DNA of 64,000 nt from an uncultured virus (IMG/VR IMGVR_UViG_3300032132_000750) (taxonomy: Duplodnaviria; Heunggongvirae; Uroviricota; Caudoviricetes): IMG/VR virus record IMGVR_UViG_3300032132_000750. The stretch is one strand, 5' to 3'. Each line of letters starts with the position of its first letter. Within the stretch, counting starts at the first letter, position 1. Of the stretch, positions 1 to 64,000 are shown piece after piece. The position numbers were made by a program, and so were the translations under genes. The notes below the pieces were generated by a model, which searched no databases, was not told the DNA's origin, and was given only the letters and a program-made list of their open reading frames with translations.

Positions 1-413
1 ATGTCATCAAAATCACCAATGTCTCGCACTAAGAAGGTTTTTTTCTTTCTTCTGGTTAGTGCGGCTATGGTACAGCTTTTCCTAACTACTTTTCAACATT
101 TGCGAGACCTTGAAAAAGAGCAATACACTCCTTATGTTGTAGCTCCAGTAACCAGCGATGATTAGCGAGCAAGACATAATACAGATATTTCTGTCTTGCG
201 GGGCTACCCCAAAACAAGAAGGCTCGACTGGAGGATTTCTCTTCGGAGCTTTTAACTTTACATATGATGACAAATATACGGTTTCAACAGTGGAAGTTTT
301 AGATTCAAAATGAACGGTATGTATCTAACACTAGCTGTGGTCTTTTACCTCATCTTCGATATGCCGATGCTGGCAATGGTTTTCTTGTTCCTAGCCTTTG
401 TAATGGACGACGA

Positions 414-554
414 CTAGAAGCGTTGAACGTAGAACTTTGAGCACAGGTCAGGGATTCTTCTCATCAACCCCCCGGTGCAAAACTCTGATTTCTAGTTTTT
501 AAGTCTCTAAGCAGAGACGCTAGAAGCTCAAAGTTCTACGTTCAGCGCTTTTAG
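414..554 (+). repeat. Heptad inverted-repeat element 1 (29-bp arms 414-442 / 526-554, structured interior)
   Basis: CTAGAAGCGTTGAACGTAGAACTTTGAGC pairs with GCTCAAAGTTCTACGTTCAGCGCTTTTAG; both mismatches are G:U on +; interior stems GGTCAGGG/CTCTGATT and GTCTCT-AAGC-AGAGAC. Confidence 0.85.
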
Positions 555-556
555 CA

Positions 557-781
557 ATGAGTATTATGACATTCGAAGAAATCGACCCGACTAAAAAGTA
601 TACTCTCTCCAAAAAAGTAGAGTTTTACAATCATCGATCCGGCACCTTTGCCCACTTCAATGAGGGGCTGGTTGTGTCTGTTCTGCGAAAAAACGATGGT
701 TACGCCTCTAAAACCATCATTGTTAAGTTTGCTGACGGAGATATAGAAGTTTTCCCTCATCAACTTTCGCCAATAACTTAG
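557..781 (+). CDS. Hypothetical protein (74 aa)
   Basis: ORF begins 2 nt after element 1; plausible composition. Confidence 0.6.
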   Translation: MSIMTFEEIDPTKKYTLSKKVEFYNHRSGTFAHFNEGLVVSVLRKNDGYASKTIIVKFADGDIEVFPHQLSPIT

Positions 782-914
782 TCCATAAACAAGCGGCCCT
801 GAGCCTTGCCTTTACGCACTTGTTGGTGTAAATTACTTCTTCAAATACGTGCCACCCTTTCCTGCAAAATAGTAAAACAGCGGAACAAGCTGTTTATTGG
901 GATATATTACCTTA

Positions 915-2393
915 ATGACAGAACAGAAATCTGAACCAGTAGGTTCATTTGTAATTAACCTCGATGATGAGGAAGAATCTCCTCAAACCGGAGCCCCGGC
1001 AAAGCCGTCCTACACTCCGATTGAGCTTACTACTGAAATAGAATGGGCGCGCAGCGGAACTAAGTTCTACGCTCGTCCCTGTGCTGACAAGTTCCCTAAA
1101 CTGCCTGGCGGCGTTTATCGCTTTGTTAGTCCACCACAGCAACCTTGGTTTCTTGAGCGTAGCGCAGACCGTTTTGAATTCCCTTTCAAAGTCTATAACG
1201 CTAGCGGAGATGTCATTGCGCGAGTTTGTACGCACTGGGCGGCTAACGGCGGCAGTCTTGGTGTTCTCGCTAATGGTTTGCGAGGTGCTGGTAAGTCCGT
1301 TACTGTCAAACTGATCGCAAACCGTCTTCGTGATGAGATGGATATACCCATCCTTGTTGTAAGGCAGCCGATTCCACTCGATGTTATCTTTGATAACATT
1401 CAGCAACATATGATTGTGATTTTCGACGAATTCGAAAAATCACACGACCCAAACCTCTATCCAGGCGCTCAGCAAAGATTGCTTAGCACCATCGATGGAA
1501 TGAGTCGCTCAGAGTTTAACCGGTTGCTGTTGTTCACTACAAACAATGTCAACATTAACGAAAACTTCAAGGATCGGCCTAGTCGAATTCACTATAAGTT
1601 TGAGTTCAGTCGCGTCTCTGATGAAATCATTGAAGGCTTGATTAACGATACTTTGCCAGAGCACTTGATGCACTTTAAGGAAGACATCTTCCAGTGCCTC
1701 AATACTCGCGCAATATGCACAATCGACATTGTTCGGTCTATTATCAAGGAAGTTGTTACTTTCGAGGAAAGCCCGATTCAATTCGAGGAAATGCTCAACA
1801 TCGCCAAGAGCCAGCCTCCGTCATTCACGGTTTCTATTGTGGAGCCCGAAACAAACGGGGAAATCACCCGACTCAGCTCATTTTGGCGTCTGTCTCGCCA
1901 CGAAGAGCGCTACGCTCCGCTGCTTAGCGGCAATAAGCGAAGTCTGGCTGATTTCAAGGATAAGGGCAAGGAAGTTAGCGTTTCTTCAAGCAGTTGGGGT
2001 GGCGACATAACCTTGAAGCTGCTTGAACCTTGCGAGGAAGATGGTTTCTTCCTGGCTAACGTTAAGGTTCCTACGTCAAAGACCTTCTTCGACAAGTATG
2101 ATTTCTTGTATGAGCAATCATTCTGGCTCGATGATCGTCCTGATGATTGGAGACCTCTTCCTTCCCCGGAACAGATTAAAACCGAGGAAAAACAAGAAGA
2201 CAATAAGGGGCTCAAACGACAACAAGTTTACGAACTCTTTAATGCTGGTCGCCACGGTAGAAAAACCCTTCATGGAACGGGTAAGCCGTCTGTCTATAAG
2301 ATCAAGATTGAACCTAACGCTGAGTTGCACGGACCTCTTCGAGCAACTTCCAGCGCTCTAACCGGGTTAAATGTAGACAAACTGGACAAGTAA
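915..2393 (+). CDS. AAA+ ATPase (phage-type) with unknown C-terminal domain
   Basis: Walker A GLRGAGKS, Walker B IVIFDEFEK, sensor TTN, DRPSRI arginine-finger-like motif; ATG at 915 chosen over TTG 897. Confidence 0.9.
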   Translation: MTEQKSEPVGSFVINLDDEEESPQTGAPAKPSYTPIELTTEIEWARSGTKFYARPCADKFPKLPGGVYRFVSPPQQPWFLERSADRFEFPFKVYNASGDVIARVCTHWAANGGSLGVLANGLRGAGKSVTVKLIANRLRDEMDIPILVVRQPIPLDVIFDNIQQHMIVIFDEFEKSHDPNLYPGAQQRLLSTIDGMSRSEFNRLLLFTTNNVNINENFKDRPSRIHYKFEFSRVSDEIIEGLINDTLPEHLMHFKEDIFQCLNTRAICTIDIVRSIIKEVVTFEESPIQFEEMLNIAKSQPPSFTVSIVEPETNGEITRLSSFWRLSRHEERYAPLLSGNKRSLADFKDKGKEVSVSSSSWGGDITLKLLEPCEEDGFFLANVKVPTSKTFFDKYDFLYEQSFWLDDRPDDWRPLPSPEQIKTEEKQEDNKGLKRQQVYELFNAGRHGRKTLHGTGKPSVYKIKIEPNAELHGPLRATSSALTGLNVDKLDK

Positions 2394-2403
2394 TCTCAAC
2401 AGT

Positions 2404-2443
2404 AGACCCGGCACTAGTTTTTAGTGCCGGGTTTGCGCTTTTT
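2404..2443 (+). terminator. Intrinsic terminator-like hairpin after the AAA gene
   Basis: AGACCCGGCACTA-GTTTT-TAGTGCCGGGTTT followed by T-rich tract. Confidence 0.7.
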
Positions 2444-2464
2444 ATCCCTAAAAGGAAATATACA

Positions 2465-2842
2465 ATGACTGATGTAACAAACGATCTAACTCCCGATGAA
2501 ATTTTCATGCTCAATGAAGTAAAAAAAGTTAAGGGTTTTGAAGATATCGAACCTACTGAAGCCGGTCTTGCTGTTATGGATGAGCGCTTTCAAGAGTTGG
2601 AAGAGCAATTCAACACAATTGACGATAATCTACTATCTCGGATAAAGGTCACAACTAAAGTTAGCGACCTTAATCAAGAGGTCACAGTTACCGTTAAAGC
2701 AGATGATAACGAGGCTTTCCAGGTTCTGCAAAAATTCACGCCTTTGGTGGAACTTTTTCCTTTGTTGGCTCAAGCAGAACTTGCTTGCGAAGCTGAGAGA
2801 AAAGCCGCTGCTGAAAAATTTACTGGCAAAGAGTTTATCTAG
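2465..2842 (+). CDS. Hypothetical acidic protein
   Basis: 125-aa ORF with AAGGA RBS. Confidence 0.7.
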   Translation: MTDVTNDLTPDEIFMLNEVKKVKGFEDIEPTEAGLAVMDERFQELEEQFNTIDDNLLSRIKVTTKVSDLNQEVTVTVKADDNEAFQVLQKFTPLVELFPLLAQAELACEAERKAAAEKFTGKEFI

Positions 2843-2848
2843 CACCTG

Positions 2849-3262
2849 ATGATAGGTAAGCATCACAAATCAGCGCCTTGCCCATATTGTGATAAAAGGT
2901 CGGATTATTTTCGAATAATCCGACTTTGCGGGCTTAGATATCTACATAAATGTTCAAGCCCAGCCAATGGTGGTTGCGGTGTTTTCTATATTTACGAGTA
3001 CTCGGGGCCAACAGATATAGACCCAAAGGTCTTTATTAGGGCGACTTGCTATTTTTGTGATGAAAAACACAAACTAGAAATACGGCCCCCAAAACTAAAC
3101 CCCCAACATGGAACAATTATTCCGTGTTACCCGTGCTGGTATCAATATGAATGCGATACTTGGTGGGATCAAATGGATGACTCAATCACTTACCCAGATG
3201 ATTTGCCTACTAACAAGCCAGAACCAAAAATAGACGTAAGCATAGATACAGACGCAACTTAA
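2849..3262 (+). CDS. Multi-CxxC (zinc-ribbon) protein, paralogue family ending IPCxxCW
   Basis: CPYC...C...C...CYFC...H...IPCYPCW; same layout as 37527 and 43526 genes. Confidence 0.65.
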   Translation: MIGKHHKSAPCPYCDKRSDYFRIIRLCGLRYLHKCSSPANGGCGVFYIYEYSGPTDIDPKVFIRATCYFCDEKHKLEIRPPKLNPQHGTIIPCYPCWYQYECDTWWDQMDDSITYPDDLPTNKPEPKIDVSIDTDAT

Positions 3263-3278
3263 CCCCTCCAAACGGGGC

Positions 3279-3306
3279 TTGACGCTAGGTTCTGGGGCCG
3301 TATAAT
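3279..3306 (+). promoter_or_regulatory. Sigma70-type promoter
   Basis: TTGACG-16 nt-TATAAT upstream of ORF 3321. Confidence 0.65.
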
Positions 3307-3499
3307 GCCCTGACGGTAATATGGATTCTGAAACTATAGATCATCGCTTCTACATCCGTCTTCGATATCGTTATTGGCCTGCTTTCGCAGACGGTTCCGT
3401 GCCGCACGAACCTATCTACGTCAACTTTAGCATCCTCCGCGATTCTGGGACAATAGACGATCAGCAAGTAGCTGATAGAATGGACGCAGAACTAGTTAA

Positions 3500-4189
3500 A
3501 TGACAACTCTCGACGACACAATCAGAAAAGCCAAAGAGACTATCTTTCATTGGCTCTATCCTTCTTGTGGTCGTGATCCGGGTGATACCCGACAAGTCTA
3601 CTCTCATTGGGAGCTTTGGCAGCGAGTTTCCAGCATAGCTGGAATCACTGATATTGGGATAACCGATGCAGCCTTGGAGCTTTTGACACAAGAGCGAGAT
3701 AACTTCAATAAGATATCAGACAAGATTTATCATCGGGCTCGATGGGTCAAGCTGATGAATTGCTGGGGGCCTCCTCCGTTGAATGAGATAATCGACGTTT
3801 TGCGGAAACAAGACGGCGATAAGATCATGGAGATTGACGCTGTCTACGCCAATCGAATGGGCCTTACGACTCAAGTTCCCGCTCGAATCCTCTACCAGAC
3901 TGATGGACCTTCTAGAACTGAGCAAATCGGTCCCTGGAAAATCGAGTTTCAACACGCTGATGAAGCAATTACCTGCTGGGCGGGACATCCGGGTGCTGGA
4001 GTTATTCAGGCTCTCAACTGGATGGGCCAGCCTTGGGTTGAGAATAATCGAGATCGGGTCTTAACTCGCCTAAGAAAGTCGGCTTGGCGTAATGATGCAA
4101 TCCCTGGGCACGTCAAAAAAGACCTAGCCGATAACATGGCTCAGGTGCCCGAGTGGATGCGACCGATTATTCAAGATGTGCTAAATTAG
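3500..4189 (+). CDS. DUF6088 / AbiEi-like family protein
   Basis: ANRMGLTTQVPARILYQTDGPSR...IEFQHA...GVIQALNWMG and C-terminal PEWM resemble DUF6088 proteins (recognised by eye). Confidence 0.65.
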   Translation: MTTLDDTIRKAKETIFHWLYPSCGRDPGDTRQVYSHWELWQRVSSIAGITDIGITDAALELLTQERDNFNKISDKIYHRARWVKLMNCWGPPPLNEIIDVLRKQDGDKIMEIDAVYANRMGLTTQVPARILYQTDGPSRTEQIGPWKIEFQHADEAITCWAGHPGAGVIQALNWMGQPWVENNRDRVLTRLRKSAWRNDAIPGHVKKDLADNMAQVPEWMRPIIQDVLN

Positions 4190-4203
4190 CAGAAAATAGG
4201 CTT

Positions 4204-5106
4204 ATGCCTCCTGTTCCTTATCGTCAACTCATTTTCCAATGTGAGAATCTGAGTTGCCTCCATTTTGAGCCCTGCGGAGAGGCTCATCTGTGGGCTAGCT
4301 ATTTGCGCCGAGAAGAGGTACAAAAGGACCATCATCTCTGCAATAAAATAGAGCCCGCTGATGGGCGCGCATATCATCGACTATCTGATGGTCGCCATGC
4401 GCGAATACTCCATACTGCTCATGGCCTAGACGCAAAAGCTTATGGGCTTACAGGGTTAAAAGTTGCTCTTTTGCTTCATGCAAAGGATTGCAACAAAATT
4501 GATACTCCAGCAATGATAATCGGTTATGATCCTCGGATTGTCCGTCTCATCAAACTTTTGGAGCGAGGCACTGCTATGGATTATAAATTTCATAGTGATA
4601 TGCCTTTCTGGAAAAATAAGGGGGATGTCGCTTTTAGGCAAGGCTTCTACTCGGCTTTTTCTGATATTAATTACAAAATCAGATATGTAAAAGAAAACTT
4701 ACTTCAATACATTAAGGATGAGCTACAGAAAGCTTTAACCCGCTGGGAATCTTACCAACAACAAAGTAAAGATAACCATCAAGAATGGGTAATTCAATCC
4801 AGAACTCTGCCTCGTGATAAAGTAGATAACAAACTACTCTACTCAAATCCTTGGATGATGGAAGCTAGTGGTAAAATCAGAGCCTTTAGGCGTATTATTC
4901 GTCTTATAGAAACCCCTGATCGCGATGTAGTAATGGCGGAAGCTAAAGACTATATCGATGATTTGGCAAACAAGCTAAGACACAAAATCCAAGGATGGGG
5001 CGTTAAAGACTGGAAACCAGTCTATGCTAAATCCTATACAGGTTCCTGGCATTATCCGAAGGGCCACTCACAAATAAAATCCTCTAGATGGTCTTATCCT
5101 CTCTAA
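4204..5106 (+). CDS. Hypothetical protein
   Basis: Long ORF filling the space between neighbours; start uncertain. Confidence 0.65.
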   Translation: MPPVPYRQLIFQCENLSCLHFEPCGEAHLWASYLRREEVQKDHHLCNKIEPADGRAYHRLSDGRHARILHTAHGLDAKAYGLTGLKVALLLHAKDCNKIDTPAMIIGYDPRIVRLIKLLERGTAMDYKFHSDMPFWKNKGDVAFRQGFYSAFSDINYKIRYVKENLLQYIKDELQKALTRWESYQQQSKDNHQEWVIQSRTLPRDKVDNKLLYSNPWMMEASGKIRAFRRIIRLIETPDRDVVMAEAKDYIDDLANKLRHKIQGWGVKDWKPVYAKSYTGSWHYPKGHSQIKSSRWSYPL

Positions 5107-5738
5107 TGAAAATAGTAGTAATGTCAGACACGCACGGATTCCATAAGGCGCTATCACCGCCTGCCGGGGATGTGTTTGTTCATTGTGGTGACCATTGCTC
5201 ATTCACCGGCACTGAAAAGGAAACCCTAGCTTTCCTGCGGTGGGTACAATCACTTCCTCACACCCATAAGGTTATTACTGTAGGAAACCATGATTTGTGG
5301 TGCGAAACAGTTGATATGAAGGAGGTTGCCGCAATCTATGGAATTCACTGTCTTATAGATGATAGTGTTGAGATAGAAGATAGGATCTTTTATGGTTCTC
5401 CCTATGTCCCCAAATATGGGGATTGGGCTTTTATGTATGACCAGCATACTTATCCGCACTATACTTACCTACCTGAGAACATCGATGTTCTGATAACACA
5501 CGGACCCCCTTACGGGCACGGAGATTACGTTCCAGATAAAAGAATCCATGTTGGATCTCTTGATTTGTTAAATGAAGTTGCACGGGTTAAGCCAAAATAC
5601 CACCTCTTTGGTCATGTTCACGAAGGTAGGGAGGTTGGCAGAACCAAGTCAGAGCTAACGCCTACTATATTCATTAACGCAGCCTGCTGGAATCACAAAA
5701 CAGAAGCTACGTATAGCGCCATAACTTTTGACATCTAG
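5106..5738 (+). CDS. Calcineurin-like metallophosphoesterase
   Basis: Motifs DTHG, GD, GNHD, THGPP, GHVHE in canonical order. Confidence 0.95.
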   Translation: MKIVVMSDTHGFHKALSPPAGDVFVHCGDHCSFTGTEKETLAFLRWVQSLPHTHKVITVGNHDLWCETVDMKEVAAIYGIHCLIDDSVEIEDRIFYGSPYVPKYGDWAFMYDQHTYPHYTYLPENIDVLITHGPPYGHGDYVPDKRIHVGSLDLLNEVARVKPKYHLFGHVHEGREVGRTKSELTPTIFINAACWNHKTEATYSAITFDI

Positions 5739-5746
5739 GAGCAGAA

Positions 5747-6205
5747 ATGACGGAAACTGAAGTTTGGGAATGGATGATGGAAGGTAATTATCCTCCTGGC
5801 TACCCTGATATGGATCAGTTGGATCTTGTGCCGCTAGAGCGTCGTGCAATCGCAACGCTCTCCGCTGATGTTCCCTATACAGAGGAAGTCAAACGGAAAG
5901 TCATTACTCCTGCCATGCGTCGGAAGGGTAAAACAACACGAGAGATCGTTGAAACACTCCGTAAAGGTACAAAAGTCAAGATTGTAATGGCTTCAAGAAT
6001 GGGGGTGGTAGGAATTACGCCCGACCTTGACGCTACCCGTGGGTATTGTGTTAGAATACCCTGTATCGAAACCGACTATGTCGGTTATCCAATTGAACCT
6101 ACCGGACTATTGACTAACATCGAGCCAATCGAAGACAATAGACCCGAAGCTGCTCCCGCCCATGCAGCTATTGCAGCCGAGAAAGCAAAACCTAGCGAAA
6201 GATGA
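5747..6205 (+). CDS. Hypothetical protein
   Basis: AGGAG RBS, 152-aa ORF. Confidence 0.7.
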   Translation: MTETEVWEWMMEGNYPPGYPDMDQLDLVPLERRAIATLSADVPYTEEVKRKVITPAMRRKGKTTREIVETLRKGTKVKIVMASRMGVVGITPDLDATRGYCVRIPCIETDYVGYPIEPTGLLTNIEPIEDNRPEAAPAHAAIAAEKAKPSER

Positions 6206-6453
6206 TATGTGTCAACTGCGGTAAAGCACTTTTTGGTAAACCCTTTAAGTTGCCAGATATTGTTATCATAGATTACTATCATGTAGATGGAGGACATCAT
6301 CATTGTCTTCCCAAAGATATTCTGCCGCAAACACCTCCCGCTAAATGCCATATTTGCAAAATCATACAACCTCCGCACAAATCTCATTGTTCTGCGGCAG
6401 GGACGCCCCGATACCGCCCAAAACCTGTTTCTGTGCCTGAGTAATATATAGAT

Positions 6454-7500
6454 ATGAGTTTCAAGAAATTAAATATCCCTCCCACAATCCATGCGGGTTT
6501 CGTCAATCGAAATGATACTTACACAGGTAAACTAGCCTATGTAATATACACTGATCATAAAGGTAAGCTCCGTAAGGAGAAATCCTGGAATGGTTGGCGT
6601 AATCAAAAAATTAAGTCTGTAGATTTTGAAAATGAACCTACAGCGGGCTTTGTTCTCAATAGAAAAGTCGGTGGAGGCAACTACGGTTGGCATTCCCGGC
6701 AAGCTAAGATTCGGATTTATGATCCTCGTGATTTTGAATTCGAAATCACTCTAGAAAATTTGCTCTTCATCCTAGAAGAATGCTCTTCAATCAAAGGAAA
6801 AGGTCTAGAGGGAGAGTTTGTTTACGCCTGGGACAGAGATAAGATTGTTTTGTTGCCAGTTTCATCGCAAGAATATAAATCTTCCTCCGAACATACCGCC
6901 AATCAAACCAAGAAAGTCACTAAAGACAGCATGGCAGAGGGATGTATGTATCGAACCAAAAAAGGTTTCGAAGTCATGTATTTGGGACGCCATTCTTGGG
7001 TTTACGAGACTAAGGTGTATAAGGATTTCCCGCGGCCCGAAGCTGATATTAAGAAGGATCAGGATCGAAAGGATAAGGAAATAGCAAAAGCTAAAAAAAC
7101 TTATGGGAAGCAGTGGAAGCGGTATGCTAGATATTCTGTCGTGGAGCCTAAAAAGACTGAATCGCGACAAGTAATCTTAACTCATAAAGACAAAAAACAC
7201 ATATTTGTTAGTCTTGATGGAGAATTTAAGGTTTATGGTCCAGATCATCGGGATGGCTATAACAATCAAACGTCGTATTTTGTCCAATCAGGCTACACGG
7301 CACTTTCAGAGCGTCTTAATGACGAACCAGATCCGCGTTTTGCTGATGAATACGAAAAAATGATGGGTTGTAAATACATTACTGGAAAACGCTCTAAGCC
7401 TAGGAAAAAGAAGCCTGTTAAGAAAAAGGCTAAGAAAAAGGCCGTCAAGAAGAAGGCCAAGAAAAAGAAGAAAACCTCATCATCCGCGATGGCGTGGTAA
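6454..7500 (+). CDS. Conserved phage hypothetical protein with Lys-rich C-terminal tail
   Basis: N-terminus DTYTGKLAYVIY...KLRKEKSW...IYDPRDFEFEI resembles proteins I recall from large phages; tail KKKAKKKAVKKKAKKKKK. Confidence 0.75.
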   Translation: MSFKKLNIPPTIHAGFVNRNDTYTGKLAYVIYTDHKGKLRKEKSWNGWRNQKIKSVDFENEPTAGFVLNRKVGGGNYGWHSRQAKIRIYDPRDFEFEITLENLLFILEECSSIKGKGLEGEFVYAWDRDKIVLLPVSSQEYKSSSEHTANQTKKVTKDSMAEGCMYRTKKGFEVMYLGRHSWVYETKVYKDFPRPEADIKKDQDRKDKEIAKAKKTYGKQWKRYARYSVVEPKKTESRQVILTHKDKKHIFVSLDGEFKVYGPDHRDGYNNQTSYFVQSGYTALSERLNDEPDPRFADEYEKMMGCKYITGKRSKPRKKKPVKKKAKKKAVKKKAKKKKKTSSSAMAW

Positions 7501-7512
7501 AGAGAGACAAAA

Positions 7513-7968
7513 ATGGACGCTGAAACACAAGCAAACGACGCTAAGATCAAACTACTGCTGACTGCCGTAGAGACAAAACGTGCTGCTCTGGGTAATCGCC
7601 CTAAAGCCGCTCGGGAAACTAACGGCACATTTAAGTGGGCAGAAGACAATACCAGCAAGGGCTCTTTTAACATCCACACCATCAAGGATGTTAATGTTTT
7701 CCTCGACGCCCTGGCTTTCCTTATGGATCGTAAGCGTCTTCGCGAAGAAGCCGCTGTTCAACTAGAAGTTGAAATCTCTCCTTTCGTGTGGAATGGTTAT
7801 TCCATCGATCAGTGGAAAGCTGATTTCAAACTTCGCATTAGCATTTTGCAGTACGAAGAGGGGAAAAAGGATCTGGTTAAAGCAGAAAAGCTTCTTAAAA
7901 AGCGGATGAGTGAAGTCACCAAGACTGCACTGGAACTGGAAAAGCTTGAAGCAGAGCTGTTGGGGTAA
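7513..7968 (+). CDS. Hypothetical coiled-coil protein
   Basis: 151-aa ORF, co-directional with previous gene. Confidence 0.75.
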   Translation: MDAETQANDAKIKLLLTAVETKRAALGNRPKAARETNGTFKWAEDNTSKGSFNIHTIKDVNVFLDALAFLMDRKRLREEAAVQLEVEISPFVWNGYSIDQWKADFKLRISILQYEEGKKDLVKAEKLLKKRMSEVTKTALELEKLEAELLG

Positions 7969-8903
7969 GCCTTGCAAGTAAACCGAAATAGGTTCTAATG
8001 GTATTAAATGCCTCGCCTATTAAAGATGATCCTTCTATCATTGGTCGCACCTCTTTGGGGACCACCGTATTTCATCTACCTGCATTTCTATAATCAGAGA
8101 TGCGATGGAAACCTTGATGAAGTAGTGGAATGGTCTGAGGATAAAAATCAACGTTGAACGGGTTACTGCTTTCCCAACTTACTTTTACGCCTAACGTATA
8201 ACGACTTGGTATTGAGTAGAAAAAATAGCGGCGATTTATTGCTTGTACGATAACAAGCGGCGCTTTTTGAGGGGGTTGTGCGTGAACAACCCCCTCACCT
8301 CAATTCGAGAGCCTTATGCCTATTTTCTTTTTCTTGGTTATGCTTCCCGCCATACCAATCCTTGCATTAATAGAAAAATGGCCTGCGTTAAATCGTAAGC
8401 TAGGTCTGAACGAATCCCCCTCAGTTACTGTTATCGGGCCTTTGATTAGTCTCATCGAATGGGTTGTGGTTCTTTCACTAAGTGCTATCTATAGTTGGTG
8501 GATCTTGCCAGCCTTCATTGCGATACTTTTTGCTATTGCCGCCTATTACGAAGTCTTGTAATGTTTACCTGGGCGAATTCGCTAAAAGAAAAGTGGAAAA
8601 GATCTCACGCGAAGATGTATTCTGCTTGGTATTTCTTTGCTGCTAGTAAGGATCCTTTTTGCGTCGGGCGTTCCTATAAAGGAAAAACCATTATTGCGCG
8701 TGAATTAGTGCGTTCTGTCCTTAAGAATAACGGAAAGTCTGTATTAGTGGGCCTTTATTTAGCTGATTGCCCCCCATTTACCTTTAAACCAGGCCCCGCA
8801 CCTGACGGGCCACATAAACTCACTCTTCATAAAATCTCTGAAGAGGAGACTATAAGACACAAAACATTCCAAGATTCCATTTTCGGTTCTTAACGAGGTC
8901 GAG

Positions 8904-9539
8904 TTGTTTCAAAAAATCAAATACGCATATTGGAAAGTTGTTCCTCACCGTTTGAGACCGGGTGAACTCTGGTATCGTTTTAAGTGCTGGATCTGGCATC
9001 GCTATACAACTGTTAAACCACGAGGTCTACCACATACTTGGTACGATCGTAGCGGCTTGATGCCCCGCATGATCTTCGAAATACTCTCCCAGTTTATTGA
9101 AGGTGAATGTGGAGAAGATTGTCACATTGATTGGTATTATCCCAACGATGATGGCACTCTCGGACATCAGGTTGAAGTCGATGGTAAGCGGGTTAATGTC
9201 CTCGACGAAATGAAGGACATTTACGATTGGTGGCATAACGACTACCTGGTCAACTATGACCATATCCATGACGAATGGCATGCCCACAGAAAACTCCACG
9301 TTCATGATGTCTTCACTAAGATAACTGAACAAGAAACCAAGGATTGGGTTAAAGAGTTCGATCCCGAAGTGGATGAAGAAGAATTAGAAGAGTGGGACAC
9401 ACAATACAGTAGCCCTGAAGCTGAAGTAGAAAACAAGCGGATCTTTAAAGAAGCCAACGACCGAAAAGATGCTTACGAAAAGGAACTCAATAGTCGTATG
9501 CATCGGATCATTAACATCATTCCTTATATGTGGACTTAA
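8904..9539 (+). CDS. Hypothetical phage protein
   Basis: 211-aa ORF, GAGG RBS, ends YMWT. Confidence 0.7.
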   Translation: MFQKIKYAYWKVVPHRLRPGELWYRFKCWIWHRYTTVKPRGLPHTWYDRSGLMPRMIFEILSQFIEGECGEDCHIDWYYPNDDGTLGHQVEVDGKRVNVLDEMKDIYDWWHNDYLVNYDHIHDEWHAHRKLHVHDVFTKITEQETKDWVKEFDPEVDEEELEEWDTQYSSPEAEVENKRIFKEANDRKDAYEKELNSRMHRIINIIPYMWT

Positions 9540-9570
9540 CCACATATCCCACTTTTAGAAGGACAAGATT

Positions 9571-10434
9571 GTGAAGCGAGCATTAGGAGATAGTGTCTTT
9601 GACAGGAGAGGAGCGGGAAATCTATCAGAACGAGCATACATTGCTCTGATTAGCTTTTTCACTCTATACGGGTTGGCTGTAACCGGCTTTTTGGCTGTCT
9701 TTACGGCCCATCTCTGGGGACCGATTAACACTCCGACCAAAGATCGTGTTGCAGTAGAAGCTTCGGCTAACCCCGGAGGCAGCACAACAACGCCACAACC
9801 CGAGGCCACACAGGTTGAAAACCCTAAAAAGGCTGAAAACCCTGACGAAAAAGAAAAATCCATGTTGGCTCCAACCAACAGCCCAACACTGGGAATGGGA
9901 GCCTTTCTTCTTCTAGGTTTTGTGATTCCTCTTCTAGGCATCTTCATTGCACTAGGTAGTGATAAGCCGATTATCAGTTTTCTGGGCTACAATATGGTGG
10001 TTGTCGGCTTCGGAATGATTCTGGGACCAACTATCTTTATGTATAGTGCCGACATCGTTCTGATGGCACTAGCTACAACCTTCCTACTTACTCTGGGAAT
10101 GAGTGCAATCGGCATTGCTTATCCCAAGAGCTTGGCGCATTGGGGTGGTTGGCTGTTTGGAATCTTGTTGGCTGTAATTGTTGGGCAATTCACCGGCATC
10201 TTTATGTCGATGATTGGTTATCCCGGCGTAGCACAGGTGATGGACTCTCCCGTCATGCACATTCTGATCAGCATTCTGTTCTGTGCTTACATCATCTATG
10301 ACTGGAATCGCGCTTTGCGTATTCCTAAGACAGTTGATAATGCTATTGATACAGCGGTGGCGCTGTACCTGGATATTATCAATCTGTTCATTCATATTCT
10401 GAGCCTTTATGGAAAGTCTCAGAATAGTTCCTAA
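9571..10434 (+). CDS. Bax inhibitor-1 / YccA family membrane protein with hydrophilic insertion
   Basis: About 7 hydrophobic segments; LFCAYIIYD and AVALYLDIINLF signatures. Confidence 0.9.
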   Translation: MKRALGDSVFDRRGAGNLSERAYIALISFFTLYGLAVTGFLAVFTAHLWGPINTPTKDRVAVEASANPGGSTTTPQPEATQVENPKKAENPDEKEKSMLAPTNSPTLGMGAFLLLGFVIPLLGIFIALGSDKPIISFLGYNMVVVGFGMILGPTIFMYSADIVLMALATTFLLTLGMSAIGIAYPKSLAHWGGWLFGILLAVIVGQFTGIFMSMIGYPGVAQVMDSPVMHILISILFCAYIIYDWNRALRIPKTVDNAIDTAVALYLDIINLFIHILSLYGKSQNSS

Positions 10435-10444
10435 CGGAGGAATT

Positions 10445-10633
10445 ATGTGCGATGCATGTTCCAAGTTGATGTTTGTCTGCGCAATGGGTAATTGTTCTAG
10501 CTGTACAAATGGTACAAGTAGCAGTTCCCATATGTATTGTCCAAAGTGTGCGATGGCTAAAAACGCTTGCCAGGCTTGCGGTAAAGTCGATCTTGCTCCT
10601 TTGGGAAGAGGTTCTGGCGGCCCAGCACAATAA
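10445..10633 (+). CDS. Small Cys-rich (4x CxxC) protein
   Basis: GGAGG RBS then MCDAC...CSSC...CPKC...CQAC. Confidence 0.7.
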   Translation: MCDACSKLMFVCAMGNCSSCTNGTSSSSHMYCPKCAMAKNACQACGKVDLAPLGRGSGGPAQ

Positions 10634-10699
10634 AACATCTACTAGAGCAATCTAGTAGCCCTTTTCGGGGCGGGTTCGTGGGAATCGAACCCCCAACAA

Positions 10700-10772
10700 G
10701 GCCCTGTAGATCAATAGTTAGATCGCTGCCCTTTCAAGGCAGAGGTTGCGGGTGCGAATCCCGTCGGGGTCA
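10700..10772 (+). tRNA. tRNA-Glu (anticodon TTC)
   Basis: Cloverleaf: acceptor GGCCCTG/CGGGGTC, anticodon arm CTGCC-CTTTCAA-GGCAG, T arm GCGGG-TGCGAAT-CCCGT; no encoded CCA. Confidence 0.88.
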
Positions 10773-11099
10773 TTATGAAAATAGAATTTGAGTCTTTCTA
10801 TGTAAGCGATACTTATCATTGCGTGCCCTGCGGTAGTGTCTTTGAGGCTCGGAAGGATATGGCTGATCGTGGATTTGTACATTGTCCTCGATGTAATACA
10901 TTGGGTACCATGAACATTAAAGCCTTCCAGGTTGAAGATGATCTTGAAGATGATCAGTCGGATACGCTTCAGCCAGATTTTTTAGACGGGATCGAGTGGG
11001 GACCGATCTAAGCCTTGGCCCCCGAAGGACTTAAGAGTCGGAATCGGCTCTTGACACTGAGCCTAGGGGACTACAATTGGGGTAGCACTCATTGAAGCG

Positions 11100-11211
11100 C
11101 CCAAAGAAAAGTAAGTATTGTCAGTGGATCGTTAACATCGCCCACTGTTGTTCCAGTAAACCCGTTAAAGGCGAGATTTACTGTGATTACCATCTACAAA
11201 TATGGTTTGGG
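11100..11211 (+). ncRNA. Candidate structured RNA
   Basis: Closing CCCAAA/TTTGGG, two hairpins each with CGTTAA in the loop, downstream of TTGACA...TACAAT. Confidence 0.35.
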
Positions 11212-11478
11212 TTAAAGGAAACTTCTAAGTGAGCCGATCTAGGCACTGCTGTATCTTGTTCATGAATCCGCTCTCTTCCTGGGAAATAACACGACTTCGT
11301 GATGAGTTTCCAGACCTAAAAACAAACAACCACCCTGACGCGGTGAACCGATCATTCAGTTTCAGCGTAGAATCTTCCTCTAGCGAATCAAAGCAAGAGG
11401 CTGAAGCTAGTATTACCCATAAAGCCAGGCAAACGGTCAACTACGACAATACGTTGATGTTGATGTCTATGGCGCACA

Positions 11479-11910
11479 GTGAATGAGGACTTCGTGAGTG
11501 ATGCAACTGTTGCTAATGTTGCCAAGAAAACTCAGATTCGCTATTGTGGCAATGATGACTGCTGCGCTAGCATGGGTATCTGTGGTCGAGTTACCTTTGG
11601 CTACGGAGAACTAGACAATCACGGCTACTGGGAACATCCTTGCGTCATCTGCGCCGCAGTAGCTCTGAGATTCGCACCTAGCAGCTATCCAGAAGGTGTT
11701 TGGCCGGAACCGGGTGAAAGCGCAATCCCCGATTGGGCAGGACAAGCCACGCCCGGCGCACAACTGACCTGTGTTCGGTCTGCAATCGAACAAACTATCC
11801 TCAACATCAAAGAAGGTTTCACGCCTCCCTCCGAGATTCTTGGATACATGACTCCGTTGATTGAACAACTCAAAAAACTTGAGGAAAACCTCCAACATCG
11901 GAGCTGGTAA
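11479..11910 (+). CDS. Hypothetical Cys-containing protein
   Basis: 143-aa ORF overlapping neighbours. Confidence 0.65.
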   Translation: MNEDFVSDATVANVAKKTQIRYCGNDDCCASMGICGRVTFGYGELDNHGYWEHPCVICAAVALRFAPSSYPEGVWPEPGESAIPDWAGQATPGAQLTCVRSAIEQTILNIKEGFTPPSEILGYMTPLIEQLKKLEENLQHRSW

Positions 11911-12913
11911 TGAGCAAAAGCGCACCCGCACTTTCGTTGACCTTGGTAGTAGGGAGCCTTCTGGTTGTTGTTGCCATCATCTACGGAATGGAAGCATCAC
12001 ATCGGAAGGATATTGTCACAGGTAGTGGGATGCCTCCGGGTGCCACTAACATCGTGGACCTAGGCCAAAGCTGGTATGAGTTCGATTACAAGGGCTCTCG
12101 TTATCTCTATCACGCATACGGTGCGGGAGAGACTGCTCGTGAGTCGATGGTTCGACTCGAAATCAAGCCAGAGCAGCAGTAATGGACATCTCGATTGGAC
12201 GCATTATCGATCAAGCTCGTGAGTTTGTCGAGGAATGTGACATTGAGAACTACGGCAACATCGGTGAGATGGCTCAGGAAGCCGAACGTCATCGACAGAA
12301 GCTCTCCGAGTTGCTTGAGCAGCTTGACAAAGCTAGCATAGAGTCAGAAAAGTGCCTAGGATGCACTATAACTCTTCGTGGTGTAGATTTCACGGCAGGT
12401 AATTGTCTTATTTGTCATGCCGTAATCTCACAACATCCTTGCAAAACCTGCGAAAAAGACACCCCATGTAGTGTTTTCTGCTTCGCCTGCAAAAAGCTAA
12501 AATAATGTTCGCTGTTCTACTCGAACATTACGGGGATTTCGATATTCCGGTGGCAGATAGTCTCTGGATTCACGAAGGTATGGAAAAGAAAGCCTCCTTC
12601 GACATCAAAACACTGGGGGACTTTGGTGATGACAAAACACCAAACAACCTCATCAAAGCACTGAAGGCGCATGGTTTTAAGCGCCACCCACACACCACCG
12701 TTATTTATGGAGGAAACTACTGATGCTCTTCTTGCTGGGCCTTTTTATCACTATACTAGGGCTCCCGGCTTGTCTTGTGGCAGGAGTTTTCTGTTGGCGT
12801 GCAAACAGAGAAGCAGATTTGATTCGGGAAGGTGCGCGGCCCGCGCAATACCCAATAACATCAAGAATCTGGGCTAAGATTAGGCCCTGGAGAATGAAGG
12901 GGAGGTGGCAAGT

Positions 12914-13483
12914 ATGAGGCTCAACTTGAGCGAGAATGCTGCAAAGCAGATGGCAGAGCAATCTGCCAAAAAGGAAACCGATGTTTCGATTTCCAAGGCT
13001 GAGGTAGAGGCTGCCCGCAACGCGAAGCGTGAAGCGAAGCTTGTTGCGAAGCAGGCCAAGGTTGACGCTCGCAATCGTGCAAAGCGGGCTGACGTGGATT
13101 TGCAAACCCAGCTCGATGCATACCGCTCTGCGGAGGGTGATATTGCGGCTGCCACCAAGCAGATGCAGAAAGATCAAGACGAGTACAACGCACGTTGTGC
13201 GAAGAAGCTTGCAGCCCTAAAGTTGCTTCAACGCGAACTGGAGCGCGTCCACGAGGAAGCTAAGAGCGCCGAGGCCGCGCTAGCAGCGACCCGTGCGGAT
13301 GTCCCCAAGAGCGTCAGCGGAGCGCAGGAGCGAACGCAAAAACTCAATACGCGGCGCGAAGCGTTGGCTGAGTGCTTTGCGGGGAACGAAGCGGCTTGGA
13401 ACGGAGAAAATCTGACCAAGAGCTACAAGGGCAAGCGCAATACGGGTTTGCGTCGCACAGTAAAGGGGATCATCAATGGCTAA
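12914..13483 (+). CDS. Ala/Lys-rich coiled-coil protein
   Basis: GGAGG RBS before ATG 12914; helical composition; visibly GC-richer codons. Confidence 0.75.
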   Translation: MRLNLSENAAKQMAEQSAKKETDVSISKAEVEAARNAKREAKLVAKQAKVDARNRAKRADVDLQTQLDAYRSAEGDIAAATKQMQKDQDEYNARCAKKLAALKLLQRELERVHEEAKSAEAALAATRADVPKSVSGAQERTQKLNTRREALAECFAGNEAAWNGENLTKSYKGKRNTGLRRTVKGIING

Positions 13484-13814
13484 GAATACGAGCATCAAGC
13501 TCTGGCAAGCACTCCTAGGTTGTGGGGGCATCTTGCTCTTGCTGGGGTTCCTGGGTTGGAATTTCTTCATCCCAGCGCAAAGCGGAATGTTCAGTCGGTG
13601 GACGGGCAAGGCAGTAGAGCTGCCTGTCCCTGATGATTGCGTTCGCATCATCAACTTTGGCAAGACGGGTAGCACCAAGTATCTCAGCTACATCAACTCC
13701 GATGGGGAGGCGATCATGCACGAGTACAGCGACCACGGCGTCTTGGAGGCCACCTACAAGCTTTCAGGAGCGACCTACAGCCCTGTGACACTCGCGAAAG
13801 AGGATTCTAAGTAG
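13476..13814 (+). CDS. Membrane-anchored hypothetical protein
   Basis: N-terminal hydrophobic helix. Confidence 0.7.
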   Translation: MAKNTSIKLWQALLGCGGILLLLGFLGWNFFIPAQSGMFSRWTGKAVELPVPDDCVRIINFGKTGSTKYLSYINSDGEAIMHEYSDHGVLEATYKLSGATYSPVTLAKEDSK

Positions 13815-13818
13815 GAAA

Positions 13819-13995
13819 GCTCTCCGTTCTACGTTCTACGCCTGCATCATTAACTTGATGCGGGCTTAGAGCAGTGATGCGCATCGGGTTAATGGTAGCT
13901 CTACGATGTGCGGATGTTGAGGGTTGCTACGGCCTGAAACATAGGTAGATTGGCCCTTTGTGGTCGGACTATCGCTTTTCGGTACGCTGGAAAGC
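13819..13995 (+). ncRNA. Candidate structured RNA with reversed heptads upstream of tRNA-Ser
   Basis: CGTTCTA x2, hairpin GCCTGCATCA/TGATGCGGGC, further stems GGGTTAAT/ATTGGCCC and GCTTTTCGG/CTGGAAAGC. Confidence 0.45.
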
Positions 13996-13999
13996 ACTA

Positions 14000-14084
14000 G
14001 GAAGGTTGGCAGAGCGGTCGAATGCACTGGTTTTGAAAACCAGCGTCTCGCAAGGGACCGGGGGTTCAAATCCCTCACCTTCCG
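14000..14084 (+). tRNA. tRNA-Ser (anticodon TGA)
   Basis: Acceptor GGAAGGT/ACCTTCC, discriminator G, anticodon arm CTGGT-TTTGAAA-ACCAG, long variable arm, GGTTCAAATCC; no encoded CCA. Confidence 0.95.
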
Positions 14085-14950
14085 TTTACATCGTCAGGAA
14101 TAATCATGCTCCAATTTCGTCTTGTTCCCGGTAACAGTATGGACAAGCCCATTGAGTATTCTCTGGGAGATAAGCCCCCTCACAGACACGGCTTTCCCTT
14201 GGACATCGCAAACATTGCGGCAATCCGCTATGTCACGGCGGACGGTGATGAACTGGAATACATCATCAAGCACATGATCGGTCTGCCTGGCATTAAAGGC
14301 ATAATCTTCAAGAGCGATGTTAAAGGCATTGATTGGTCCCAACCGATCAATACCACAGAGAAAGTTACCTGGACCGGTGACCATGCAAGTTTTATCCTCG
14401 CCAACTTTCCAGGAATAATTGAATGAGCACAGCATCAGAAGATTTTGTAGCGCGCGTTATCAGCGGAGAAGAAGCTCTTGAGCTTCCTCCGATGAAGATC
14501 CAGCTTGCTCCGGGTCAAAGATTGATTGTAGGATTCTACGATCCGGCCTGTAATCGCGAACCCAACGGATGGAGTCCTCCCGAGGATCACGATATCGATG
14601 GTGAATTCACCATCGAATATCGGCCCGATGCAATCGTCGTATCAGCAGATATGCCTGACGATGAGCACCGCACAGGAATCATCTATCAGGCCAGCAATGG
14701 TTGCGATGACTCTGACGCTCCAGACGAAGCTTTGGAGGAAGAAATCGATCCAAGGTACGGGCGATGAAAATCGTTGTTACGGCAGGTGAGGTCAATGACA
14801 AAGGCAATTGGGAAGCCTTCTGTGAGTTGAAAAGCATCGGTTATTGGGCAATGAACGAAGGCCAGCTAGAGAGTTCTGAGGAATTCACTTTGACCTTTGA
14901 AGAAGCTAAAAAGATTGGGTTGCGCTACGCAATCCGTAACGAATTAGGCG

Positions 14951-15397
14951 ATGATTGAATCATTTAGTGGCGAATATCGCTGGCTAAGTAACTTTTGGCC
15001 TGTTGAGATTGAGTGGATGGGGCTTGATTTCCCCTCGCTAGAGCACGGTTACGTCGCCAGTAAATGTGCATCTTTTGAAGATGTATACGCAATCCTTCAC
15101 GATGAAAAAGGTAACCAGCGAGAACTAACCGGAGGCCAAGTTAAGCGGTTTGGCCGAAAAATCAAAATACGAGGTGATTGGGACGGGATGCGTGTTCAAA
15201 CAATGCGCAGTCTTCTTACCCTAAAGTTTCAAGATCCAGAGCTTCGTAAAAAGCTGATTGCAACCGGAGATGAGGAAATCATCGAAGGAAACAGGTGGCA
15301 CGATTCGTTTTGGGGGCAATGTTCCTGCGAAACATGTCCTCCTGGCGAAAACAACCTAGGGAAGTTGCTGATGCAGCTTCGTAAAGAGTTACAATGA
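14951..15397 (+). CDS. NADAR / YbiA-like family protein
   Basis: FSGEYRWLSNFWP, KF...L...LIATG...IIEGNRWHDSFWG...GENNLGKLLMQLR. Confidence 0.92.
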   Translation: MIESFSGEYRWLSNFWPVEIEWMGLDFPSLEHGYVASKCASFEDVYAILHDEKGNQRELTGGQVKRFGRKIKIRGDWDGMRVQTMRSLLTLKFQDPELRKKLIATGDEEIIEGNRWHDSFWGQCSCETCPPGENNLGKLLMQLRKELQ

Positions 15398-16307
15398 CCT
15401 ATACTGCCGCTCTCCTTGTCGGAGTTATCATCGGATACGCAGCTAACAGCAATACTGTACAAGACGCTGTGGAGCGTGGGATCGACAGGATGAGCCTGTG
15501 GATCTGGCGAACCAAACAAAAGAGTAAGGAAAATAGTGGAACACTGGAAGCCTGAAAAAGCCGCAGTAGATTATACGGATGAGGAGTTGAAGGGAACTCC
15601 TCTCTATGGGCTGATTGAAAAGGCCGATGCTACCTCTCCCGGTAAGTGTTTACCACTTAATTTGCCAGAAATCGAGGCTTTAAGGCTGGCTCGTGAGTCC
15701 CTCGATGAGCTTCGTCGTATGATGGGTCACAATAATGATCCAGAGCTTCCTCCTGATGACATCAAGCTGGCTAAGATTAGCGGTATATGAGTTGGAAAGT
15801 AGCTGCTCTCAAGCTACAACTTCAAGAAATACACCCATCTTGTACTCATTTTGAGTTAACAGATGATGGGATTGAAATACATTTCATAGACGGCAATCCA
15901 ATGGAAGCTGGGGAGTTTGTCTGGGGTTCACCCACCAGAGAATCCCTAGATGAGCTAGAAGATTTACTCCGAGGAGACAACCATGAGTGAAAAGCCACCC
16001 CTCACCGTTCGTATCAAACACAATCTCTGGCCGGTTGTCGGTGATTGCACTTTGATGGGGCTTTATGCTGAAGCCCGCCTGGCCGATACTCGCGGAGAGA
16101 ACAAATTCGATCACGACAAGCTATTGTTGGAGATTGAACAGACCTCGATGGGTTATCGCAGGGATCATGGTCCTGCGGAAATGATCGTCACAGAGTTTGT
16201 TCCCCTGTGTCTCATCAGAGACGTGCTGAGCATGACCAAGAAGCATAACATCGACATCCAAATCGAGGTTATCGAGATCCACACCGAACCCAACTTCGAG
16301 CGATAAG

Positions 16308-16463
16308 ATGAAATTCAAAGAAAGGCGCAGAAACGTGGAATGTTGTGTTGGATGCGATACCTGCGGAACTCACTGTGTTGTTGAGTGTCCCAGCGGAGAC
16401 GGTGTAGTTTGTAGCGCCGAGGGTGACTCTTACGCAAACCAGAACATCCCCGAAGGTAAGTAA
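16308..16463 (+). CDS. Small Cys-rich protein (51 aa, absent from ORF track)
   Basis: Read manually: MKFKERRRNVECCVGCDTCGTHCVVECPSGDGVVCSAEGDSYANQNIPEGK; its TAA overlaps the next ATG. Confidence 0.55.
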   Translation: MKFKERRRNVECCVGCDTCGTHCVVECPSGDGVVCSAEGDSYANQNIPEGK

Positions 16464-17416
16464 TGCCAGGTAAAATCGACAGTGTAGGCATTAAAAAGTT
16501 GCTTGCTGAGAACACTGGAGTTGCTGCCTCAAAGTGGAGTCGATGGACCAAGTATAAGGTCGGCTCTCCGAGCGATATGAAGCCTCCCAAGGATAAAAGC
16601 CTGTCCTTCTGTAAAGGGATCAAGTTCGGGGAGCATTTTCCGCATTTGCTAGGAGTCTGGGTTCGTCTTTATGGGGCACCTTCAGATCAAGCAGTGACCG
16701 GAGTTGCGGTTTTTGAGAAAGACGGCATTGTCCTAGATATTCTGGGAATCACAGAAACGAAGAATGATTGCGGGGCTCCCGAGCCAGGCCGATTGCGTGA
16801 TCCAGAAGGTTGGGAAAGCTGGTATGGACACGCCTGCGAAAACGGGTTAGACAAGGATGATGATCCTCCGGCAGCAAAATCCAATGCGAAGCAGATTGCC
16901 TACAATGTCATCACTCAGATTGGCTATGTAGAAAGCTCCCATCCATCGTTGCTGTGGTGGACTCATGTAGGAGATGTGGGTAAATCAGGAAAACAGCTTG
17001 CTGAAGAGTTGCGGCAGCTATTTATTACTTTCTACAAAGAGGATTTTATACAAAAAGATTGCTGCAAAGACAAGAAACCTACCAAAAAAAATAAATACTG
17101 CCCTACATGCGGCGGCCCCCTAGGCAATCGGAATCCTTTTGGAAACCCACATCAAGGTCGTGTTGAAAATGCCATCCGAGATTTGCATCTAGGATGTATA
17201 GATTCCATCATGGGCGATTGTCGTCGTGATGACGGTAGGGATTTGGATGATTATTTCAAAGAAAAGGGTTGGGAGTTTTGGCATGGACCAGGTGTTACGG
17301 GTTCTTTAGTTGAAATTAATCAGTTTGACGAATACATGAAATCAGACCCGTGCTGGGGTGATGATCAACACAACTATTACGGCGGTATCTCCGAGGGTAC
17401 TGTTGCTTTTGCTTAA
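16463..17416 (+). CDS. Hypothetical protein with zinc ribbon
   Basis: 317-aa ORF, CC...YCPTCG. Confidence 0.7.
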   Translation: MPGKIDSVGIKKLLAENTGVAASKWSRWTKYKVGSPSDMKPPKDKSLSFCKGIKFGEHFPHLLGVWVRLYGAPSDQAVTGVAVFEKDGIVLDILGITETKNDCGAPEPGRLRDPEGWESWYGHACENGLDKDDDPPAAKSNAKQIAYNVITQIGYVESSHPSLLWWTHVGDVGKSGKQLAEELRQLFITFYKEDFIQKDCCKDKKPTKKNKYCPTCGGPLGNRNPFGNPHQGRVENAIRDLHLGCIDSIMGDCRRDDGRDLDDYFKEKGWEFWHGPGVTGSLVEINQFDEYMKSDPCWGDDQHNYYGGISEGTVAFA

Positions 17417-17438
17417 GATGAAGGTATCGCGCTAGCAC

Positions 17439-17467
17439 TTGAAACTTTCATCAATGTTGCGTATACT
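17439..17467 (+). promoter_or_regulatory. Leaderless-type promoter
   Basis: TTGAAA-17 nt-TATACT, ATG 6 nt after the -10 box, no RBS. Confidence 0.7.
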
Positions 17468-17473
17468 TAGATC

Positions 17474-18223
17474 ATGGGAAGAGTGCCAGGATATCTAGGA
17501 AATACCAGTTATTGGTTTGGAGAACTAGGCTTTAGTAGTTCCCGTAGTAGACGTAGACGCGATGAGCGTCGTCAACAGCAACTACAACAACAGCAGCAAC
17601 AATTAGCTAAGCAGCAAGCGAGCAATATCCAAAAACAAATAAAAGTACAACAGAGATTAGCACAACCAGCTTTTAATAAAGGCCAGCAACAAGCACAACA
17701 GAGAATAGCGCAACAACGCCAACAACAAATGGCTGCACAAGCAAAGGTTGTCGCATCACGAGCCGCACCCCCAAAACCTACTGCGGCCCCTCTGATTATG
17801 CCAACAGTAGCCCCAGCCCCATCGGGAATGACTTTACAACAAGAAGAAGCTATGTTGATGGCGCAGCTTAATGCGGGTGCAAGTGAGGCCCCAATTTCTG
17901 ATCCCGCAATGGACGCTGGTGGTGGGGGTGGTGGTGATTATACCCCATCATCTGGTGGTGAAGCTAGTATGACGCCGGAAGAGATGGAAGAACAACGTTC
18001 TATAGAAGCAGAAAGGGTAGCTGCCGAGCTTGCTGCTAAATTCCCTGGAAAGACTATTACACAAGCTGAAATCCAGGCTGAGGTAGAGACACGTCTCCCG
18101 CAAGCTCCTGTTTTCCCAAGCCAACGTCAAGGCCCTGCGCGACAAGGCTTTTTTGGGAAAGTTCTTGACGCACTGTTCGGGCCTCCATCGCCCCCACAAC
18201 CTTTAGGTTACTATCGTTTTTAG
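17474..18223 (+). CDS. RPGYLG-tag family protein, Gln/Pro/Ala-rich
   Basis: N-term MGRVPGYLGNTSYWFGELG, poly-Q tract, C-term PLGYYRF. Confidence 0.8.
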   Translation: MGRVPGYLGNTSYWFGELGFSSSRSRRRRDERRQQQLQQQQQQLAKQQASNIQKQIKVQQRLAQPAFNKGQQQAQQRIAQQRQQQMAAQAKVVASRAAPPKPTAAPLIMPTVAPAPSGMTLQQEEAMLMAQLNAGASEAPISDPAMDAGGGGGGDYTPSSGGEASMTPEEMEEQRSIEAERVAAELAAKFPGKTITQAEIQAEVETRLPQAPVFPSQRQGPARQGFFGKVLDALFGPPSPPQPLGYYRF

Positions 18224-18694
18224 GCCAAGAGTGGCCCGCTTTGACTACAAGTCAACCCTATACAGAGAACACAATTTGGAATGTCGCAAAAACCTAAACG
18301 GAAGAAGCCAGAAGAAAATTCGGGCTGCCTAAGCGGCCTAATGATGGCCTTTATTCTAGTTTTCTTTGTTCCAATCATGTGGTTGGCAAAGAAAATGGAT
18401 ACAGGGGCTCCCAACGCCGGTCTTGGCTCTGGTATGCTTGCTATCATGCTAATAATGCTTGGAACCGGAATAACAATTACTGCTCTCGTGATTGGGGCAG
18501 GGGTTGTTGCCTACAAAGCGCTATGAGAGACTTGAAGTAGAAACAACATCTGACGGAGAGGCGTAGAGGCCCTCTTTCGGCTAAAAATCCGAAAGAAGGC
18601 TTGATCCTGGCCTCTGGTCGGGTATCATACGGTGGGCCTTGACTCTTGGCCCCTCATACTTTTTAGACCGGCAGTTTTTTGCCACGAGGAAATA

Positions 18695-19057
18695 ATGTTT
18701 GCAAAGCGAGTCCAACCCTGGCAGCTTGGTTTTACCGACTTCGAGATGGAAATTCTTCTCAAGATCATGGATGGGGAAGACCTCACCAGTGCAGAAGAGC
18801 GTCGTGCTGACAAGATGCAGCAAACGATGAAGACGCAATACGAGCGTCTTCGCGTCAAGCGAAGCGGAGACTACGCCCAAGAGCGTTACGATGAGCATGA
18901 TCGCAGCGATGATCGTCATCTTCCGGCTCCTCGTGGTGATAGGAAGCTCTACCAAGTGCCGGATGAGGCCATTGCCGCAAAGCCTGCTCCGAAGCAGCTT
19001 CCTGCCCCGAAGGCTGCAAAGCCCCCTCGCGGTAGGAGAGCAGTTCGCACAAGCTAA
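18695..19057 (+). CDS. Hypothetical basic protein
   Basis: GAGGA RBS; upstream TTGATC-16-TATCAT promoter. Confidence 0.7.
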   Translation: MFAKRVQPWQLGFTDFEMEILLKIMDGEDLTSAEERRADKMQQTMKTQYERLRVKRSGDYAQERYDEHDRSDDRHLPAPRGDRKLYQVPDEAIAAKPAPKQLPAPKAAKPPRGRRAVRTS

Positions 19058-19063
19058 CACACA

Positions 19064-19156
19064 GCGCAGAACGTAGGGCATCGAGCGATGTTTCACAATT
19101 GCCCAACAACCCCTTAAAAGTAAAGCGAACATCGCTCGATGTTCCACGTTCAGCGC
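19064..19156 (+). repeat. Heptad inverted-repeat element 2 (30-bp arms)
   Basis: GCGCAGAACGTAGGGCATCGAGCGATGTTT / GAACATCGCTCGATGTTCCACGTTCAGCGC; 3 G:U and 2 true mismatches. Confidence 0.75.
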
Positions 19157-19489
19157 CACCAACCAAATGTCCGTGATGGCCCCAAAAGGGTCATCCTAGT
19201 ATGGCAGGATAAAACTAGAAACCTGTCAACGCTGGAATCAACCAGACGGGCTACATACATCTACATTCAAAATTCTTTACCAGGATCATATGAAGACAAT
19301 CCAAGTAGTTCTGGAACTCGTCTACCCTGACGAATCAACGTCTACCGCAGAACAACGTGCGATCCATGACATCAAGCGCATGGTCCAGGGCAACAAGCAC
19401 GGCTACGCTAAGAAAGTCACTTTGACACGTCTTGAGCGATTGACCTGCGCTGATGATCGTTTGGGCAATCTCCATAAGGAAATTGGCTG

Positions 19490-19861
19490 ATGGCCAAGAA
19501 AAAGGCCAAGGCAAAGAAGCCCAAGAAAAAGAAGAAAAAGAAGAAAAAGCCAACACAGGCACCTGCGATTCCTACATTCAAGAGCCGTAGCGCAACTGCT
19601 GTGACTCTCAGCTTCAGCGATGAAGGACTTACTGAGGTTGAGGATGTTGCGCTAGCCTGGCTTGCTGCAAAGTTATCCCAAGAGGGGGCACAAGCTGATT
19701 ATGACCGCCTTCCTTGGAACAATGAGCTTAGTGGCAAGGGGTGGGAATCGGCAAGGGATCTCGTCAACAAAACTCGTATTGAAGAGCAAGAAGCCCTCCT
19801 ACACCTACTAGACACCATAACAAGTGAAGGTCGCGTACAGAGACTTGCGCGGACCTGTTGA
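19490..19861 (+). CDS. Hypothetical protein with poly-Lys N-terminus
   Basis: MAKKKAKAKKPKKKKKKKKK. Confidence 0.7.
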   Translation: MAKKKAKAKKPKKKKKKKKKPTQAPAIPTFKSRSATAVTLSFSDEGLTEVEDVALAWLAAKLSQEGAQADYDRLPWNNELSGKGWESARDLVNKTRIEEQEALLHLLDTITSEGRVQRLARTC

Positions 19862-20903
19862 GGAATACATGACCGAAGAAGCACAGACCCCTACTCCCGC
19901 CGCAACAACGCCATCGATGGCAGTCACATCGTACGTGGCGCACTATGTGGTCAAGACGGAAAACGGTTTCCGCGTCCACAATGATGTCACTTTCGAGGAG
20001 TTGGAAAGCCCCGAGATTGTGGCTGGCCCTGAGCCGTTCAAAGAGACTTACCAGGCGCTTTACCGACTCCGCGCAGAGGCGGCTGGTGTTACGGCTTTCT
20101 GCACCCGATGCGGTCACTTTGAGTCGCACAACTCGTGGTGCCGTGTTCCCAGCGAAGAAGCTAAGGCCGCCGCCGCCGCCGCGTAGAAACATTGTCACTA
20201 GGGAATCCCCGCTTGAAAAACAGCAGGGTTAGGCATACCTCTTGGGCGTTTCGATGCCCTCGGTTTTGTAGGTTAGGGGGTTCAAGAAAGACAGTAATGT
20301 TGGACTTGCCCTAGTCTTTTTGAGCATGGCCAGCTAGACTGTGAGTGCTCCTCAAAGATCAAAACAGTGACACTAATACCATGAACAAAAAAGCTGAAAC
20401 CACTTTCGATATCGCGTATAGGCTTCGTAAAGAAGAAAAAATCTCTGACGAAGAATATGCCGCCATCCGAGAAACAGCCAGCCGCGCCATCATCCCAGAA
20501 GGTTCTGTTCCGAGTCGTGGTTATGGTGAGGATGGGTCTTCTGACATTAAGACAGTGGTTTGCCCCCGTTGTTGTGGTCGTGGGTCTGAGATTTTAGTCA
20601 CCTTTTCTAGCAGCGGTGAACCAGAGGTTTGTCGCAAGTGCAAAGGACATAGAATCTGCTACCAGCAGACTAAAACTTGGGCTATTCCTGCGGCGGATCT
20701 AGAAGACCCCTTCAGGATTTCAGCGAGGCCGGTATAAAAAGTAGTTGATAGGGTGCGGCTAACTATCGGGTGTGGAAGGCTGGGACCACGTTAAAAAATG
20801 CACCGACGCTCTATTAACTACCCAGAGGAATCTATGAGAATCAAAAACGGAGGTTCGCGAGATCGATTTAGTAGCTAATAACGGCTGCTAGAAAGAGAAA
20901 ATC

Positions 20904-21452
20904 GTGAACACATTCAAACAAGTAGCGGAAAAGTTCGTCTCAGACCTGAGTTGGAAACAACTCGCGACCTTGAGAGATTGCATCTCAGCACGAAAAGCAA
21001 ACATCATCATCGAGGCTTTGCGCCTAGGAACGATGGAGTGGGCTAACGATGAGGAGATGCGGCTCTGCCGGAACGCAAACAAGGTCAAAGCCATCAAGCT
21101 CTACCGCATACGGACAAGAAAGCCAGCCACAGAAACCACCCCATCCTGGGAAGGTTACTACACATTGGCAGAGTGCAAAGCCGCCATCGACGCAACCTGG
21201 CGGGTCTACGAAGTGGCAAGCTTCGTCATCGATTACTTGAAAGAAGGAAAACCGGGTGACCGAGTAACCTTCTTCAACATCCTCGATGCGCACTTAAACG
21301 AAAGCCCGCGAGGGTTCGAGTACGAAGAGTTGCGAGATGCCTTGAACCTCCTACTGCAAAAGCAAATCATCGGTGAAGAGGTTCCCGAAGGAGACATAAC
21401 GAAAACAACCGACATCTGGTTGTTGGATTGGAACAAAGTCGCAATCGTCTAG
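20904..21452 (+). CDS. Protein containing ribosomal L7/L12 C-terminal-like motif
   Basis: NKVKAIKLYRIRT...TLAECKAAID matches the KIxAIKxxR...LxEAKxxV pattern with an insertion. Confidence 0.5.
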   Translation: MNTFKQVAEKFVSDLSWKQLATLRDCISARKANIIIEALRLGTMEWANDEEMRLCRNANKVKAIKLYRIRTRKPATETTPSWEGYYTLAECKAAIDATWRVYEVASFVIDYLKEGKPGDRVTFFNILDAHLNESPRGFEYEELRDALNLLLQKQIIGEEVPEGDITKTTDIWLLDWNKVAIV

Positions 21453-21690
21453 TGGATGATCTTCGGATCGGAGCTAGGTAAGGAGTACTCCGATGCGGAT
21501 GACGTGCAAGCGTCGTCTTCTTAGTTGCTAGGTAAATTGCGGTTAGGCAGTCTGCTGGTTTACCAGCCGATGTTACGACCTTTCACGTAGAATTATCACC
21601 GGCTAAGGACTACTTAGGTAGAGCGTAGGTTGCGCCTGTTTCTAGGCTCGGTTGGTGGAAACGCCAATCGGGCTTAGGGCAGTGAAGAGT
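21453..21690 (+). ncRNA. Candidate structured RNA (~240 nt intergenic)
   Basis: GATC-TTCG-GATC, GATGACG/CGTCGTC, GCTGG-TTTA-CCAGC and a ~21-bp G:U-rich stem capped by GAAA (21636-21682). Confidence 0.55.
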
Positions 21691-21693
21691 ACC

Positions 21694-22131
21694 ATGACAA
21701 AAACCACCCAAGACCGTATTTATGAGCAACTCAATGTTTGGCTCGATGACGGATTTGATGTTCACGCTGTCTTGAATCAAGTAATGACGATTCGTCGGGG
21801 CGAGGCAGAAGTTGCTGCTCGCAATAAAGAGTGGGCCGTAAACAGTAAATACATCTTTGGGGTCAAAACGGCTGATGAGTGCCTTGACCATAACTGGACA
21901 GGTTTTTGTATCAGCATCGTCAAGAAAGAATTCTGGAAGACGAATCGTCACATTGAGGACGTATATCTTCGAGATGTTCACCTGCCTAATGAGTTTGGTC
22001 AAACAGGTCGTGGTAATTACGACCATAGTGACGAAAACGTCTCTCGCAGAGACGTTATTCGCACTTTAACGGGCTTAGGCTTTCAGCATTCAATTGATCT
22101 CCAAAACTGGATGAAACAGCACGATCCTTGA
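21694..22131 (+). CDS. Hypothetical protein
   Basis: ATG after the structured region. Confidence 0.65.
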   Translation: MTKTTQDRIYEQLNVWLDDGFDVHAVLNQVMTIRRGEAEVAARNKEWAVNSKYIFGVKTADECLDHNWTGFCISIVKKEFWKTNRHIEDVYLRDVHLPNEFGQTGRGNYDHSDENVSRRDVIRTLTGLGFQHSIDLQNWMKQHDP

Positions 22132-22288
22132 TCCCAACAAACCAGACTACCACTTAGCCTGGCTATTGCCAGGAGCGCCTTTTGGGGTATAAAGGTAGGA
22201 TACGCCTGCCCGACCACTCTTTCATCATTTCAAACCTAATCGCTGAAGACAGCGTTTACTAACGCGGAAAAATTCCAAGGATAACTAC

Positions 22289-22765
22289 ATGGCGAAGCCT
22301 CGTAAGGCTGTTCGTAGGGTCGTGCGTAAAACCATGACCCCGACCCCTCCACCACAGACACGCACTCAGAGCCCAATCAGTGCGGTTGGCGAGCAACAAG
22401 TTCCGCCCGCAGTTCCTTCGGGAGTTACTGTGCGCTTGGATAGTGCAGAGGACGCGGAATTCCGTTACGTAGGTAACAACCGTGTCGAGATTCAGCGCCG
22501 GTTCCCCTCTGACGTAGCAAAAACCATCATCGCTGAGAAGCTGGAGACGCGGTCGCAAACTTACTTGCCCGATGCCTCTCGAAAGGTTCATCAGTGGCAT
22601 GACAAGCGTGTAGCTGGCGTAATGAAGGCTTGGGACGCAATGGACGCAGCACTCAATCCCACCGGAAACTACGAAGTTCATGCGATCAGCTTCATCCGAG
22701 ACACGGATAAGCCTGTCACTGACGACAACATCGGCTGGTTCATTAGCTGGAACACTCCCATCTAA
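22289..22765 (+). CDS. Hypothetical protein
   Basis: AAGGA RBS; upstream TTGCCA-16-TATAAA. Confidence 0.7.
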   Translation: MAKPRKAVRRVVRKTMTPTPPPQTRTQSPISAVGEQQVPPAVPSGVTVRLDSAEDAEFRYVGNNRVEIQRRFPSDVAKTIIAEKLETRSQTYLPDASRKVHQWHDKRVAGVMKAWDAMDAALNPTGNYEVHAISFIRDTDKPVTDDNIGWFISWNTPI

Positions 22766-23121
22766 TGGGTGAAGAAGCTAGTCCTAATCTTTATCATGCA
22801 CTGATCGCGTTTGCAGTTGCGCTGGGTGTTGCGGCTTTTATGTACGCAGCTAGCAGTAGTGATAGGGCTAGGTATTCTTCTCCTGAATATTGGCACTACA
22901 AGCATCATTGGGGTGTCTCAACCCCAGACAAGTGCGATGATAGCTGTAGGTTCGTTAAAAAGTCGAAAAATGAAGAAGACTGAGGAACAAATACGGGCAG
23001 CATTGTTGTCCGCAAGAAAAAAGAGACGGGAGCTTCCTAAAGATTCCCCGGACAGGCGTGTTCTTGCATCCGTAATTGTTATTCTCGAAGACGCAGTGAC
23101 CCGCATCCGTAAAGGTGAGTA

Positions 23122-23601
23122 GTGCCACACAACCCCGAAAAAATCCACGATGCCACTAAAGGCAATCCGCTAAAGCAGATCATCGTCATTCGTCGTGATC
23201 TGAAAATGCGTCGAGGTAAAGAGGTTGCCCAAGGTGCTCATGCTTCAATGAAGTGGCTCACTAAGAGGTTTAATCCTCTTGTTGAAGATCTTTTGCGTGA
23301 TCAATCCTTGCTGCGGCGTATTCTGTTGTTTCCGAGGATGTTGCGAGTCCTTAGCACTTTCAGCCCTAATGAGCTTGCTTGGATGAAAGCTCATTTCAAG
23401 AAGGTAACTGTTGTCGTTAAGAGCGAAGAAGAGTTGCTGGAAACCTATCACAAAGCGATAGAAGCGGGTCTAGAGGCACAGCTAGTTCAAGACAGCGGGA
23501 AAACTGAGTTTGGTGGGGTTCCGACCTATACTGCTTGCGGTATAGGTCCCGACCATGCGGACAAGATTAATCCAATCACAGGACATCTAAAGCTTTACTG
23601 A
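23122..23601 (+). CDS. pth2: Peptidyl-tRNA hydrolase, Pth2 type
   Basis: KQIIVIRRDLKMRRGKEVAQGAHAS, KKVTV, VQDSGKTEF, TACGIGP, ITGHLKLY. Confidence 0.93.
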   Translation: MPHNPEKIHDATKGNPLKQIIVIRRDLKMRRGKEVAQGAHASMKWLTKRFNPLVEDLLRDQSLLRRILLFPRMLRVLSTFSPNELAWMKAHFKKVTVVVKSEEELLETYHKAIEAGLEAQLVQDSGKTEFGGVPTYTACGIGPDHADKINPITGHLKLY

Positions 23602-23786
23602 TGGATATAGAAAAGCTTAAAGCACATCTAGATGTGAAGCTAAAAGAGCTTGAAAAGATAGGCTATCCTGCTGATGAGGCACAGCAAGAAAGCTGGGTGG
23701 AATGTGGTTCCAGTGATTGTCTTGCCTGGGGTAGTGGACAAGGCACTTATGAAGCTTACAAAGAAATACGAGATTTGTTGTAGCCC

Positions 23787-24599
23787 ATGAAACACGATAT
23801 TGTAACTGCTTCGCAGACGCAAGATATCGAAGAGTTCATGCAATTTGTCTTTCCTTCTGCGTGGAAAGGTATTGCGGCAAGGATTCTGGAGACGGGGGCT
23901 ACCTTTGCTGATGGGATGTGCAAATGGGCTCCTCGTTGGAGTAAAATTCCTCAGACAAAGCGCCGAGGGGAAAACAAAGTAGAAGATGCCTTTAAAAGCA
24001 TTATTTTCCGCGTTCATGACTGCATTCATCAGTTGTGGGGTCTACCTCATCCGACAAATTTCAGCGAAGATGAGTTTCACTACTACAAACGGACTCAAAT
24101 GTGTGGTGAGGTTGCTGTCCTCACCCTAACTGAATTTTTGTTTGTTTCTCATCTGTTTTCCAGTTACCCCCGCCAGCGAGATTTGCTCTGGAATCGCAAC
24201 GCTTTACCTCTGATGGGTAAAGATGGGCCACTCGCGGGTAAGTCAACTGTACAAGTTGCCATGCGACTTGATGATTTGCTTCATAAAAAGAGCCGCCCTA
24301 AGTGGGTTAGGGATAATAAACACGCAATAGCATTTGTTGATGATTACGTTCCGATGCTGGAAAAGGATCGAGAACAAATCGACCACAACTGGGCTGCAAT
24401 GCAAGCTGCAAACTGGTTTCCCACCAATGCGCCGAAAGCTCGTTTTGGTCGTCATCTCGATGGTCTGGAACTAACTATCTGGATGATTGAGGACTTTCTT
24501 CATCTTATGTCTACTGATCCGACAGTAGATACTGCTCTGATGGAGTTTAATAGAGAACGTCGTTCGAAAATCGTTCTGCCCCAAGGTTGGGATTCCTGA
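23787..24599 (+). CDS. Hypothetical protein (270 aa)
   Basis: Long ORF; HDxxH motif may bind metal. Confidence 0.75.
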   Translation: MKHDIVTASQTQDIEEFMQFVFPSAWKGIAARILETGATFADGMCKWAPRWSKIPQTKRRGENKVEDAFKSIIFRVHDCIHQLWGLPHPTNFSEDEFHYYKRTQMCGEVAVLTLTEFLFVSHLFSSYPRQRDLLWNRNALPLMGKDGPLAGKSTVQVAMRLDDLLHKKSRPKWVRDNKHAIAFVDDYVPMLEKDREQIDHNWAAMQAANWFPTNAPKARFGRHLDGLELTIWMIEDFLHLMSTDPTVDTALMEFNRERRSKIVLPQGWDS

Positions 24600-25129
24600 T
24601 GTTTTGCGACCTCAATCAAGCTATTGTTTCAGGAGAAATCCCTGAATGTGCTATTGTGGCAGTCGGTGGATTTCCTGTTCGACGAGTAGAAAGCCAATGT
24701 TATTGGTCCATCTTTAACAAGCCCCTTGTCTCATTAAGTGATATCGAAGATTATTTTCTAGAAGCACTTGGGCTGGGTGCAGTCCTAACCTTTAAAAACC
24801 CAAACAACAAGTCTCTTAGAGAACTAGGAAAAGTGTGTCTGGGTCTCGGTCATGGATGGACGCTCCATACTCTGACTTTGACGGTTCTTTTTCACGAAGT
24901 ACCTGTTGCTGTTCGTAATGCCTTTGCCTTTGATCGACGTTTTCATCTTTCATGGGTGCATAACGAACAATCTACTGAGAAAGTAACCTTCACTGCTACG
25001 GGCTCTCTTAAAGAGTGGAAAAAAATCGGTCAACGCGCTACGGACAAAAGTTTTCATAAAGCTCAGCGTGATTGGTTTTTAACAGCTTACGACCTCATTA
25101 CACCAACTTTCCCATCATATTTTCAATAG
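24599..25129 (+). CDS. Hypothetical protein, possibly degenerate ThyX-like fold
   Basis: GHGWTLH...V.F...(DRR in place of RHR)...TATGSLKEW echoes the ThyX layout without the catalytic RHR/S motif. Confidence 0.35.
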   Translation: MFCDLNQAIVSGEIPECAIVAVGGFPVRRVESQCYWSIFNKPLVSLSDIEDYFLEALGLGAVLTFKNPNNKSLRELGKVCLGLGHGWTLHTLTLTVLFHEVPVAVRNAFAFDRRFHLSWVHNEQSTEKVTFTATGSLKEWKKIGQRATDKSFHKAQRDWFLTAYDLITPTFPSYFQ

Positions 25130-25677
25130 CTCGCTCTTGGCGAGCTGCTTTACATCATACTGAGTATAACCATAATGACGACTACAGATAGAGATCGTTT
25201 TGCTGCTTTGCTGGAAGGATGGAAGCAAACCTCAGACGCAATAGATGCACTGAAAGAAAAACAAAACACTCTTGCAGAGGATCTGAATAAGGTTTACGCA
25301 AAGGTTATTACTGAGGAGCAATTACTTGCAGCCCTTCCTTGGGAGTTCTCTCTGGCTTGGAATGGGGGCTCTAGTCTCAAATGCAGACGTAATGATATAG
25401 ATGATTTTCTTAGTGTCTTTAATTGGGATGATCATCAGAGTTTTTATCATCATCAAATTAACATCGGTGACCATTTCATTAATATAGATGATGGGGAAGT
25501 TAGCATCTATCTTAAGGATGTTAACGCCATGATTTCGTTTTGTCACGAACAGGGCATAAAGCCAGATATGGCAGCCATACAAAAACAACTTGATGATGCA
25601 CAACGAGAAGCAAATCGTTATAAGAAGCTCATCAAGGATTTAACCCCCACGGAACCTCTTTAAAATTTGCAGGACCA

Positions 25678-26133
25678 ATGATCGTCGTTTTTAGTATTGT
25701 TTCGATACTAGTATTTATTGCAGTCGTCTACTTCTTTGATGTAACTGTCCGAGAATGGATGGCAGCAAGCAAAGCACGTAAAAGAGCTACTGCTCTTAAT
25801 AAACCGCTTCTCAATATCGGAGCCGGAACTACGGGATCTTGCTTAACTGGACCCAAGCTTCGCGGAGACGTAAACTGCGATCTTGCTGCTCCTAGGCATA
25901 TTGCTCACGGCCCGCATGAAGTGAGCTACTGAAACGCTGAAGATTTGTCCCAGTTTGGTGACAAAGAATTCGGTGTAGCCCTCATTATCAATACATTGGG
26001 CTATGTTCCAGATAAAAAGAAAGCTCTAGAGGAAATGCATCGAGTAGCTGACGAGGTTATCGTTTCTACGCATCTTCTTCCCTGGGCACAATGGGGGCCA
26101 GGCCCACTATTCCCCAAGCGAGCAACTCGATGA
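25678..26133 (+). CDS. Class I SAM-methyltransferase-like protein interrupted by in-frame TGA (25930-25932); readthrough/Sec candidate or pseudogene
   Basis: LLNIGAG (motif I), DVNCDL, then Y*NAEDLSQFGDKEFG...NTLGYV...KALEEMHRVA continuing in the same frame. Confidence 0.65.
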
Positions 26134-26301
26134 CATCCGAAAGTGCAGCGCCAGTACCTAGTTTACCTTTTGATGCGGTTTCTTCTGTCGGAGGAATAAC
26201 TACTCGCTACGAGTGTGGGTGTTGGGAGAACCTATCACCCAAAGGGAATAGCGTTGTCGGGTATGGGTTTTGTGACGATCACCGACTGCGGAAGCAATCC
26301 G

Positions 26302-26943
26302 ATGCGCTATCCATTTAAAAGCAATCTCCGAAAGCCTAAAACTTACTCCCAGCCCAAGAAAATTGCCATCATGCTGGGGGTATCTTTTGCAATCGCCTTA
26401 GTAAGCTGGTATGGCTACGGATATTTTGGGACGGAGTATCAAACTGGTAAAGTTATCGTATGTCGATGGGCTTGGCACATTGATGTAGAGCGCTGGGATC
26501 GTAAACATTACGATAGGGCGGGTAGAAAACATCCGTCTTCTTGCCGTGACCCAAGTTTTTGTGGGGGAACATACAACTCCCGCTCTTGGACTGAATACGA
26601 TGATGACGATGACTTTGGGTCTACATATTATGAGTATGATCATGATGAGTGGGTTTGGCATCGGACATTCTCGCTTACAGGAACAGATAAAGAGCCGCAT
26701 CCTCCTGAGTATGTTCTAGAACGTCCGCAGACAGCAGCAAGAACTCAGCATCAATGCCAAATGAGTGATACTCGCCGCCCCTACACGGTTCTTATCGAAT
26801 GCAGTGATGGTAAAGGCAGAGTATGGACTACAACTAACTTTAACATCTGGAAAACCTGGACTAAAGGCGATCTATGTGATGTTAACCTTACGGGATTCGG
26901 AGATGTACGTAGCATCTCCCCACTGAAAATAGAAATCGAGTAA
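26302..26943 (+). CDS. Membrane-anchored hypothetical protein
   Basis: One N-proximal TM helix followed by a soluble domain. Confidence 0.7.
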   Translation: MRYPFKSNLRKPKTYSQPKKIAIMLGVSFAIALVSWYGYGYFGTEYQTGKVIVCRWAWHIDVERWDRKHYDRAGRKHPSSCRDPSFCGGTYNSRSWTEYDDDDDFGSTYYEYDHDEWVWHRTFSLTGTDKEPHPPEYVLERPQTAARTQHQCQMSDTRRPYTVLIECSDGKGRVWTTTNFNIWKTWTKGDLCDVNLTGFGDVRSISPLKIEIE

Positions 26944-26951
26944 TTTAGCGC

Positions 26952-27407
26952 GTGATTTTGGCTCTTATTACAGGTTTTGATCTGTTAATATGGACTTGTG
27001 GTATCTTTACTCTTTTATGTATTGTGTACTTCGCACCTCGATGGATGAAATACATCGAGGTAATCCAGCAAAAAGCTAAAGAATCTATTGGAAATCTTTC
27101 GCTCAGACATCAACGCCAACTTGATGAAGCTGTTGAAGACATACGTGAACGAGAGATGCTGTATCAAGCAGGTTTTCTTCTGGAGCCTAAAAAGAAGAAA
27201 AAGGTAAAGCTCAAAGAAAAGCTGACAATATCACTCTTCAAAAAGCAAGAGCTTATCTGCCCTCTCTGTAAAGACTCCATGAAGGAAACAGTTGCTCGAA
27301 AATGTGATGGCTGTGGTGCGGGATTTCACCAGGAATGTCTTGATGAGATGGGGAGCCGATGTACTACTGTCGGATGCAGAAAGCCCCTAAGAAGAATATA
27401 TGCCTAA
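26952..27407 (+). CDS. Membrane protein with C-terminal prokaryotic RING finger (Prok-RING_1-like)
   Basis: CPLC...CDGC...FHQEC...CTTVGC after an N-terminal TM helix. Confidence 0.7.
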   Translation: MILALITGFDLLIWTCGIFTLLCIVYFAPRWMKYIEVIQQKAKESIGNLSLRHQRQLDEAVEDIREREMLYQAGFLLEPKKKKKVKLKEKLTISLFKKQELICPLCKDSMKETVARKCDGCGAGFHQECLDEMGSRCTTVGCRKPLRRIYA

Positions 27408-27720
27408 ACCCACCGTAAATCTTCTCTTTATTTGTAGCCGCAATAAGTGGCGTAGTAAGACCGCAGAAAAAATCTTTTACGGTCGTCCAGGGTTTTCTGT
27501 GCGATCTGCCGGAACTGCCGCTAGCGCACAGACTAAAGTCAGCCAAGATCTATTAGATTGGGCTGACACCGTTTACGTTATGGAGCAAAAACACGCTGCT
27601 ATTCTTAGGCAGAGGTTCAATTATCGTGAATCTATTTGTTTAGATATTCCCGATGAGTATGAATTTATGGATCCAGAACTCGTTGAATTGCTAAGTGGGA
27701 TATTGGAAAGCGATGACTGA
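27400..27720 (+). CDS. Low-molecular-weight protein tyrosine phosphatase-like protein
   Basis: LLFICSRNKWRS P-loop, VRSAGT, WAD, LDIPDEY. Confidence 0.9.
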   Translation: MPKPTVNLLFICSRNKWRSKTAEKIFYGRPGFSVRSAGTAASAQTKVSQDLLDWADTVYVMEQKHAAILRQRFNYRESICLDIPDEYEFMDPELVELLSGILESDD

Positions 27721-27935
27721 AAAGCAAAGCCATCCGTGCGTAATTATGTGTTCCACTTGGCTAGTCTCTATGCTAGTTATTGCCGGGGCACTTGCTTTGT
27801 ATTTGGCGGATTGGGGAGACGTAATGCCAGAAAAAATAACAACCAAGCATATAGTTATAGGATCAGCCCTAGTAGAACTAGGGCTGATTGCACTGTTAAT
27901 CTATTCTTTGAGGATAAAAATCCTACCCGATAAAA

Positions 27936-28394
27936 CTACTTATTGAACCAATAACCGAGATTACCAGCTAGGTTACCCGGACGACGGGCTCCAGAAAACT
28001 CAGAGGTAATTTCTCCACGCCTTCTTTCTTTGTTGTACTCAGCATCACGCATGGCTTGAATGTTTCTGAACATATCCTGATAACCGGCGGCCCTGGCTTG
28101 TGTTGCCATACTAGCTCCGGGTGCTGCCTGTGAGGGCATATCATCCATCTCAGGGCTACTCAAATCAATCTTGTGATAAAGATGTTGATATATTCCTGAA
28201 TTTTTCTTGTCGCCCATGTAGCTGTAACGCCCCATTGAACCTGTGGCACCGTTGAAACCGGCACCGTTATTACTATTGATATAGCCCATAGTCGCCTCCT
28301 CTTTGACGTAAAACTCTGCAGTCGGATCATCTGTTTCCGTTTTTGCTACCTGGCGTTTCAGAACCGAATAAAGTGGCGAATAAAGATGTTTCAT
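27936..28394 (-). CDS. Gly/aromatic-rich protein with RPG-tag variant at the C-terminus
   Basis: Ends FSGARRPGNLAGNLGYWFNK; start either 28394 (TATACT-6 nt-ATG) or 28289 (AGGAGG RBS). Confidence 0.65.
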   Translation of the reverse strand: MKHLYSPLYSVLKRQVAKTETDDPTAEFYVKEEATMGYINSNNGAGFNGATGSMGRYSYMGDKKNSGIYQHLYHKIDLSSPEMDDMPSQAAPGASMATQARAAGYQDMFRNIQAMRDAEYNKERRRGEITSEFSGARRPGNLAGNLGYWFNK

Positions 28395-28411
28395 ATACCG
28401 AGTATAGCATA

Positions 28412-29107
28412 ATGAACCCAAAAGCTTATCTTTTAACTGAAGACGATTTACTAATGCTGTCTGAAAAGGCTAATATACCTATTGATGAGCTTTTAAATGA
28501 GGTTACAAGTTCAGGATCAAAAGACCGAGTTGCGCGAGCGTTGGACATTCTAGATCTCTTTTTTGATAAACCTTTAATGTTCACCGGAAGTAAAGATCCA
28601 GAAAACCTTATCTGGCATTGCATTAATCTTGTAGAAAACTTGGCTCACGCAGCTAGGGGTTTTGGTTTTATTACTTTCTGCTGCTACCGAGAAGCTATGG
28701 GTGCTCGTGGGCCTCATAAGCTAGCAAAAGGAAAATCCTACGAAGAAATTGTAGTAGCCCTAAAAGAGGTATATGATCGCTATCTTCCTTGGTTCTGGAA
28801 TCATCTTTATTATTTTAGTTTTGAAACAGAATATACTGAGGATGATAATCCTAGCGATCTGCGCTGTAAAAGTATAGAACGCCTTCACGCCTTCATTTTG
28901 AAGGAGGCTAGAAAACACAAGTGTCCTGTAGAGATTGAGGAGAACCTTATTCTTTATAGTGGGCCTTTCTGGCGAGGAGGTAAGCCCCCCAAAAGGCTTC
29001 GCATTTACGTAATGAAACAAAAGCCGACCGGAAAACCGGCTACATATCGAGTTTTTAAACCAACAGCTCAGGCGAAAGGGTCTGAGCCAACAAAGAGGAT
29101 CACATGA
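28412..29107 (+). CDS. Hypothetical protein
   Basis: Long ORF divergent from the previous gene. Confidence 0.65.
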   Translation: MNPKAYLLTEDDLLMLSEKANIPIDELLNEVTSSGSKDRVARALDILDLFFDKPLMFTGSKDPENLIWHCINLVENLAHAARGFGFITFCCYREAMGARGPHKLAKGKSYEEIVVALKEVYDRYLPWFWNHLYYFSFETEYTEDDNPSDLRCKSIERLHAFILKEARKHKCPVEIEENLILYSGPFWRGGKPPKRLRIYVMKQKPTGKPATYRVFKPTAQAKGSEPTKRIT

Positions 29108-29538
29108 TTCTTCGCACACTGAATCGTCAAACACCTAATACCACGAATCACACCAAAAAGTGTCTTCACCCTGATGTTAATGGTTACCCTTGCGGGGGAG
29201 GCACCCGTGAAGGAAAGCCTTATTGTCCAGAGCATGTTGATGAGCATGACTACGTCAAAGACATCCTCCAAATCCTAGCTGACCAAGAAGAGGAACATAA
29301 AAATATCTCTAAAAGAGGTATACGAGCCATCAAAGATGGGAGTCTCACGGTCACGGAAATAGGAAAGCTTCTAGCCAACAGAGGCGTTACCACGGTCAAC
29401 CGTGTTTCGCGTGAGATGAACCTTGACTTGGAGACAACTAAGGTATATGCTAGATATCTTGTCAAAAAGGATCTAGTTATTTCCGGCAAAACAAATAGAG
29501 GAAATGAAACTTTGGCTTTGCCGCGAAAGCCGAACTAG
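29104..29538 (+). CDS. Zn-binding plus winged-HTH-like protein
   Basis: C..C..YCPEH then TVNRVSREMNLDLETTKVYARYLVKKDLV. Confidence 0.5.
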   Translation: MILRTLNRQTPNTTNHTKKCLHPDVNGYPCGGGTREGKPYCPEHVDEHDYVKDILQILADQEEEHKNISKRGIRAIKDGSLTVTEIGKLLANRGVTTVNRVSREMNLDLETTKVYARYLVKKDLVISGKTNRGNETLALPRKPN

Positions 29539-29555
29539 TTTTTGTATAATGGGGT

Positions 29556-30050
29556 ATGCAAAGACCCGGTTATTTAGGCAGCTTAGACGACTTCTGGTTC
29601 GGTGAACTAGGAAACGGCAAAGGCAGCAAAAACAAAAAGAGAAAACATCCCGGCAAACACGGCAAGGGCAAAAGTAGAAAGCATCCTGGGCAAAAAGGCA
29701 AGAAACACGGCCACAAAGGTAACAAAGCCAAGAAAAAGCGTAAAAAGAAGCGTAAAGAAGACTTTAAAAGAGAAATGAAGCTAGTAAAAAATGCTGGAGA
29801 TACTCTTACAAAGATCCTTTCAAAGCCTATCACCAGAGAAGAAGTTGGTCCAATACTTCAAGCTCAACTAGAGGTGAGTATAGAAGCCTTGCAACAACGT
29901 AGAGCTAAGCCTCAGCTAATCAATAAAACGCGGGCTTCTTTGCGAGCATTGAGTAGAAACCTTCGAAAGCAATATCGTGCTTATCCAATAGACGCGGAAT
30001 TCCTCCCACCCAACCTTTTAGGTGTTGCTGTCCAAAAAGGTTTAATCTAG
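29556..30050 (+). CDS. RPGYLG-tag family protein, very basic (Lys/His/Gly repeats)
   Basis: MQRPGYLGSLDDFWFGELG then KHPGKHGKGKSRKHPGQKGKKHGHKG; TATAAT 5 nt before ATG. Confidence 0.8.
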   Translation: MQRPGYLGSLDDFWFGELGNGKGSKNKKRKHPGKHGKGKSRKHPGQKGKKHGHKGNKAKKKRKKKRKEDFKREMKLVKNAGDTLTKILSKPITREEVGPILQAQLEVSIEALQQRRAKPQLINKTRASLRALSRNLRKQYRAYPIDAEFLPPNLLGVAVQKGLI

Positions 30051-30220
30051 TCCCTAACAGACGGAATAATCATGCAATTTGAGTGGTTTTGCAAAGTTCT
30101 TGCGGAATTTAGTGCGGAACGCCAAGAAGCGTTTGATAATGCTTGGTCAGAGGGCGATGTTGCTAGTATGACTGCTCTTATTGATGAACACACCGAATCT
30201 AAAAACCCTAAGAGTCCTGT

Positions 30221-30637
30221 ATGAAATGTTGGCCGTTGTTGCTGTGTCTTCTTTTTTGCGGGTGTCCAAGTAATAGCAAGACTAAAGTCGTTGCTAAGGT
30301 TATTGCGGAAAAAACCCTATCTTGGGAAAAAATCGAACACCCCTATAAATTTACAATCTATCGAACTAAAACTCCTAGTGGATGGTTGGTAACCTTCGAA
30401 AGATATAGCGAGAACGCTTTCAACCTTCAAATTGATGATCCGACACATAGTTGGATTCCTGGTTCCTGGGAACCGCTCACACATCCGAAAAGCATGAATA
30501 TGTATCGGATGAAGGTTCCTGCTGGATGGATTCTTACATCTGAACGATCTACAACCGTAGCACAAGCCGAATTCATCTTCGATGCAGCAGTTAAAGATAA
30601 CAAACTACTACCTAATACCCAGGACTGGGCAAAATGA
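30221..30637 (+). CDS. Putative lipoprotein with internal repeat
   Basis: Signal ending LFCGC; YRTKTPSGWLVTFER / YRMKVPAGWILTSER. Confidence 0.65.
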   Translation: MKCWPLLLCLLFCGCPSNSKTKVVAKVIAEKTLSWEKIEHPYKFTIYRTKTPSGWLVTFERYSENAFNLQIDDPTHSWIPGSWEPLTHPKSMNMYRMKVPAGWILTSERSTTVAQAEFIFDAAVKDNKLLPNTQDWAK

Positions 30638-31092
30638 ATAAAGAACTACAAACTCGCGCCTTGCGCGGCGATAAAGAAGCAATGCTGGAACTCCAGAAAG
30701 AGATTGCGGGAACAGGTAAAGAGATCATTGTCATGCAACGATGTCTCCAATCTCATTTTCGCAGTTCTGATGGGAAATCCTGGTTTTTAAGTACAGTCCT
30801 TTGGACTCCTTGGCATCGTGAAGAGCGAGATGATCCGGGTTTCATGGTAGATGAAGAGGGGGGAGTTGCTTTTCGAAATATAAAGATTGAAAAGCAGCTA
30901 ATTACTGTTGATTCTAATCTTTTGGACCCAGAGGAAATACCAAAGCTTCTGGAGAGATGTAGAGTCCAAAGAGAATCTCTTCAAAACTTACACACGCAGC
31001 TTGAAGAAGCTGTGAACTCGGAAAACTACGAGAAGGCTGCTGAACTCCGAGATGAGATCAAAGCCAGACTTGAGTCACAAGTTCAAACGTAG
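30634..31092 (+). CDS. UvrB/UvrC-motif coiled-coil protein
   Basis: LEEAVNSENYEKAAELRDEIK. Confidence 0.8.
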   Translation: MNKELQTRALRGDKEAMLELQKEIAGTGKEIIVMQRCLQSHFRSSDGKSWFLSTVLWTPWHREERDDPGFMVDEEGGVAFRNIKIEKQLITVDSNLLDPEEIPKLLERCRVQRESLQNLHTQLEEAVNSENYEKAAELRDEIKARLESQVQT

Positions 31093-31509
31093 TGATTTCA
31101 GAAATAGCGAAAAAGGCCAGGATTGCTTTAGAGAATTTTCGAGAAGCAGGTCCACAAACCTGGCCTTTAGATATGGAAGGTTTATGCGCTCACGGAGCCT
31201 TAAAAGTCTTCTACATGTTGAAGAAAAAAGGATACAGCCCTAAACTTGTTGTTTGGAATGAGGCCGGAGATTCGGCGGAACTCGGCGGGCACTGTTACGT
31301 AGAATGTGATGGCTTTATTGTCGATATCACAGCTACCCAATTCGGTTTATCCAAAACCATACTTATCACTAATATCAAAGATCGAAAAAACCATGAATTT
31401 TGGGAAAGCCCTACGTTCTCTACAGATGATCCAGAGTCTTTCATAGATCATCTTTTAGGAACTGATTGGGACGTTCACCAAATCCCTCCACTTTATTTTT
31501 AGTGAAAAA

Positions 31510-32223
31510 ATGGATAATACGCTCAGAGAACTAGAACGCAGAGCCTTTGGTGGAGATGCTACGGCTGTTTCTCTCTATGCTGCCGCATTGCGAAGATCGC
31601 ATAGTGGATTAAGTCTCTCCGATCTCAAAGCTTTACAAGACGCTATTACAGGAGAATTAAAAACCCTGGAGTTTTCACTCCGCGTTCCTGGCCTGCCAGT
31701 AATAGCCTTGCCTATCACCCTTCACTGTGATGGCGCAAAAACCCTAAGAGAACATCTTATGGAGCTTTGCGCTAATTCCAGTTATTTTGGGGAAGAAGAT
31801 CCAATCCTCTTCTATAAAGCACTACCCTGCGAGTGTGATCTTTCTGCAGGAGAAGTGTGCAGAGAAAAACCTCAAGAGGTTGATGAACTAAGCTGCCCAG
31901 AACCCGGATCGAAATACATTGCTCAAAGAAATACTGATGCGAACGCTTTAGTAGCTAACGAAGCGATTCTACCGAGACCTACATTTATACTTCAATTTTC
32001 TACTGAGCAAGTATTGGTGCTTATCTCATTAGGATTAACCTTAAACCAAGCAATACAACGATTTGCTCCTTATCTTGGCTATGACGGGCACACACCGGTT
32101 ACTTGGTATAATCAGGCCAATCAAATTGATGGTGATACGATAGGCGAGACAGACGTTCGCTATACCGCAAGCATACCTCTCATTCACAATTCAGTATGTG
32201 CGAGTTGCTCACGCCCCGTTTGA
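31510..32223 (+). CDS. MDxxLRxLER-module protein
   Basis: MDNTLRELERRAFGGDATAVSLYAAALRRS. Confidence 0.75.
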   Translation: MDNTLRELERRAFGGDATAVSLYAAALRRSHSGLSLSDLKALQDAITGELKTLEFSLRVPGLPVIALPITLHCDGAKTLREHLMELCANSSYFGEEDPILFYKALPCECDLSAGEVCREKPQEVDELSCPEPGSKYIAQRNTDANALVANEAILPRPTFILQFSTEQVLVLISLGLTLNQAIQRFAPYLGYDGHTPVTWYNQANQIDGDTIGETDVRYTASIPLIHNSVCASCSRPV

Positions 32224-33492
32224 TTCAGAGTAAGAACCTATTTCCCGAAGGGCCTTTTCTCCAATAACGCCAAGCCCATACTTCACTGTTTCGATCACAC
32301 CTTAAAACGGCTTGTTTGTATTGGTTCTTATTCAAGTTGTTCATTAAAAACCATCCGACATCGGCTCCTGCCATATCCAAGGATATAGCAATAGTATCAA
32401 TTGCCATTCGAGGAAACCCCGCCAGAATGCGTCCGTTTTTGCCAATTCCAATAAGTTGCCCAATCATCATACCTCCAATTGAAGCGGTTCTATATTCTAG
32501 GCGCGGTGAGCCACCCAAACGTGACACCCATACCCAAATAACGAGCGAGAGGCCCAAACATGACGGACTTTCTCTACCTATATATGTCGAGAAGTCGGCC
32601 CTAGCGTTCCAAAAATCTCTAACTGCTGTCCCTACAGGGACTTGAGGTCCTTGTGGAAAATTTCCTAGATAGGATGAAAAACCTGACTCGTGATTTTGAG
32701 TTTGAACAACAACGAAGATTCACAGTTACCCTAGCTTGCGAAGATCCAATCCAGCTTCCTCACATTGTGGGGAGGAAACTTTCTCAAGACCCTAACGCCA
32801 TTTTCTATCGTTGCCTTGGATGTCCCGAGTGGCATATCCGAGAAAGCGCTTTGCCCGAGGGAGTTACGAAGAAGGGTTTTGTAGCTCTTATGAGAAAACT
32901 ACACCAGAGAAAATGAAAAACCAAAGAAAACGCCGTTGCTTTGGTTGAGATCTCTCACAAATAAGCTAGAGTATAGTTATGCCCATTCCCTATTTTACGA
33001 TTACCCAACTTCTTGAAAAACACCCCCTCGGAACTCCAGGGGGTGTTTTTAAATTTGTAAGGATTTGTGAAGAATACCGTTTCATAGAGATAACTATGTT
33101 GTGGACTCCAAAGCACTCTGAACTGGTGGCTGATGGAGAGCTTCCGCAAAGCGCGGGAATGATATCCATCTGGCCTGATTGTTGGGAAATGAAGGATACG
33201 TATTCCTCAACCCTCAAAATAGGTGCTACAGAAATAGATTACGAAATGATGACACAAAAACTTGGTCGTCAAGAAAAGACTCGTTGGTGAGAATCCCCTA
33301 TTACAAAATTACGTGCAAAGCCTGTGGTCGGCGTTGGTTATGCCAAATGCGTCGCCCAGATTGTGTTGTTTGTCATGCCCTAAGAGCTTCGAATATGGTA
33401 ACTGTTGGAACTTTGGCATTTGTAGTTATTAGGTCTAAAGGTAAGCTGCCTGGATCAATAGAGTTGGGCGTTAAAAAAATACCGTTAAATGT

Positions 33493-33780
33493 CTAAGCCA
33501 TTCCGCATTTTTTGAGTAATAGCTTATAGGCGAAGAAACCTAAAGGCAATCCTGCAATAGCACCTACAATAGAAGAAAACGCCGGTCTATTAATTTTTTC
33601 TCCGATCATTCCCCCAAGACTAGCACCAACTCCTGCGCCTATCATTGGAAGCAGGAATATTCCGCCTAACCCACCTACGGCACACATGGCGTCCAGTTTA
33701 GGTGTTGTGACTGTAGGAGCTACGGCGCTTTTCAGCATTTCTGTCGAAGCTCTGGTTTGTCCAAATCTATTTACTCGCAT
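33493..33780 (-). CDS. Small membrane protein (Gly-zipper-like)
   Basis: MRVNRFG N-terminus, Gly-rich hydrophobic helices; TATAAT 6 nt before ATG. Confidence 0.7.
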   Translation of the reverse strand: MRVNRFGQTRASTEMLKSAVAPTVTTPKLDAMCAVGGLGGIFLLPMIGAGVGASLGGMIGEKINRPAFSSIVGAIAGLPLGFFAYKLLLKKCGMA

Positions 33781-34135
33781 GAGTGCATTATAGCAACTTT
33801 AGCTGCAATCTTGATAAAGCTTTGTCTGATGTTAACCTATCAAAATGAAACTAGAAGATCGGGTTACAACCCTAGAAGCTGAAGTAAAACTTCTCAAAGA
33901 AATGTTCCTCGCGTCATTAGAAACAAAAGCAGGTCCACAGGGTCCTCCTGGTCCGATGGGTCCTGTATCAAATATGCAATGCGGCTGTCCGATGTGGACA
34001 GGTCCTCATGATAAAGGATTCGGATGTCTAGATTCTTGGGCTACTTGTGCCCCCAGTATTGATCATACCTCCATTCCATATTAAATTCACGAGGATACTT
34101 GCCTTGTTGCGAGTAGTCTGAGATACTGAAACGCT

Positions 34136-35029
34136 ATGGCGACCCTACTTGTTGATGGCTCTAATCTCTGGTGTCGTGCATATTGTACCCCCACCAGAAT
34201 GACACCTCCTGGTGGGGCGCTTTACATCGCAGCGATGATGCTTAATAAATTAGCAGAGCGCTTCGGGAAGGGCAATCTGATTATCTGCTGGGATGCAGGA
34301 AGCGGAGGGCGTAGAGCGTTGGACCCAGAATACAAGGCTCAACGTTACCCAGTAGTTGCGAACCTCGATGGAGAACAAACGTCTTTACCTGGTTCTGAGA
34401 ATCTTGGAATCATGGGAGCCTGGCACAACGTTAGGTTGATCAAAGCCTTAGTTAATGCTTTGGGCTTAATGTATTCTTTCACAGATGGATATGAAGCCGA
34501 CGATACAATTGGCTCTCTTGCCCAGACTCTTCAAGAAAAGCTATCAGGAAAGATTTACCTTCATAGCCATGATAAAGATTTCTACCAACTAGCCACTTCT
34601 AATATTGGAATCCTGCATCCGGAAAAGAAGATGCGAGGCAAGAAGTATCCAGAAAAGCTTGTACATAGGAATCAGGTTTTATTTGAATACGGAGTAGAAC
34701 CAAAGAAGCTGCCTTGGTTTAGGGCTTTTACGGGGGACGTTTCGGATAATATTCCTAAGATTCCTCTTCGAGTCACCAAGAAGTTTAAAACACAACTCAA
34801 AGGTTCCATTAAACAAGCTACATGTTTTGCAGAGGTCTTTGAGGGCGACTTTGATAAAAAGTATCGAGAAGCTATGGAAGAGTTTAAGCTTCGAGCCTTC
34901 TTGAATGAGCAACTTTTGACTATTAATCAAAGCTTAACGCCCTACGTTCAACGCCACAAAGTCAATAAGGACTTTTTGAATAAGCTTTGTAAGCAATTTG
35001 ATATAGACGAGTTTAAGTTTAAATTATGA
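34136..35029 (+). CDS. 5'-3' exonuclease / flap endonuclease (Pol I N-terminal, T5 D15-like)
   Basis: LLVDGSN, WDAG, YKAQR, GYEADD, SHDKDFYQL, GDVSDNIP. Confidence 0.93.
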   Translation: MATLLVDGSNLWCRAYCTPTRMTPPGGALYIAAMMLNKLAERFGKGNLIICWDAGSGGRRALDPEYKAQRYPVVANLDGEQTSLPGSENLGIMGAWHNVRLIKALVNALGLMYSFTDGYEADDTIGSLAQTLQEKLSGKIYLHSHDKDFYQLATSNIGILHPEKKMRGKKYPEKLVHRNQVLFEYGVEPKKLPWFRAFTGDVSDNIPKIPLRVTKKFKTQLKGSIKQATCFAEVFEGDFDKKYREAMEEFKLRAFLNEQLLTINQSLTPYVQRHKVNKDFLNKLCKQFDIDEFKFKL

Positions 35030-36453
35030 ATAAAGTTGTATGCTGGTTAGTTTGGAATATTGATCCCACCTCTCAACTTAATAGTAAATCAGATTCTCCC
35101 GAGGCACTGGAAGCGTTGGCTAAATACGGGCGTCCTGACAGGATCGTCCTAGATTATCCAGGTGAAGAAGAACTCGATGAGAAGGGTCAGCCCACTAGTG
35201 GATTCATTTTTACAGAGCATGTTGGGTACATACTAGATGTAGCGACTCTAGCTTTATTGGAAAAAGAAAATGAAACGTGCTAAAGTAGACGCTAAAAAAA
35301 TCCCTTGCCTGATGTGCGAGAAAGATATCGCTATCGATGATATGGGGGATACTGATACTACGCTGGCTGACATCGAAAAGTCTAACTTCGATAGGGGTGT
35401 AGAATGCCGAACGTATGGCAACTACGGTTCCCAGGTTTGGGATATGTCTGGAGCTATTTTCTTTGTTATCTGTGATGGATGTCTAGTCAAGCACAGCGCT
35501 AAGATGTTAGTCAAGAAAAGATGTCCTCAAACAGAGGAGGAGCAGGTTGCTGTTTTTCGTGGAGAGGGAAACCCTAAACCTAGATATGAGCCAGTTCGAA
35601 ATGCTCGTGACTATTATGATGAGTGGTTTAAATATATAGACGAATCATATGATGAGGGCGATAGCTATTACGACGATGTAAGCCCTTATTTTAAGAAGTA
35701 GAAAGGATTATGAAACAGATAAGTATTCAGATTCAAGACAAAGCTCTTGCTAAAGAATTCTGTAAAAACTACGTTTACATGAATGAAATTGTTTCAGATA
35801 GGCGGGAGCCTGAGATTTCTATTCCAGACTTAACTGGATGTCTTTCTCTACTCACAGAACCTTATGAAGATTATAAGCTAAAACTGGTCTGGAAAGAGCT
35901 TCAGCGATTACTCAAAGACGAAGGTTTATCGCAAGCTACAATCGTAGCGTCTCAAGGTAAGTATGGCTGGGATGATTATCATCTTATTCATCATTTTGAC
36001 GAAGAAGAGCCTCGGGATACTCTTTTTGAGCACGTAGAAAGAGAAGATTGGTAGTGGATATTTCAAAGGCAGAAACAGAAGTTTTGCTTGAAGCCCTAGA
36101 TCACGCCCTCGAAGGTCACTTTGACGTTGATGATGGAGAAGAAACATCGGATCTCGCATACGGGCTGGTCGAGCGTCTGCGCGAGCATAAGGACGCAGGG
36201 AGCCGCTCTGAGCGGCGCATAGAAGCCCGCTGGGAGCTTCGTAGCGGTTGCCCGAAGGCTGACAAGGCCGTATTATTCAGCGCCGCTGAGAGCCCCCGAG
36301 ACGCCGTAATGGAATATCTTAATGTCTCCAACATGCATATTAATGCACTCGGAGAGATGAAAGAAGAACTCATAGACGGAGAAACTTTCTATCATTTTCC
36401 AATTAACTGTGGGTGGCATATCTTAGTCAAAGCAATTTGATAAAATAACATCT

Positions 36454-37302
36454 ATGGATAGAAATCTTCGACACTGGGAACGTCGTTACCTGGAAGACCC
36501 GAGTGATACTGGTGCTGCTGCTATGTATGGCAAAGCCCTGCAACGTGGGACAAACAGCCTAGAGGGCTGCGAACAGCTTGTATATTGGTTAGACGATACT
36601 CTAAGAATAATGGGATTTGAACCGTCTGAGTTTGGGTTTTTTAACGAAGAGCATCCCGAAACAATAGATTACTCATCATTGAGCTTGAACCCAGAAACAT
36701 CACCGCTCACTCTTACGGGAGCCCCTCCTTATGACCAGCCTTTTGGTCCTTGTAATCGAGTAAGGCTTATTTTTGAACCTCAGTATAATGAATTTGAGTT
36801 CTACTGCATCTCACCTAAAATAGATTCCAATACTCCTTTTGAGGAATACTATGATGAGTTTCGTTCTCATGTAAAACTTGTGACTCGCTTTACGGATGAA
36901 GATATTTATAATTTGGCAAAAGATCGATATTCCAACGATTTAAAACCCACCTATATGTTTGCCCATCTATTTGGGTACGATACAGAACTGCCGGAAGCAG
37001 AACATCATCCTAGCGGGGGAGTTCAGCCTCCTTCAAACTGGAGATACGGCTCAGAAAACGCAGCAAGAAATCAACATCCAGACGCTGGTGGCAACCTAAT
37101 ACCTATTGATCCCATGCTCTCTATTAGCTACACCTACACCACGTATAATGGTGCGGTTCGCGATTTTGTTCGAAGGATTATTACCTATACAGACTTCATC
37201 CTCGAATACTTAGATTCTGGTGTTCAACACTCTAATATGAGACCCTGGGTTGAAGCTTTTGTTAACCATGATGGTCCTGAACCCGGCATCCCCACACACT
37301 AA
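36454..37302 (+). CDS. MDxxLRxLER-module protein
   Basis: MDRNLRHWERRYLEDPSDTGAAAMYGKALQRG; TAAAAT 7 nt before ATG. Confidence 0.75.
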   Translation: MDRNLRHWERRYLEDPSDTGAAAMYGKALQRGTNSLEGCEQLVYWLDDTLRIMGFEPSEFGFFNEEHPETIDYSSLSLNPETSPLTLTGAPPYDQPFGPCNRVRLIFEPQYNEFEFYCISPKIDSNTPFEEYYDEFRSHVKLVTRFTDEDIYNLAKDRYSNDLKPTYMFAHLFGYDTELPEAEHHPSGGVQPPSNWRYGSENAARNQHPDAGGNLIPIDPMLSISYTYTTYNGAVRDFVRRIITYTDFILEYLDSGVQHSNMRPWVEAFVNHDGPEPGIPTH

Positions 37303-37526
37303 TCATGCAAACATCTTGTAGCATTTGCGGCCAGGATTACATCATCTCTGAAAGGAAAATGTTAGCTCTGCTTCGTGCCAGAGTCAGCCCTATCTGCAGT
37401 GATGATTGTAGAGAATCTCACTATAGCCATCTTTGTCACTGCTATCACTGTAAAAACTATAGATGCGGCTCTGAGAGGTTTACTGTTGAGAGTTGACATC
37501 GGCCCTAGATCCTGATAAAACGTGGC

Positions 37527-37838
37527 ATGAGTCAAGTCTCCGCTCGCAGTAAAACTACTGAATGCCCTCGTTGTAAGACTATCTGTACCCGACTTAGTCA
37601 AATGATGCAAGGATACAAAGTATCCTATCGATATCGATGCGATACCTGCGGTTTAGCGTTCAGGAAACGATATCAAGGCTACCATCACGACACTAGGGTA
37701 GAATTAATTATTAAGGCCCAGTGTCCACGCTGTAATTCAACGCATTACACTGAGATTATCGGACCTATTGACGATATCTTTATTCCCTGCCACACTTGCT
37801 GGTGTGTTCTTGGGTGTATTGCTTTTTTAAACGAGTAA
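37527..37838 (+). CDS. Multi-CxxC protein, IPCxxCW family
   Basis: CPRC..CDTC..CPRC..H..IPCHTCW; TTGACA-17-TAAAAC promoter upstream. Confidence 0.7.
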   Translation: MSQVSARSKTTECPRCKTICTRLSQMMQGYKVSYRYRCDTCGLAFRKRYQGYHHDTRVELIIKAQCPRCNSTHYTEIIGPIDDIFIPCHTCWCVLGCIAFLNE

Positions 37839-38351
37839 ACGAGGAACGGCATGGCATATCGAAGCATCACAGTAGACGGCCAAAACTACAAATGGCTTGT
37901 TGGTCGTAAGAACATCGAAATACGTTCTGAACCTGATAAAAACAAAAAGGTTTGGAAGCGGGTTCTTGAGCGTCCCGCGCCACAAAAACGGTGGGGTCTG
38001 ATTACTCCTAATATGGAGACAGCAGGGCTCAACATTGCTATGTTTGATAAAGAGCTTAGTTGTGAGATGGCTCTTGAGGAAGCCAAGAAAACGTCTCCTT
38101 GCAAAGATCAAGTAGAGATGGTTACTCTTCCTGCTAAAAAGGTATCTATTACTCCTGTTTGGATTAAGAACGCCATTCGAACAGAATTACGTAAGTAATG
38201 AGTAGTCCAGAAGCCAGAGGCGGCTGGGAATTAATCAAGCTATGGTCTTTGTTCTTTTTCTACCGCATAGGTTGTGGATGCGGATGGCCTTTAGCTTTGG
38301 TAGTTGTTCTGGTGATTGTGGCCCTTTTAATGGGTAAAAACCCTGCCTAGA

Positions 38352-38930
38352 ATGATTCTGTATAAACCACAACCTTACGGGGGTAGAGAAGTTCCCGAGG
38401 CTTTTGGTGGTCTCTATGAAAAGGTTCTCTCTCCTGCTCTTGATGACTTGCTCGATAGCTTAGATCTTGAGTTGGTGGTGATGGCAAAAGGTAGTAAGAG
38501 TAAAACATACTATCAACCCGGTTGTGGCTATAGAATAGATTCCATTCACGTAAACACTAACAGGTGGCCTCTGGCTGTCTTGCATGAAATTGGTCATTAC
38601 ATAGTTGCCAGCAAAGAAGCTAGAAATGATCGATACTTTGATATTGAACTACCTGTTGTAGAGAATGAGTTCTATGTTTCCGAGGGAAGTTTTTTAGAAG
38701 AAACTAAAGCACGATACGTTGATTTATGTTTGATGGCCTTTCTTGGCATAAAAAAACGTTGGAGAAAACATCATCTCAACGACATCAAGTGGTCTCTAGC
38801 CCCTTGCTGGGATTTATTCCAAACTCAAATACTAGAATTAACGAAGAGCGGGATAAGCTCCTTACCCGAGCTTATCGGTCAAGATCATATACGACAAACT
38901 AACCACCTCATTTTACATGAACTCGGTTAA
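38352..38930 (+). CDS. HExxH metalloprotein (ImmA/IrrE- or EpmC-like)
   Basis: AVLHEIGHYIVA with downstream EE. Confidence 0.5.
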   Translation: MILYKPQPYGGREVPEAFGGLYEKVLSPALDDLLDSLDLELVVMAKGSKSKTYYQPGCGYRIDSIHVNTNRWPLAVLHEIGHYIVASKEARNDRYFDIELPVVENEFYVSEGSFLEETKARYVDLCLMAFLGIKKRWRKHHLNDIKWSLAPCWDLFQTQILELTKSGISSLPELIGQDHIRQTNHLILHELG

Positions 38931-39379
38931 GAGATTAAAATGGAAAATCCAGCAACCTGGAACGATACACAAAAAGCTATTGCGGCAATTCTTTACGAAG
39001 ATGCTACGCTTAAATCCGACGCTGAGCGAGCCCAACAAATTGTGGTCTTACTCGGAGAGACTTCTCTTACAACGGAAAATATTTCAGAGCTTATGATTGA
39101 GCACGGAAAATCTCTCAGAGATCGTCGTTGCGGTTTGAGTTTAGTTGCCAAGATTTGGGGTGCTCATAGTGGATGAGATGTTTTGTACTCATCGATATAA
39201 GCCAATGATGGTAAGTAAGTATCGCCCAATTACAGGTGATGAACTCTTCGGGGCAGTAATGCTGATTACTCTCACAGTGGGTTTTGCTCTGTTTGTATTA
39301 CCTTTTATATGGCTTATTGGTCATCGGCAAACGACCTATTTAGGTCATTTCTGTAAGACGTGTGGAATTAAGCAGTAAA

Positions 39380-39640
39380 ATGATTAAGAGGGTTGTTCTT
39401 CTCATATTCCTAGCTTGCATTCTACCTGCCTGCGGAACTTATTTCATGCATGTAGAAGGAGATTCTCTTCCTTATGGAGGAACTTTAGTCGATTCCTTAG
39501 TTATTTGGGGAGTTGCAACTAGCACGGAGGGATGGGACGCTCTGGGGCTGGCTTGTTTGGCTCTGGTAGACTTGCCTTTTTCGATCCTTGCTGATACACT
39601 GCTGCTTCCATATTCAATACTAAGGTTGTTTTGGCCATGA
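39380..39640 (+). CDS. YceK/YidQ-like lipoprotein
   Basis: Lipobox LPAC, YGGT..D, DLPFSILADTLLLPY. Confidence 0.8.
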   Translation: MIKRVVLLIFLACILPACGTYFMHVEGDSLPYGGTLVDSLVIWGVATSTEGWDALGLACLALVDLPFSILADTLLLPYSILRLFWP

Positions 39641-40455
39641 ACGAAAAATTACTTACGTGGATCAAACGAGAACGTGCTCTTCTGCGATGTAATGTTGATT
39701 GGCCAGATGTGCCGTCGAAACTCTATAATCGAAAGTCGCATCTATTGCGCGAACGAGATGATTGCCTCGCTGATATATTGGATGTGATGGATGTGCCGAA
39801 GGACGAATCCGAAACATCATGAGCGAAAGATTAACAGAAGACGAAGTAAAGCTGTGGCTTAAAAAAGCCCGAGCCTCTAAAAAAAGAGGCAGTGAGAAGA
39901 TGCAAGTTCCTCCGAGCATTGCAATCAGAGTTTTTGAAGAGCTTAATGCTTATCATGAACGTTTTCCCGATATAGTGAGAGAAAATTATCACATAGAAAG
40001 TGGGCTGTGAACTGCCCTACTTGTGCTGACTCCGTGCTCAAAGGGGAATATAGATCCTACTGGGCCGCCGTAGGTACATTAGCGATGAGATGCAACAAAT
40101 GTAGAAAACTCTTTTATGATTGTTTTATTTGCGATAAGCTAGGAAACGAAGAAGAGTGCTGTACAGGTGACGAAGAAGATTAACATTTAGAGAGTGGTTT
40201 ATGAATTTTGGAATAATAAAAAAAGATGGGCAAGTCAGTCTTCGACCCGCAGTAAGTAGTTCCTTATTTTACGAAGATAGCGATGGGGAGTCGGTCTATC
40301 TTCCCAGTATTTTGTCCCTAAAACACATGGGAGAGAATAAAGTTCAGCTTCGTTTTCCTGATGGGACAACTACATTATGTAGAAGGCTATCACCTGAAAA
40401 GTATCAAGAACTCAAAGCTAGGTGGCAAGCTGCTATCATAAATAAAAACTGAGCT

Positions 40456-40609
40456 TAGAACGTAGAACGTAGAGCACTGGACCGGGTCCGGGATATTATT
40501 CACGACTGCACTCTCTAATCAAGGGAGCATCGCGCACTATACTATTGCAAACACGATGGAGTAAGTCGCCCCGTGAGCAAAAGTTCAGTGCTCTGCGTTC
40601 TACGTTCTA
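40456..40609 (+). repeat. Heptad inverted-repeat element 3 (27-bp arms)
   Basis: TAGAACGTAGAACGTAGAGCACTGGAC / GTTCAGTGCTCTGCGTTCTACGTTCTA; both mismatches G:U. Confidence 0.85.
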
Positions 40610-40998
40610 CAAGGAACACATGACAGAAAAAAAGAAAAGCGGCCTAGATACCGTAATTCAGCTTGGGATGCACCTAGGTATTGTTATAGTAGCAGCCTAC
40701 AATGTAGGTCCTACTGCCGGGTTAGTTGCTGTTATATGCTGTGTCCTATTTGTTTTAACGTTTCTTGCTTTCATAGCTAAACATAGGTACGAAGATTACT
40801 GCCGAGCTAAAAACTTAGAAGCGTGGCTTAAAGAAGAAAAAAGAAAACATCCGGAATTTTACGGAGAAGTGAAGAAAAAGAGCGAGAAAGAGAAAAAGGA
40901 GGAAAAAGAGAAGGCCGAAAGACTAGAGGTCTGGCTTAAGGGAAGAAGGATAAAATATCCTCAATTGTATAAGAAGCTGGAGGAGAAAGAATATCCTC

Positions 40999-41406
40999 CT
41001 AACTGGTTAAGGCCGTAATTCCAGCAATCCCTGCCAAACCCCCAGCCACCATAATAATAGTGCTTGGTTGCATCATTAATTTCATTATACCGGGAAATCC
41101 GACATACTCTTTTTCTATTTTTCGTAAAACACGTTCGTCTTCTAAGAATTTAACTAATTGCGCGGCTGCAATAGTTCCTGTACCAGCGCCAACCACAAGT
41201 TTTACCGTATTTACCAGATCCTTGCTTAAATTAGACTTATCCCAACCGAATAATGCAGCACTTGCTGTGTGATATTGACCGGGATTAATAACACTTCTAT
41301 CCATTTTTTGGCATTCGCCCCAGAGAGCGTTAAAAACTTGTCCTGGGGGGCATTTACTACAATACTCTCGATCTGGAATCCAGTGTAATCCTTCTGGGCA
41401 TTTCAT
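40999..41406 (-). CDS. Cys-rich N-terminal, C-terminally membrane-anchored protein
   Basis: CPEG..C..CPPG..C, internal ALFG, C-terminal hydrophobic helix; TATACT 6 nt before ATG. Confidence 0.7.
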   Translation of the reverse strand: MKCPEGLHWIPDREYCSKCPPGQVFNALWGECQKMDRSVINPGQYHTASAALFGWDKSNLSKDLVNTVKLVVGAGTGTIAAAQLVKFLEDERVLRKIEKEYVGFPGIMKLMMQPSTIIMVAGGLAGIAGITALTS

Positions 41407-41564
41407 GTTTAAAGTATATCAAAACTCCTAGGAAAACTCACAAGTTGGCCCTTGCTTCTAGCCCTCCGTAGGGCATGATAGGCAGAGCGCTGCCGCCTTC
41501 GGGTTGATGGTGCCTATCTTAGCACCCGTATAAAAGCCGATGTAACCATTAGACAAAGGCACTT

Positions 41565-42842
41565 ATGACTCGTCCCAAAGCACATCTCACTGTTACTCAG
41601 GGAGATGAAGTTGGAAGAAGTTATGTAATTAGAGCGGGCCAGAAATTCCTTATTGGTCGCTCTAAAGACTGTAGCATCTCGTTAAATGATCAATCTGTAT
41701 CGAGACATCATGCTGCGGTAGAACTTACAAATAAAGGTCTCTCCGTCATAGACTTTGCTTCCCGCAATGGGACTAAGCTAGACGAAAAACCTCTTGAACC
41801 CAATGCTCAAGAAGAGGCGTGCTACGGAGATATTCTTGAGATCGGTAAAACCTCTTTCAAGATTGAAATCTTTGGTATCAGCGAACTTTCACAATCACAA
41901 ATTCAGCGGACTCGTAAGATTCCTCGGAACTTTCTTCCCACTAACGAGTTTGAAATTTTAGGTGAGCTTGGTCGCGGAGCTACTGGACTGGTGTATGCTG
42001 CCAAACAACGAGCACTAGACCGTAATGTAGCTATCAAGGTTCCTCGACTAGATATTGATGATTACGAAGATTGTCGTCAACGCTTTATTCGAGAAGGAAG
42101 ACTTTGTTCTAAACTCGATAGTCCCTACGTAGTAAGAATCTACGACTTGAGGATGCAGAGTAATAGAATCTTCATTGTGATGGAACTTATCAACGGCTAT
42201 TCTGCTCTAGATAGGATGGGATCTAAACACCTGATCCCTATCCATGAAGTGGCTAAAATCGGATCGCACGTCGCACAAGCGCTTCACGCAATGCACCGAA
42301 TGGAAATCATTCATCGCGATATAAAACCATCTAATATTCTCATCGGTCCCAAGAAGATAGCAAAGCTAGCTGATTTTGGTATTGCTAAGCAGTTGGGGGA
42401 AGCAGGTGATAAGCTTGATAGGCTTACTGGCTCTGATGAGGGTATGGGAACTTTAGGCTATGTCCCCCCAGAGGTAGCGGACTTTGCGGAACTTGGCACC
42501 TACTCAGACGTTTACAGTCTCGGGGCCACCCTATACCACTTAGTCACAGGAACTATGCCCTTCGTCACCCAGGGTGCAAGCATAGCTGAGGTTCTGGGTA
42601 GAATCACCTATGACAAACCTACTCCGGTTAGGGCTTTGCGGCCCAACTGCCCACCAGATTTTGCTCGCTTGATTGAATCCATGATGAAAAAGAAACCGAA
42701 CCTCCGACCAGACTCAATAACTGCATCAGTTGTTCTGGATAGGGTGATCAAGAAAACGTCATCTGAGCCTAAGCATTTGGAGCAGACAGATTCCCTTGTT
42801 CCCAGCTTTATTTCTGCGATGGATGATCTGACAGACTTTTAA
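41565..42842 (+). CDS. FHA domain + Hanks-type Ser/Thr protein kinase
   Basis: FHA: IGR, SVSRHH, SRNGT; kinase: LGRGATG, VAIK, HRDIKPSN, DFG, PPE, DVYSLG. Confidence 0.96.
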   Translation: MTRPKAHLTVTQGDEVGRSYVIRAGQKFLIGRSKDCSISLNDQSVSRHHAAVELTNKGLSVIDFASRNGTKLDEKPLEPNAQEEACYGDILEIGKTSFKIEIFGISELSQSQIQRTRKIPRNFLPTNEFEILGELGRGATGLVYAAKQRALDRNVAIKVPRLDIDDYEDCRQRFIREGRLCSKLDSPYVVRIYDLRMQSNRIFIVMELINGYSALDRMGSKHLIPIHEVAKIGSHVAQALHAMHRMEIIHRDIKPSNILIGPKKIAKLADFGIAKQLGEAGDKLDRLTGSDEGMGTLGYVPPEVADFAELGTYSDVYSLGATLYHLVTGTMPFVTQGASIAEVLGRITYDKPTPVRALRPNCPPDFARLIESMMKKKPNLRPDSITASVVLDRVIKKTSSEPKHLEQTDSLVPSFISAMDDLTDF

Positions 42843-43525
42843 TAGCTATGATTGAATCAGACCCCATACATGATCTCATTGTTCCAGAAGAATGTGTAGT
42901 TGAACCAGTTGACGTTCGATGGCACGTAAACGGGCCGGAGCATAGCATGGTTCGATTGGATAAACTGCGGCAAGACCCTCTCTTTGAAACCTTCTTTCAG
43001 AAGGTAAATTATCAATGTTCCATAGATGGCTCTCGAAGAGCTATATGTCGTATGGCAGATGGAGAGCTTCTTTCTTTATCCGCCCCTAGAGATGGACTAG
43101 ACCAAAGATGGTCTTTGGTTCAGCCCTTGTTGGATCGTCTTAATGGGAAGCTACTACATTTTATTTAAACAATGCTAAATGAACTTCAATACACGTTGCT
43201 AGCGCAGACTATGTGGTGGCAAAAAATACGTAATCTCATCATATCGAAGCGGGTGGTCCCCGCCGATCAGAGGAGATTACATGAGTACAAAAGGCAGAAT
43301 CTGGGCAGCCACGACACAAAAAGTAAAGAGTCGTTGGACTGATCCGGATGTAGATCCTTGCGGCAAGCGTAAAAAAGGCTGTCCTAGGCAGGGCGGTTAT
43401 GGTATTTGCAGTGTTGATGATCGTCGTGGTCACTATATTCGTCGCTGTAAAGAACGAGATATTGCTCAAAAAATGATAATTGGTGACCTAGATTTTGACG
43501 CCTTGTGGCCGTTGGAGTAGACGCA

Positions 43526-44044
43526 ATGTCAGAATTCGTCTGTTGCGGCCTTCCGTTTATTATTTTTGTCCTGTTTTTGGTAATTACCGACCTTAAAAGT
43601 CGGTATGACGAACCTAAGTGGCAAAGACGAACGGATTGGAATACCAATTCTTATCAATCCTATCAATCTTACTACCCCCGTAAGCCTGCTATGTATAATG
43701 ACAGTGGTCGTAAAAAAGAAGACTGCCCTAAGTGTGAAATACCTGCGAAATACAGGCTCTCACTGCACGGCATGAACGAAGAGTATTTGTTTGTTTGTAA
43801 GAAATGCAAACTCCACTTTAAATGGATCTATTGGGATCGGATAGGTGACACTAGACGAAATCTGGCGATAGATGCTATGTGTCCTGTTTGCAAACAAGAT
43901 CATGAGCCCGCAATAGTAGGGACACCTACTACTTATATGATTCCTTGCGAAGATTGTTGGGATAAACAACAAGATAAAAAAGAGGATAAAAAACCTCCGA
44001 AGAAAGGCTCAGGCTCTCGGCGTTCCTTGCCTTGGGTTTCCTAA
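43526..44044 (+). CDS. TM-anchored multi-CxxC protein, IPCxxCW family
   Basis: N-terminal TM; CPKC..CKKC..CPVC..H..IPCEDCW. Confidence 0.7.
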   Translation: MSEFVCCGLPFIIFVLFLVITDLKSRYDEPKWQRRTDWNTNSYQSYQSYYPRKPAMYNDSGRKKEDCPKCEIPAKYRLSLHGMNEEYLFVCKKCKLHFKWIYWDRIGDTRRNLAIDAMCPVCKQDHEPAIVGTPTTYMIPCEDCWDKQQDKKEDKKPPKKGSGSRRSLPWVS

Positions 44045-44060
44045 AGAGTAGACTGTTACT

Positions 44061-45293
44061 ATGAGCGAAATAGATCACAGAAAACTTGGACAGGAATTAG
44101 ACCTGTTTTACTTCGATGAACTAGCTCCGGCTAGTCCATTCTTTATGCCTAAAGGTGCTTTCGTCTATAACGGATTGATTGAATTCATTCGTAAAATCTA
44201 TCGCAGGCGTGACTATCAAGAGGTCATTACACCCCAGGTATTAAGTAATGATCTTTGGAAAACCAGCGGTCACTACGAAAATTACAAAGATAACATGTTC
44301 TTTGCTAGTGGCGGTAAGGGCGAAGAACAAGCTTACGGCGTTAAGCCGATGAACTGTCCTTGCCATATGCTGATGTTCAAGCATCGCAAGTGGTCTTATA
44401 GAGATTTGCCTTTACGATATGCAGATTTTGGGAGACTTCATCGTTTTGAGTTGTCAGGAAGTATTTCTGGACTAACCCGAGTTCGTAGCTTCTGTCAAGA
44501 TGACTCTCACATCTTCTTAGCCACAGATCAAATTGAAGATGAAATAGTAACCCAGCTTAATACTTTCCTGGCTTGCTACAAACTCTTTGGCTTTGAAAAA
44601 GTTAAAATTTATCTCTCCACTCGTCCGAAAAAAGCGATGGGAGACATTGCTGTTTGGGATAAAGCCGAGCAGGCTTTGCGTAGCGCACTAACTGGCTTTG
44701 ATTTTGAAGTCAAAGAAGGCGACGGTGCTTTCTACGGCCCTAAGATTGATCTAGAAGTTGCAGACGCATTAGGTCGTGACTGGCAACTCGGAACAGTGCA
44801 GTTAGACTTTATGTTGCCCGAACGCTTTGATCTAGGATTTACTAACGCTGATGGAGAAAAAGAACGCCCAGTTGTCGTTCACCGAGCTATTCTTGGTTCT
44901 ATCGAACGATTCATGGCTATTTACCTAGAGCACACTAACGGTGCTTTGCCTTTTTGGTTATCTCCTGAACAGGTCGTTATTTTGCCTATCGGAGAAGGGC
45001 ATCAAGATTATGCGTATATGGTTGCAGCGCAGCTTCGCAGCCAGGGCTATCGAGTTCGTGTCGATGATCGTAACGAATCTTTAGGGTATCGTGTAAGGGA
45101 TTGGCAAAAAAATAAAATTCCCTACAATATTACTTTGGGTAGCAAAGAAACAGAAAATCACACATTGGCTCTGCGTGCATTGGGTAGCAAAGAAACGACT
45201 GTCATTAACTTAAAAACTTTGAATTACGCCTTAGAAAAAGTTATTGGATCGTCGATTGATGAACAGATCGAAGAGTTGTTATGTGTACAATAG
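44061..45293 (+). CDS. thrS: Threonyl-tRNA synthetase, short form lacking N-terminal TGS/editing domains
   Basis: DHRKLG, LWKTSGH, KPMNCP, GLTRVR, GAFYGPKID, VHRAILGSIERF and anticodon-binding domain; starts at DHRKLG. Confidence 0.97.
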   Translation: MSEIDHRKLGQELDLFYFDELAPASPFFMPKGAFVYNGLIEFIRKIYRRRDYQEVITPQVLSNDLWKTSGHYENYKDNMFFASGGKGEEQAYGVKPMNCPCHMLMFKHRKWSYRDLPLRYADFGRLHRFELSGSISGLTRVRSFCQDDSHIFLATDQIEDEIVTQLNTFLACYKLFGFEKVKIYLSTRPKKAMGDIAVWDKAEQALRSALTGFDFEVKEGDGAFYGPKIDLEVADALGRDWQLGTVQLDFMLPERFDLGFTNADGEKERPVVVHRAILGSIERFMAIYLEHTNGALPFWLSPEQVVILPIGEGHQDYAYMVAAQLRSQGYRVRVDDRNESLGYRVRDWQKNKIPYNITLGSKETENHTLALRALGSKETTVINLKTLNYALEKVIGSSIDEQIEELLCVQ

Positions 45294-46078
45294 TTTTAAT
45301 TAGAAACAGTATTGAAGGCTATCCGGTAGCTATTGCTGCTAACCGAGATGAGTATATTGATCGTCCCAGCGAGGATGTAAAAGAACGTGATGGTGGTATT
45401 TTAGCCCCCAAAGACTCTAAGCGCGGCGGAACTTGGATTGGTGTCAACCAATACGGGGTTTTTGCTGGCCTAACCAACCGCAATGGGGTAATAGGCAAGC
45501 CCGGTAAAATCAGTCGCGGGGACTTGCCTAATCTTGCGTTGCAGCACAAAACTGCGAAAGAAGCCTTCGTTGCAATCCGTGACACTTACCCCACAGGAAA
45601 AGATTTTAACGGGTTCTATCTTGTTATAGCTGACAAGGATAGTGCCTATCTGTTTGGTGGGGATGGGCTGCACTTAACTCATCGTGAAGTTACCGAGAAC
45701 GTTCTAGCAGTAACTAACCGAGGTGTTGGAACTGTTGGTGACGTAGGAAAGCCGGAAACAACCCGGAGAATCAGTCATCTCATTACCGCGTGGCAAGGTG
45801 CTCAGTATTCTCTGAGCGGCCAATACCAAGTTCCGGCTGATCGTAAAGAAGACGAGGTAATCACTGTTCTTAAGAACCTGCTTCACATTCATGATGAAGA
45901 TCGTCATGGCACTTGTGTTAATGAGCCCGAGAACAACTACGGAACCAAAAGTTCCTCTATCATCCTCTTAAATGAGAAGAAAGAGGAATGGATGTATGCC
46001 CATCGTGAGCGCCAAGGTAATAAGCATATCTGTGATTATGACTTTGTGTATCACTACTGGAGCTTAGGCGATTGCTGA
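45281..46078 (+). CDS. NRDE / TANGO2 family protein
   Basis: N-terminal MC, AANRDE, GGTWIGVN, SRG, YGTKSS. Confidence 0.92.
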   Translation: MCTIVLIRNSIEGYPVAIAANRDEYIDRPSEDVKERDGGILAPKDSKRGGTWIGVNQYGVFAGLTNRNGVIGKPGKISRGDLPNLALQHKTAKEAFVAIRDTYPTGKDFNGFYLVIADKDSAYLFGGDGLHLTHREVTENVLAVTNRGVGTVGDVGKPETTRRISHLITAWQGAQYSLSGQYQVPADRKEDEVITVLKNLLHIHDEDRHGTCVNEPENNYGTKSSSIILLNEKKEEWMYAHRERQGNKHICDYDFVYHYWSLGDC

Positions 46079-46104
46079 ACTCCGTAAGAAAGTTGCGGTC
46101 GCAA

Positions 46105-47010
46105 CTATGGAAAGTGATTAGCAAGGGGATGAGCATTTAAAAGAGGTTCATAGCTGAGACCTAAACCGCCCCTCCGAGTTGGGCGGCAATCCCCATAACC
46201 CCACTCATTCCATGTTCCTGGTATTGAGTTTAATAGGGTGGCTGGCAACATGGAAAAGGCTCGAAGAGGTTTAGGCCCACCAATATTCCATCCAAGCTCA
46301 ACATTCAGAGTAATCTCGTCATCAACTGCTACGACTCTTCTTATAGATATAAATAGTTTTAATTCAGTGGAACGCGCATCCCAGCCGGAACTAGATCGAT
46401 CCCAGTCAAGCACTCGATCTAAATCGTTTATAGCGGCTGCATCAGTAAATTCATCTATATAGCCAGCTTGGTTGTAGGCAAACCCTAGTTGGATCCCTCT
46501 TGTTACTTCATTATGGTGTATCCAAAGAGGGGCTAAATCTAGCCCCTCTTGATATAAATAGGCGTCAATGAATTGCTGCAAGGAACGAGCGCTCGGTTCG
46601 GGGGTTGTTTGGTTGTAATAGATCCTATCTGGCAGAAAGAGGTTTTCCAGTTCGTCTAAGCGATCATCGAGAATCTCTTTTTCTACATCGAGTTCATTTT
46701 GAGCGATAATTTCGTCATTATGTGTTTCTTCATCTATCTGATGATAGTGCCATACGAACGTAGGCTCCAGTAGCGTTCTCATTAGATTTGTCCAGGTGCT
46801 CATAGCTATTTTGACTGCGTCTCCGATATACTTACCCGTAGTGGTATCATAAGTACTACGGCCTGTTATGTATCCGCAAGGCATCATCTGGACAACATCT
46901 TCTTCTGAGGGGATTAATCGCATTGATCCCCAGAGATGCTGTAATCTTAATCTAGCTTCCGGGTCACCTGCTGCGGCCAATCTTTCTAGTTGTCGTAGAC
47001 GTGCATCCAT
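46105..47010 (-). CDS. MDxxLRxLER-module protein
   Basis: MDARLRQLERLAAAGDPEARLRL; TATAAT 6 nt before ATG 47010. Confidence 0.75.
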   Translation of the reverse strand: MDARLRQLERLAAAGDPEARLRLQHLWGSMRLIPSEEDVVQMMPCGYITGRSTYDTTTGKYIGDAVKIAMSTWTNLMRTLLEPTFVWHYHQIDEETHNDEIIAQNELDVEKEILDDRLDELENLFLPDRIYYNQTTPEPSARSLQQFIDAYLYQEGLDLAPLWIHHNEVTRGIQLGFAYNQAGYIDEFTDAAAINDLDRVLDWDRSSSGWDARSTELKLFISIRRVVAVDDEITLNVELGWNIGGPKPLRAFSMLPATLLNSIPGTWNEWGYGDCRPTRRGGLGLSYEPLLNAHPLANHFP

Positions 47011-47105
47011 ACATTGATTATAGCAATCTATCTCTATTGCACACAATATCATTGGTTATTTCATAGATGGCAAATATTAGTGTATAATTGTCAATAGAGG
47101 ACTAT

Positions 47106-47336
47106 ATGAGCTATTTAGCTAAATTTGCTGCCATTCCAGTATTATTACTTACCATGAATGGATGCGCTTTCTTTAAAACAACCGCCGAAAAGGAAGAATA
47201 CAAATACGTTGTCAAAAAGACGAAGCTCGAACGAAAGATCGAGCTTCTTCGCTTAGAGCGAAGAAAATTGATGTTGGAACAGAGTTTGGATCGGATGGAT
47301 TCCACAGATCCTACTCTAGAAGACAAGCAATCATAG
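47106..47336 (+). CDS. Small lipoprotein with coiled coil
   Basis: Signal ending LTMNGC; GAGGA RBS. Confidence 0.6.
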   Translation: MSYLAKFAAIPVLLLTMNGCAFFKTTAEKEEYKYVVKKTKLERKIELLRLERRKLMLEQSLDRMDSTDPTLEDKQS

Positions 47337-47484
47337 TCTTGGCATAATGAGAAATCGAAATCCCCTATAGACATAGTATGTCTTCACCACATTAAAAAAA
47401 TCGCCGAGAGTTGCCGAAACCAGGCCGTCTGATATAGTCTGTTTAGCAGAACCCCTTTTTTAGTTTGAGAAAGTCAGTGACTTA

Positions 47485-48846
47485 ATGGCTTCCATCGATG
47501 CCGTCCACCAATTTCTTCGCCAGCACAATATTATTGACGATCACGTCCCTGAACTAGAATTTCAGCCGGAAGAGCGTGGTTTGTGGTGGAAGAAGCTTCG
47601 TGCTCATGTAGGAAGAAATATACCTACCTATATTGGAGGTAGTGCTCTCCTTATTGGTGGAATTGCTTTCTATCATCCCCATACGGTAGAATTGATTGCC
47701 AAAACGTCGATCATCGGTGGTGCAGTCATTACTGTAGGTAGTAAGTTTCCTATCCTTGATAGGTTTTTGCTGGCCAACCCCAAATACTGGGCTCCCCGCC
47801 AATTTAGAAAAATTGACGCATCGTGGGTTGAAACCTACGAAAGCATCGAAATTACTAATCGGCGACAACTTGAAAACTATGTCTACAGTGCTCGTATTGC
47901 TCATACTCTTAAAGACGAATTTCCAGATAAATCAGATCAGTTGAAGCTTGGAATAATGATCGGAAAAGTGGCTGATATTCTTCATGATATCGCTTCTGCG
48001 GAAAAAAGAGTTCGCGGCTTTCGTGAAATAGACCTGATTCGAATGCTTCGAAGCGAAAAGCTTCCTGTTGAAGAGGAAACTAATATTATTACTGCCTTCA
48101 ACGAAAAGAAAGTCAGTCATCGTAAAGCTTGGAAATACGTCAAGATATTACGAGAACGTCGAGGGAAAAATATAGTTGCCTGGATTCCCGGTGAATACGT
48201 AGATGCTATTAAAATTCTAGACAAGTATCTAGATGCGTTTGTTTTTAAGCTTGCTGTACAGGGTGATCATCACCTTCTTTCCGTAGGTTCACAAATGAGT
48301 CGAGGAATTCTTCGTATTCGAGGGCGTATCGGTAAAGATACCGGAGCATATCTAGGTATGCACTCCAAAGATAAAGATTGCCCGGTGATTCATGCCGACT
48401 CTGATGTTGGGGCCAGTTTCATGACTAGGGCTCGTCGTGGCATCGGTTTTATCAAAGGTGACGCAGCACACGAATTAATGCACAAGGCTACAGGTGGGGT
48501 TGTTATTGTCAGGGGAGTAATAGATCACGACCTAGCCCGAGGCATGGACGATGAAACCTGGCCTGCTATAGTAGTTTCTTATGGCGGAGTTCGCCTCCAG
48601 TCGCGTGATGGAACTGTCGAAAACGGCCTTATCATTTCCTACAACAATGATATTGACTTTAAGGGCATTCCACCGCAAGTATGGCGCTTCCGAGACGGCA
48701 AACGAGAAGAAATTTTACTAAAACCTGCAAATCGAGCAGAATTTGCCGAGCAGGTTAATGGGCATATCAATGACTATCTTGGTGATTGGTTGCGTCGAAG
48801 AAGGTATACTGAGTGGCTAAATTTGGAGAATGGGGAAACTATCTAG
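47485..48846 (+). CDS. Membrane-anchored protein with GltB/FwdC-like (GXGXG) beta-helix domain
   Basis: Two N-terminal hydrophobic segments; repeated G..M.xG.i.i.G units (VGSQMSRGILRIRG, HKATGGVVIVRG). Confidence 0.55.
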   Translation: MASIDAVHQFLRQHNIIDDHVPELEFQPEERGLWWKKLRAHVGRNIPTYIGGSALLIGGIAFYHPHTVELIAKTSIIGGAVITVGSKFPILDRFLLANPKYWAPRQFRKIDASWVETYESIEITNRRQLENYVYSARIAHTLKDEFPDKSDQLKLGIMIGKVADILHDIASAEKRVRGFREIDLIRMLRSEKLPVEEETNIITAFNEKKVSHRKAWKYVKILRERRGKNIVAWIPGEYVDAIKILDKYLDAFVFKLAVQGDHHLLSVGSQMSRGILRIRGRIGKDTGAYLGMHSKDKDCPVIHADSDVGASFMTRARRGIGFIKGDAAHELMHKATGGVVIVRGVIDHDLARGMDDETWPAIVVSYGGVRLQSRDGTVENGLIISYNNDIDFKGIPPQVWRFRDGKREEILLKPANRAEFAEQVNGHINDYLGDWLRRRRYTEWLNLENGETI

Positions 48847-50184
48847 CAATAAAGCTTACTAGCGGGCATACGTTGTCAATGACAGCGAACCCGAGGGCGG
48901 AAGCAATAATTACATCTCACATTGAGAGGTGTAAGAAAGAAAAAGTTCTCTGTAGTTTTATTAACCTCGAAGGCGTTACCCATGCAGCAATAAGAGGGCG
49001 GTTTATAGATTCCTATCGCTTTGAAGACCGTAATGTAGTAGGTTACGGACCCAGCTTAAAAAGTGGAGATATAGAGCCGATAGATCATATACTTAACGCT
49101 CATGTTTTCCGCAAAGACACAAGCTGGGGTATTCTAGAAAAGCCACCAGCAAAACTCGAAGAAGTCGCTTCAAACCTTTTATCACAGATTGTGCTTCCAG
49201 AACGTGAATCCAAACCTTTTGAAACAGACGAGATAATCGCCTACTCAATCTATGTGACAACTACTTGCTGGTGTAAGACGCAGCGATTGGTAACCCAAGG
49301 ATGTCCTTCAACCGGAGGTTTACGCTGCCCCTCAAAAGGAAGTCTAGTAGATGGCTGGATCGCTACTGTTTGATAAAATCAGATATGTCGAAATTTGATC
49401 CGCTCAATGAAGCGGCTGCAGTGATCGGTCTTTTAGTAGAAATACAAAAAGAGCTTAGCAGTAATACTCTGAACCCAGAAGTAACAGCTAAAAGAGCGAT
49501 TGGCATACTTTCTCCCGAAATAGTTGCCATTCTGATTGCGGCCAAAGACAGCCAGGCAATCATCGATCAATATCACCCTCTTTTTACGCTAGCCCTAGAC
49601 GAAAAGAGTATGGCCTACTTTCAGCACCCTAATGTAGTGGCTTGGCTAGACCTTATCCTGGAAAACATAAAGAGTTTAAATAATGAAACATAAAGCTTGT
49701 CCTACCTGCGAACGTGAATTTACTAGTATTAAAGATTATCCTGTTGTTCAAGTTCATCGCATAGAAACCGAAATTAGTAGTCACAGTGGTTGGGTTGACC
49801 CTGAACGTGCCAAAGAAGAGAGAAAAGAAAAGAAATCTCTCCTTCTCAAGGTTACTGAGCTAGATAAGGTAAAAACATATCTAGAAAGGCTTAAAGGTCT
49901 TGCTAATATGTCCGGTGCATCTAGAGTTGCTCCCTCAGAGCTTAAACCTATCCTCATCCCCGATGGCTACTTCAAATATTCTTATGGGATAGCAACAAAA
50001 CAGAAATTATTGGGGCCGAACGCATATGGTGAGTTATATCTTTCTTTAGTAGATGATAAAGAAACTGAGGGTGTTTGTAGTGTTCAGGTCTGGGAAACAG
50101 GACCTAATTTTGGCTCTGCTGGAGGGCCTTCGCTTTCTTTAGTTGGGACAATTGCGACCATACATTACGTAGGTCAATATCGAG

Positions 50185-50832
50185 TTAGGGGATTCTAGGA
50201 TCTAGTAGATGAGATACTATACATTTAAAAGTATTCATAGCCTCTACAGCACTAGTGGTACTCATTCTTTCGCACACATTCTCTAGATCGAGAGTCGCCT
50301 CTACGTGATATTGTTGTGCATTGGTTTCAAACCCTCTGTTTTGTAGCACTGTAATATAGTTACTTTGAGTACCCCAGCCAGTAGAGCCCAGTTCATTATC
50401 TACGTGTATTGTGTGATCGTTTACGTGGTAAGAATAGACAATATCTCTTGCTACATCTCGAATATTAATAGCGAAGAAAGAATTTCTAGCTGCGGCTTGG
50501 TCTTCCGATAAACTAAGGGGCCACAAAATCCCCATATCATGCTCAAGATCAAAAATAGCAACACAGTCTTTATCTATTTTTGATCTGAAATTGATTTGGG
50601 CCATACCAGAATCACCACCTCCATCGGTTCGAAAACATTTGGGGTCGTCATCAGAGCCGTAGGTCGAAAGAATGCTTAAAAGAAAGTTTCCATACTGACA
50701 AAGAGGCAATACGGAATTAACACTGTAGTCATAAGAGCTAGTTCTGAGCTGCGTAACAGCTATTTGATGTGCTAGCTCATTGGTTCTACTCTGAGCGTAT
50801 TCTCTAAGTAATTGTCGCAATACTCGGTCCAT
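50185..50832 (-). CDS. MDxxLRxLER-module protein
   Basis: MDRVLRQLLREYAQSRTNELAHQIAVTQLRT; TATAAT 6 nt before ATG. Confidence 0.72.
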   Translation of the reverse strand: MDRVLRQLLREYAQSRTNELAHQIAVTQLRTSSYDYSVNSVLPLCQYGNFLLSILSTYGSDDDPKCFRTDGGGDSGMAQINFRSKIDKDCVAIFDLEHDMGILWPLSLSEDQAAARNSFFAINIRDVARDIVYSYHVNDHTIHVDNELGSTGWGTQSNYITVLQNRGFETNAQQYHVEATLDLENVCERMSTTSAVEAMNTFKCIVSHLLDPRIP

Positions 50833-51759
50833 TTCTAGATTATATCATATCAATCAGTAGCTCAATACTGTTAGGCAGACTTGTTGATATTGAGTATGCG
50901 TCTATAATTAGCAAATGAATTACAAGTTAGAACAGACAGAAGACGGACCTCGTTGGATTCAATTAACTTTCAACAAAGAAACAGAGAAAGTAGAACGAGA
51001 ACCTCTTCCTGTCGGAGAATCAATAACATTTGATCCCAAAGACTACTGGAGAGGCACCGAGGTCGCATTCCAAGAGCGTTTTGAGCCTAAACAAGCACTG
51101 AAAGAAGATGGGACCCCCTATACATTCGACGAGTTTATAGCAGAATGCGAAGAAAAGTATAAAGACAGAAAGTTCAAACCCAGTGCTTGGTATAACGTTG
51201 AAGGGGACATCCTTCATGTTTACTGGAAAAACACCCCTTCAGTAGTAACGCATCCTGCCGGGGATGATGGTAAGAAAGTTTGGAATATCGAACTACATAC
51301 AGCGTGGGGAGATCAAGATAATTATGATAGTGATGATTATAATGGTCGAGATGACGTTGTTGGGGTTAACATCTGGGGCCTTAAAAAGATTCTCATGGAA
51401 GCGTTCGCATGAGAGACTTTCTAGGACAAGAACTCTCTCCTGGCGATTATTGCACTTTCCCTGGTGGCGGAAATGGGTCTGGATCATACGGTTTATTACT
51501 TTTTAAGGTAGTAAAGGTTAGTGACACTTCGGTTCAATGTAAACGACTAAGAGTTGATTATCCAGACTTTAAGGTGGAAACCTGTAGAGTGAAATACTCT
51601 AAATCCACCGTAAAAAAGGCAGGCAAGCTTACTAAAGTAATCCCTCCGCCTAATATGATCGAGGTCTTTGAAAATCCCGAAGAACATCGAGTTCTAATCA
51701 GTACGTGGGTTCACGGACAGAAAATCATTGACTGGGATAATTTAACATGGGTAGAATAG

Positions 51760-52128
51760 TTATTTATCTTTACGATCACGCCCGTAGTCAATAAAGATCT
51801 CTTCGCCTCGCCTTATGGGGCGAGTAGCGATATAGTCAAGTAATCGTTTAGGGTCGTGACTATTGATCTTTACGTAAGCGCTTGGGTTTTTGCTGGTGTT
51901 ATACATTGATCCATTACCAAAAACTACTACTAAGTGCTGCGGCTTCAGGTGGGATTCGAATACGTAAAACTGCAGAATGTTTTCATGAGCATAAACAGCC
52001 TTTTCATGCATCTCTACGAAAGGGCATGTTTCCAGCAACTCACCGGCTCTAATATCTTTATTTGCAAAGACGCCATACCCTGCTTCGGGTATTTTACTTT
52101 TTCCAACTCTTACTTTTGAACAATGCAT
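51760..52128 (-). CDS. SET-domain protein (lysine methyltransferase-like)
   Basis: GYGVFA..DI..GE, SMYNTS (NHS variant), ATRPIRRGEEIFIDYG. Confidence 0.92.
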   Translation of the reverse strand: MHCSKVRVGKSKIPEAGYGVFANKDIRAGELLETCPFVEMHEKAVYAHENILQFYVFESHLKPQHLVVVFGNGSMYNTSKNPSAYVKINSHDPKRLLDYIATRPIRRGEEIFIDYGRDRKDK

Positions 52129-52394
52129 AGTTGGATTATATCAAATAATTCCTGATGATCCTGCAATCAAGATACCCGAACTTCCGAAGTAGCCTACTAT
52201 CTCGGTTCCGCCCAAAACCCAATCATAGCTATCTTTAACACCTTTAGGTGATTTCTCCTCTGCGTGTTTTCTATCATAGAATTCACAAGTAAAGTCAGTG
52301 CATAGCACTGTACTGAACAAAATTAACGCATCTGGCGTCCCACACTTAAAGCACTTCATTTCCTTAATATACCAAAAGTTGCTAAAATATAGTT

Positions 52395-52757
52395 ATGTCA
52401 GACTTACGTTATCGCTTAGCACTCCGAACCTGGATGCAAGACCCTTGCGAAGAAAACGCTATTCGTGCTTTTCACGCCGCCATCAGGGCTGGAGCTATTG
52501 ATGTAGGGAGAGAGCCTTCTGGCGATTCTATTTTCGGAGATTGGGCCATTTGTTTTGTTCATAACGGTATCTATGAACGGTTATCACCAGAAGGTAGAAG
52601 ATGGGTGGATAGGCATGATGTAGATATTATGAAGGGCCAAGTGGTAGTTGATATCTACGAAGACGATATTGACGAGAGTGATGAGGCACCAGAAGACGTA
52701 GCAAAAATTCTAAATGCTGCTGGAGAAGAAGGCTATAATTACGTCGCCTTCGAATAA
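52395..52757 (+). CDS. Divergent MDxxLR-module protein
   Basis: MSDLRYRLALRTWMQDPCEENAIRAFHAAIRAG; TAAAAT 6 nt before ATG. Confidence 0.6.
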   Translation: MSDLRYRLALRTWMQDPCEENAIRAFHAAIRAGAIDVGREPSGDSIFGDWAICFVHNGIYERLSPEGRRWVDRHDVDIMKGQVVVDIYEDDIDESDEAPEDVAKILNAAGEEGYNYVAFE

Positions 52758-52763
52758 TAATAC

Positions 52764-54353
52764 TTAGACGAGATAGCCAATCAAATCAACAGTAGCAGTA
52801 ACTGTTGTTCCTGTGTCGGCAGTATCAATTTGGAATGTAATAACTTCTGCGGCAGCGCCTATATGGGATAATCCTGGTGTAATTATAGCAAAGACTTCCG
52901 TTGTGAGATTTAAGCCGGTCAGCGTTGTAGCTGCGATAATGTCATCAAATGTCGAGGCATTGGTCCCTACACTGACGACGGCATCTCCGCCAGGAGCAGT
53001 TGCTGTAGTTAATCGTATCCTAACTTCAGTAATAATAGCGCTTCGACCTGTTGGGACAGTATAGAGAGCGTCTGTGCTAACTGTGTCTAGGTTAACGCCA
53101 GTAGTCGTTGATAATACTGATGGCAACGGCAAACTATTAACCTGAACCGTTCCGGGTGTTCCGGTTGGAGATGCTCCTCCGGTTAGATTAAGAATTCCAC
53201 CAGCGCCTGTTGTAGTAGCATCGCCGCCACTTAGGGTTAAACTGGCACCAGCAGTAGCGGCTGTGGTTGCATCTACGCCTTGTATGGTAACTGTAGTAGC
53301 TTCTGCTCCGGCCTCAATATCTGCGGAAAATCTAGCTGATTGATCTACACCGTCTAAAATTAAAATGGTTTCTTGAATATTGGCTGACCTAACCTGGAAT
53401 TCCATTCTAGCGTGCAATCCAGTATTACTTCCTGCCGTGCCTGATTCCCATGAAGAGACGATGTTGCCTGAAACATATCCATTGGCTGCATTAGTTCCGG
53501 TTTTTTCCAAGCTGAAAGAAAGTGAAGTTCCGTATCCAGCGGTAATTGTAGCCCCAGAACTATGGCGGTTCAGCAAAGCTGCCGCTACTACGTCACTAGT
53601 TCCGGCATCGTGCCGAACGCACTGAATAATACCTGTCTCAAAAAGACGCACACCTGATCCAGTTACTGAAGTCAATGATGGTTCGACAGCCGTTCCTACA
53701 GTGAACATCCCGTTAGTTTGATGCCACTGGGCACGAATTCCGGTAGGAAGCCCTGCTAGCCAAGTTCCTGCGCTAGCATCCCAGGACATTTCGCGAGTTC
53801 CATCACCTGCAACAATATCTCCAGCAGCAGCCGTAGCTGTAGAAGCTGATCCTACTTCAAGACCGCCTACGATTTCAAGAGTTTGATCGACACCTCTAAT
53901 ACGCATCGCCTCAACATTAGTTGTTCCCGCACTTCTTGTCGTAAAACTGATATCGCCGGTTGCAGCACCAGTGCTAGGATCGGACCAAATTCCACTGATA
54001 ATAGCTATGTTGACACTTGTATTGTCGTCGTCATCCCCATCGAAACTGAGTCGTGATCCAAATCCAGCAACAGGAGTAGCTGATGTGCTGTGTCGGGAGT
54101 GAATACCTGCTGTTGCTGTGCTTGTAACAGCATCACTTACTGTTGTTGAAAGAACCCCATTACTTCCGATGAATTCAAAGAGGTTAGATCCATTGCCTGC
54201 TCTAATGGTGCCTTCATTTGTAGTTGCTACAACGTCCCCAACATGCAGAGCTGTTTCGAAGTCAGCAAACCCAGCAATAACTGTATCTGCTGTACTGGCA
54301 AGTTTTTCTTGTCCGGTAACTGTATCTACACCTCTTATCGATAATATGGCCAT
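52764..54353 (-). CDS. Fibre/spike-like structural protein (Thr/Gly/Ala-rich, internal repeats)
   Basis: 529 aa beta-rich; duplicated unit (RHS...AGFGSRLSF / RHS...AGYGTSLSF; GVDQ twice); TATAAT 5 nt before ATG. Confidence 0.65.
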   Translation of the reverse strand: MAILSIRGVDTVTGQEKLASTADTVIAGFADFETALHVGDVVATTNEGTIRAGNGSNLFEFIGSNGVLSTTVSDAVTSTATAGIHSRHSTSATPVAGFGSRLSFDGDDDDNTSVNIAIISGIWSDPSTGAATGDISFTTRSAGTTNVEAMRIRGVDQTLEIVGGLEVGSASTATAAAGDIVAGDGTREMSWDASAGTWLAGLPTGIRAQWHQTNGMFTVGTAVEPSLTSVTGSGVRLFETGIIQCVRHDAGTSDVVAAALLNRHSSGATITAGYGTSLSFSLEKTGTNAANGYVSGNIVSSWESGTAGSNTGLHARMEFQVRSANIQETILILDGVDQSARFSADIEAGAEATTVTIQGVDATTAATAGASLTLSGGDATTTGAGGILNLTGGASPTGTPGTVQVNSLPLPSVLSTTTGVNLDTVSTDALYTVPTGRSAIITEVRIRLTTATAPGGDAVVSVGTNASTFDDIIAATTLTGLNLTTEVFAIITPGLSHIGAAAEVITFQIDTADTGTTVTATVDLIGYLV

Positions 54354-54603
54354 ATCAGATTATAGCATAATCTCATTTGTTATTATGCTAGCCATAGATC
54401 TTGTATACTTGGTTTTCTTCGTTATACTTTTTCTAAAAAGGAGAGGTTATGGGCTTACGAAACAGCAGCAACTGGACTTTAGCGTTTATGTGGTTTGTAG
54501 TTATGCTCATCATCTTAGACGATGATATGCCCAGAGAAGGGGGGCCACAGCCCGCACCGGCTCCGACTACCGCTCCTATTAATTCTAGCATAGAACTTAG
54601 ATA

Positions 54604-55539
54604 ATGGACTTTGATAGGCTTAATAGCTATCTACGTAGATACTTTAAAGCCCAAGGTCTGCAAGCTGCGGATATCGATGATCTCGTGCAAACAGCATTGC
54701 TTAAAATCTATAAAGCGTCTTCAAGTTTTGATTCCGAAAAAGGTAGCATCACAACTTGGGCTACAACTATCGCTAAAAGATGTCTGGTTGATCTGTTTAG
54801 GTCGAAAAAGCCTGAAACTGAACTAATTGATGATCTTCAAGGGGCTATTCCTCTTGACAAGGACACTTCGGAGGATATTCAATATCGTATTGATTTGGTG
54901 ATGTCACACTTAAGTGCCAAACACAAAATCATTCTCGAACGAAAGCTTGTTAAAAAAGAACCGAATACTCAATTAGCCAAAGAGGCGGGCATAACTCAAG
55001 AAGGTATTCGATGGAGACTTCACGAAGCAAGAAAAGCTTTTAAAAGACAGTGGGACAAGTATTCTGAAACCGTCTCTTGTATGTGCGGTTGTGGGATTCG
55101 ATTACCTAAATACAATTCACGAGGTAAGCTACGTCGTTTTTCTCGCGGACACTCACGGAGACTTAAAAAGAAGCCAGTAGAATTGATTGTCTGTGCTTGC
55201 GGCTGTGGCGAGAAAACCCCCAAAATCGGCAGAAAGGGCGAGCCGGTTAAATACATCAAAGGCCACTACAACCGAGAAAACCGCAAATACGATGGGAAAA
55301 CCCGTAACGAGCGGATGACTCAAAGTGTTACTGCTAAGCGAAAAGAGCGTAGAACGAAGGCCGAAGAGCTTGGAATCGAGGTCGCGCCAGTAATCACAAA
55401 ATTATGCTGTGCTTGTAACCAAGAAAAACCTACCAAGTGGTCGAAGCACTACAACGCCGACCTGACCCCCATTTATTTTTCAAGATGTATCGAATGTAAG
55501 AAAGCCTACCAGCGAGAGCGTAGAAAGAAAATCGCATGA
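54604..55539 (+). CDS. ECF-type RNA polymerase sigma factor with C-terminal Cys-rich extension
   Basis: DIDDLVQTALLKIY, SITTWATTIAKRCLVDLFR (region 2), region 4 HTH; CMCGCG, CACGCG, CCAC...CIEC. Confidence 0.85.
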   Translation: MDFDRLNSYLRRYFKAQGLQAADIDDLVQTALLKIYKASSSFDSEKGSITTWATTIAKRCLVDLFRSKKPETELIDDLQGAIPLDKDTSEDIQYRIDLVMSHLSAKHKIILERKLVKKEPNTQLAKEAGITQEGIRWRLHEARKAFKRQWDKYSETVSCMCGCGIRLPKYNSRGKLRRFSRGHSRRLKKKPVELIVCACGCGEKTPKIGRKGEPVKYIKGHYNRENRKYDGKTRNERMTQSVTAKRKERRTKAEELGIEVAPVITKLCCACNQEKPTKWSKHYNADLTPIYFSRCIECKKAYQRERRKKIA

Positions 55540-55847
55540 GCCTTACTCATGAAGTAGCTGTATCGGTGATTAACCTTGAACCACGCGAAGAGGGGGTATT
55601 CTTAGACGTTAGGGTCGTTATCAAGTCCTACCGAAAAGAGCGTCATCTACTTTTTTGGTCATCTACAGAATTGGCCAAGGAAGAAAGTAAGTTCTTAACC
55701 TTTGTTTATAGGCCCGGAAAGGGCTGGCATCAAATAATAAAAGGAAAGGAAGTTAAGTGTCGTTGTTACATATATACCCATCCCGGAAGATTTCATCTAA
55801 GCTACTTAACTACTCTCTGGATTAATGCAGAGCGAGGCTTATAGAAC

Positions 55848-56612
55848 CTAGCCGTCCCAATGAAGTTCAATTCGGCCAAATTTCACATCATCTAGAATGC
55901 CATCAGCATCATCACTGTAATACCAAACTAATAGCTTGAGCATATCATACTCCGAGAATTTGCCTGCTAGGCTCGCTGCTGAAATAGTTAGTGCTTGATA
56001 GCTAGCATCAGTGGTATCGTCTTGGAAAACTCTTGATGCTTTGACTGGAGTGTCAAACTGTGTTCCGTCTGCGGGGTCTTGCACTTCAATGTTAAAAGAG
56101 AAATCAAGAGTTCCGCCGCCAGATGCCGCTACCTTATGATACGCAGTTATTCCTCCTGTTGACCATGCACTGAATCCTTTAGGTATTGCGGTCTGTAGCC
56201 AAAAACCAACCGCCCTAGGATCATCTGCTGGACCCAATCCTGGATCAAGGAAACTTGTGAGTTTACCATTGCCATCAGCTTCATGACCATAAGTTCCTGA
56301 CGTTCCGCCGACATCCCAATTACCCGATACTTGAGTCATTTCTGGTATAGCTAGCCAGCTACGACCCGGTGTTGTTCCTGGGCTGCCAGTATTCCACGTC
56401 AGCCGCCCCAAACCTTGATAACCCCAGTCACTCAAATAGTTTTGGAGGTCACCCGATCCGGTGATATACTTTTGAGCAGCAAAGGGGTAACTAATCAATG
56501 CTGTTGGTTTAGTGAGACTGCCACCACTTGCATTGACTAAAGTGTCTCCAGATGATACTGTCTTTTTTTGGCCGGATGAGGAATCAAGTCCGGATGCTAT
56601 GATGTCTGCCAT
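55848..56612 (-). CDS. Putative virion appendage protein; N-terminus paralogous to the 52764-54353 gene
   Basis: MADIIASGLDSSSGQKKTVSSGDTL vs MAILSIRGVDTVTGQEKLASTADTV. Confidence 0.6.
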   Translation of the reverse strand: MADIIASGLDSSSGQKKTVSSGDTLVNASGGSLTKPTALISYPFAAQKYITGSGDLQNYLSDWGYQGLGRLTWNTGSPGTTPGRSWLAIPEMTQVSGNWDVGGTSGTYGHEADGNGKLTSFLDPGLGPADDPRAVGFWLQTAIPKGFSAWSTGGITAYHKVAASGGGTLDFSFNIEVQDPADGTQFDTPVKASRVFQDDTTDASYQALTISAASLAGKFSEYDMLKLLVWYYSDDADGILDDVKFGRIELHWDG

Positions 56613-57084
56613 ACTCTAAATGTATCAAATTTTGTATTTTATCCCTAAAGAGGTTCTCTTGAAAATAAAAATCACCTGGACTGATCCCGGCAATGATAGG
56701 CAAAGAGGAGTTAAAGGACCTACTCCGTTTTTTCGTACTTTGGTTAGAACTACCAAAACTATGATCATAGTCAAAGGCACAAACCATCTTGGGCAGGATC
56801 TTGGTCAGGAACGATGGCGTCGAAAAGACGGAACTAATATAGACTACGATGAAGATTACTTCGGCTGGGTTATATCTCCAAAGGACTTAAAGAATTTAAA
56901 TGAAAACTTTCCCGGAACCACAAGTCACAATATCTAAAGAAGAATACGATCAACTCGTAGAATGTAGGGATGTGCTCTCACGGATGTATTATGATAATTG
57001 TTTAGCTGGTAATAATATTACAAAATGGACTATTACCAAAAAACAGCTTGAACGTATAGAGGTGCTAGAAGATATTAAGGGCTA

Positions 57085-58260
57085 CTAGTTAGGTTTTTTC
57101 CAAATTTGGAATACAGCGCGGCAAGGTAACTCGCCTTTAGACGTTATTTCAAATTCGCGACTAACTGATCTCTCATAAAAGAGCAACCAGAAAAGAGCAG
57201 ATGCTTGTCGAGGGCTTGAGATGAAAGCTGTCAAAGCATGCCATAAAAGCCAAGGCTTTCTAATTATTCCGCGAAGAATAAGTCTTTCTGCTTCTTGGGC
57301 TGCTGCGCGATAACGATCAGTCATGTCGAATTCTGCGACTTGTCGGAACAAACCTCTAGCGGCTTTATTGAGTTGTCCACGTTTAGGATAGACCCCACCA
57401 AAGCCGTGAGCCATAAGGCGTTGTTGACGTAATCCTGTATTCCACCAACCGCTAATTGATCCTCCATATAAATCTTCATACGTCGGAACAATATCTGCGA
57501 ATTCGATGGTAGAGTTTCCAACAATAGCTCCTGGGGCTGCTACGTAATCTACGACTTTCCAGAAATCACGATAAGCTTCATCGAGCTTACCTGCTTTATA
57601 TTTATCTAGATCTGCTAGATGCTCTAGAGACCCCTTAAACCAGATATGTGTAAACATACCTGGTTTTACTACTTTAGGGAGGTCCCAAAAATTTACTTGG
57701 TGTGCGTTTAAGCCATTTCCTCGTGACTGTAATACGTGATTTCCTACTGGGGTGATTCCTAGGTAGTTTTCATACTTAACCCCTAGACCTTTAACCGCTG
57801 TTTTGCCGGGTCCTCCGGGGCCACAGCCTACATCTAGCATTATAGAATTTGGTCCTATACCTAGTTTTCTTTGCAACCAAACGTCTTGGCGTATTTGAGA
57901 ACCTACGAAGGATAGAACTTTTTTACCAGTATAGCCTTCTCGATAGCCTTCGTTGAAACCAACTTCCGGGTTTTCAACTCGAACACCATCAACTTCAATA
58001 ACCTTTTCATTGAAGGACTCTTTTAGAAGTCTTTGAATGATCTTATAAAAAATTCGATCATAACAGCTTGTCATATCAGCATTTGCTGGAGTGGCGGGTG
58101 TCTGAGAATTTTTAAAGAATCGTGTAGGTAGTTCAGCAGCTATTGGTTTTGCTGGTGGCAAGTGTAATTTAGGAATACGAGGCAGTATTAGCTTAGGCGC
58201 TCCGACGTTTTTAGATGGAAGCATTCTTTGAACATTTCCTAGGTATCCCGGTCTGCGCAT
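57085..58260 (-). CDS. Class I SAM methyltransferase (CFA-synthase-like) carrying the RRPGYLG tag
   Basis: MRRPGYLG start; MLDVGCGPGG, GIT, NFWDL, GSLEHL, FGGVYP, DMTDRY. Confidence 0.8.
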   Translation of the reverse strand: MRRPGYLGNVQRMLPSKNVGAPKLILPRIPKLHLPPAKPIAAELPTRFFKNSQTPATPANADMTSCYDRIFYKIIQRLLKESFNEKVIEVDGVRVENPEVGFNEGYREGYTGKKVLSFVGSQIRQDVWLQRKLGIGPNSIMLDVGCGPGGPGKTAVKGLGVKYENYLGITPVGNHVLQSRGNGLNAHQVNFWDLPKVVKPGMFTHIWFKGSLEHLADLDKYKAGKLDEAYRDFWKVVDYVAAPGAIVGNSTIEFADIVPTYEDLYGGSISGWWNTGLRQQRLMAHGFGGVYPKRGQLNKAARGLFRQVAEFDMTDRYRAAAQEAERLILRGIIRKPWLLWHALTAFISSPRQASALFWLLFYERSVSREFEITSKGELPCRAVFQIWKKPN

Positions 58261-58360
58261 AACCGCATTATATCAAAAGAAACGTCGGAATGCATGAATA
58301 CGATTACACCGAACCTGACTATAACGTAAGAAAAAGATACAAATAAGCTATAATTAATGT

Positions 58361-59806
58361 GTGGACGAACTACTTCGCGGACTAGAGCGCCGATATCAAG
58401 AAACTAACGCAGCCCAAGATGGTATTACGTATCTATTAGCTTCAATTCGCGCTAGTCACACCTGGGATTTAGATGATATTCCACGTCGATGGCTTCATGA
58501 TAAAAATGTAGAACGTGCTCTCCAAAACTCCATCTCAACTTTTCATACATTTGAGTTAAATGGTATCTCACTTCGCCAACATATATTGGATTTGGCTCAA
58601 GCTGCTGGGAGATTACCTATAGAAATTTTTCCTAGACCAGTGCATGGTAACGATGCGGATAGCAACGCTAGCTTAGACATAGATGATGATCGTTATGGGC
58701 CGCTTGTTGTAGCTATGTGCCTTTGCTTAGGGGAGCATGATGGTAATCCTATTACTAAACTCGGGCTTATCACATTAACCAGGCATACTACCGGGTGCAA
58801 ATTCTGTCAAAATAGGGGGGAACATCTCTGCACAGCTTTTAAGCATCCTTATGCTGGAGGATATGAACTACCCGACAATGAACAAAAACTCATGGGTGAG
58901 CGATTGCGGGACTACCCTTGGCTATCAGCAGAGCGACACGATGAATGGAACTATATAGAACCAACTAGAACCTGGATCCCAGAACAAAATACCAGACAAA
59001 TGAGTAGCTCCTGGCGTTATAGGCTTCATCTGCTTCTGTACGAGCAAACCCCCAGAGATGATGATAACCACTTTCGGCACCCAGCAACCTATGATGTCGT
59101 CAATAATTATTGGAATAACGAATATTGGTATCTTAATGAGATAAAAAGCTTAGCGGCTTTTAGGGATTTCGCATCAGAAAAAGCTATTCTTGATAAGATT
59201 ACAAAAACCTGTGATTCTAACAAGATGAGAACCACTTTTCATAGACGCGGCGCATATCTTAACTACAAAACTTGTATTCTTTTTCCAGTAATTGATCCTC
59301 GTCGGCATATTCCTACAGAAGATCCCCATCAACCTATTGAAACTGCTCCGATAATCTCTCAAGAACCTTGCGGAGATGCGATGGTTCTTGCTCCTTTAGC
59401 TGCGCGAATCAGAGCTTGGCAGATGGGACAAGTTCCTGCGGATTATGTGTTAGAGATGTCAGCGCATACCGCATGTGGTCATGGCGTAACCATCGTTAAA
59501 AACCAGCTTGTCCCTTTGTGTCCTTATCGATGGAGTGATACTTGGGAACCTGTCTATGATAAATGTGTTCAATGTGCCGCGCCAATAGTTTTAGGTAGCC
59601 GAACTAGTGCTTGCCCTCGTTGCCAACAGAAATGGCGCTTTGAGTTTGAAGCTGAGCGAGGAAACGTTCCTCCACCAGACCCTTACTATGAATGTCGGGG
59701 ATGTGCAGGTCACTATGATTCTCGATGGGAAGCTGAAGAATGCGAAGAAACTACGGAATGCCTAGACTACGAATATGCTGATTACGTCGAACCTGGTTAC
59801 GAATAA
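58361..59806 (+). CDS. MDxxLRxLER-module protein with C-terminal zinc ribbons
   Basis: MDELLRGLERRYQETNAAQDGITYLLASIRAS; CVQC..CPRC..CRGC; TATAAT 6 nt before GTG. Confidence 0.75.
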   Translation: MDELLRGLERRYQETNAAQDGITYLLASIRASHTWDLDDIPRRWLHDKNVERALQNSISTFHTFELNGISLRQHILDLAQAAGRLPIEIFPRPVHGNDADSNASLDIDDDRYGPLVVAMCLCLGEHDGNPITKLGLITLTRHTTGCKFCQNRGEHLCTAFKHPYAGGYELPDNEQKLMGERLRDYPWLSAERHDEWNYIEPTRTWIPEQNTRQMSSSWRYRLHLLLYEQTPRDDDNHFRHPATYDVVNNYWNNEYWYLNEIKSLAAFRDFASEKAILDKITKTCDSNKMRTTFHRRGAYLNYKTCILFPVIDPRRHIPTEDPHQPIETAPIISQEPCGDAMVLAPLAARIRAWQMGQVPADYVLEMSAHTACGHGVTIVKNQLVPLCPYRWSDTWEPVYDKCVQCAAPIVLGSRTSACPRCQQKWRFEFEAERGNVPPPDPYYECRGCAGHYDSRWEAEECEETTECLDYEYADYVEPGYE

Positions 59807-59831
59807 TTTGGTAAACTATATTAGGTGATTT

Positions 59832-60230
59832 ATGAGTTTATTTAGTAATGGTATAGGTTTTGGCCGATACGGACAATTTAACCCAGGATTCGATTTTGGC
59901 CCAAGCGATGGATGCGATCCAGGCCGAGCCAATACTTGCGGCACACAGGCGGCTGATGGCTCCTCTACTTGTTTTGATGATCGTGGTTGCCCTGTTTATT
60001 CAGAAGGCAGCGGTGGTATCAAGGTTTTAGCCAAACAAGGTACTCAGGCTGGTAAAGAGCTTTTACGAGATAGAATTCGTCATGCCCAAGATACCGGTGA
60101 AAGCCTCACTGTTGATATTTTTGGTAATAAAAAGCAAATAGGCGGCGGTATAGATCCCAAAATACTTATCGGTGGCGGATTAGCTTTAGCTGTAATTGTT
60201 GTGCTTATTGCGACAAGAAACCGTAAATAA
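59832..60230 (+). CDS. FG-motif protein with C-terminal TM anchor
   Basis: MSLFSNGIGFGRYGQFNPGFDFG; 4 Cys; hydrophobic C-terminus then RNRK. Confidence 0.75.
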   Translation: MSLFSNGIGFGRYGQFNPGFDFGPSDGCDPGRANTCGTQAADGSSTCFDDRGCPVYSEGSGGIKVLAKQGTQAGKELLRDRIRHAQDTGESLTVDIFGNKKQIGGGIDPKILIGGGLALAVIVVLIATRNRK

Positions 60231-60235
60231 CTTTT

Positions 60236-61669
60236 TCAATGGGATCGATTATCTTTTCCGTATGCCATAGTTCGTGGCACAACATATTTATCAAATTCGA
60301 ATCCGAAACCTAGCTCTATTGCGGCCTGTTTTAGGGTTCCACCAGATGCATGCGCTAATTTAGCAACTTTAGCTGCATTATCATAGCCAATATGGGGAGC
60401 CAGCACAGTCACCAACATTAAAGAGTTCTCTACGTTGGCTTCAATCGTCTCAAGATTTGGTTCAATACCTATAACGCATTTATTAGCAAACAGTCGCATA
60501 CTATCGCTAAGTAAAGCAATACTTCGCATCAGATTATGAATTATTAAGGGTTTGAATACATTTAATTCAAACTGTCCTTGGCTGGCTGCGAAACCGACAG
60601 CAGCATCATTGCCCATAACCTCGATAGCAACCATAGTTACCTGTTCACATTGCGTCGGATTAACTTTGCCCGGCATAATACTGCTACCAGGCTCATTCAT
60701 GGGAAGAATTAGTTCTCCCAAACCGCAGCGAGGACCAGAAGCTAGCAATCGAATATCATTCGCTATCTTCATTAGATTAGCCGCTAAGCTCTTTAGAGCC
60801 CCGCTAAGAAGCACTTCTGCATCGTGGCTAGTCAGGGCATGAAAGTTATTAGGATGGGGAGTAAAGCCATAGTTTTTAGGTGTTAGCTTATTAAGTTGCT
60901 TGCAAACATCACCAGACCACGCAAATCCCGTATTAAGTCCGGTTCCTACGGCTGTCCCACCAATAGCAATCTCCTGAAGATGGGTTGCTTTGACGTGATA
61001 TATGTGCGCGGCGGATTTATTGATCATTGTCAGATAGCCGCCGAACTCTTGGCCCAAGAAGAGAGGTACAGCATCCTGTAAGTGAGTACGTCCTACCTTG
61101 ACAATATCCTTAAACTGTACACTCTTATTATGTAAGGCCCCCTTAAGAGCACTAATAGCGGGAGTTAGTTGATTATCAATTGCCAATGTTAAAGCAATGC
61201 GCATTGCACTTGGAAAAGTGTCATTACTACTTTGGCGCATATTGACATCATCATTAGGATGAACCAACTTTTCTTTTCGAAAGTCTCCTCCCATTATCTC
61301 AGTGGCTCGATTAGCAATAACCTCGTTGAGATTCATGTTGGTCTGAGTGCCGCTACCTGTTTGCCAGACTTTCAAAGGGAAGTTGTCTAATAAGCTGCCG
61401 AAAATAATTTCATCGGCTGCCTGACAAATAGCATCTCTCTTTTCTTTGCTCAGAGGGTTTTTCTCGCGCAAGTAGACTCCGTAATCGTAATTGACTGTTG
61501 CGCACGCTTTTTTAAGATAGGCGTAAGCAATGATTAATCGATAGGGCATGGCCTCACCAAAACCACCGATATTGAAGTTGTGGACGCTACGTTGTGTTTG
61601 GGCTCCCCAATATCTATCATCAGGGACCTGGATTTCACCCAAGGAATCTTTTTCAGAACGTGTTTTCAT
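60236..61669 (-). CDS. fumC: Fumarate hydratase, class II
   Basis: YWGAQTQRS, WQTGSGTQTNMN, SSNDTFP, GRTHLQDA, signature GSSIMPGKVNPTQCE; start MKTRSEKDSLG at 61669. Confidence 0.97.
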   Translation of the reverse strand: MKTRSEKDSLGEIQVPDDRYWGAQTQRSVHNFNIGGFGEAMPYRLIIAYAYLKKACATVNYDYGVYLREKNPLSKEKRDAICQAADEIIFGSLLDNFPLKVWQTGSGTQTNMNLNEVIANRATEIMGGDFRKEKLVHPNDDVNMRQSSNDTFPSAMRIALTLAIDNQLTPAISALKGALHNKSVQFKDIVKVGRTHLQDAVPLFLGQEFGGYLTMINKSAAHIYHVKATHLQEIAIGGTAVGTGLNTGFAWSGDVCKQLNKLTPKNYGFTPHPNNFHALTSHDAEVLLSGALKSLAANLMKIANDIRLLASGPRCGLGELILPMNEPGSSIMPGKVNPTQCEQVTMVAIEVMGNDAAVGFAASQGQFELNVFKPLIIHNLMRSIALLSDSMRLFANKCVIGIEPNLETIEANVENSLMLVTVLAPHIGYDNAAKVAKLAHASGGTLKQAAIELGFGFEFDKYVVPRTMAYGKDNRSH

Positions 61670-61779
61670 AACATCCCTAGACCATATAGTTGCTACAGTA
61701 GCATAGCCTAAAATAGGATTTTGGCAAGATTCAACGAGGTTATTTGTAAAACTCTTTTTAATTATGATAAAATAGTGAA

Positions 61780-62883
61780 ATGAAGAATATTGGTTTCGGA
61801 GCCTACGACGGCTATGCATCACTGGGGTTTGGAGATTTCGGCAGCACAGGTTGCGGGCAAGTCGGAGAACTCTGTAAGGACAGAGTTAAAAAGGAAGATA
61901 TCCAAGAACTAATTGATCGTATCAACGATCACAAGTCTTGTGCGGAAAAAACTTCACAGAATGCTGCGCACCCTTGCTCATTCCATCGGCCATTAAAGAA
62001 AACTATCGAAAAAACCATAGATTTTATTGAACGATTAGCTCGTGAAGGCAATCGTCAAGCTGCGCAATATTTAACCCAGGCTGTTGATGAGATGGCTCAA
62101 CTTATTGGCTTGCCTAGTGGTGGGTATCAACGCCTAAGAAACGCAGGTACTGAGACAATATTAGATGCTGGTTTAGAGACTTGGAATGATGCTAAGTATG
62201 ACGAACTAAACAATTCAGCAGGTTGGATAGAGATGTCCAAGTACATGTATTATAGTGTGGGCAACCGCGATAGTGGTGGAGCCCTTAAATTTGTAGTATT
62301 AGCTAGAGATTCTATCCACTTCATGCGTAATATCACCCCAGCCGAAGATGCGCGTAGAGCAACCACTATCAAGCAGCTAATTGATGTAGGTAGGCGAGAC
62401 GCAGGCCAACTAGGCGTTGCACGAGCTACCTTACAAAAAGCCTGGATTACTGAAGCTACCCGCAAGGCATTGCAAACCCAACTTGATGACGCCTATAAGG
62501 GTGCGAAAGTTAAAAACCCAGATGCGAGCACTTTTTCACTTATCGGATCTGCTGTCTTTTCAATGTTTGCGCCGGAAGGTCAAGAAGATATTTTCATGGA
62601 AGCCGGGGGTCAAGCCGCCGACGACATAGCAGCCGGTGACCCATTGCGCTCAAAACGGGTGCAGAATATGTCCTGGTCGGACGTATATGATCCCGACACT
62701 ATTGACTACGGCGTTACCGGTGATCCTAAAGCGGCGGCAGCTCGCGGTAGAAAATTACGCGGTGAAGATTGCTTTACCTTTGACGTGAAATGCCAATATT
62801 CACGGAACAAGTTCAAGGTTTGGGCGGCTGCTATTGGTGTGGCTGGTTTAGCAGGATTATTACTCTACGGATGGGTAAAGTAA
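61780..62883 (+). CDS. FG/LG-motif protein with C-terminal TM anchor
   Basis: MKNIGFGAYDGYASLGFGDFG; C-terminal hydrophobic helix; TAAAAT 6 nt before ATG. Confidence 0.78.
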   Translation: MKNIGFGAYDGYASLGFGDFGSTGCGQVGELCKDRVKKEDIQELIDRINDHKSCAEKTSQNAAHPCSFHRPLKKTIEKTIDFIERLAREGNRQAAQYLTQAVDEMAQLIGLPSGGYQRLRNAGTETILDAGLETWNDAKYDELNNSAGWIEMSKYMYYSVGNRDSGGALKFVVLARDSIHFMRNITPAEDARRATTIKQLIDVGRRDAGQLGVARATLQKAWITEATRKALQTQLDDAYKGAKVKNPDASTFSLIGSAVFSMFAPEGQEDIFMEAGGQAADDIAAGDPLRSKRVQNMSWSDVYDPDTIDYGVTGDPKAAAARGRKLRGEDCFTFDVKCQYSRNKFKVWAAAIGVAGLAGLLLYGWVK

Positions 62884-63251
62884 TGAGAAGACCTGGATAT
62901 TTAGGTGATTTAGAAGATACATGGTTTGGCAATTTTAGTGGCCGAGGTCGTGCAAGAGGTAAATCAAGACGTATAGCAGGCAAGGGACCTACAACGGCAG
63001 AACACAAACAGCGGTGTTTGAAATGTTGTAAAGGTAACTCAAACAGAGGAATTCATTCGTGCCTTAATGTGAACAAGTGCCGTGCAAATGCTAAATACTG
63101 GTGTCAGGATTACAGTAAGAATAAGTGTAAGTCGTGTTGCAAGAAAAATACTCGCCGCAAAGTCAAACGATGCCTTGCGAAAAACGACTGTAAAAAAGGT
63201 CACAAAAAACACTGTGATCGGGCCAAGTATAAGGCCCTCCCTAAACGCTAG
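62883..63251 (+). CDS. RPGYLG-tag family protein, basic Cys-rich tandem repeat
   Basis: MRRPGYLGDLEDTWFGNFSG; two repeats CxxCCK..N......CL..N.C.......C. Confidence 0.8.
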   Translation: MRRPGYLGDLEDTWFGNFSGRGRARGKSRRIAGKGPTTAEHKQRCLKCCKGNSNRGIHSCLNVNKCRANAKYWCQDYSKNKCKSCCKKNTRRKVKRCLAKNDCKKGHKKHCDRAKYKALPKR

Positions 63252-63332
63252 CAACCCCTAGACTTACGGCTTAAATTGGTCCTTGCTAGTCTCCGGCCAG
63301 CGTGATACCTTGTAAGCTGTCAAGGGGAGTAT

Positions 63333-63812
63333 GTGGATAGGAGATTGCGAGAGGCTGAGCGTTTAGCTGTACAGGGAGATTTTACAGCTATTACCTTGCT
63401 TCGAGCAATGTACACAAAAACTGGCATCATCAGTAAAGCAATACACGTTAAATGCGCCTACAGCGGTCGCGGAGAAAAAGGATCTCTCCACGCTGTTGAT
63501 CCGTTTATGCCAGAAAATTATTCAAAACACCTATGTCATGGTCTCAACACAGTAGGAAATCCTTTTCTAGGCTTTCCTACCTGTAAACCTTGTATAAAGT
63601 TAGTTATTGCGGGACGGGTAGAGTTTCCAAACAAAAAAGCTACTATCAGGTTTCACGGAACAACGGGTCCTAAAATGCGGTTTAATGAGGAAACCCAAAA
63701 ATGGGGATGTCCTTGTAATGTCTGCGAAAATGTTCGTAAAACATGGAAACCTGCCATAGCTAAACTGCGCCTCACCTCAATGATGAGATTTCCGAGAGAG
63801 TGGAGAACGTAG
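63333..63812 (+). CDS. MDxxLRxLER-module protein
   Basis: MDRRLREAERLAVQGDFTAITLLRAMYTKTG; GGGGAG RBS. Confidence 0.72.
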   Translation: MDRRLREAERLAVQGDFTAITLLRAMYTKTGIISKAIHVKCAYSGRGEKGSLHAVDPFMPENYSKHLCHGLNTVGNPFLGFPTCKPCIKLVIAGRVEFPNKKATIRFHGTTGPKMRFNEETQKWGCPCNVCENVRKTWKPAIAKLRLTSMMRFPREWRT

Positions 63813-63915
63813 AGCGTTGAACATTGGGCTTAGTCTACCGAGATGCAGGTCTTGGTCTTCGTTCTTGCTTAGTGTGTTGCTAGGTGCTAAGCTCAATGTT
63901 CAACGTTCTGCGTTC
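63805..63915 (+). repeat. Heptad inverted-repeat element 4 (29-bp arms)
   Basis: GAACGTAGAGCGTTGAACATTGGGCTTAG / CTAAGCTCAATGTTCAACGTTCTGCGTTC; all 3 mismatches G:U; two interior hairpins. Confidence 0.85.
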
Positions 63916-64000
63916 GGGAGCCTTAATGAGTCGAACTAATAGCCCTTGTTCCAACTGTAATTACAGCGTTTATTCTGATGACGACCACGACTGTATTGTC

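Follow-up and report, generated by a model that had tools for sequence, protein, structure and literature searches.

What are the long inverted repeats found in intergenic spaces of a large marine phage, here a 64,000-nt stretch of DNA (the window) from an uncultured virus, and what might they do? An earlier note on this stretch had described four intergenic elements with long inverted arms, had offered three readings (an RNase III processing stem, retron ends and attC-like recombination hairpins) and had recognised no named family.

The four elements are long stems built of tandem heptads

The four elements (E1-E4) proved to be the strongest inverted repeats of the window, the top four of the 15 listed with an arm distance of up to 250 nt, and had arms of 27-29 nt. 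They lie about 20 kb apart, and a fifth, smaller hairpin (E5) is present as well:

E1, 414-554, + strand: arms 414-442 and 526-554, 29 nt, 93% complementary
E1 interior, 443-525: 83 nt, two sub-stems on folding
E2, 19064-19156, + strand: arms 19064-19092 and 19128-19156, 29 nt, 86% complementary
E2 interior, 19093-19127: 35 nt
E3, 40456-40609, + strand: arms 40456-40482 and 40583-40609, 27 nt, 93% complementary
E3 interior, 40483-40582: 100 nt
E4, 63805-63915, + strand: arms 63805-63833 and 63887-63915, 29 nt, 90% complementary
E4 interior, 63834-63886: 53 nt, two sub-stems on folding
E5, 13818-13877, + strand: smaller hairpin, GTTCTAC GTTCTAC and a G+C-rich inner stem, partner ...TTAGAGCAG

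The arms of E1-E4 consist of tandem T(A/T)G(A/G)(A/G)C-N heptads. The 5′ arm reads C TAGAAGC GTTGAAC GTAGAAC TTTGAGC in E1, TAGAACG TAGAACG TAGAGCA CTGGAC in E3 and GAACG TAGAGCG TTGAACA TTGGGCT TAG in E4, and E2 is the least regular of the four copies. This seven-nucleotide build, already claimed in the earlier note, was well above chance: GAACGTAGRRC with at most one mismatch occurred 21 times in the window against 2.45 expected (largest shuffle, 7), and three tandem TWGRRCN heptads with at most two mismatches occurred 19 times against 0.68 expected. Each arm also matched its own partner as described, with Watson-Crick pairs at 103 of the 114 pooled arm positions (27 and 2 G:U in E1; 25, 2 G:U, 1 A:C and 1 A:A in E2; 25 and 2 G:U in E3; 26 and 3 G:U in E4). 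The reported 12 mismatches, 10 of them G:U, became 11 on recount, namely 9 G:U on the + strand, 1 A:C and 1 A:A, and the excess of G:U over A:C on that strand stood (9 v 1, binomial p = 0.021, with only 10 informative sites).

The + strand is the strand of the genes flanking E1-E4, and its folds, when compared with 100 mononucleotide shuffles, gave z values between -6.7 and -10.4. Minimum free energies on the + and - strands were -69.4 vs -60.9 kcal/mol for E1, -72.8 vs -67.0 kcal/mol for E3 and -64.6 vs -39.6 kcal/mol for E4; E2 was the exception, with a more stable - strand (-44.4 vs -48.8 kcal/mol). Folding confirmed the two sub-stems claimed for the interiors of E1 and E4. The interiors, whose lengths had been given as 33-100 nt, are unrelated as the note had it: they showed no similarity to one another beyond that of shuffles, and no Rfam family matched any of the four at E up to 1. 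A small functional RNA as cargo thus finds no support.

The elements begin near a stop codon, and three end just before a start

The genes that adjoin the elements are as follows:

310-417, + strand: ORF upstream of E1, 35 aa, hydrophobic; TAG stop 415-417 in the first heptad of the 5′ arm
557-781, + strand: ORF downstream of E1, 74 aa; ATG 557, 2 nt past the 3′ arm
18632-19057, + strand: ORF upstream of E2, 141 aa; TAA 19055-19057, 6 nt before the arm
40201-40452, + strand: ORF upstream of E3, 83 aa; TGA 40450-40452, 3 nt before the arm
40620-41018, + strand: ORF downstream of E3, 132 aa from ATG 40620, 10 nt past the arm
63333-63812, + strand: ORF upstream of E4, 159 aa; TAG stop 63810-63812 inside the 5′ arm
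63926-64000, + strand, running off the window: ORF downstream of E4; ATG 63926, 10 nt past the 3′ arm

These positions agree with the earlier claims that each element starts at or within 7 nt of an upstream stop and that three end 2-10 nt before the next start. An ATG does lie 10 nt after E2, but its frame closes after some 10 codons, and E2 is therefore without an adjoining downstream gene. The TGA upstream of E3 falls in a degenerate heptad, CTGAGCT, and the 5′ arm of E3 carries TAG at 40456, 40463 and 40470, in all three frames. Because the arm that bears TAG or TGA is on the 5′ side, the upstream reading frame stops at or within it. AAGGA lies within the 10 nt that separate the 3′ arm of E3 from ATG 40620, and GGGAG directly follows the 3′ arm of E4; the start after E1 has no Shine-Dalgarno (SD) sequence outside the stem. 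We are fairly confident that the copies in this phage are squeezed in after the stop codon of one gene and ahead of the ribosome-binding site of its successor. E5 directly follows the stop of ORF 13476-13814, with a tRNA-Ser 120 nt further on. Around the nearest relative that could be detected for a neighbouring gene (47% identity in amino acids), no such hairpins were present within 4 kb.

A stem with the upstream stop at the foot of its 5′ side and the downstream start at the foot of its 3′ side would bring the two together and could couple translation of the two genes: a terminating ribosome would melt the outer stem and free the start, so that the downstream gene would be translated only if the upstream one is. 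Such unmasking of a start is established, for example for the MS2 coat and replicase genes. The layout of E1, E3 and E4 and the E1 start would suit it, as would bacterial copies (loci L201, L207 and L215, for example) in which a start lies 0-2 nt past the last heptad without an SD sequence. However, any insertion into a very short spacer yields the same layout, the SD sequences of E3 and E4 lie outside the stem, E2 has no gene to couple, and some hairpins elsewhere occupy 5′ leaders or the space between divergent genes. We consider coupling very improbable.

Long inverted arms around a variable interior would likewise be expected of retron ends (a1/a2-like) or of attC-like sites for single-strand recombination. 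If the steadily positive GC skew marks the leading strand, the template of the lagging strand would be the + strand, and two of the heptads, GTTGAAC and GTTCAAC, are compatible with the attC core consensus, GTTRRRY / RYYYAAC. A family search of the 117 window ORFs nevertheless found no reverse transcriptase, tyrosine recombinase or transposase. Moreover, the near-perfect stems are without the extrahelical bases that define attC, the order of the arms (GTTGAAC 5′, GTTCAAC 3′) is opposite to that of attC, and the elements stand some 20 kb apart instead of at every cassette boundary. These two options of the earlier note can hardly be entertained.

The same heptad recurs in many bacterial phyla and phages

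A search of other genomes for the heptad arms found them in many bacterial phyla and in phages. At least 125 loci carry the heptad, including loci in Acidobacteriota, Desulfobacterales, Geomonas, Prevotella, Cyanobacteria, Verrucomicrobiota and Patescibacteria, and five whole genomes held 150-468 pattern matches each against 0-58 for a reversed-pattern control. Hairpins of the form GTTCWA...TWGAAC occurred at 119 viral loci. In true phages the arrays occupy spaces between the portal gene, the major-head gene and their neighbours. Two hairpins of one phage contig, G001, which encodes a terminase, a portal and a protease, show the order of the window, GTAGAAC...GTTCTAC, both with a stop within the 5′ arm and an SD sequence and ATG after the 3′ arm. 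Arms usually have 3-7 units. A stop triplet spanned the first bases of the element in 12 of 21 bacterial cases (frames not verified individually).

Published relatives exist, and the statement that no named family is recognisable did not stand: the elements group with bacterial heptanucleotide repeats (PMC4679880, PMC4692102, PMC2700814). Those accounts describe TAACTGA repeats between genes of Beggiatoaceae, Cyanobacteria and Bacteroidetes (PMC4679880) and the intergenic heptads GGGAATC of Xanthomonas and GGGGAYT of Nostoc, and cite the STRR of Calothrix (PMC4692102). As described there, they share with the window a 7-nt unit in tandem arrays of 2-7 or more, an intergenic location often right before a start codon, stop codons within the unit (TAA and TGA in TAACTGA, TAG or TGA in the window) and a patchy distribution across phyla with no known vehicle, and some Xanthomonas arrays are inverted pairs like the window arms (PMC4692102). 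In contrast, the word of the window differs, and its arrays are paired in long stems around an interior, in a phage. The 'global regulator binding sites' of Geobacter metallireducens, classes 1-3, are paired inverted tandem repeats of 7-9 nt (PMC2700814); like the window arms they comprise 3-5 short tandem repeats in opposite-strand pairs at variable distance, with dozens per genome, whereas their words are GTTGCTYN, TCTCCGTS and MTYCTGA. The passages of that report on these sites read them as IHF/HU sites without a test and draw no link to PF05635 or RNA. We found no published report of TTGAAC or TAGAAC tandem strings except as primers.

The wider family also bears on whether the hairpins function at all. 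The arms could be slippage-prone heptanucleotide simple repeats, inverted by fold-back copying or copy-and-paste, whose RNA hairpin has no function and whose copies persist between genes because they are harmless there; with stop-bearing units, the upstream frame would tolerate any number of them. Among long simple repeats, those with a heptanucleotide unit are the most abundant in most genomes of prokaryotes (Mrazek 2007, cited by PMC4679880 and PMC4692102). At the same junctions of two related phages unit counts differed (7 v 5 and 5 v 6), and one junction differed in its word (TTGAACN v CTGA[AT]AG); in genome G006, 9 of the 20 hairpin loci retrieved had one and the same loop sequence, in one or the other orientation, which is what copy-and-paste would produce. 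The gene pairs around 27 hairpins (21 co-directional, 3 divergent, 3 convergent) approximated genomic proportions. Stem stability was better on the sense strand in 9 of 18 viral hairpins and on the antisense strand in the other 9, and 21 bacterial hairpins split 11 v 10, sense v antisense. This lack of strand bias is evidence against selection acting generally on one strand of the RNA and agrees with an origin that is selfish or at the level of DNA. The G:U excess of the window, with its small number of sites, fits the proposed selection on a folded + single strand. Free drift after an inverted duplication, on the other hand, predicts about equal G:U and A:C and more transversions than the single one seen beside 9 G:U and 1 A:C. 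E1-E4 share no interior and are therefore not recent copies of one master, and the elements are flush between stop and start, with the stop at the start of the element in the 12 bacterial cases counted above. Selfish or neutral DNA seems to us a possible though doubtful account.

Inverted heptad arms bracket PF05635 genes

In bacteria and viral contigs, inverted 7-nt arrays, with GTTCAAC/GTTGAAC among their words, bracket genes of the PF05635 family, and the elements of the window group with these heptamer-armed PF05635/IVS cassettes as well. At locus L204, the gene at 561-965 on the - strand, between [GTTCAAA]4 and [TTTGAAC]4, is a PF05635 gene (E 5e-35), and its product gave a weak bAvd-like match (E 6e-4, below the cut-off). 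All five heptad-rich genomes had 3-10 PF05635 genes each, compared to 1 of 14 control genomes with any, and 7-nt-periodic runs lay on both sides of 14 of 25 PF05635 genes from heptad-rich genomes, each with its own word. In IMG/VR, 19 of 62 distinct PF05635-like genes had runs on both sides, 17 of them with inverted words, and 27 of the 62 had no heptad run by the criterion used; control periods of 5, 6, 8 and 9 beside such genes gave 0, 0, 1 and 0. The L411 and L412 cassettes use GTTCAAC...GTTGAAC. Stops in three frames were found in the 5′ arm of 11 of the 19 cassettes and in the 3′ arm of 4, the same polarity as in the window.

No PF05635 gene was detected in the 64-kb window or in the interiors of E1-E4, nor in five heptad-bearing viral records, so the link to the cassettes rests on common architecture and word and not on interior homology. 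We conclude with fair firmness that E1-E4, and E5 as a small one, are copies without a gene that belong to a widespread class of inserts with inverted arms of 7-nt units, and, equally firmly, that the full-size members, which occur in many bacterial phyla and viral contigs, carry in the loop a small four-helix-bundle gene (PF05635, '23S rRNA intervening-sequence protein', Avd-like).

The association of PF05635 with period 7 in particular could also mean that the register is read, as a binding code, by a protein that forms rings or filaments, with one subunit on each heptad, and that acts on DNA (insertion or recombination) or on RNA (regulation). The obvious candidate would be a PF05635/Avd-like protein that the host, or a gene outside the window, provides in trans. 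Every cassette uses a word of its own, as would be expected of a protein paired with its site, and the usual number of units and the bAvd-like match at L204 point the same way; bAvd is pentameric, and both tandem and inverted heptads are bound by the omega repressor of pSM19035. Against this, neither PF05635 nor another candidate binder was found in the window, the five viral records have no PF05635 gene, and in the five heptad-rich genomes, with 40-200 hairpins of one word, that word (TWGAAC) stood at only 2 of 26 PF05635 genes. The window arms are degenerate in word and still paired, a pattern more in keeping with structure than with a code of fixed sequence. A protein-read code is, in our view, unlikely.

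The elements resemble cassettes excised by RNase III

The closest studied relative is the intervening sequence (IVS) in the 23S rRNA of Coxiella burnetii. According to PMC4990558, its ends pair into a stem of 28 bp that contains heptamers in tandem, GACAGAT, whose number varies among strains; RNase III cleaves in the middle of this stem, where the first repeat begins, and the RNA that is cut out is rapidly degraded. ORF-bearing IVS and the window elements have in common long terminal inverted repeats (the IVS stem being about 28 bp) with tandem heptamers in the arm, a variable, dispensable interior and a location inside a longer transcript (PMC4990558; predicted for the window), and the IVS family protein, PF05635, was found enclosed by arms whose words are of the same family as those of the window. 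They differ in that IVS lie in an rRNA helix and carry a gene, whereas the window elements lie between phage protein-coding genes with gene-less interiors of about 35-100 nt, and RNase III cleavage, demonstrated for the IVS (PMC4990558), is inferred for the window.

By analogy with Coxiella we favour the processing stem, the one option of the earlier note with an experimentally studied relative: the elements would probably mark cut sites in the long messages of the phage. That they are gene-less heptad-arm inserts whose stems RNase III cuts between cistrons is a reading to which we give an even chance. The only sequencing run that carries the sequence is one of DNA. The element would be transcribed inside a + strand polycistronic message, and its arms would pair into a near-perfect double-stranded stem of about 27-33 bp. 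Host RNase III would cut across the stem, as in the heptamer-armed IVS, releasing an interior that is later degraded and splitting the message at the cistron boundary, with half-stems left on the new ends. The number of units within the arms changes by slippage.

REP, BIME and REPIN sequences are dispersed intergenic hairpin-forming repeats of transcribed spacers with a GTAG motif in the unit, and REPs are single imperfect palindromes tied to RAYT transposases. The window elements are also dispersed intergenic hairpins with GTAG in the unit but are made of tandem heptads, and no RAYT transposase matched among the 117 window ORFs. RNase III processing stems between the early genes of phage T7 were reportedly described by Dunn and Studier in 1973 (a report that PMC4990558 cites) and, like the window elements, are stems between cistrons of a polycistronic phage message. 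Stems at the T7 sites are shorter, contain an internal loop and lack both a 7-nt periodicity and an interior of 30-100 nt that is excised, whereas those of the window are longer, 7-nt periodic and enclose an interior.

Heptad-armed hairpins between genes of the window

When the inverted repeats of the window were ranked (15 pairs listed, distance ≤250 nt), the four heptad-armed elements E1-E4 took the first four places. In E1, E3 and E4 the hairpin lies between an upstream stop and a downstream start codon. Their features, and those of a fifth hairpin, E5, are as follows.

Hairpin elements of the window
E1, 414-554 (+): arms of 29 nt, 93% complementary, 83 nt between them; upstream stop inside the 5′ arm; next start 2 nt after the 3′ arm
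E2, 19064-19156 (+): arms of 29 nt, 86% complementary, 35 nt between them; upstream stop 6 nt before the 5′ arm; no adjoining gene downstream
E3, 40456-40609 (+): arms of 27 nt, 93% complementary, 100 nt between them; upstream stop 3 nt before the 5′ arm; next start 10 nt after the 3′ arm
E4, 63805-63915 (+): arms of 29 nt, 90% complementary, 53 nt between them; upstream stop inside the 5′ arm; next start 10 nt after the 3′ arm
E5, 13818-13877: small hairpin with two GTTCTAC units

An ungapped comparison of the arms, pooled over E1-E4, revealed Watson-Crick pairs at 103 of 114 positions, the others being nine G:U pairs on the + strand, one A:C and one A:A. The excess of G:U on the + strand described in the earlier note was thus reproduced, with its tally of ten in twelve corrected to nine in eleven. 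Predicted folding energies of the + strand were -69.4 (E1), -44.4 (E2), -72.8 (E3) and -64.6 kcal/mol (E4), with z scores between -6.7 and -10.4, and the + fold was better than the - fold in E1, E3 and E4, the reverse being true of E2.

The arms consist of tandem 7-nt units whose words are inverted between the two sides, as in PF05635 cassettes (genes for the 23S-rRNA intervening-sequence protein S23p, an Avd-like four-helix bundle, between heptad arms). The string GAACGTAGRRC (≤1 mismatch) occurred 21 times in the window versus 2.45 expected, and TWGRRCN in three tandem copies (≤2 mismatches) 19 times versus 0.68 expected. The window therefore contains the intergenic tandem direct 7-nt repeats that characterize heptanucleotide simple repeats. 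A period-blind scan found period-7 runs only at E3, E4, E5 (13818) and two unrelated spots, and no second word family in the window. Stops in all three frames, considered as a rule for the arms, hold for E3 and fail for the arms of E1, E2 and E4.

The interiors of E1-E4 showed no similarity to each other beyond that of shuffled sequences and no Rfam match at E ≤1. The only Rfam matches at gathering score in the window were its two tRNA genes; no rRNA was found there. Consensus scans for promoters and terminators, within E1 and E3 or next to them, gave no fitting signal beyond shuffles.

The earlier note had offered retron ends and attC-like recombination hairpins as possible identities, for which nothing speaks except the inverted arms. 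A Pfam search of 117 window ORFs found no reverse transcriptase, recombinase (tyrosine recombinases included), transposase, RNase III or obvious RNA-binding family. In the arm comparison the stems are near-perfect and free of bulges, and the arms of the window elements run in the reverse of the attC consensus order, R''-L''/L'-R'.

The same heptad in other phages and in bacteria

Among the long simple repeats of most prokaryote genomes, those with a heptanucleotide unit are the most abundant (Mrazek 2007, as cited by PMC4679880 and PMC4692102). Three decades after they were first described, neither a function nor a mode of spread is generally accepted for them (PMC4679880, PMC4692102). TAACTGA repeats lie just 5′ of start codons, have a scattered occurrence in Beggiatoaceae, Cyanobacteria and Bacteroidetes, and are not known to have a vehicle (PMC4679880). 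Some GGGAATC arrays of Xanthomonas form inverted pairs (PMC4692102), and in Geobacter metallireducens tandem 7-9-nt repeats without a known role occur as inverted pairs, by the dozen (PMC2700814). In the open-access literature and preprints we found no paper that names TTGAAC/TAGAAC repeats or ties heptamer hairpins to phage operon junctions.

The heptad of the window elements also occurs in other phages and in many bacterial phyla. In viral contigs, a search with a single arm pattern yielded 60 loci. The phage contig G001 (60% G+C; terminase, portal and protease genes) has two hairpins of the build and order seen in the window, [GTAGAAC]n, interior, [GTTCTAC]n; the 5′ arm contains the upstream stop, and GGGGGG and an ATG come directly past the 3′ arm. 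Other phages carry unpaired sense TTGAACN/TAGAACN arrays between the portal, scaffold-position, major-head and following genes, with the SD directly after the array. In bacteria, with one genome per species, TWGAACN in three copies was found at no fewer than 125 loci, those listed coming from Acidobacteriota, Desulfobacterales, Geomonas, Prevotella, Flavobacteriales, Cyanobacteria, Verrucomicrobiota, Patescibacteria and others; five whole genomes held 150 to 468 matches to the heptad pattern each, the reversed control giving 0 to 58.

The order [NGTTCAA]n ... [TTGAACN]n was that of most paired arrays. At equal settings, 119 viral loci had this order versus 12 the opposite one, and inspection of these 12 'GAAC-first' loci left one, that of G001, as a true heptad hairpin of its order; scans with longer gaps added two further phage lineages (the L352 group and L355/L365). 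Gene orientation could be classified, by ORF heuristics, around 27 hairpins of two acidobacterial genomes, and 21 of them lay between co-directional, three between divergent and three between convergent genes. A stop triplet, counted without frame-by-frame checking, covered the first bases of the element in 12 of the 21 co-directional cases and lay ≤8 nt away in seven more, although one of the upstream flanks, that of L197, resembles the end of a tRNA; several bacterial starts lie 0-2 nt past the last heptad unit. No strand bias was found in the wider hairpin family, and twenty related loci gave only sub-threshold Rfam matches to miRNA precursors, on both strands.

Two related phages, G002 and G003, have different numbers of units at the same junctions, in regions of 83-87% identity, which is the copy-number variability expected of simple repeats. 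MITEs and REPINs have near-identical copies with a common interior, unlike the window elements, whose interiors are unrelated, and no RAYT or IS-family transposase that could serve such a repeat was found within the window ORFs. In the acidobacterial genome G006, 9 of 20 hairpin loci do share a single loop sequence whose orientation varies, a sign of copy-and-paste spread in that genome.

Period-7 arms beside PF05635 genes

The Coxiella 23S intervening sequence (IVS) is a 428-nt selfish element with an S23p ORF; its 5′ region contains tandem heptamers in strain-dependent number, and RNase III cuts in the middle of its stem, where the first repeat begins, the excised RNA being short-lived (PMC4990558). 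In G006, an ORF between [GTTCAAA]4 and [TTTGAAC]4 proved to be PF05635 (E 5e-35). PF05635 genes were present in all five TTGAAC-rich genomes, at 3-10 each, versus one of 14 control genomes. In the heptad-rich bacterial genomes, 14 of 25 PF05635 genes were flanked on either side by period-7 runs, with a word particular to each gene; the TWGAAC word itself stood at only two of 26 PF05635 genes of the five TTGAAC-rich genomes.

The association extends to viral contigs. Among 62 distinct PF05635-like genes of IMG/VR, whose records can include host flanks, period-7 runs were found on both sides of 19, on one side of 16 and on neither side of 27, with a strict detector that undercounts degenerate arms, here as in the bacterial genomes. 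The corresponding two-sided counts at periods 5, 6, 8 and 9 were 0, 0, 1 and 0. Words were inverted in 17 of the 19 two-sided cassettes, and two viral cassettes use GTTCAAC ... GTTGAAC, of the window's own word family. Typical 5′ words (GTAGGGA, GTAGGCT, TAGGGTG, TAGTCTG) are close in form to GTAGAAC, GTAGAGC and GTAGGGC of the window. Relative to the PF05635 gene, all three frames are stopped in the 5′ arm of 11 of the 19 cassettes and in the 3′ arm of four. The seemingly unusual arm order of the window thus agrees with the polarity that such cassettes usually have.

The window elements lack the interior PF05635 ORF of a cassette. Pfam detected no PF05635 among the 117 window ORFs, a custom PF05635 HMM reached at best E 0.55 over 697 six-frame window ORFs, and the idea that the interiors of E1-E4 are decayed PF05635 genes was discarded since their peptides scored about 0 bits. 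The window copies are thus gene-less. Five heptad-bearing viral records were likewise without a PF05635 gene.

Class of the elements and possible processing by RNase III

We consider it probable, from sequence comparison, that E1-E4 belong to the class of heptamer-armed IVS/PF05635 cassettes as gene-less copies, because they share with it architecture, 7-nt register, arm polarity, word family, the stop-hairpin-start arrangement and stem length (27-29-nt arms, 86-93% complementary, against about 25-30 bp for the terminal stem of the class). They are not 23S rRNA IVSs in the strict sense of insertions in helix 9, 25 or 45, since they lie between protein-coding ORFs.

RNase III needs about two turns of double-stranded RNA. 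By analogy with the IVS, and given this requirement and the G:U excess on the + strand, RNase III might excise the elements from a polycistronic message, a mechanism that we put forward tentatively, at slightly less than an even chance. The wider family, with no strand bias, and E2, the outlier of the four, argue against a general role as RNA. A reading as selfish DNA only would fit the same origin; it departs from ours just in denying a function.

Translational coupling, or arrays read by a protein, could each operate alongside the proposed class and processing. Heptads are read in omega-repressor-type operators and in the P1 parS heptamers; the window yielded neither an RHH nor a ParB family, and we retain this idea only as part of the protein-read alternative. 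Two other candidates were set aside. HutP-type sites are UAG-N4 repeats, whose A varies here (T[AT]G instead of TAG), and the 117 window ORFs gave no match to HutP. Promoters of ECF sigma factors have -35/-10 elements GAAC...CGT spaced by 16-17 nt, to which the 7k-1 spacing of the heptads is unsuited, and the arrays abut the SD, leaving no room for a transcript start.

The window presents the hairpin form of heptanucleotide repeats in a large phage, exactly at cistron boundaries, and the same word family is tied here to PF05635 'intervening-sequence' cassettes in bacteria and viral contigs. If the elements are RNase III sites, they would gain a concrete and testable role, the processing of messages at operon junctions; phages would offer a route for the patchy cross-phylum distribution of the repeats, and the hairpins a simple marker by which operons could be delimited in phage genomes that lack annotation. 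As selfish DNA and nothing more, they would still form a widespread, unnamed class of mobile or expanding hairpin. A far bolder scheme, which we think unlikely, would make phages the missing vehicle of bacterial heptanucleotide repeats: IVS-like cassettes and gene-less hairpins would ride phage genomes, be treated there by host RNase III as processing sites, and from phages seed patchy cross-phylum families (STRR, TAACTGA, TTGAAC and others), while a trans-acting Avd-like PF05635 ring would read the 7-nt register and place the element exactly between stop and start codon.

Genomic setting and neighbouring structures

The 64-kb window looks like a segment of a large phage genome, with dense, overlapping small ORFs mainly on the + strand (107 of 137 chosen ORFs), and encodes a sigma-70 region 2 protein, a class II aminoacyl-tRNA synthetase and a 5′-3′ exonuclease. 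Beside the first two sits a set of genes atypical of phages.

Phage-atypical genes of the window
51760-52128 (-): SET
23122-23601: PTH2 peptidyl-tRNA hydrolase
45281-46078: TANGO2
9571-10434: Bax1-I
41565-42842: FHA-Ser/Thr kinase
60236-61822 (-): full aspartase/fumarase-type lyase

GenBank phages gave no close DNA match to the window and only distant protein matches (<60% identity), and IMG/VR no relative of the FHA kinase. The ATPase has eight relatives in metagenomes, at best 47% identical, whose 4-kb flanks contained neither heptad arrays nor long inverted repeats. No RNA run matched positions 36000-45900 of the window; one marine metagenome DNA run did, and may be its source.

The G+C content of 12000-24000, which contains E2 and E5, is 0.49-0.50, versus 0.42-0.45 in the rest of the window. 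E5 is the first of five consecutive hairpins (-75.5 kcal/mol, z -3.7) in the 190-nt spacer 13812-14000, from ORF 13476-13814 to tRNA-Ser (14000-14084). This structure may be a tRNA leader or a small RNA. Inside the 5′-3′ exonuclease ORF (34136-35029), a heptad-like run GAGGGCG TAGAGCG TTGGACC at 34305-34331 (+) and the complement of TTGAACG TAGGGCG TTAAGC at 34932-34958 (-) lie about 600 nt apart in the arm order of E1-E4 and pair poorly with each other; they could be due to chance or represent a decayed in-gene element.

At one gene junction shared by two related phages, L062:12337-12371 has TTGAACN x5 versus CTGA[AT]AG x4 in L063 (reverse strand, about 4290-4330), so that the word is replaced with register and stops kept. 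In G006, the hairpin of L197 (G006:C213) directly follows the apparent 3′ end of a tRNA, judged by appearance, in its left flank (…GGTTCGAGTCCCGCCATCCCTACC), so heptad hairpins stand beside RNA genes too, and L190:138-183 matches Acido-Lenti-1 RNA (50.3 bits versus a gathering score of 37) about 320 nt from a heptad hairpin. Finally, TTGAAC hairpins in a viral group (L240, L247, L249, L264, L269, L270, L298 and others) stand beside G+C-rich GCCCC-TTCG-GGGGC hairpins and adjoin arrays of a second word, (T/C)AGAGCA; the loop sequences of this group, GTTAAAACCTCTCTTTCCCCAAC or its complement, are found repeatedly and either way round.

Follow-up and report, generated by a model that had tools for sequence, protein, structure and literature searches.

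Tagged genes in the window

Four genes of the window, the whole 64,000-nucleotide stretch of viral DNA analysed here, encode proteins that begin with M-(x)-R-(x)-P-G-Y-L-G, and three of the four run on to W-F-G. This terminal tag has a long form and a short form, the latter with one residue fewer between P and W. The short form, MGRVPGYLGNTSYWFGELG (17474..17530, + strand; 27.0 bits to the tag profile), opens the gene at 17474-18223, whose product P0001 is a Q-rich protein of 249 aa with a P/A-rich region and an acidic region. The long form occurs twice: as MQRPGYLGSLDDFWFGELG (29556..29612, +; 37.5 bits) it opens gene 29556-30050, encoding the K/H-rich P0002 (164 aa, body pI 11.2), and as MRRPGYLGDLEDTWFGNFS (62883..62939, +; 43.9 bits) it opens gene 62883-63251, encoding a K/C-rich protein of 122 aa (body pI 10.3). 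At the last of these the longest ORF opens at 62790, yet the tag begins at the Met at 62883, and this ATG shares one base with the stop codon of the gene before it (TAATG).

The fourth gene (57085-58260, - strand) encodes P0003, a protein of 391 aa that carries the first half of the tag only, MRRPGYLGNVQ without WFG (58228..58260, -; 13.4 bits), followed by a drifting P/K-rich linker and a conserved body. The original prediction labelled this protein a methyltransferase, which is plausible only: a GCGPGG glycine motif and a sub-threshold NCBIfam match to cyclopropane-fatty-acid synthase (E 0.0015, 17 bits) speak for it, whereas a Pfam search gave no match and AlphaFold, run on P0003 with P0007, reached a pLDDT of 33.5, too poor for a fold search.

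A fifth copy, RRPGNLAGNLGYWFNK, is directly followed by the stop codon (27939..27986, -) and forms the C-terminus of the product of gene 27936-28289. All five tag sequences reported in the original prediction lie at the positions it gave for them. A possible second, degenerate tag-like stretch, RQGFFGKVLDALFG (18140..18181, +), is seen by eye only near the C-terminus of P0001; it scores only 0.7 bits against the profile, i.e. without profile support, and the homologues P0039 and P0042 read RPGFIG..[IL][LM]DA[LI]FG at its place.

Conservation and properties of the tag peptide

PGYLG occurs four times in the six-frame translation of the window, every copy straight after a start Met. The back-translated pattern is observed four times against 0.11 expected, and none of 100 shuffles reaches four. 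WFG is likewise found four times in six frames, three of them inside tags, and the combined pattern R-PGYLG-x5-WFG is observed twice against 0.00 expected. Chance is therefore excluded as the origin of the N-terminal tags. Synonymous codons differ among the four copies (Pro CCA/CCC/CCG/CCT, Leu CTA/TTA, Gly GGA/GGC/GGT), and the upstream DNA of the four genes does not align from one to another. Since third codon positions differ and the upstream DNA is unalignable, it is the peptide that is conserved, as a protein-level signal and not as a DNA repeat; the tag is under protein-level selection.

The consensus spans 19 residues, M-R-R-P-G-[YF]-L-G-[DNS]-L-x-D-[TF]-W-F-G-[NDE]-[LF]-[GS], of which 12 positions are near-invariant in the sequence logo, and conservation ends five residues past the W. 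The residues that follow are often polybasic (mean 3.75 K+R in the next 15). The tag itself lacks any hydrophobic stretch and includes two or three acidic residues. Its mean hydrophobic moment as a helix (100 degrees) is 0.20, against 0.19 for shuffled tags, which lends the idea of an amphipathic helix no support, and an AlphaFold model shows it at low confidence (pLDDT 52-56) as coil with one helical turn. The tag is probably an unstructured linear motif. Sec, Tat and lipoprotein signal features are absent, with no tag containing a hydrophobic segment (19-residue window, Kyte-Doolittle mean of at least 1.6). There is no Pfam entry for the tag, and literature searches by motif strings returned only matches unrelated by title, with no mention of it.

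Promoters and leaderless starts

Three of the tagged genes are preceded by bacterial-type promoters placed very close to the ATG. A sigma-70-like promoter, TTGAAA-17-TATACT (17439..17467, +), has its -10 box ending 6 nt before the ATG of the 17474 gene, which implies a leaderless mRNA. A TATAAT box (29545..29550, +) lies 5 nt before the ATG of the 29556 gene, just behind a terminator-like hairpin (29511-29534), and an extended -10 TATAAT box, TGATATAAT (58267..58272, -), lies 6 nt before the ATG of the 58260 gene. This makes three of the four tagged genes in the window leaderless.

This arrangement is an argument for supposing that there is no protein signal at all, the motif belonging instead to the DNA or mRNA of leaderless genes, or arising from ordinary paralogy or chance, since a cassette of promoter plus start could in principle be carried from gene to gene by recombination. 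Such an origin is scarcely credible given the varying synonymous sites and the unalignable upstream DNA; moreover, the 62883 gene and the metagenomic locus L019 carry the tag without a leaderless promoter, a C-terminal version exists, the tagged bodies fall into 31 unrelated groups, and PGYLG is strongly over-represented. Leaderless starts are also common elsewhere in this genome type: at 21 of 127 gene starts an extended -10 promoter lies directly against the ATG, and TATAAT leaderless promoters are shared by the tagged genes with ThrRS, SET-domain and other non-structural genes. Promoter comparison reveals no late-gene mark on the tagged genes. Because so many genes are leaderless, gene callers trim the tag or extend beyond it (P0006, P0008, P0019), and these start miscalls leave the tag family under-counted in protein databases.

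A C-terminal variant in the P0005 family

Gene 27936-28289, which ends in the C-terminal copy, belongs to the P0005 family; its product measures 117 aa from the Met at 28289, and the database copy P0056 has 152 aa. Taken alone the variant scores weakly against the tag profile (5.6-5.8 bits), and a loose regular expression for it is matched four times against 0.20 in shuffles. Conservation within the family settles the matter: RRPG..L..[YF]WF stands at the very C-terminal end of all 16 short-form homologues, so that the C-terminal variant put forward in the original prediction is real. All 12 long-form homologues have, in place of the tag, G-[FYW]-L-G followed by a transmembrane helix and an acidic tail. 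Judged from these sequences, the tag appears to work N-terminally and, in a single family, C-terminally.

Tagged proteins beyond the window

A profile search, one of the checks proposed with the original prediction, returns 34 clusters at E<=0.001 among 1.84 billion proteins (cluster representatives), all with the tag at the N-terminus. It starts at residue 1 in 31 of them; the other three have 3-9 extra residues first, with a Met immediately before the tag in two. No cellular protein is among the 34 matches. A scan of metagenomes gives seven stretches, three of them real (L019, and L017 with its identical counterpart L018) and four due to chance. Motif scans of viral contigs (IMG/VR) yield chance matches only, none at a gene start, and no locus related to P0003 or to the P0005 family is found there, so that this lineage is missing from the IMG/VR scans; the single match among genome contigs is also chance. 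The tag recurs within genomes, with four copies in the 64-kb window plus P0009 elsewhere on an 859-kb contig, and three copies inside 6 kb at L017.

Profile matches and metagenome loci together make 42 tagged proteins, which fall into 31 body groups without BLASTP similarity to one another and with few homologues per group. They range from 49 to 391 aa, many of them 49-110 aa. Bodies are frequently basic (pI of at least 9.0 in 30 of 42), of low complexity, and sometimes Cys-rich. None of 38 tagged proteins scanned contains a Pfam domain above cut-off, and the four tagged window proteins match no PHROG or Pfam family. An AlphaFold model of the P0009 family (pLDDT 56.6) was too poor for a fold search, and the ESM Atlas holds no match to P0009 at >=0.9. 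Modularity is well seen in the orthologues P0003 and P0007 (77% identical), where the first 11 residues match exactly, residues 12-45 have diverged and contain indels, and conservation is high again in the body. The proposal of a modular tag on unrelated proteins is thereby borne out, and ordinary paralogy, named in the original prediction as what would speak against it, does not fit 31 dissimilar body groups.

A separate scan for MRRPGYLG gives nine stretches, five due to chance and four from one terminase family. Terminases at L005-L007 begin MRRPGYLGNPNLK, which aligns to residues 83-94 of T4 gp17, and a cyanophage terminase begins MSTTEVYLGNPNLK. These were rejected as tag carriers; YLGNPNLK belongs to the terminase family itself, and the pattern match is probably coincidence.

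A conserved leader in front of hypervariable, short and sometimes Cys-rich bodies, with several such genes scattered over one genome, also recalls the precursors of bacteriocins and RiPPs, in which the leader hands the product over to processing or export machinery before being removed itself. For the tag this is highly improbable: bodies reach 391 aa, with an enzyme among them, the motif has a C-terminal version as well, and no maturation enzyme, peptidase-containing transporter or double-glycine-type ending is seen.

Tail-anchored neighbours and the membrane

The window also encodes two proteins with an aromatic-glycine-rich N-terminus and a C-terminal transmembrane helix. P0044 (61780..62883, +; 367 aa) begins with GFGAYDGYASLGFGDFG, and its gene adjoins the tagged 62883 gene on the upstream side, with stop and start overlapping; P0054 (59832..60230, +; 132 aa) begins with GIGFGRYGQFNPGFDFG. 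A functional tie of either to the tag is conjecture. Complex prediction for P0044 (residues 1-340) with its tagged neighbour P0008 (residues 5-70) yielded no verdict either way (score of 0.00).

These neighbours bear on the possibility that the tag leads to the membrane or to a membrane-anchored receptor, either because its two arginines and its Y, L, W and F residues attach the protein to the host membrane on the inner side, or because it fits into a tail-anchored protein of the phage, for which P0044 and P0054 are examples. Several observations point this way: the exchange of tag (16 of 16 short forms) for transmembrane helix (12 of 12 long forms) in the P0005 family, the two tail-anchored proteins, one encoded directly upstream of a tagged gene, the polybasic stretches often found behind the tag, and the weak match of the tagged enzyme P0003 to a lipid methyltransferase. 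Against it stand the acidic residues of the peptide, its lack of a hydrophobic stretch, a hydrophobic moment no different from that of shuffled tags and a coil predicted at low confidence. The lineages of the long and short P0005 forms may also differ, and their exchange of tag for helix could signal different rather than equal localisation. A membrane destination is rather unlikely.

A more elaborate scheme, which we regard as very improbable, would make the tag an entry ticket to a phage-built sorting system. P0044 and P0054 would read the tag and gather every protein with RRPG-[YF]-LG...WFG at one end or the other at a membrane-bound site, and untagged homologues would arrive by their own transmembrane helix. 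If true, a bacterial virus would possess a compartment or gate that selects its contents by peptide address.

The tag might instead be a self-associating sticker that gathers basic disordered bodies and nucleic acid into an assembly or condensate, its partners being other tags and perhaps the aromatic-glycine N-termini of P0044 and P0054. Its aromatic, Gly and Arg make-up and the low-complexity basic bodies would suit this, microcompartment encapsulation peptides reportedly drive condensation, as outlined in PMC12339742, and the possible second copy at the far end in the P0001/P0039/P0042 family would give a two-ended cross-linker. That second copy has the very low profile score given above, a single copy per protein makes no network, and 12 near-invariant positions point to a specific pocket instead of fuzzy contacts, all of which leaves the sticker quite unlikely.

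Genome type and gene content

The tag is carried by a near-megabase genome (contigs of 196 and 859 kb) with several phage-like traits: PHROG matches, two tRNAs, 94% coding density, an ECF sigma factor and bacterial leaderless promoters. A 529-aa T/S/G/A-rich ORF is fibre-like, and tblastn matches lead to large bacterial myoviruses. Among GenBank phages no DNA match is found, nor a protein match for the 529-aa ORF or P0080. Of the sequencing runs listed, one DNA run labelled marine metagenome carries the sequence and may be its source, and none of RNA does. The genome is phage-like and not that of a eukaryotic virus.

Capsid, scaffold, portal, terminase and prohead-protease genes are absent from the 64-kb window and from L017, so that even the viral nature of the genome is something we infer. 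None of the 83 window ORFs falls into a peptidase or capsid family (Pfam, PHROGs), and the Ulp1/adenain-like or prohead protease that the original prediction suggested looking for does not turn up in the 64-kb window.

Gene content also bears on the idea that the tag is a short linear motif binding a soluble hub of host or phage, for instance the sliding clamp, RNA polymerase, a ribosome site or a chaperone-protease; with the last, the tag would be a shared degron that times protein lifetime. A terminal position at either end, probable disorder and an acidic-aromatic make-up are typical of hub-binding peptides, the tagged genes have early-type, host-like promoters, and the cargo is diverse and fast in turnover, each of the 31 body groups having few homologues. 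Against this, no clamp, protease or chaperone gene is recognised in the window (Pfam, PHROGs), no candidate hub can be named, and the lack of cellular motif carriers among the 34 profile matches gives no sign of host-ligand mimicry. A soluble hub is unlikely.

A probable address label, possibly for the virion interior

These observations are best explained if the tag acts as a portable address at the protein terminus and is recognised by a single common partner, a reading to which we give a probability of roughly three in four. A poorly conserved linker would join the terminal tag to whichever body comes next. Where the label leads is less clear; the virion interior, by analogy with T4 internal proteins, is our preferred but tentative destination, with the odds against it. 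Proteins that are small and mostly basic, together with at least one enzyme, would use the tag to dock onto the assembling procapsid, and would then be packed along with the DNA and enter the next cell together with it. Afterwards the tag might be removed, for instance after W-F-G-x-[LF]-[GS], the point at which conservation stops; this is a guess, and the end of conservation five residues after the W is compatible with cleavage there without demonstrating any.

The size and basicity of the cargo resemble those of phage internal proteins, which favours the virion interior. Other observations argue against it: the transmembrane helices in the P0005 long forms and in P0038, the one tagged protein of 39 with a hydrophobic membrane helix (at its C-terminus), are awkward for capsid-packed cargo, and the helix swap in the P0005 family pulls partly away from this destination. 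Head genes are missing from the window and L017, the promoters show no late-gene mark, and in sequence the tagged window proteins are unrelated to the known families of phage internal proteins.

Should the tag be an address label, the full set of proteins sent to one place by one of the largest phage-like genomes known would be marked out by 19 residues. The tagged proteins are mostly uncharacterised, fast-changing and basic, the class that holds the injected anti-defence proteins of T4. The tag profile offers a handle for listing the tagged set in any relative, and the tag itself could serve as bait for finding the reader and as a candidate portable tag for loading foreign proteins.

Comparison with known systems

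The original prediction compared the tag with the maturation signals of adenovirus, poxviruses (I7) and ASFV (S273R), which share with it basic internal proteins and short Gly-containing motifs. These comparators are ill chosen: they are eukaryotic viruses, whereas the window genome has bacterial promoters, an ECF sigma factor, tRNAs and PHROG matches, and no such protease is found in the window.

Encapsulins are closer in architecture. Their cargo-loading peptide is terminal and docks inside a shell of the HK97 fold, the same fold as tailed-phage capsids, and the letters of the motif differ from those of the window tag. Encapsulin cargo consists of a few enzymes, whereas the tag is borne by dozens of basic, disordered proteins, and no encapsulin gene occurs in the window.

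Encapsulation peptides of bacterial microcompartments are described as short, N- or C-terminal, and joined by a disordered linker to unrelated cargo, with one shell reading them all (as summarised in PMC12339742 and PMC11157265). The window tag resembles them in its terminal position, N or C, and its poorly conserved linker. Encapsulation peptides are amphipathic helices (~18 residues); the hydrophobic moment of the tag is no better than that of shuffles, and its low-confidence model shows coil with one helical turn. Microcompartment shell genes are absent from the 83 window ORFs and the 22 ORFs of L017.

The capsid targeting sequence of T4 internal proteins differs from the tag in having no sequence relation to it, in line with the lack of PHROG matches for the tagged window proteins; the tag also occurs at a C-terminus, and T4-type head genes are absent from the window. 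The tag is about twice as long as the T4 sequence. The likeness lies in organisation: the T4 sequence is summarised in PMC3012670 as a short conserved N-terminal peptide common to diverse internal proteins (IPI-III, Alt), the sole shared part of fast-changing, small and often basic proteins and an enzyme. One short N-terminal peptide on otherwise unrelated proteins is equally what the 42 proteins in 31 body groups display, and the T4 capsid targeting sequence (PMC3012670) is the apt precedent for the tag.

Selection on a terminal peptide

The sequences quoted in the original prediction, five in number, are all present in the window where it had placed them. In the six-frame translation, PGYLG occurs four times, each directly after a start Met (17474+, 29556+, 62883+, 58260−), and WFG also occurs four times, three of them 4–5 residues past PGYLG. 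The back-translated PGYLG pattern is matched four times in the window but averages 0.11 occurrences in 100 shuffles, none of which contains four, and the fuller pattern R-PGYLG-x5-WFG is found twice against 0.00 expected. Synonymous codons differ among the four tags and the DNA upstream of them does not align; it is therefore the peptide that is selected, and the tag is no DNA repeat.

Spread and consensus of the tag

Several searches extend the tag beyond the window. P0009, P0010, and P0011 came from a word-based search whose profile was built from four N-termini of 40 residues each, and the proposed motif/HMM search, run exhaustively with HMMER (profile of 11 tags, database of 1.84 billion representatives), returned 34 proteins at E ≤ 0.001. 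The tag begins at residue 1 in 31 of these; the remaining three have 3–9 extra residues ahead of it, and since Met directly precedes the tag in two, the gene caller probably started too early there. No internal copy occurs in any of the 34, and such a copy would cost just the Met column. A DNA-pattern scan of metagenome contigs yielded seven stretches, three of them real: L017 and L018, 20-kb stretches identical in sequence from contigs of 368,768 and 164,581 bp, carry a pair of divergent genes that each have a full tag and, 5 kb off, a tag consisting of the first half (MRRPGFLQ...), and in L019 the tag is borne by a K-rich protein.

Two further loci of L017 resemble tagged genes or adjoin them. 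The protein at 10317–10949 (+), preceded by a strong ribosome-binding site, starts MFGILEGLFGMIRPGILGNPKK, with an aromatic-glycine stretch and then a tag-like RPG-I-LG at residue 12; it may be a rearranged tag variant, and it was left out of the tag count. The sole gene family common to the window (29104–29538, +) and L017 (8148–9380, −), at 35% identity over 110 aa, encodes a Cys-cluster, winged-helix-like protein that may be a regulator; a tagged gene adjoins it at both loci.

Altogether 42 tagged proteins of 49 to 391 aa were collected, and BLASTP at E ≤ 0.001 sorts them, tag removed, into 31 groups. In the logo, 31 of 40 have the long form M-R-R-P-G-[YF]-L-G-[DNS]-L-[DSE]-D-[TF]-W-F-G-[NDE]-[LF]-[GS] and nine a form shorter by one residue, P-G-[YF]-L-G-[GN]-T-x-Y-W-F-G; conservation stops five residues beyond W. 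The first half alone is carried by P0003, the product of the 58260− gene, and by its 77%-identical orthologue P0007, in which residues 1–11 match exactly, residues 12–45 have drifted and contain indels, and conservation is high again in the body. The modularity originally proposed thus stands, as one short terminal peptide on at least 31 unrelated bodies with a drifting linker between. Ordinary paralogy is contradicted by the body groups, and DNA-level and chance readings by the codons and upstream DNA, the shuffle expectation, and the C-terminal version.

The tag at the C-terminus

The C-terminal version belongs to the window gene 27936–28289 (−). By itself it is weak, at 5.6–5.8 bits against the tag profile; a loose regex finds four observed matches against 0.20 in shuffles, so that one extra match is not rare. 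Its 28 homologues (P0056–P0083) bear out the claim. All 16 short forms (109–152 aa) end in EFSG-x-(R)RPG-x-L-...-G-[YFH]-W-F-[SGNR]-(K/S)-stop, with a P-to-W spacing of 8–10 residues against 9–10 in N-terminal tags, and the N-terminal profile aligns with all 16 end to end (0.3–15.3 bits). The 12 long forms (185–199 aa; largest contig 938,049 bp) all end differently, their ending being made up of a G-[FYW]-L-G stretch, a transmembrane helix, and a tail that is acidic and terminates in R-[YFRL]-[YWHL]-[FY]. The family is a conserved one. Its members share the core ..PEMDDMPSQAAPGASMA.QARAAGYQD.FRNIQAMRDAEYKKE..EFSG and finish either in a tag-like tail (16 of them) or in repeat, transmembrane helix, and acidic tail (12 of them); P0068 has the EFSG-RRPG unit duplicated internally.

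Sequence comparison thus indicates that the motif works at either protein end, and readings that depend on a free N-terminus or an mRNA start are excluded by this. Selection on a terminal peptide, its presence on 31 or more unrelated bodies, the drift of the linker, and use at either end together argue for an address or docking peptide with one reading partner, to which we give a probability of about three in four.

In this family alone, a membrane anchor can apparently replace the tag, and this swap raises the doubtful reading that the tag leads to a membrane or a membrane-anchored receptor. In keeping with it are P0044 and P0054, window proteins of the tail-anchored type whose heads are rich in aromatic residues and glycine (one is encoded immediately upstream of a tagged gene), and the polybasic stretch behind many tags, but acidic residues in the tag and a flat hydrophobic moment speak against direct lipid binding.

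Tag structure and cargo

An amphipathic helix, expected beforehand, finds support neither in the mean hydrophobic moment at 100 degrees (0.20 vs 0.19 in shuffled tags) nor in the AlphaFold model of the P0009 family (coil plus one helical turn, pLDDT 52–56). The tag is treated as a disordered linear motif that would take shape upon partner binding. That it binds a soluble hub, or is a shared degron, is unlikely; that it self-associates is quite improbable.

Many tagged proteins are rich in K/R, Q, P, or C. Body pI, computed behind residue 22 (n = 42), is ≥9.0 in 30, 8–9 in four, and ≤7.0 in eight. None of 38 scanned reached the Pfam cut-off, and a hydrophobic helix is present in one of 39 (P0038, at its C-terminus). 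The single enzyme-like member is P0003: the predicted methyltransferase has a glycine-rich SAM-type motif, its match to cyclopropane-fatty-acid synthase is below threshold, and its AlphaFold model (pLDDT 33.5) is useless.

Genome context and gene starts

The source is a bacterial, phage-like element, not a eukaryotic virus. The window's own proteins lie on contigs of 196,317 and 859,269 bp, the latter lying behind P0002, P0009, and P0056, and P0080 comes from a contig of 938,049 bp; a statement in a 2025 preprint puts the largest huge phage "to date" at 841 kbp (10.1101/2025.02.27.640493). The coding share of the window is 94% by a simple ORF call. The window carries tRNA-Glu(UUC) (10700–10772, +), tRNA-Ser(UGA) (14000–14084, +), a ThrRS catalytic core (44061–45293, +) aligning to profile positions 170–558 of 565 with the cellular N-terminal part absent, an ECF sigma factor (54604–55539, +) whose 160-residue C-terminal extension weakly matches an endonuclease PHROG, and a class II fumarate hydratase (60236–61822, −) with ~50 extra N-terminal residues. 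The fumarase gene is flanked by P0054 (59832–60230, +) and P0044 (61780–62883, +), both with an aromatic-glycine-rich N-terminus and a C-terminal transmembrane helix, and both adjoining tagged genes. Other domains are FHA-Ser/Thr kinase, SET, TANGO2, BI-1, PTH2, NADAR, and FEN. A fibre- or spike-like T/S/G/A-rich ORF of 529 aa (52764–54353, −) has no family match and no GenBank phage match.

PHROG families number a handful, all tblastn matches are distant ones to large myoviruses, whose hosts include Bacillus, Vibrio, and Escherichia, and GenBank phages have no DNA match to the window; the lineage was not found in the IMG/VR scans made or in one scan of species genomes. As capsid, terminase, portal, and protease genes are absent from the window and L017, the viral nature of the element is something we infer. 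The protease sought for a glycine-directed cleavage signal is thus missing there. A processed leader is hardly probable at all.

Gene starts are often leaderless. At 21 of 127 starts (background 6.7%), 5–7 nt separate the end of a TAnnnT box (often TGnTATAAT) from the start codon, for example at 50832, 52128, 54353, and 58260 (−) and at 50915, 52395, and 61780 (+), and a Shine-Dalgarno-like word precedes just 27 of 127. Among tagged genes, three of the four in the window and the two in L017 that carry a full tag have this leaderless type of start; the one at 62883 is coupled to the gene upstream of it, and the one of L019 has a normal ribosome-binding site. Because leaderless starts are common, gene callers get start positions wrong: the tag has been cut from P0006, and P0008 and P0019 gained residues.

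As for destination, the tag might, by analogy, address small basic cargo and an enzyme to the virion interior, a tentative possibility. It would suit such cargo, the tagged enzyme, and rapid body turnover, and has a precedent in T4, whose diverse internal proteins are stated to have the capsid targeting sequence alone in common (PMC3012670). Against it stand the lack of head genes in the window and L017, promoters of tagged genes that are the same as those of non-structural genes, the membrane-helix swap in the C-terminal family, and the one membrane-anchored cargo protein, P0038.

Comparison with known systems

A Sec or Tat signal is ruled out, since the tag lacks a hydrophobic core and also exists in a C-terminal form. 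One likeness, exact over nine residues, is probably a coincidence: the cyanophage-like, T4-type large terminase of IMG/VR contig stretches L001 and L005–L007 (GC 31%) starts MRRPGYLGNPNLK, which aligns with T4 gp17 residues 83–94, and the corresponding position in a cultured cyanophage reads MSTTEVYLGNPNLK.

The T4 capsid targeting sequence works alike, as a terminal peptide, but is not of the same family, with no homology by Pfam or PHROG. Microcompartment encapsulation peptides function similarly, but the window and L017 hold no shell genes and the data do not support a helix in the tag. Encapsulin loading peptides act in a like mode, but the tag is no member of their family. A literature search for the tag peptide strings, judged by titles, gave nothing relevant. 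The kind, a terminal address peptide, is rated as known; what is rated as new is its lettering, its lineage, and its use at both ends.
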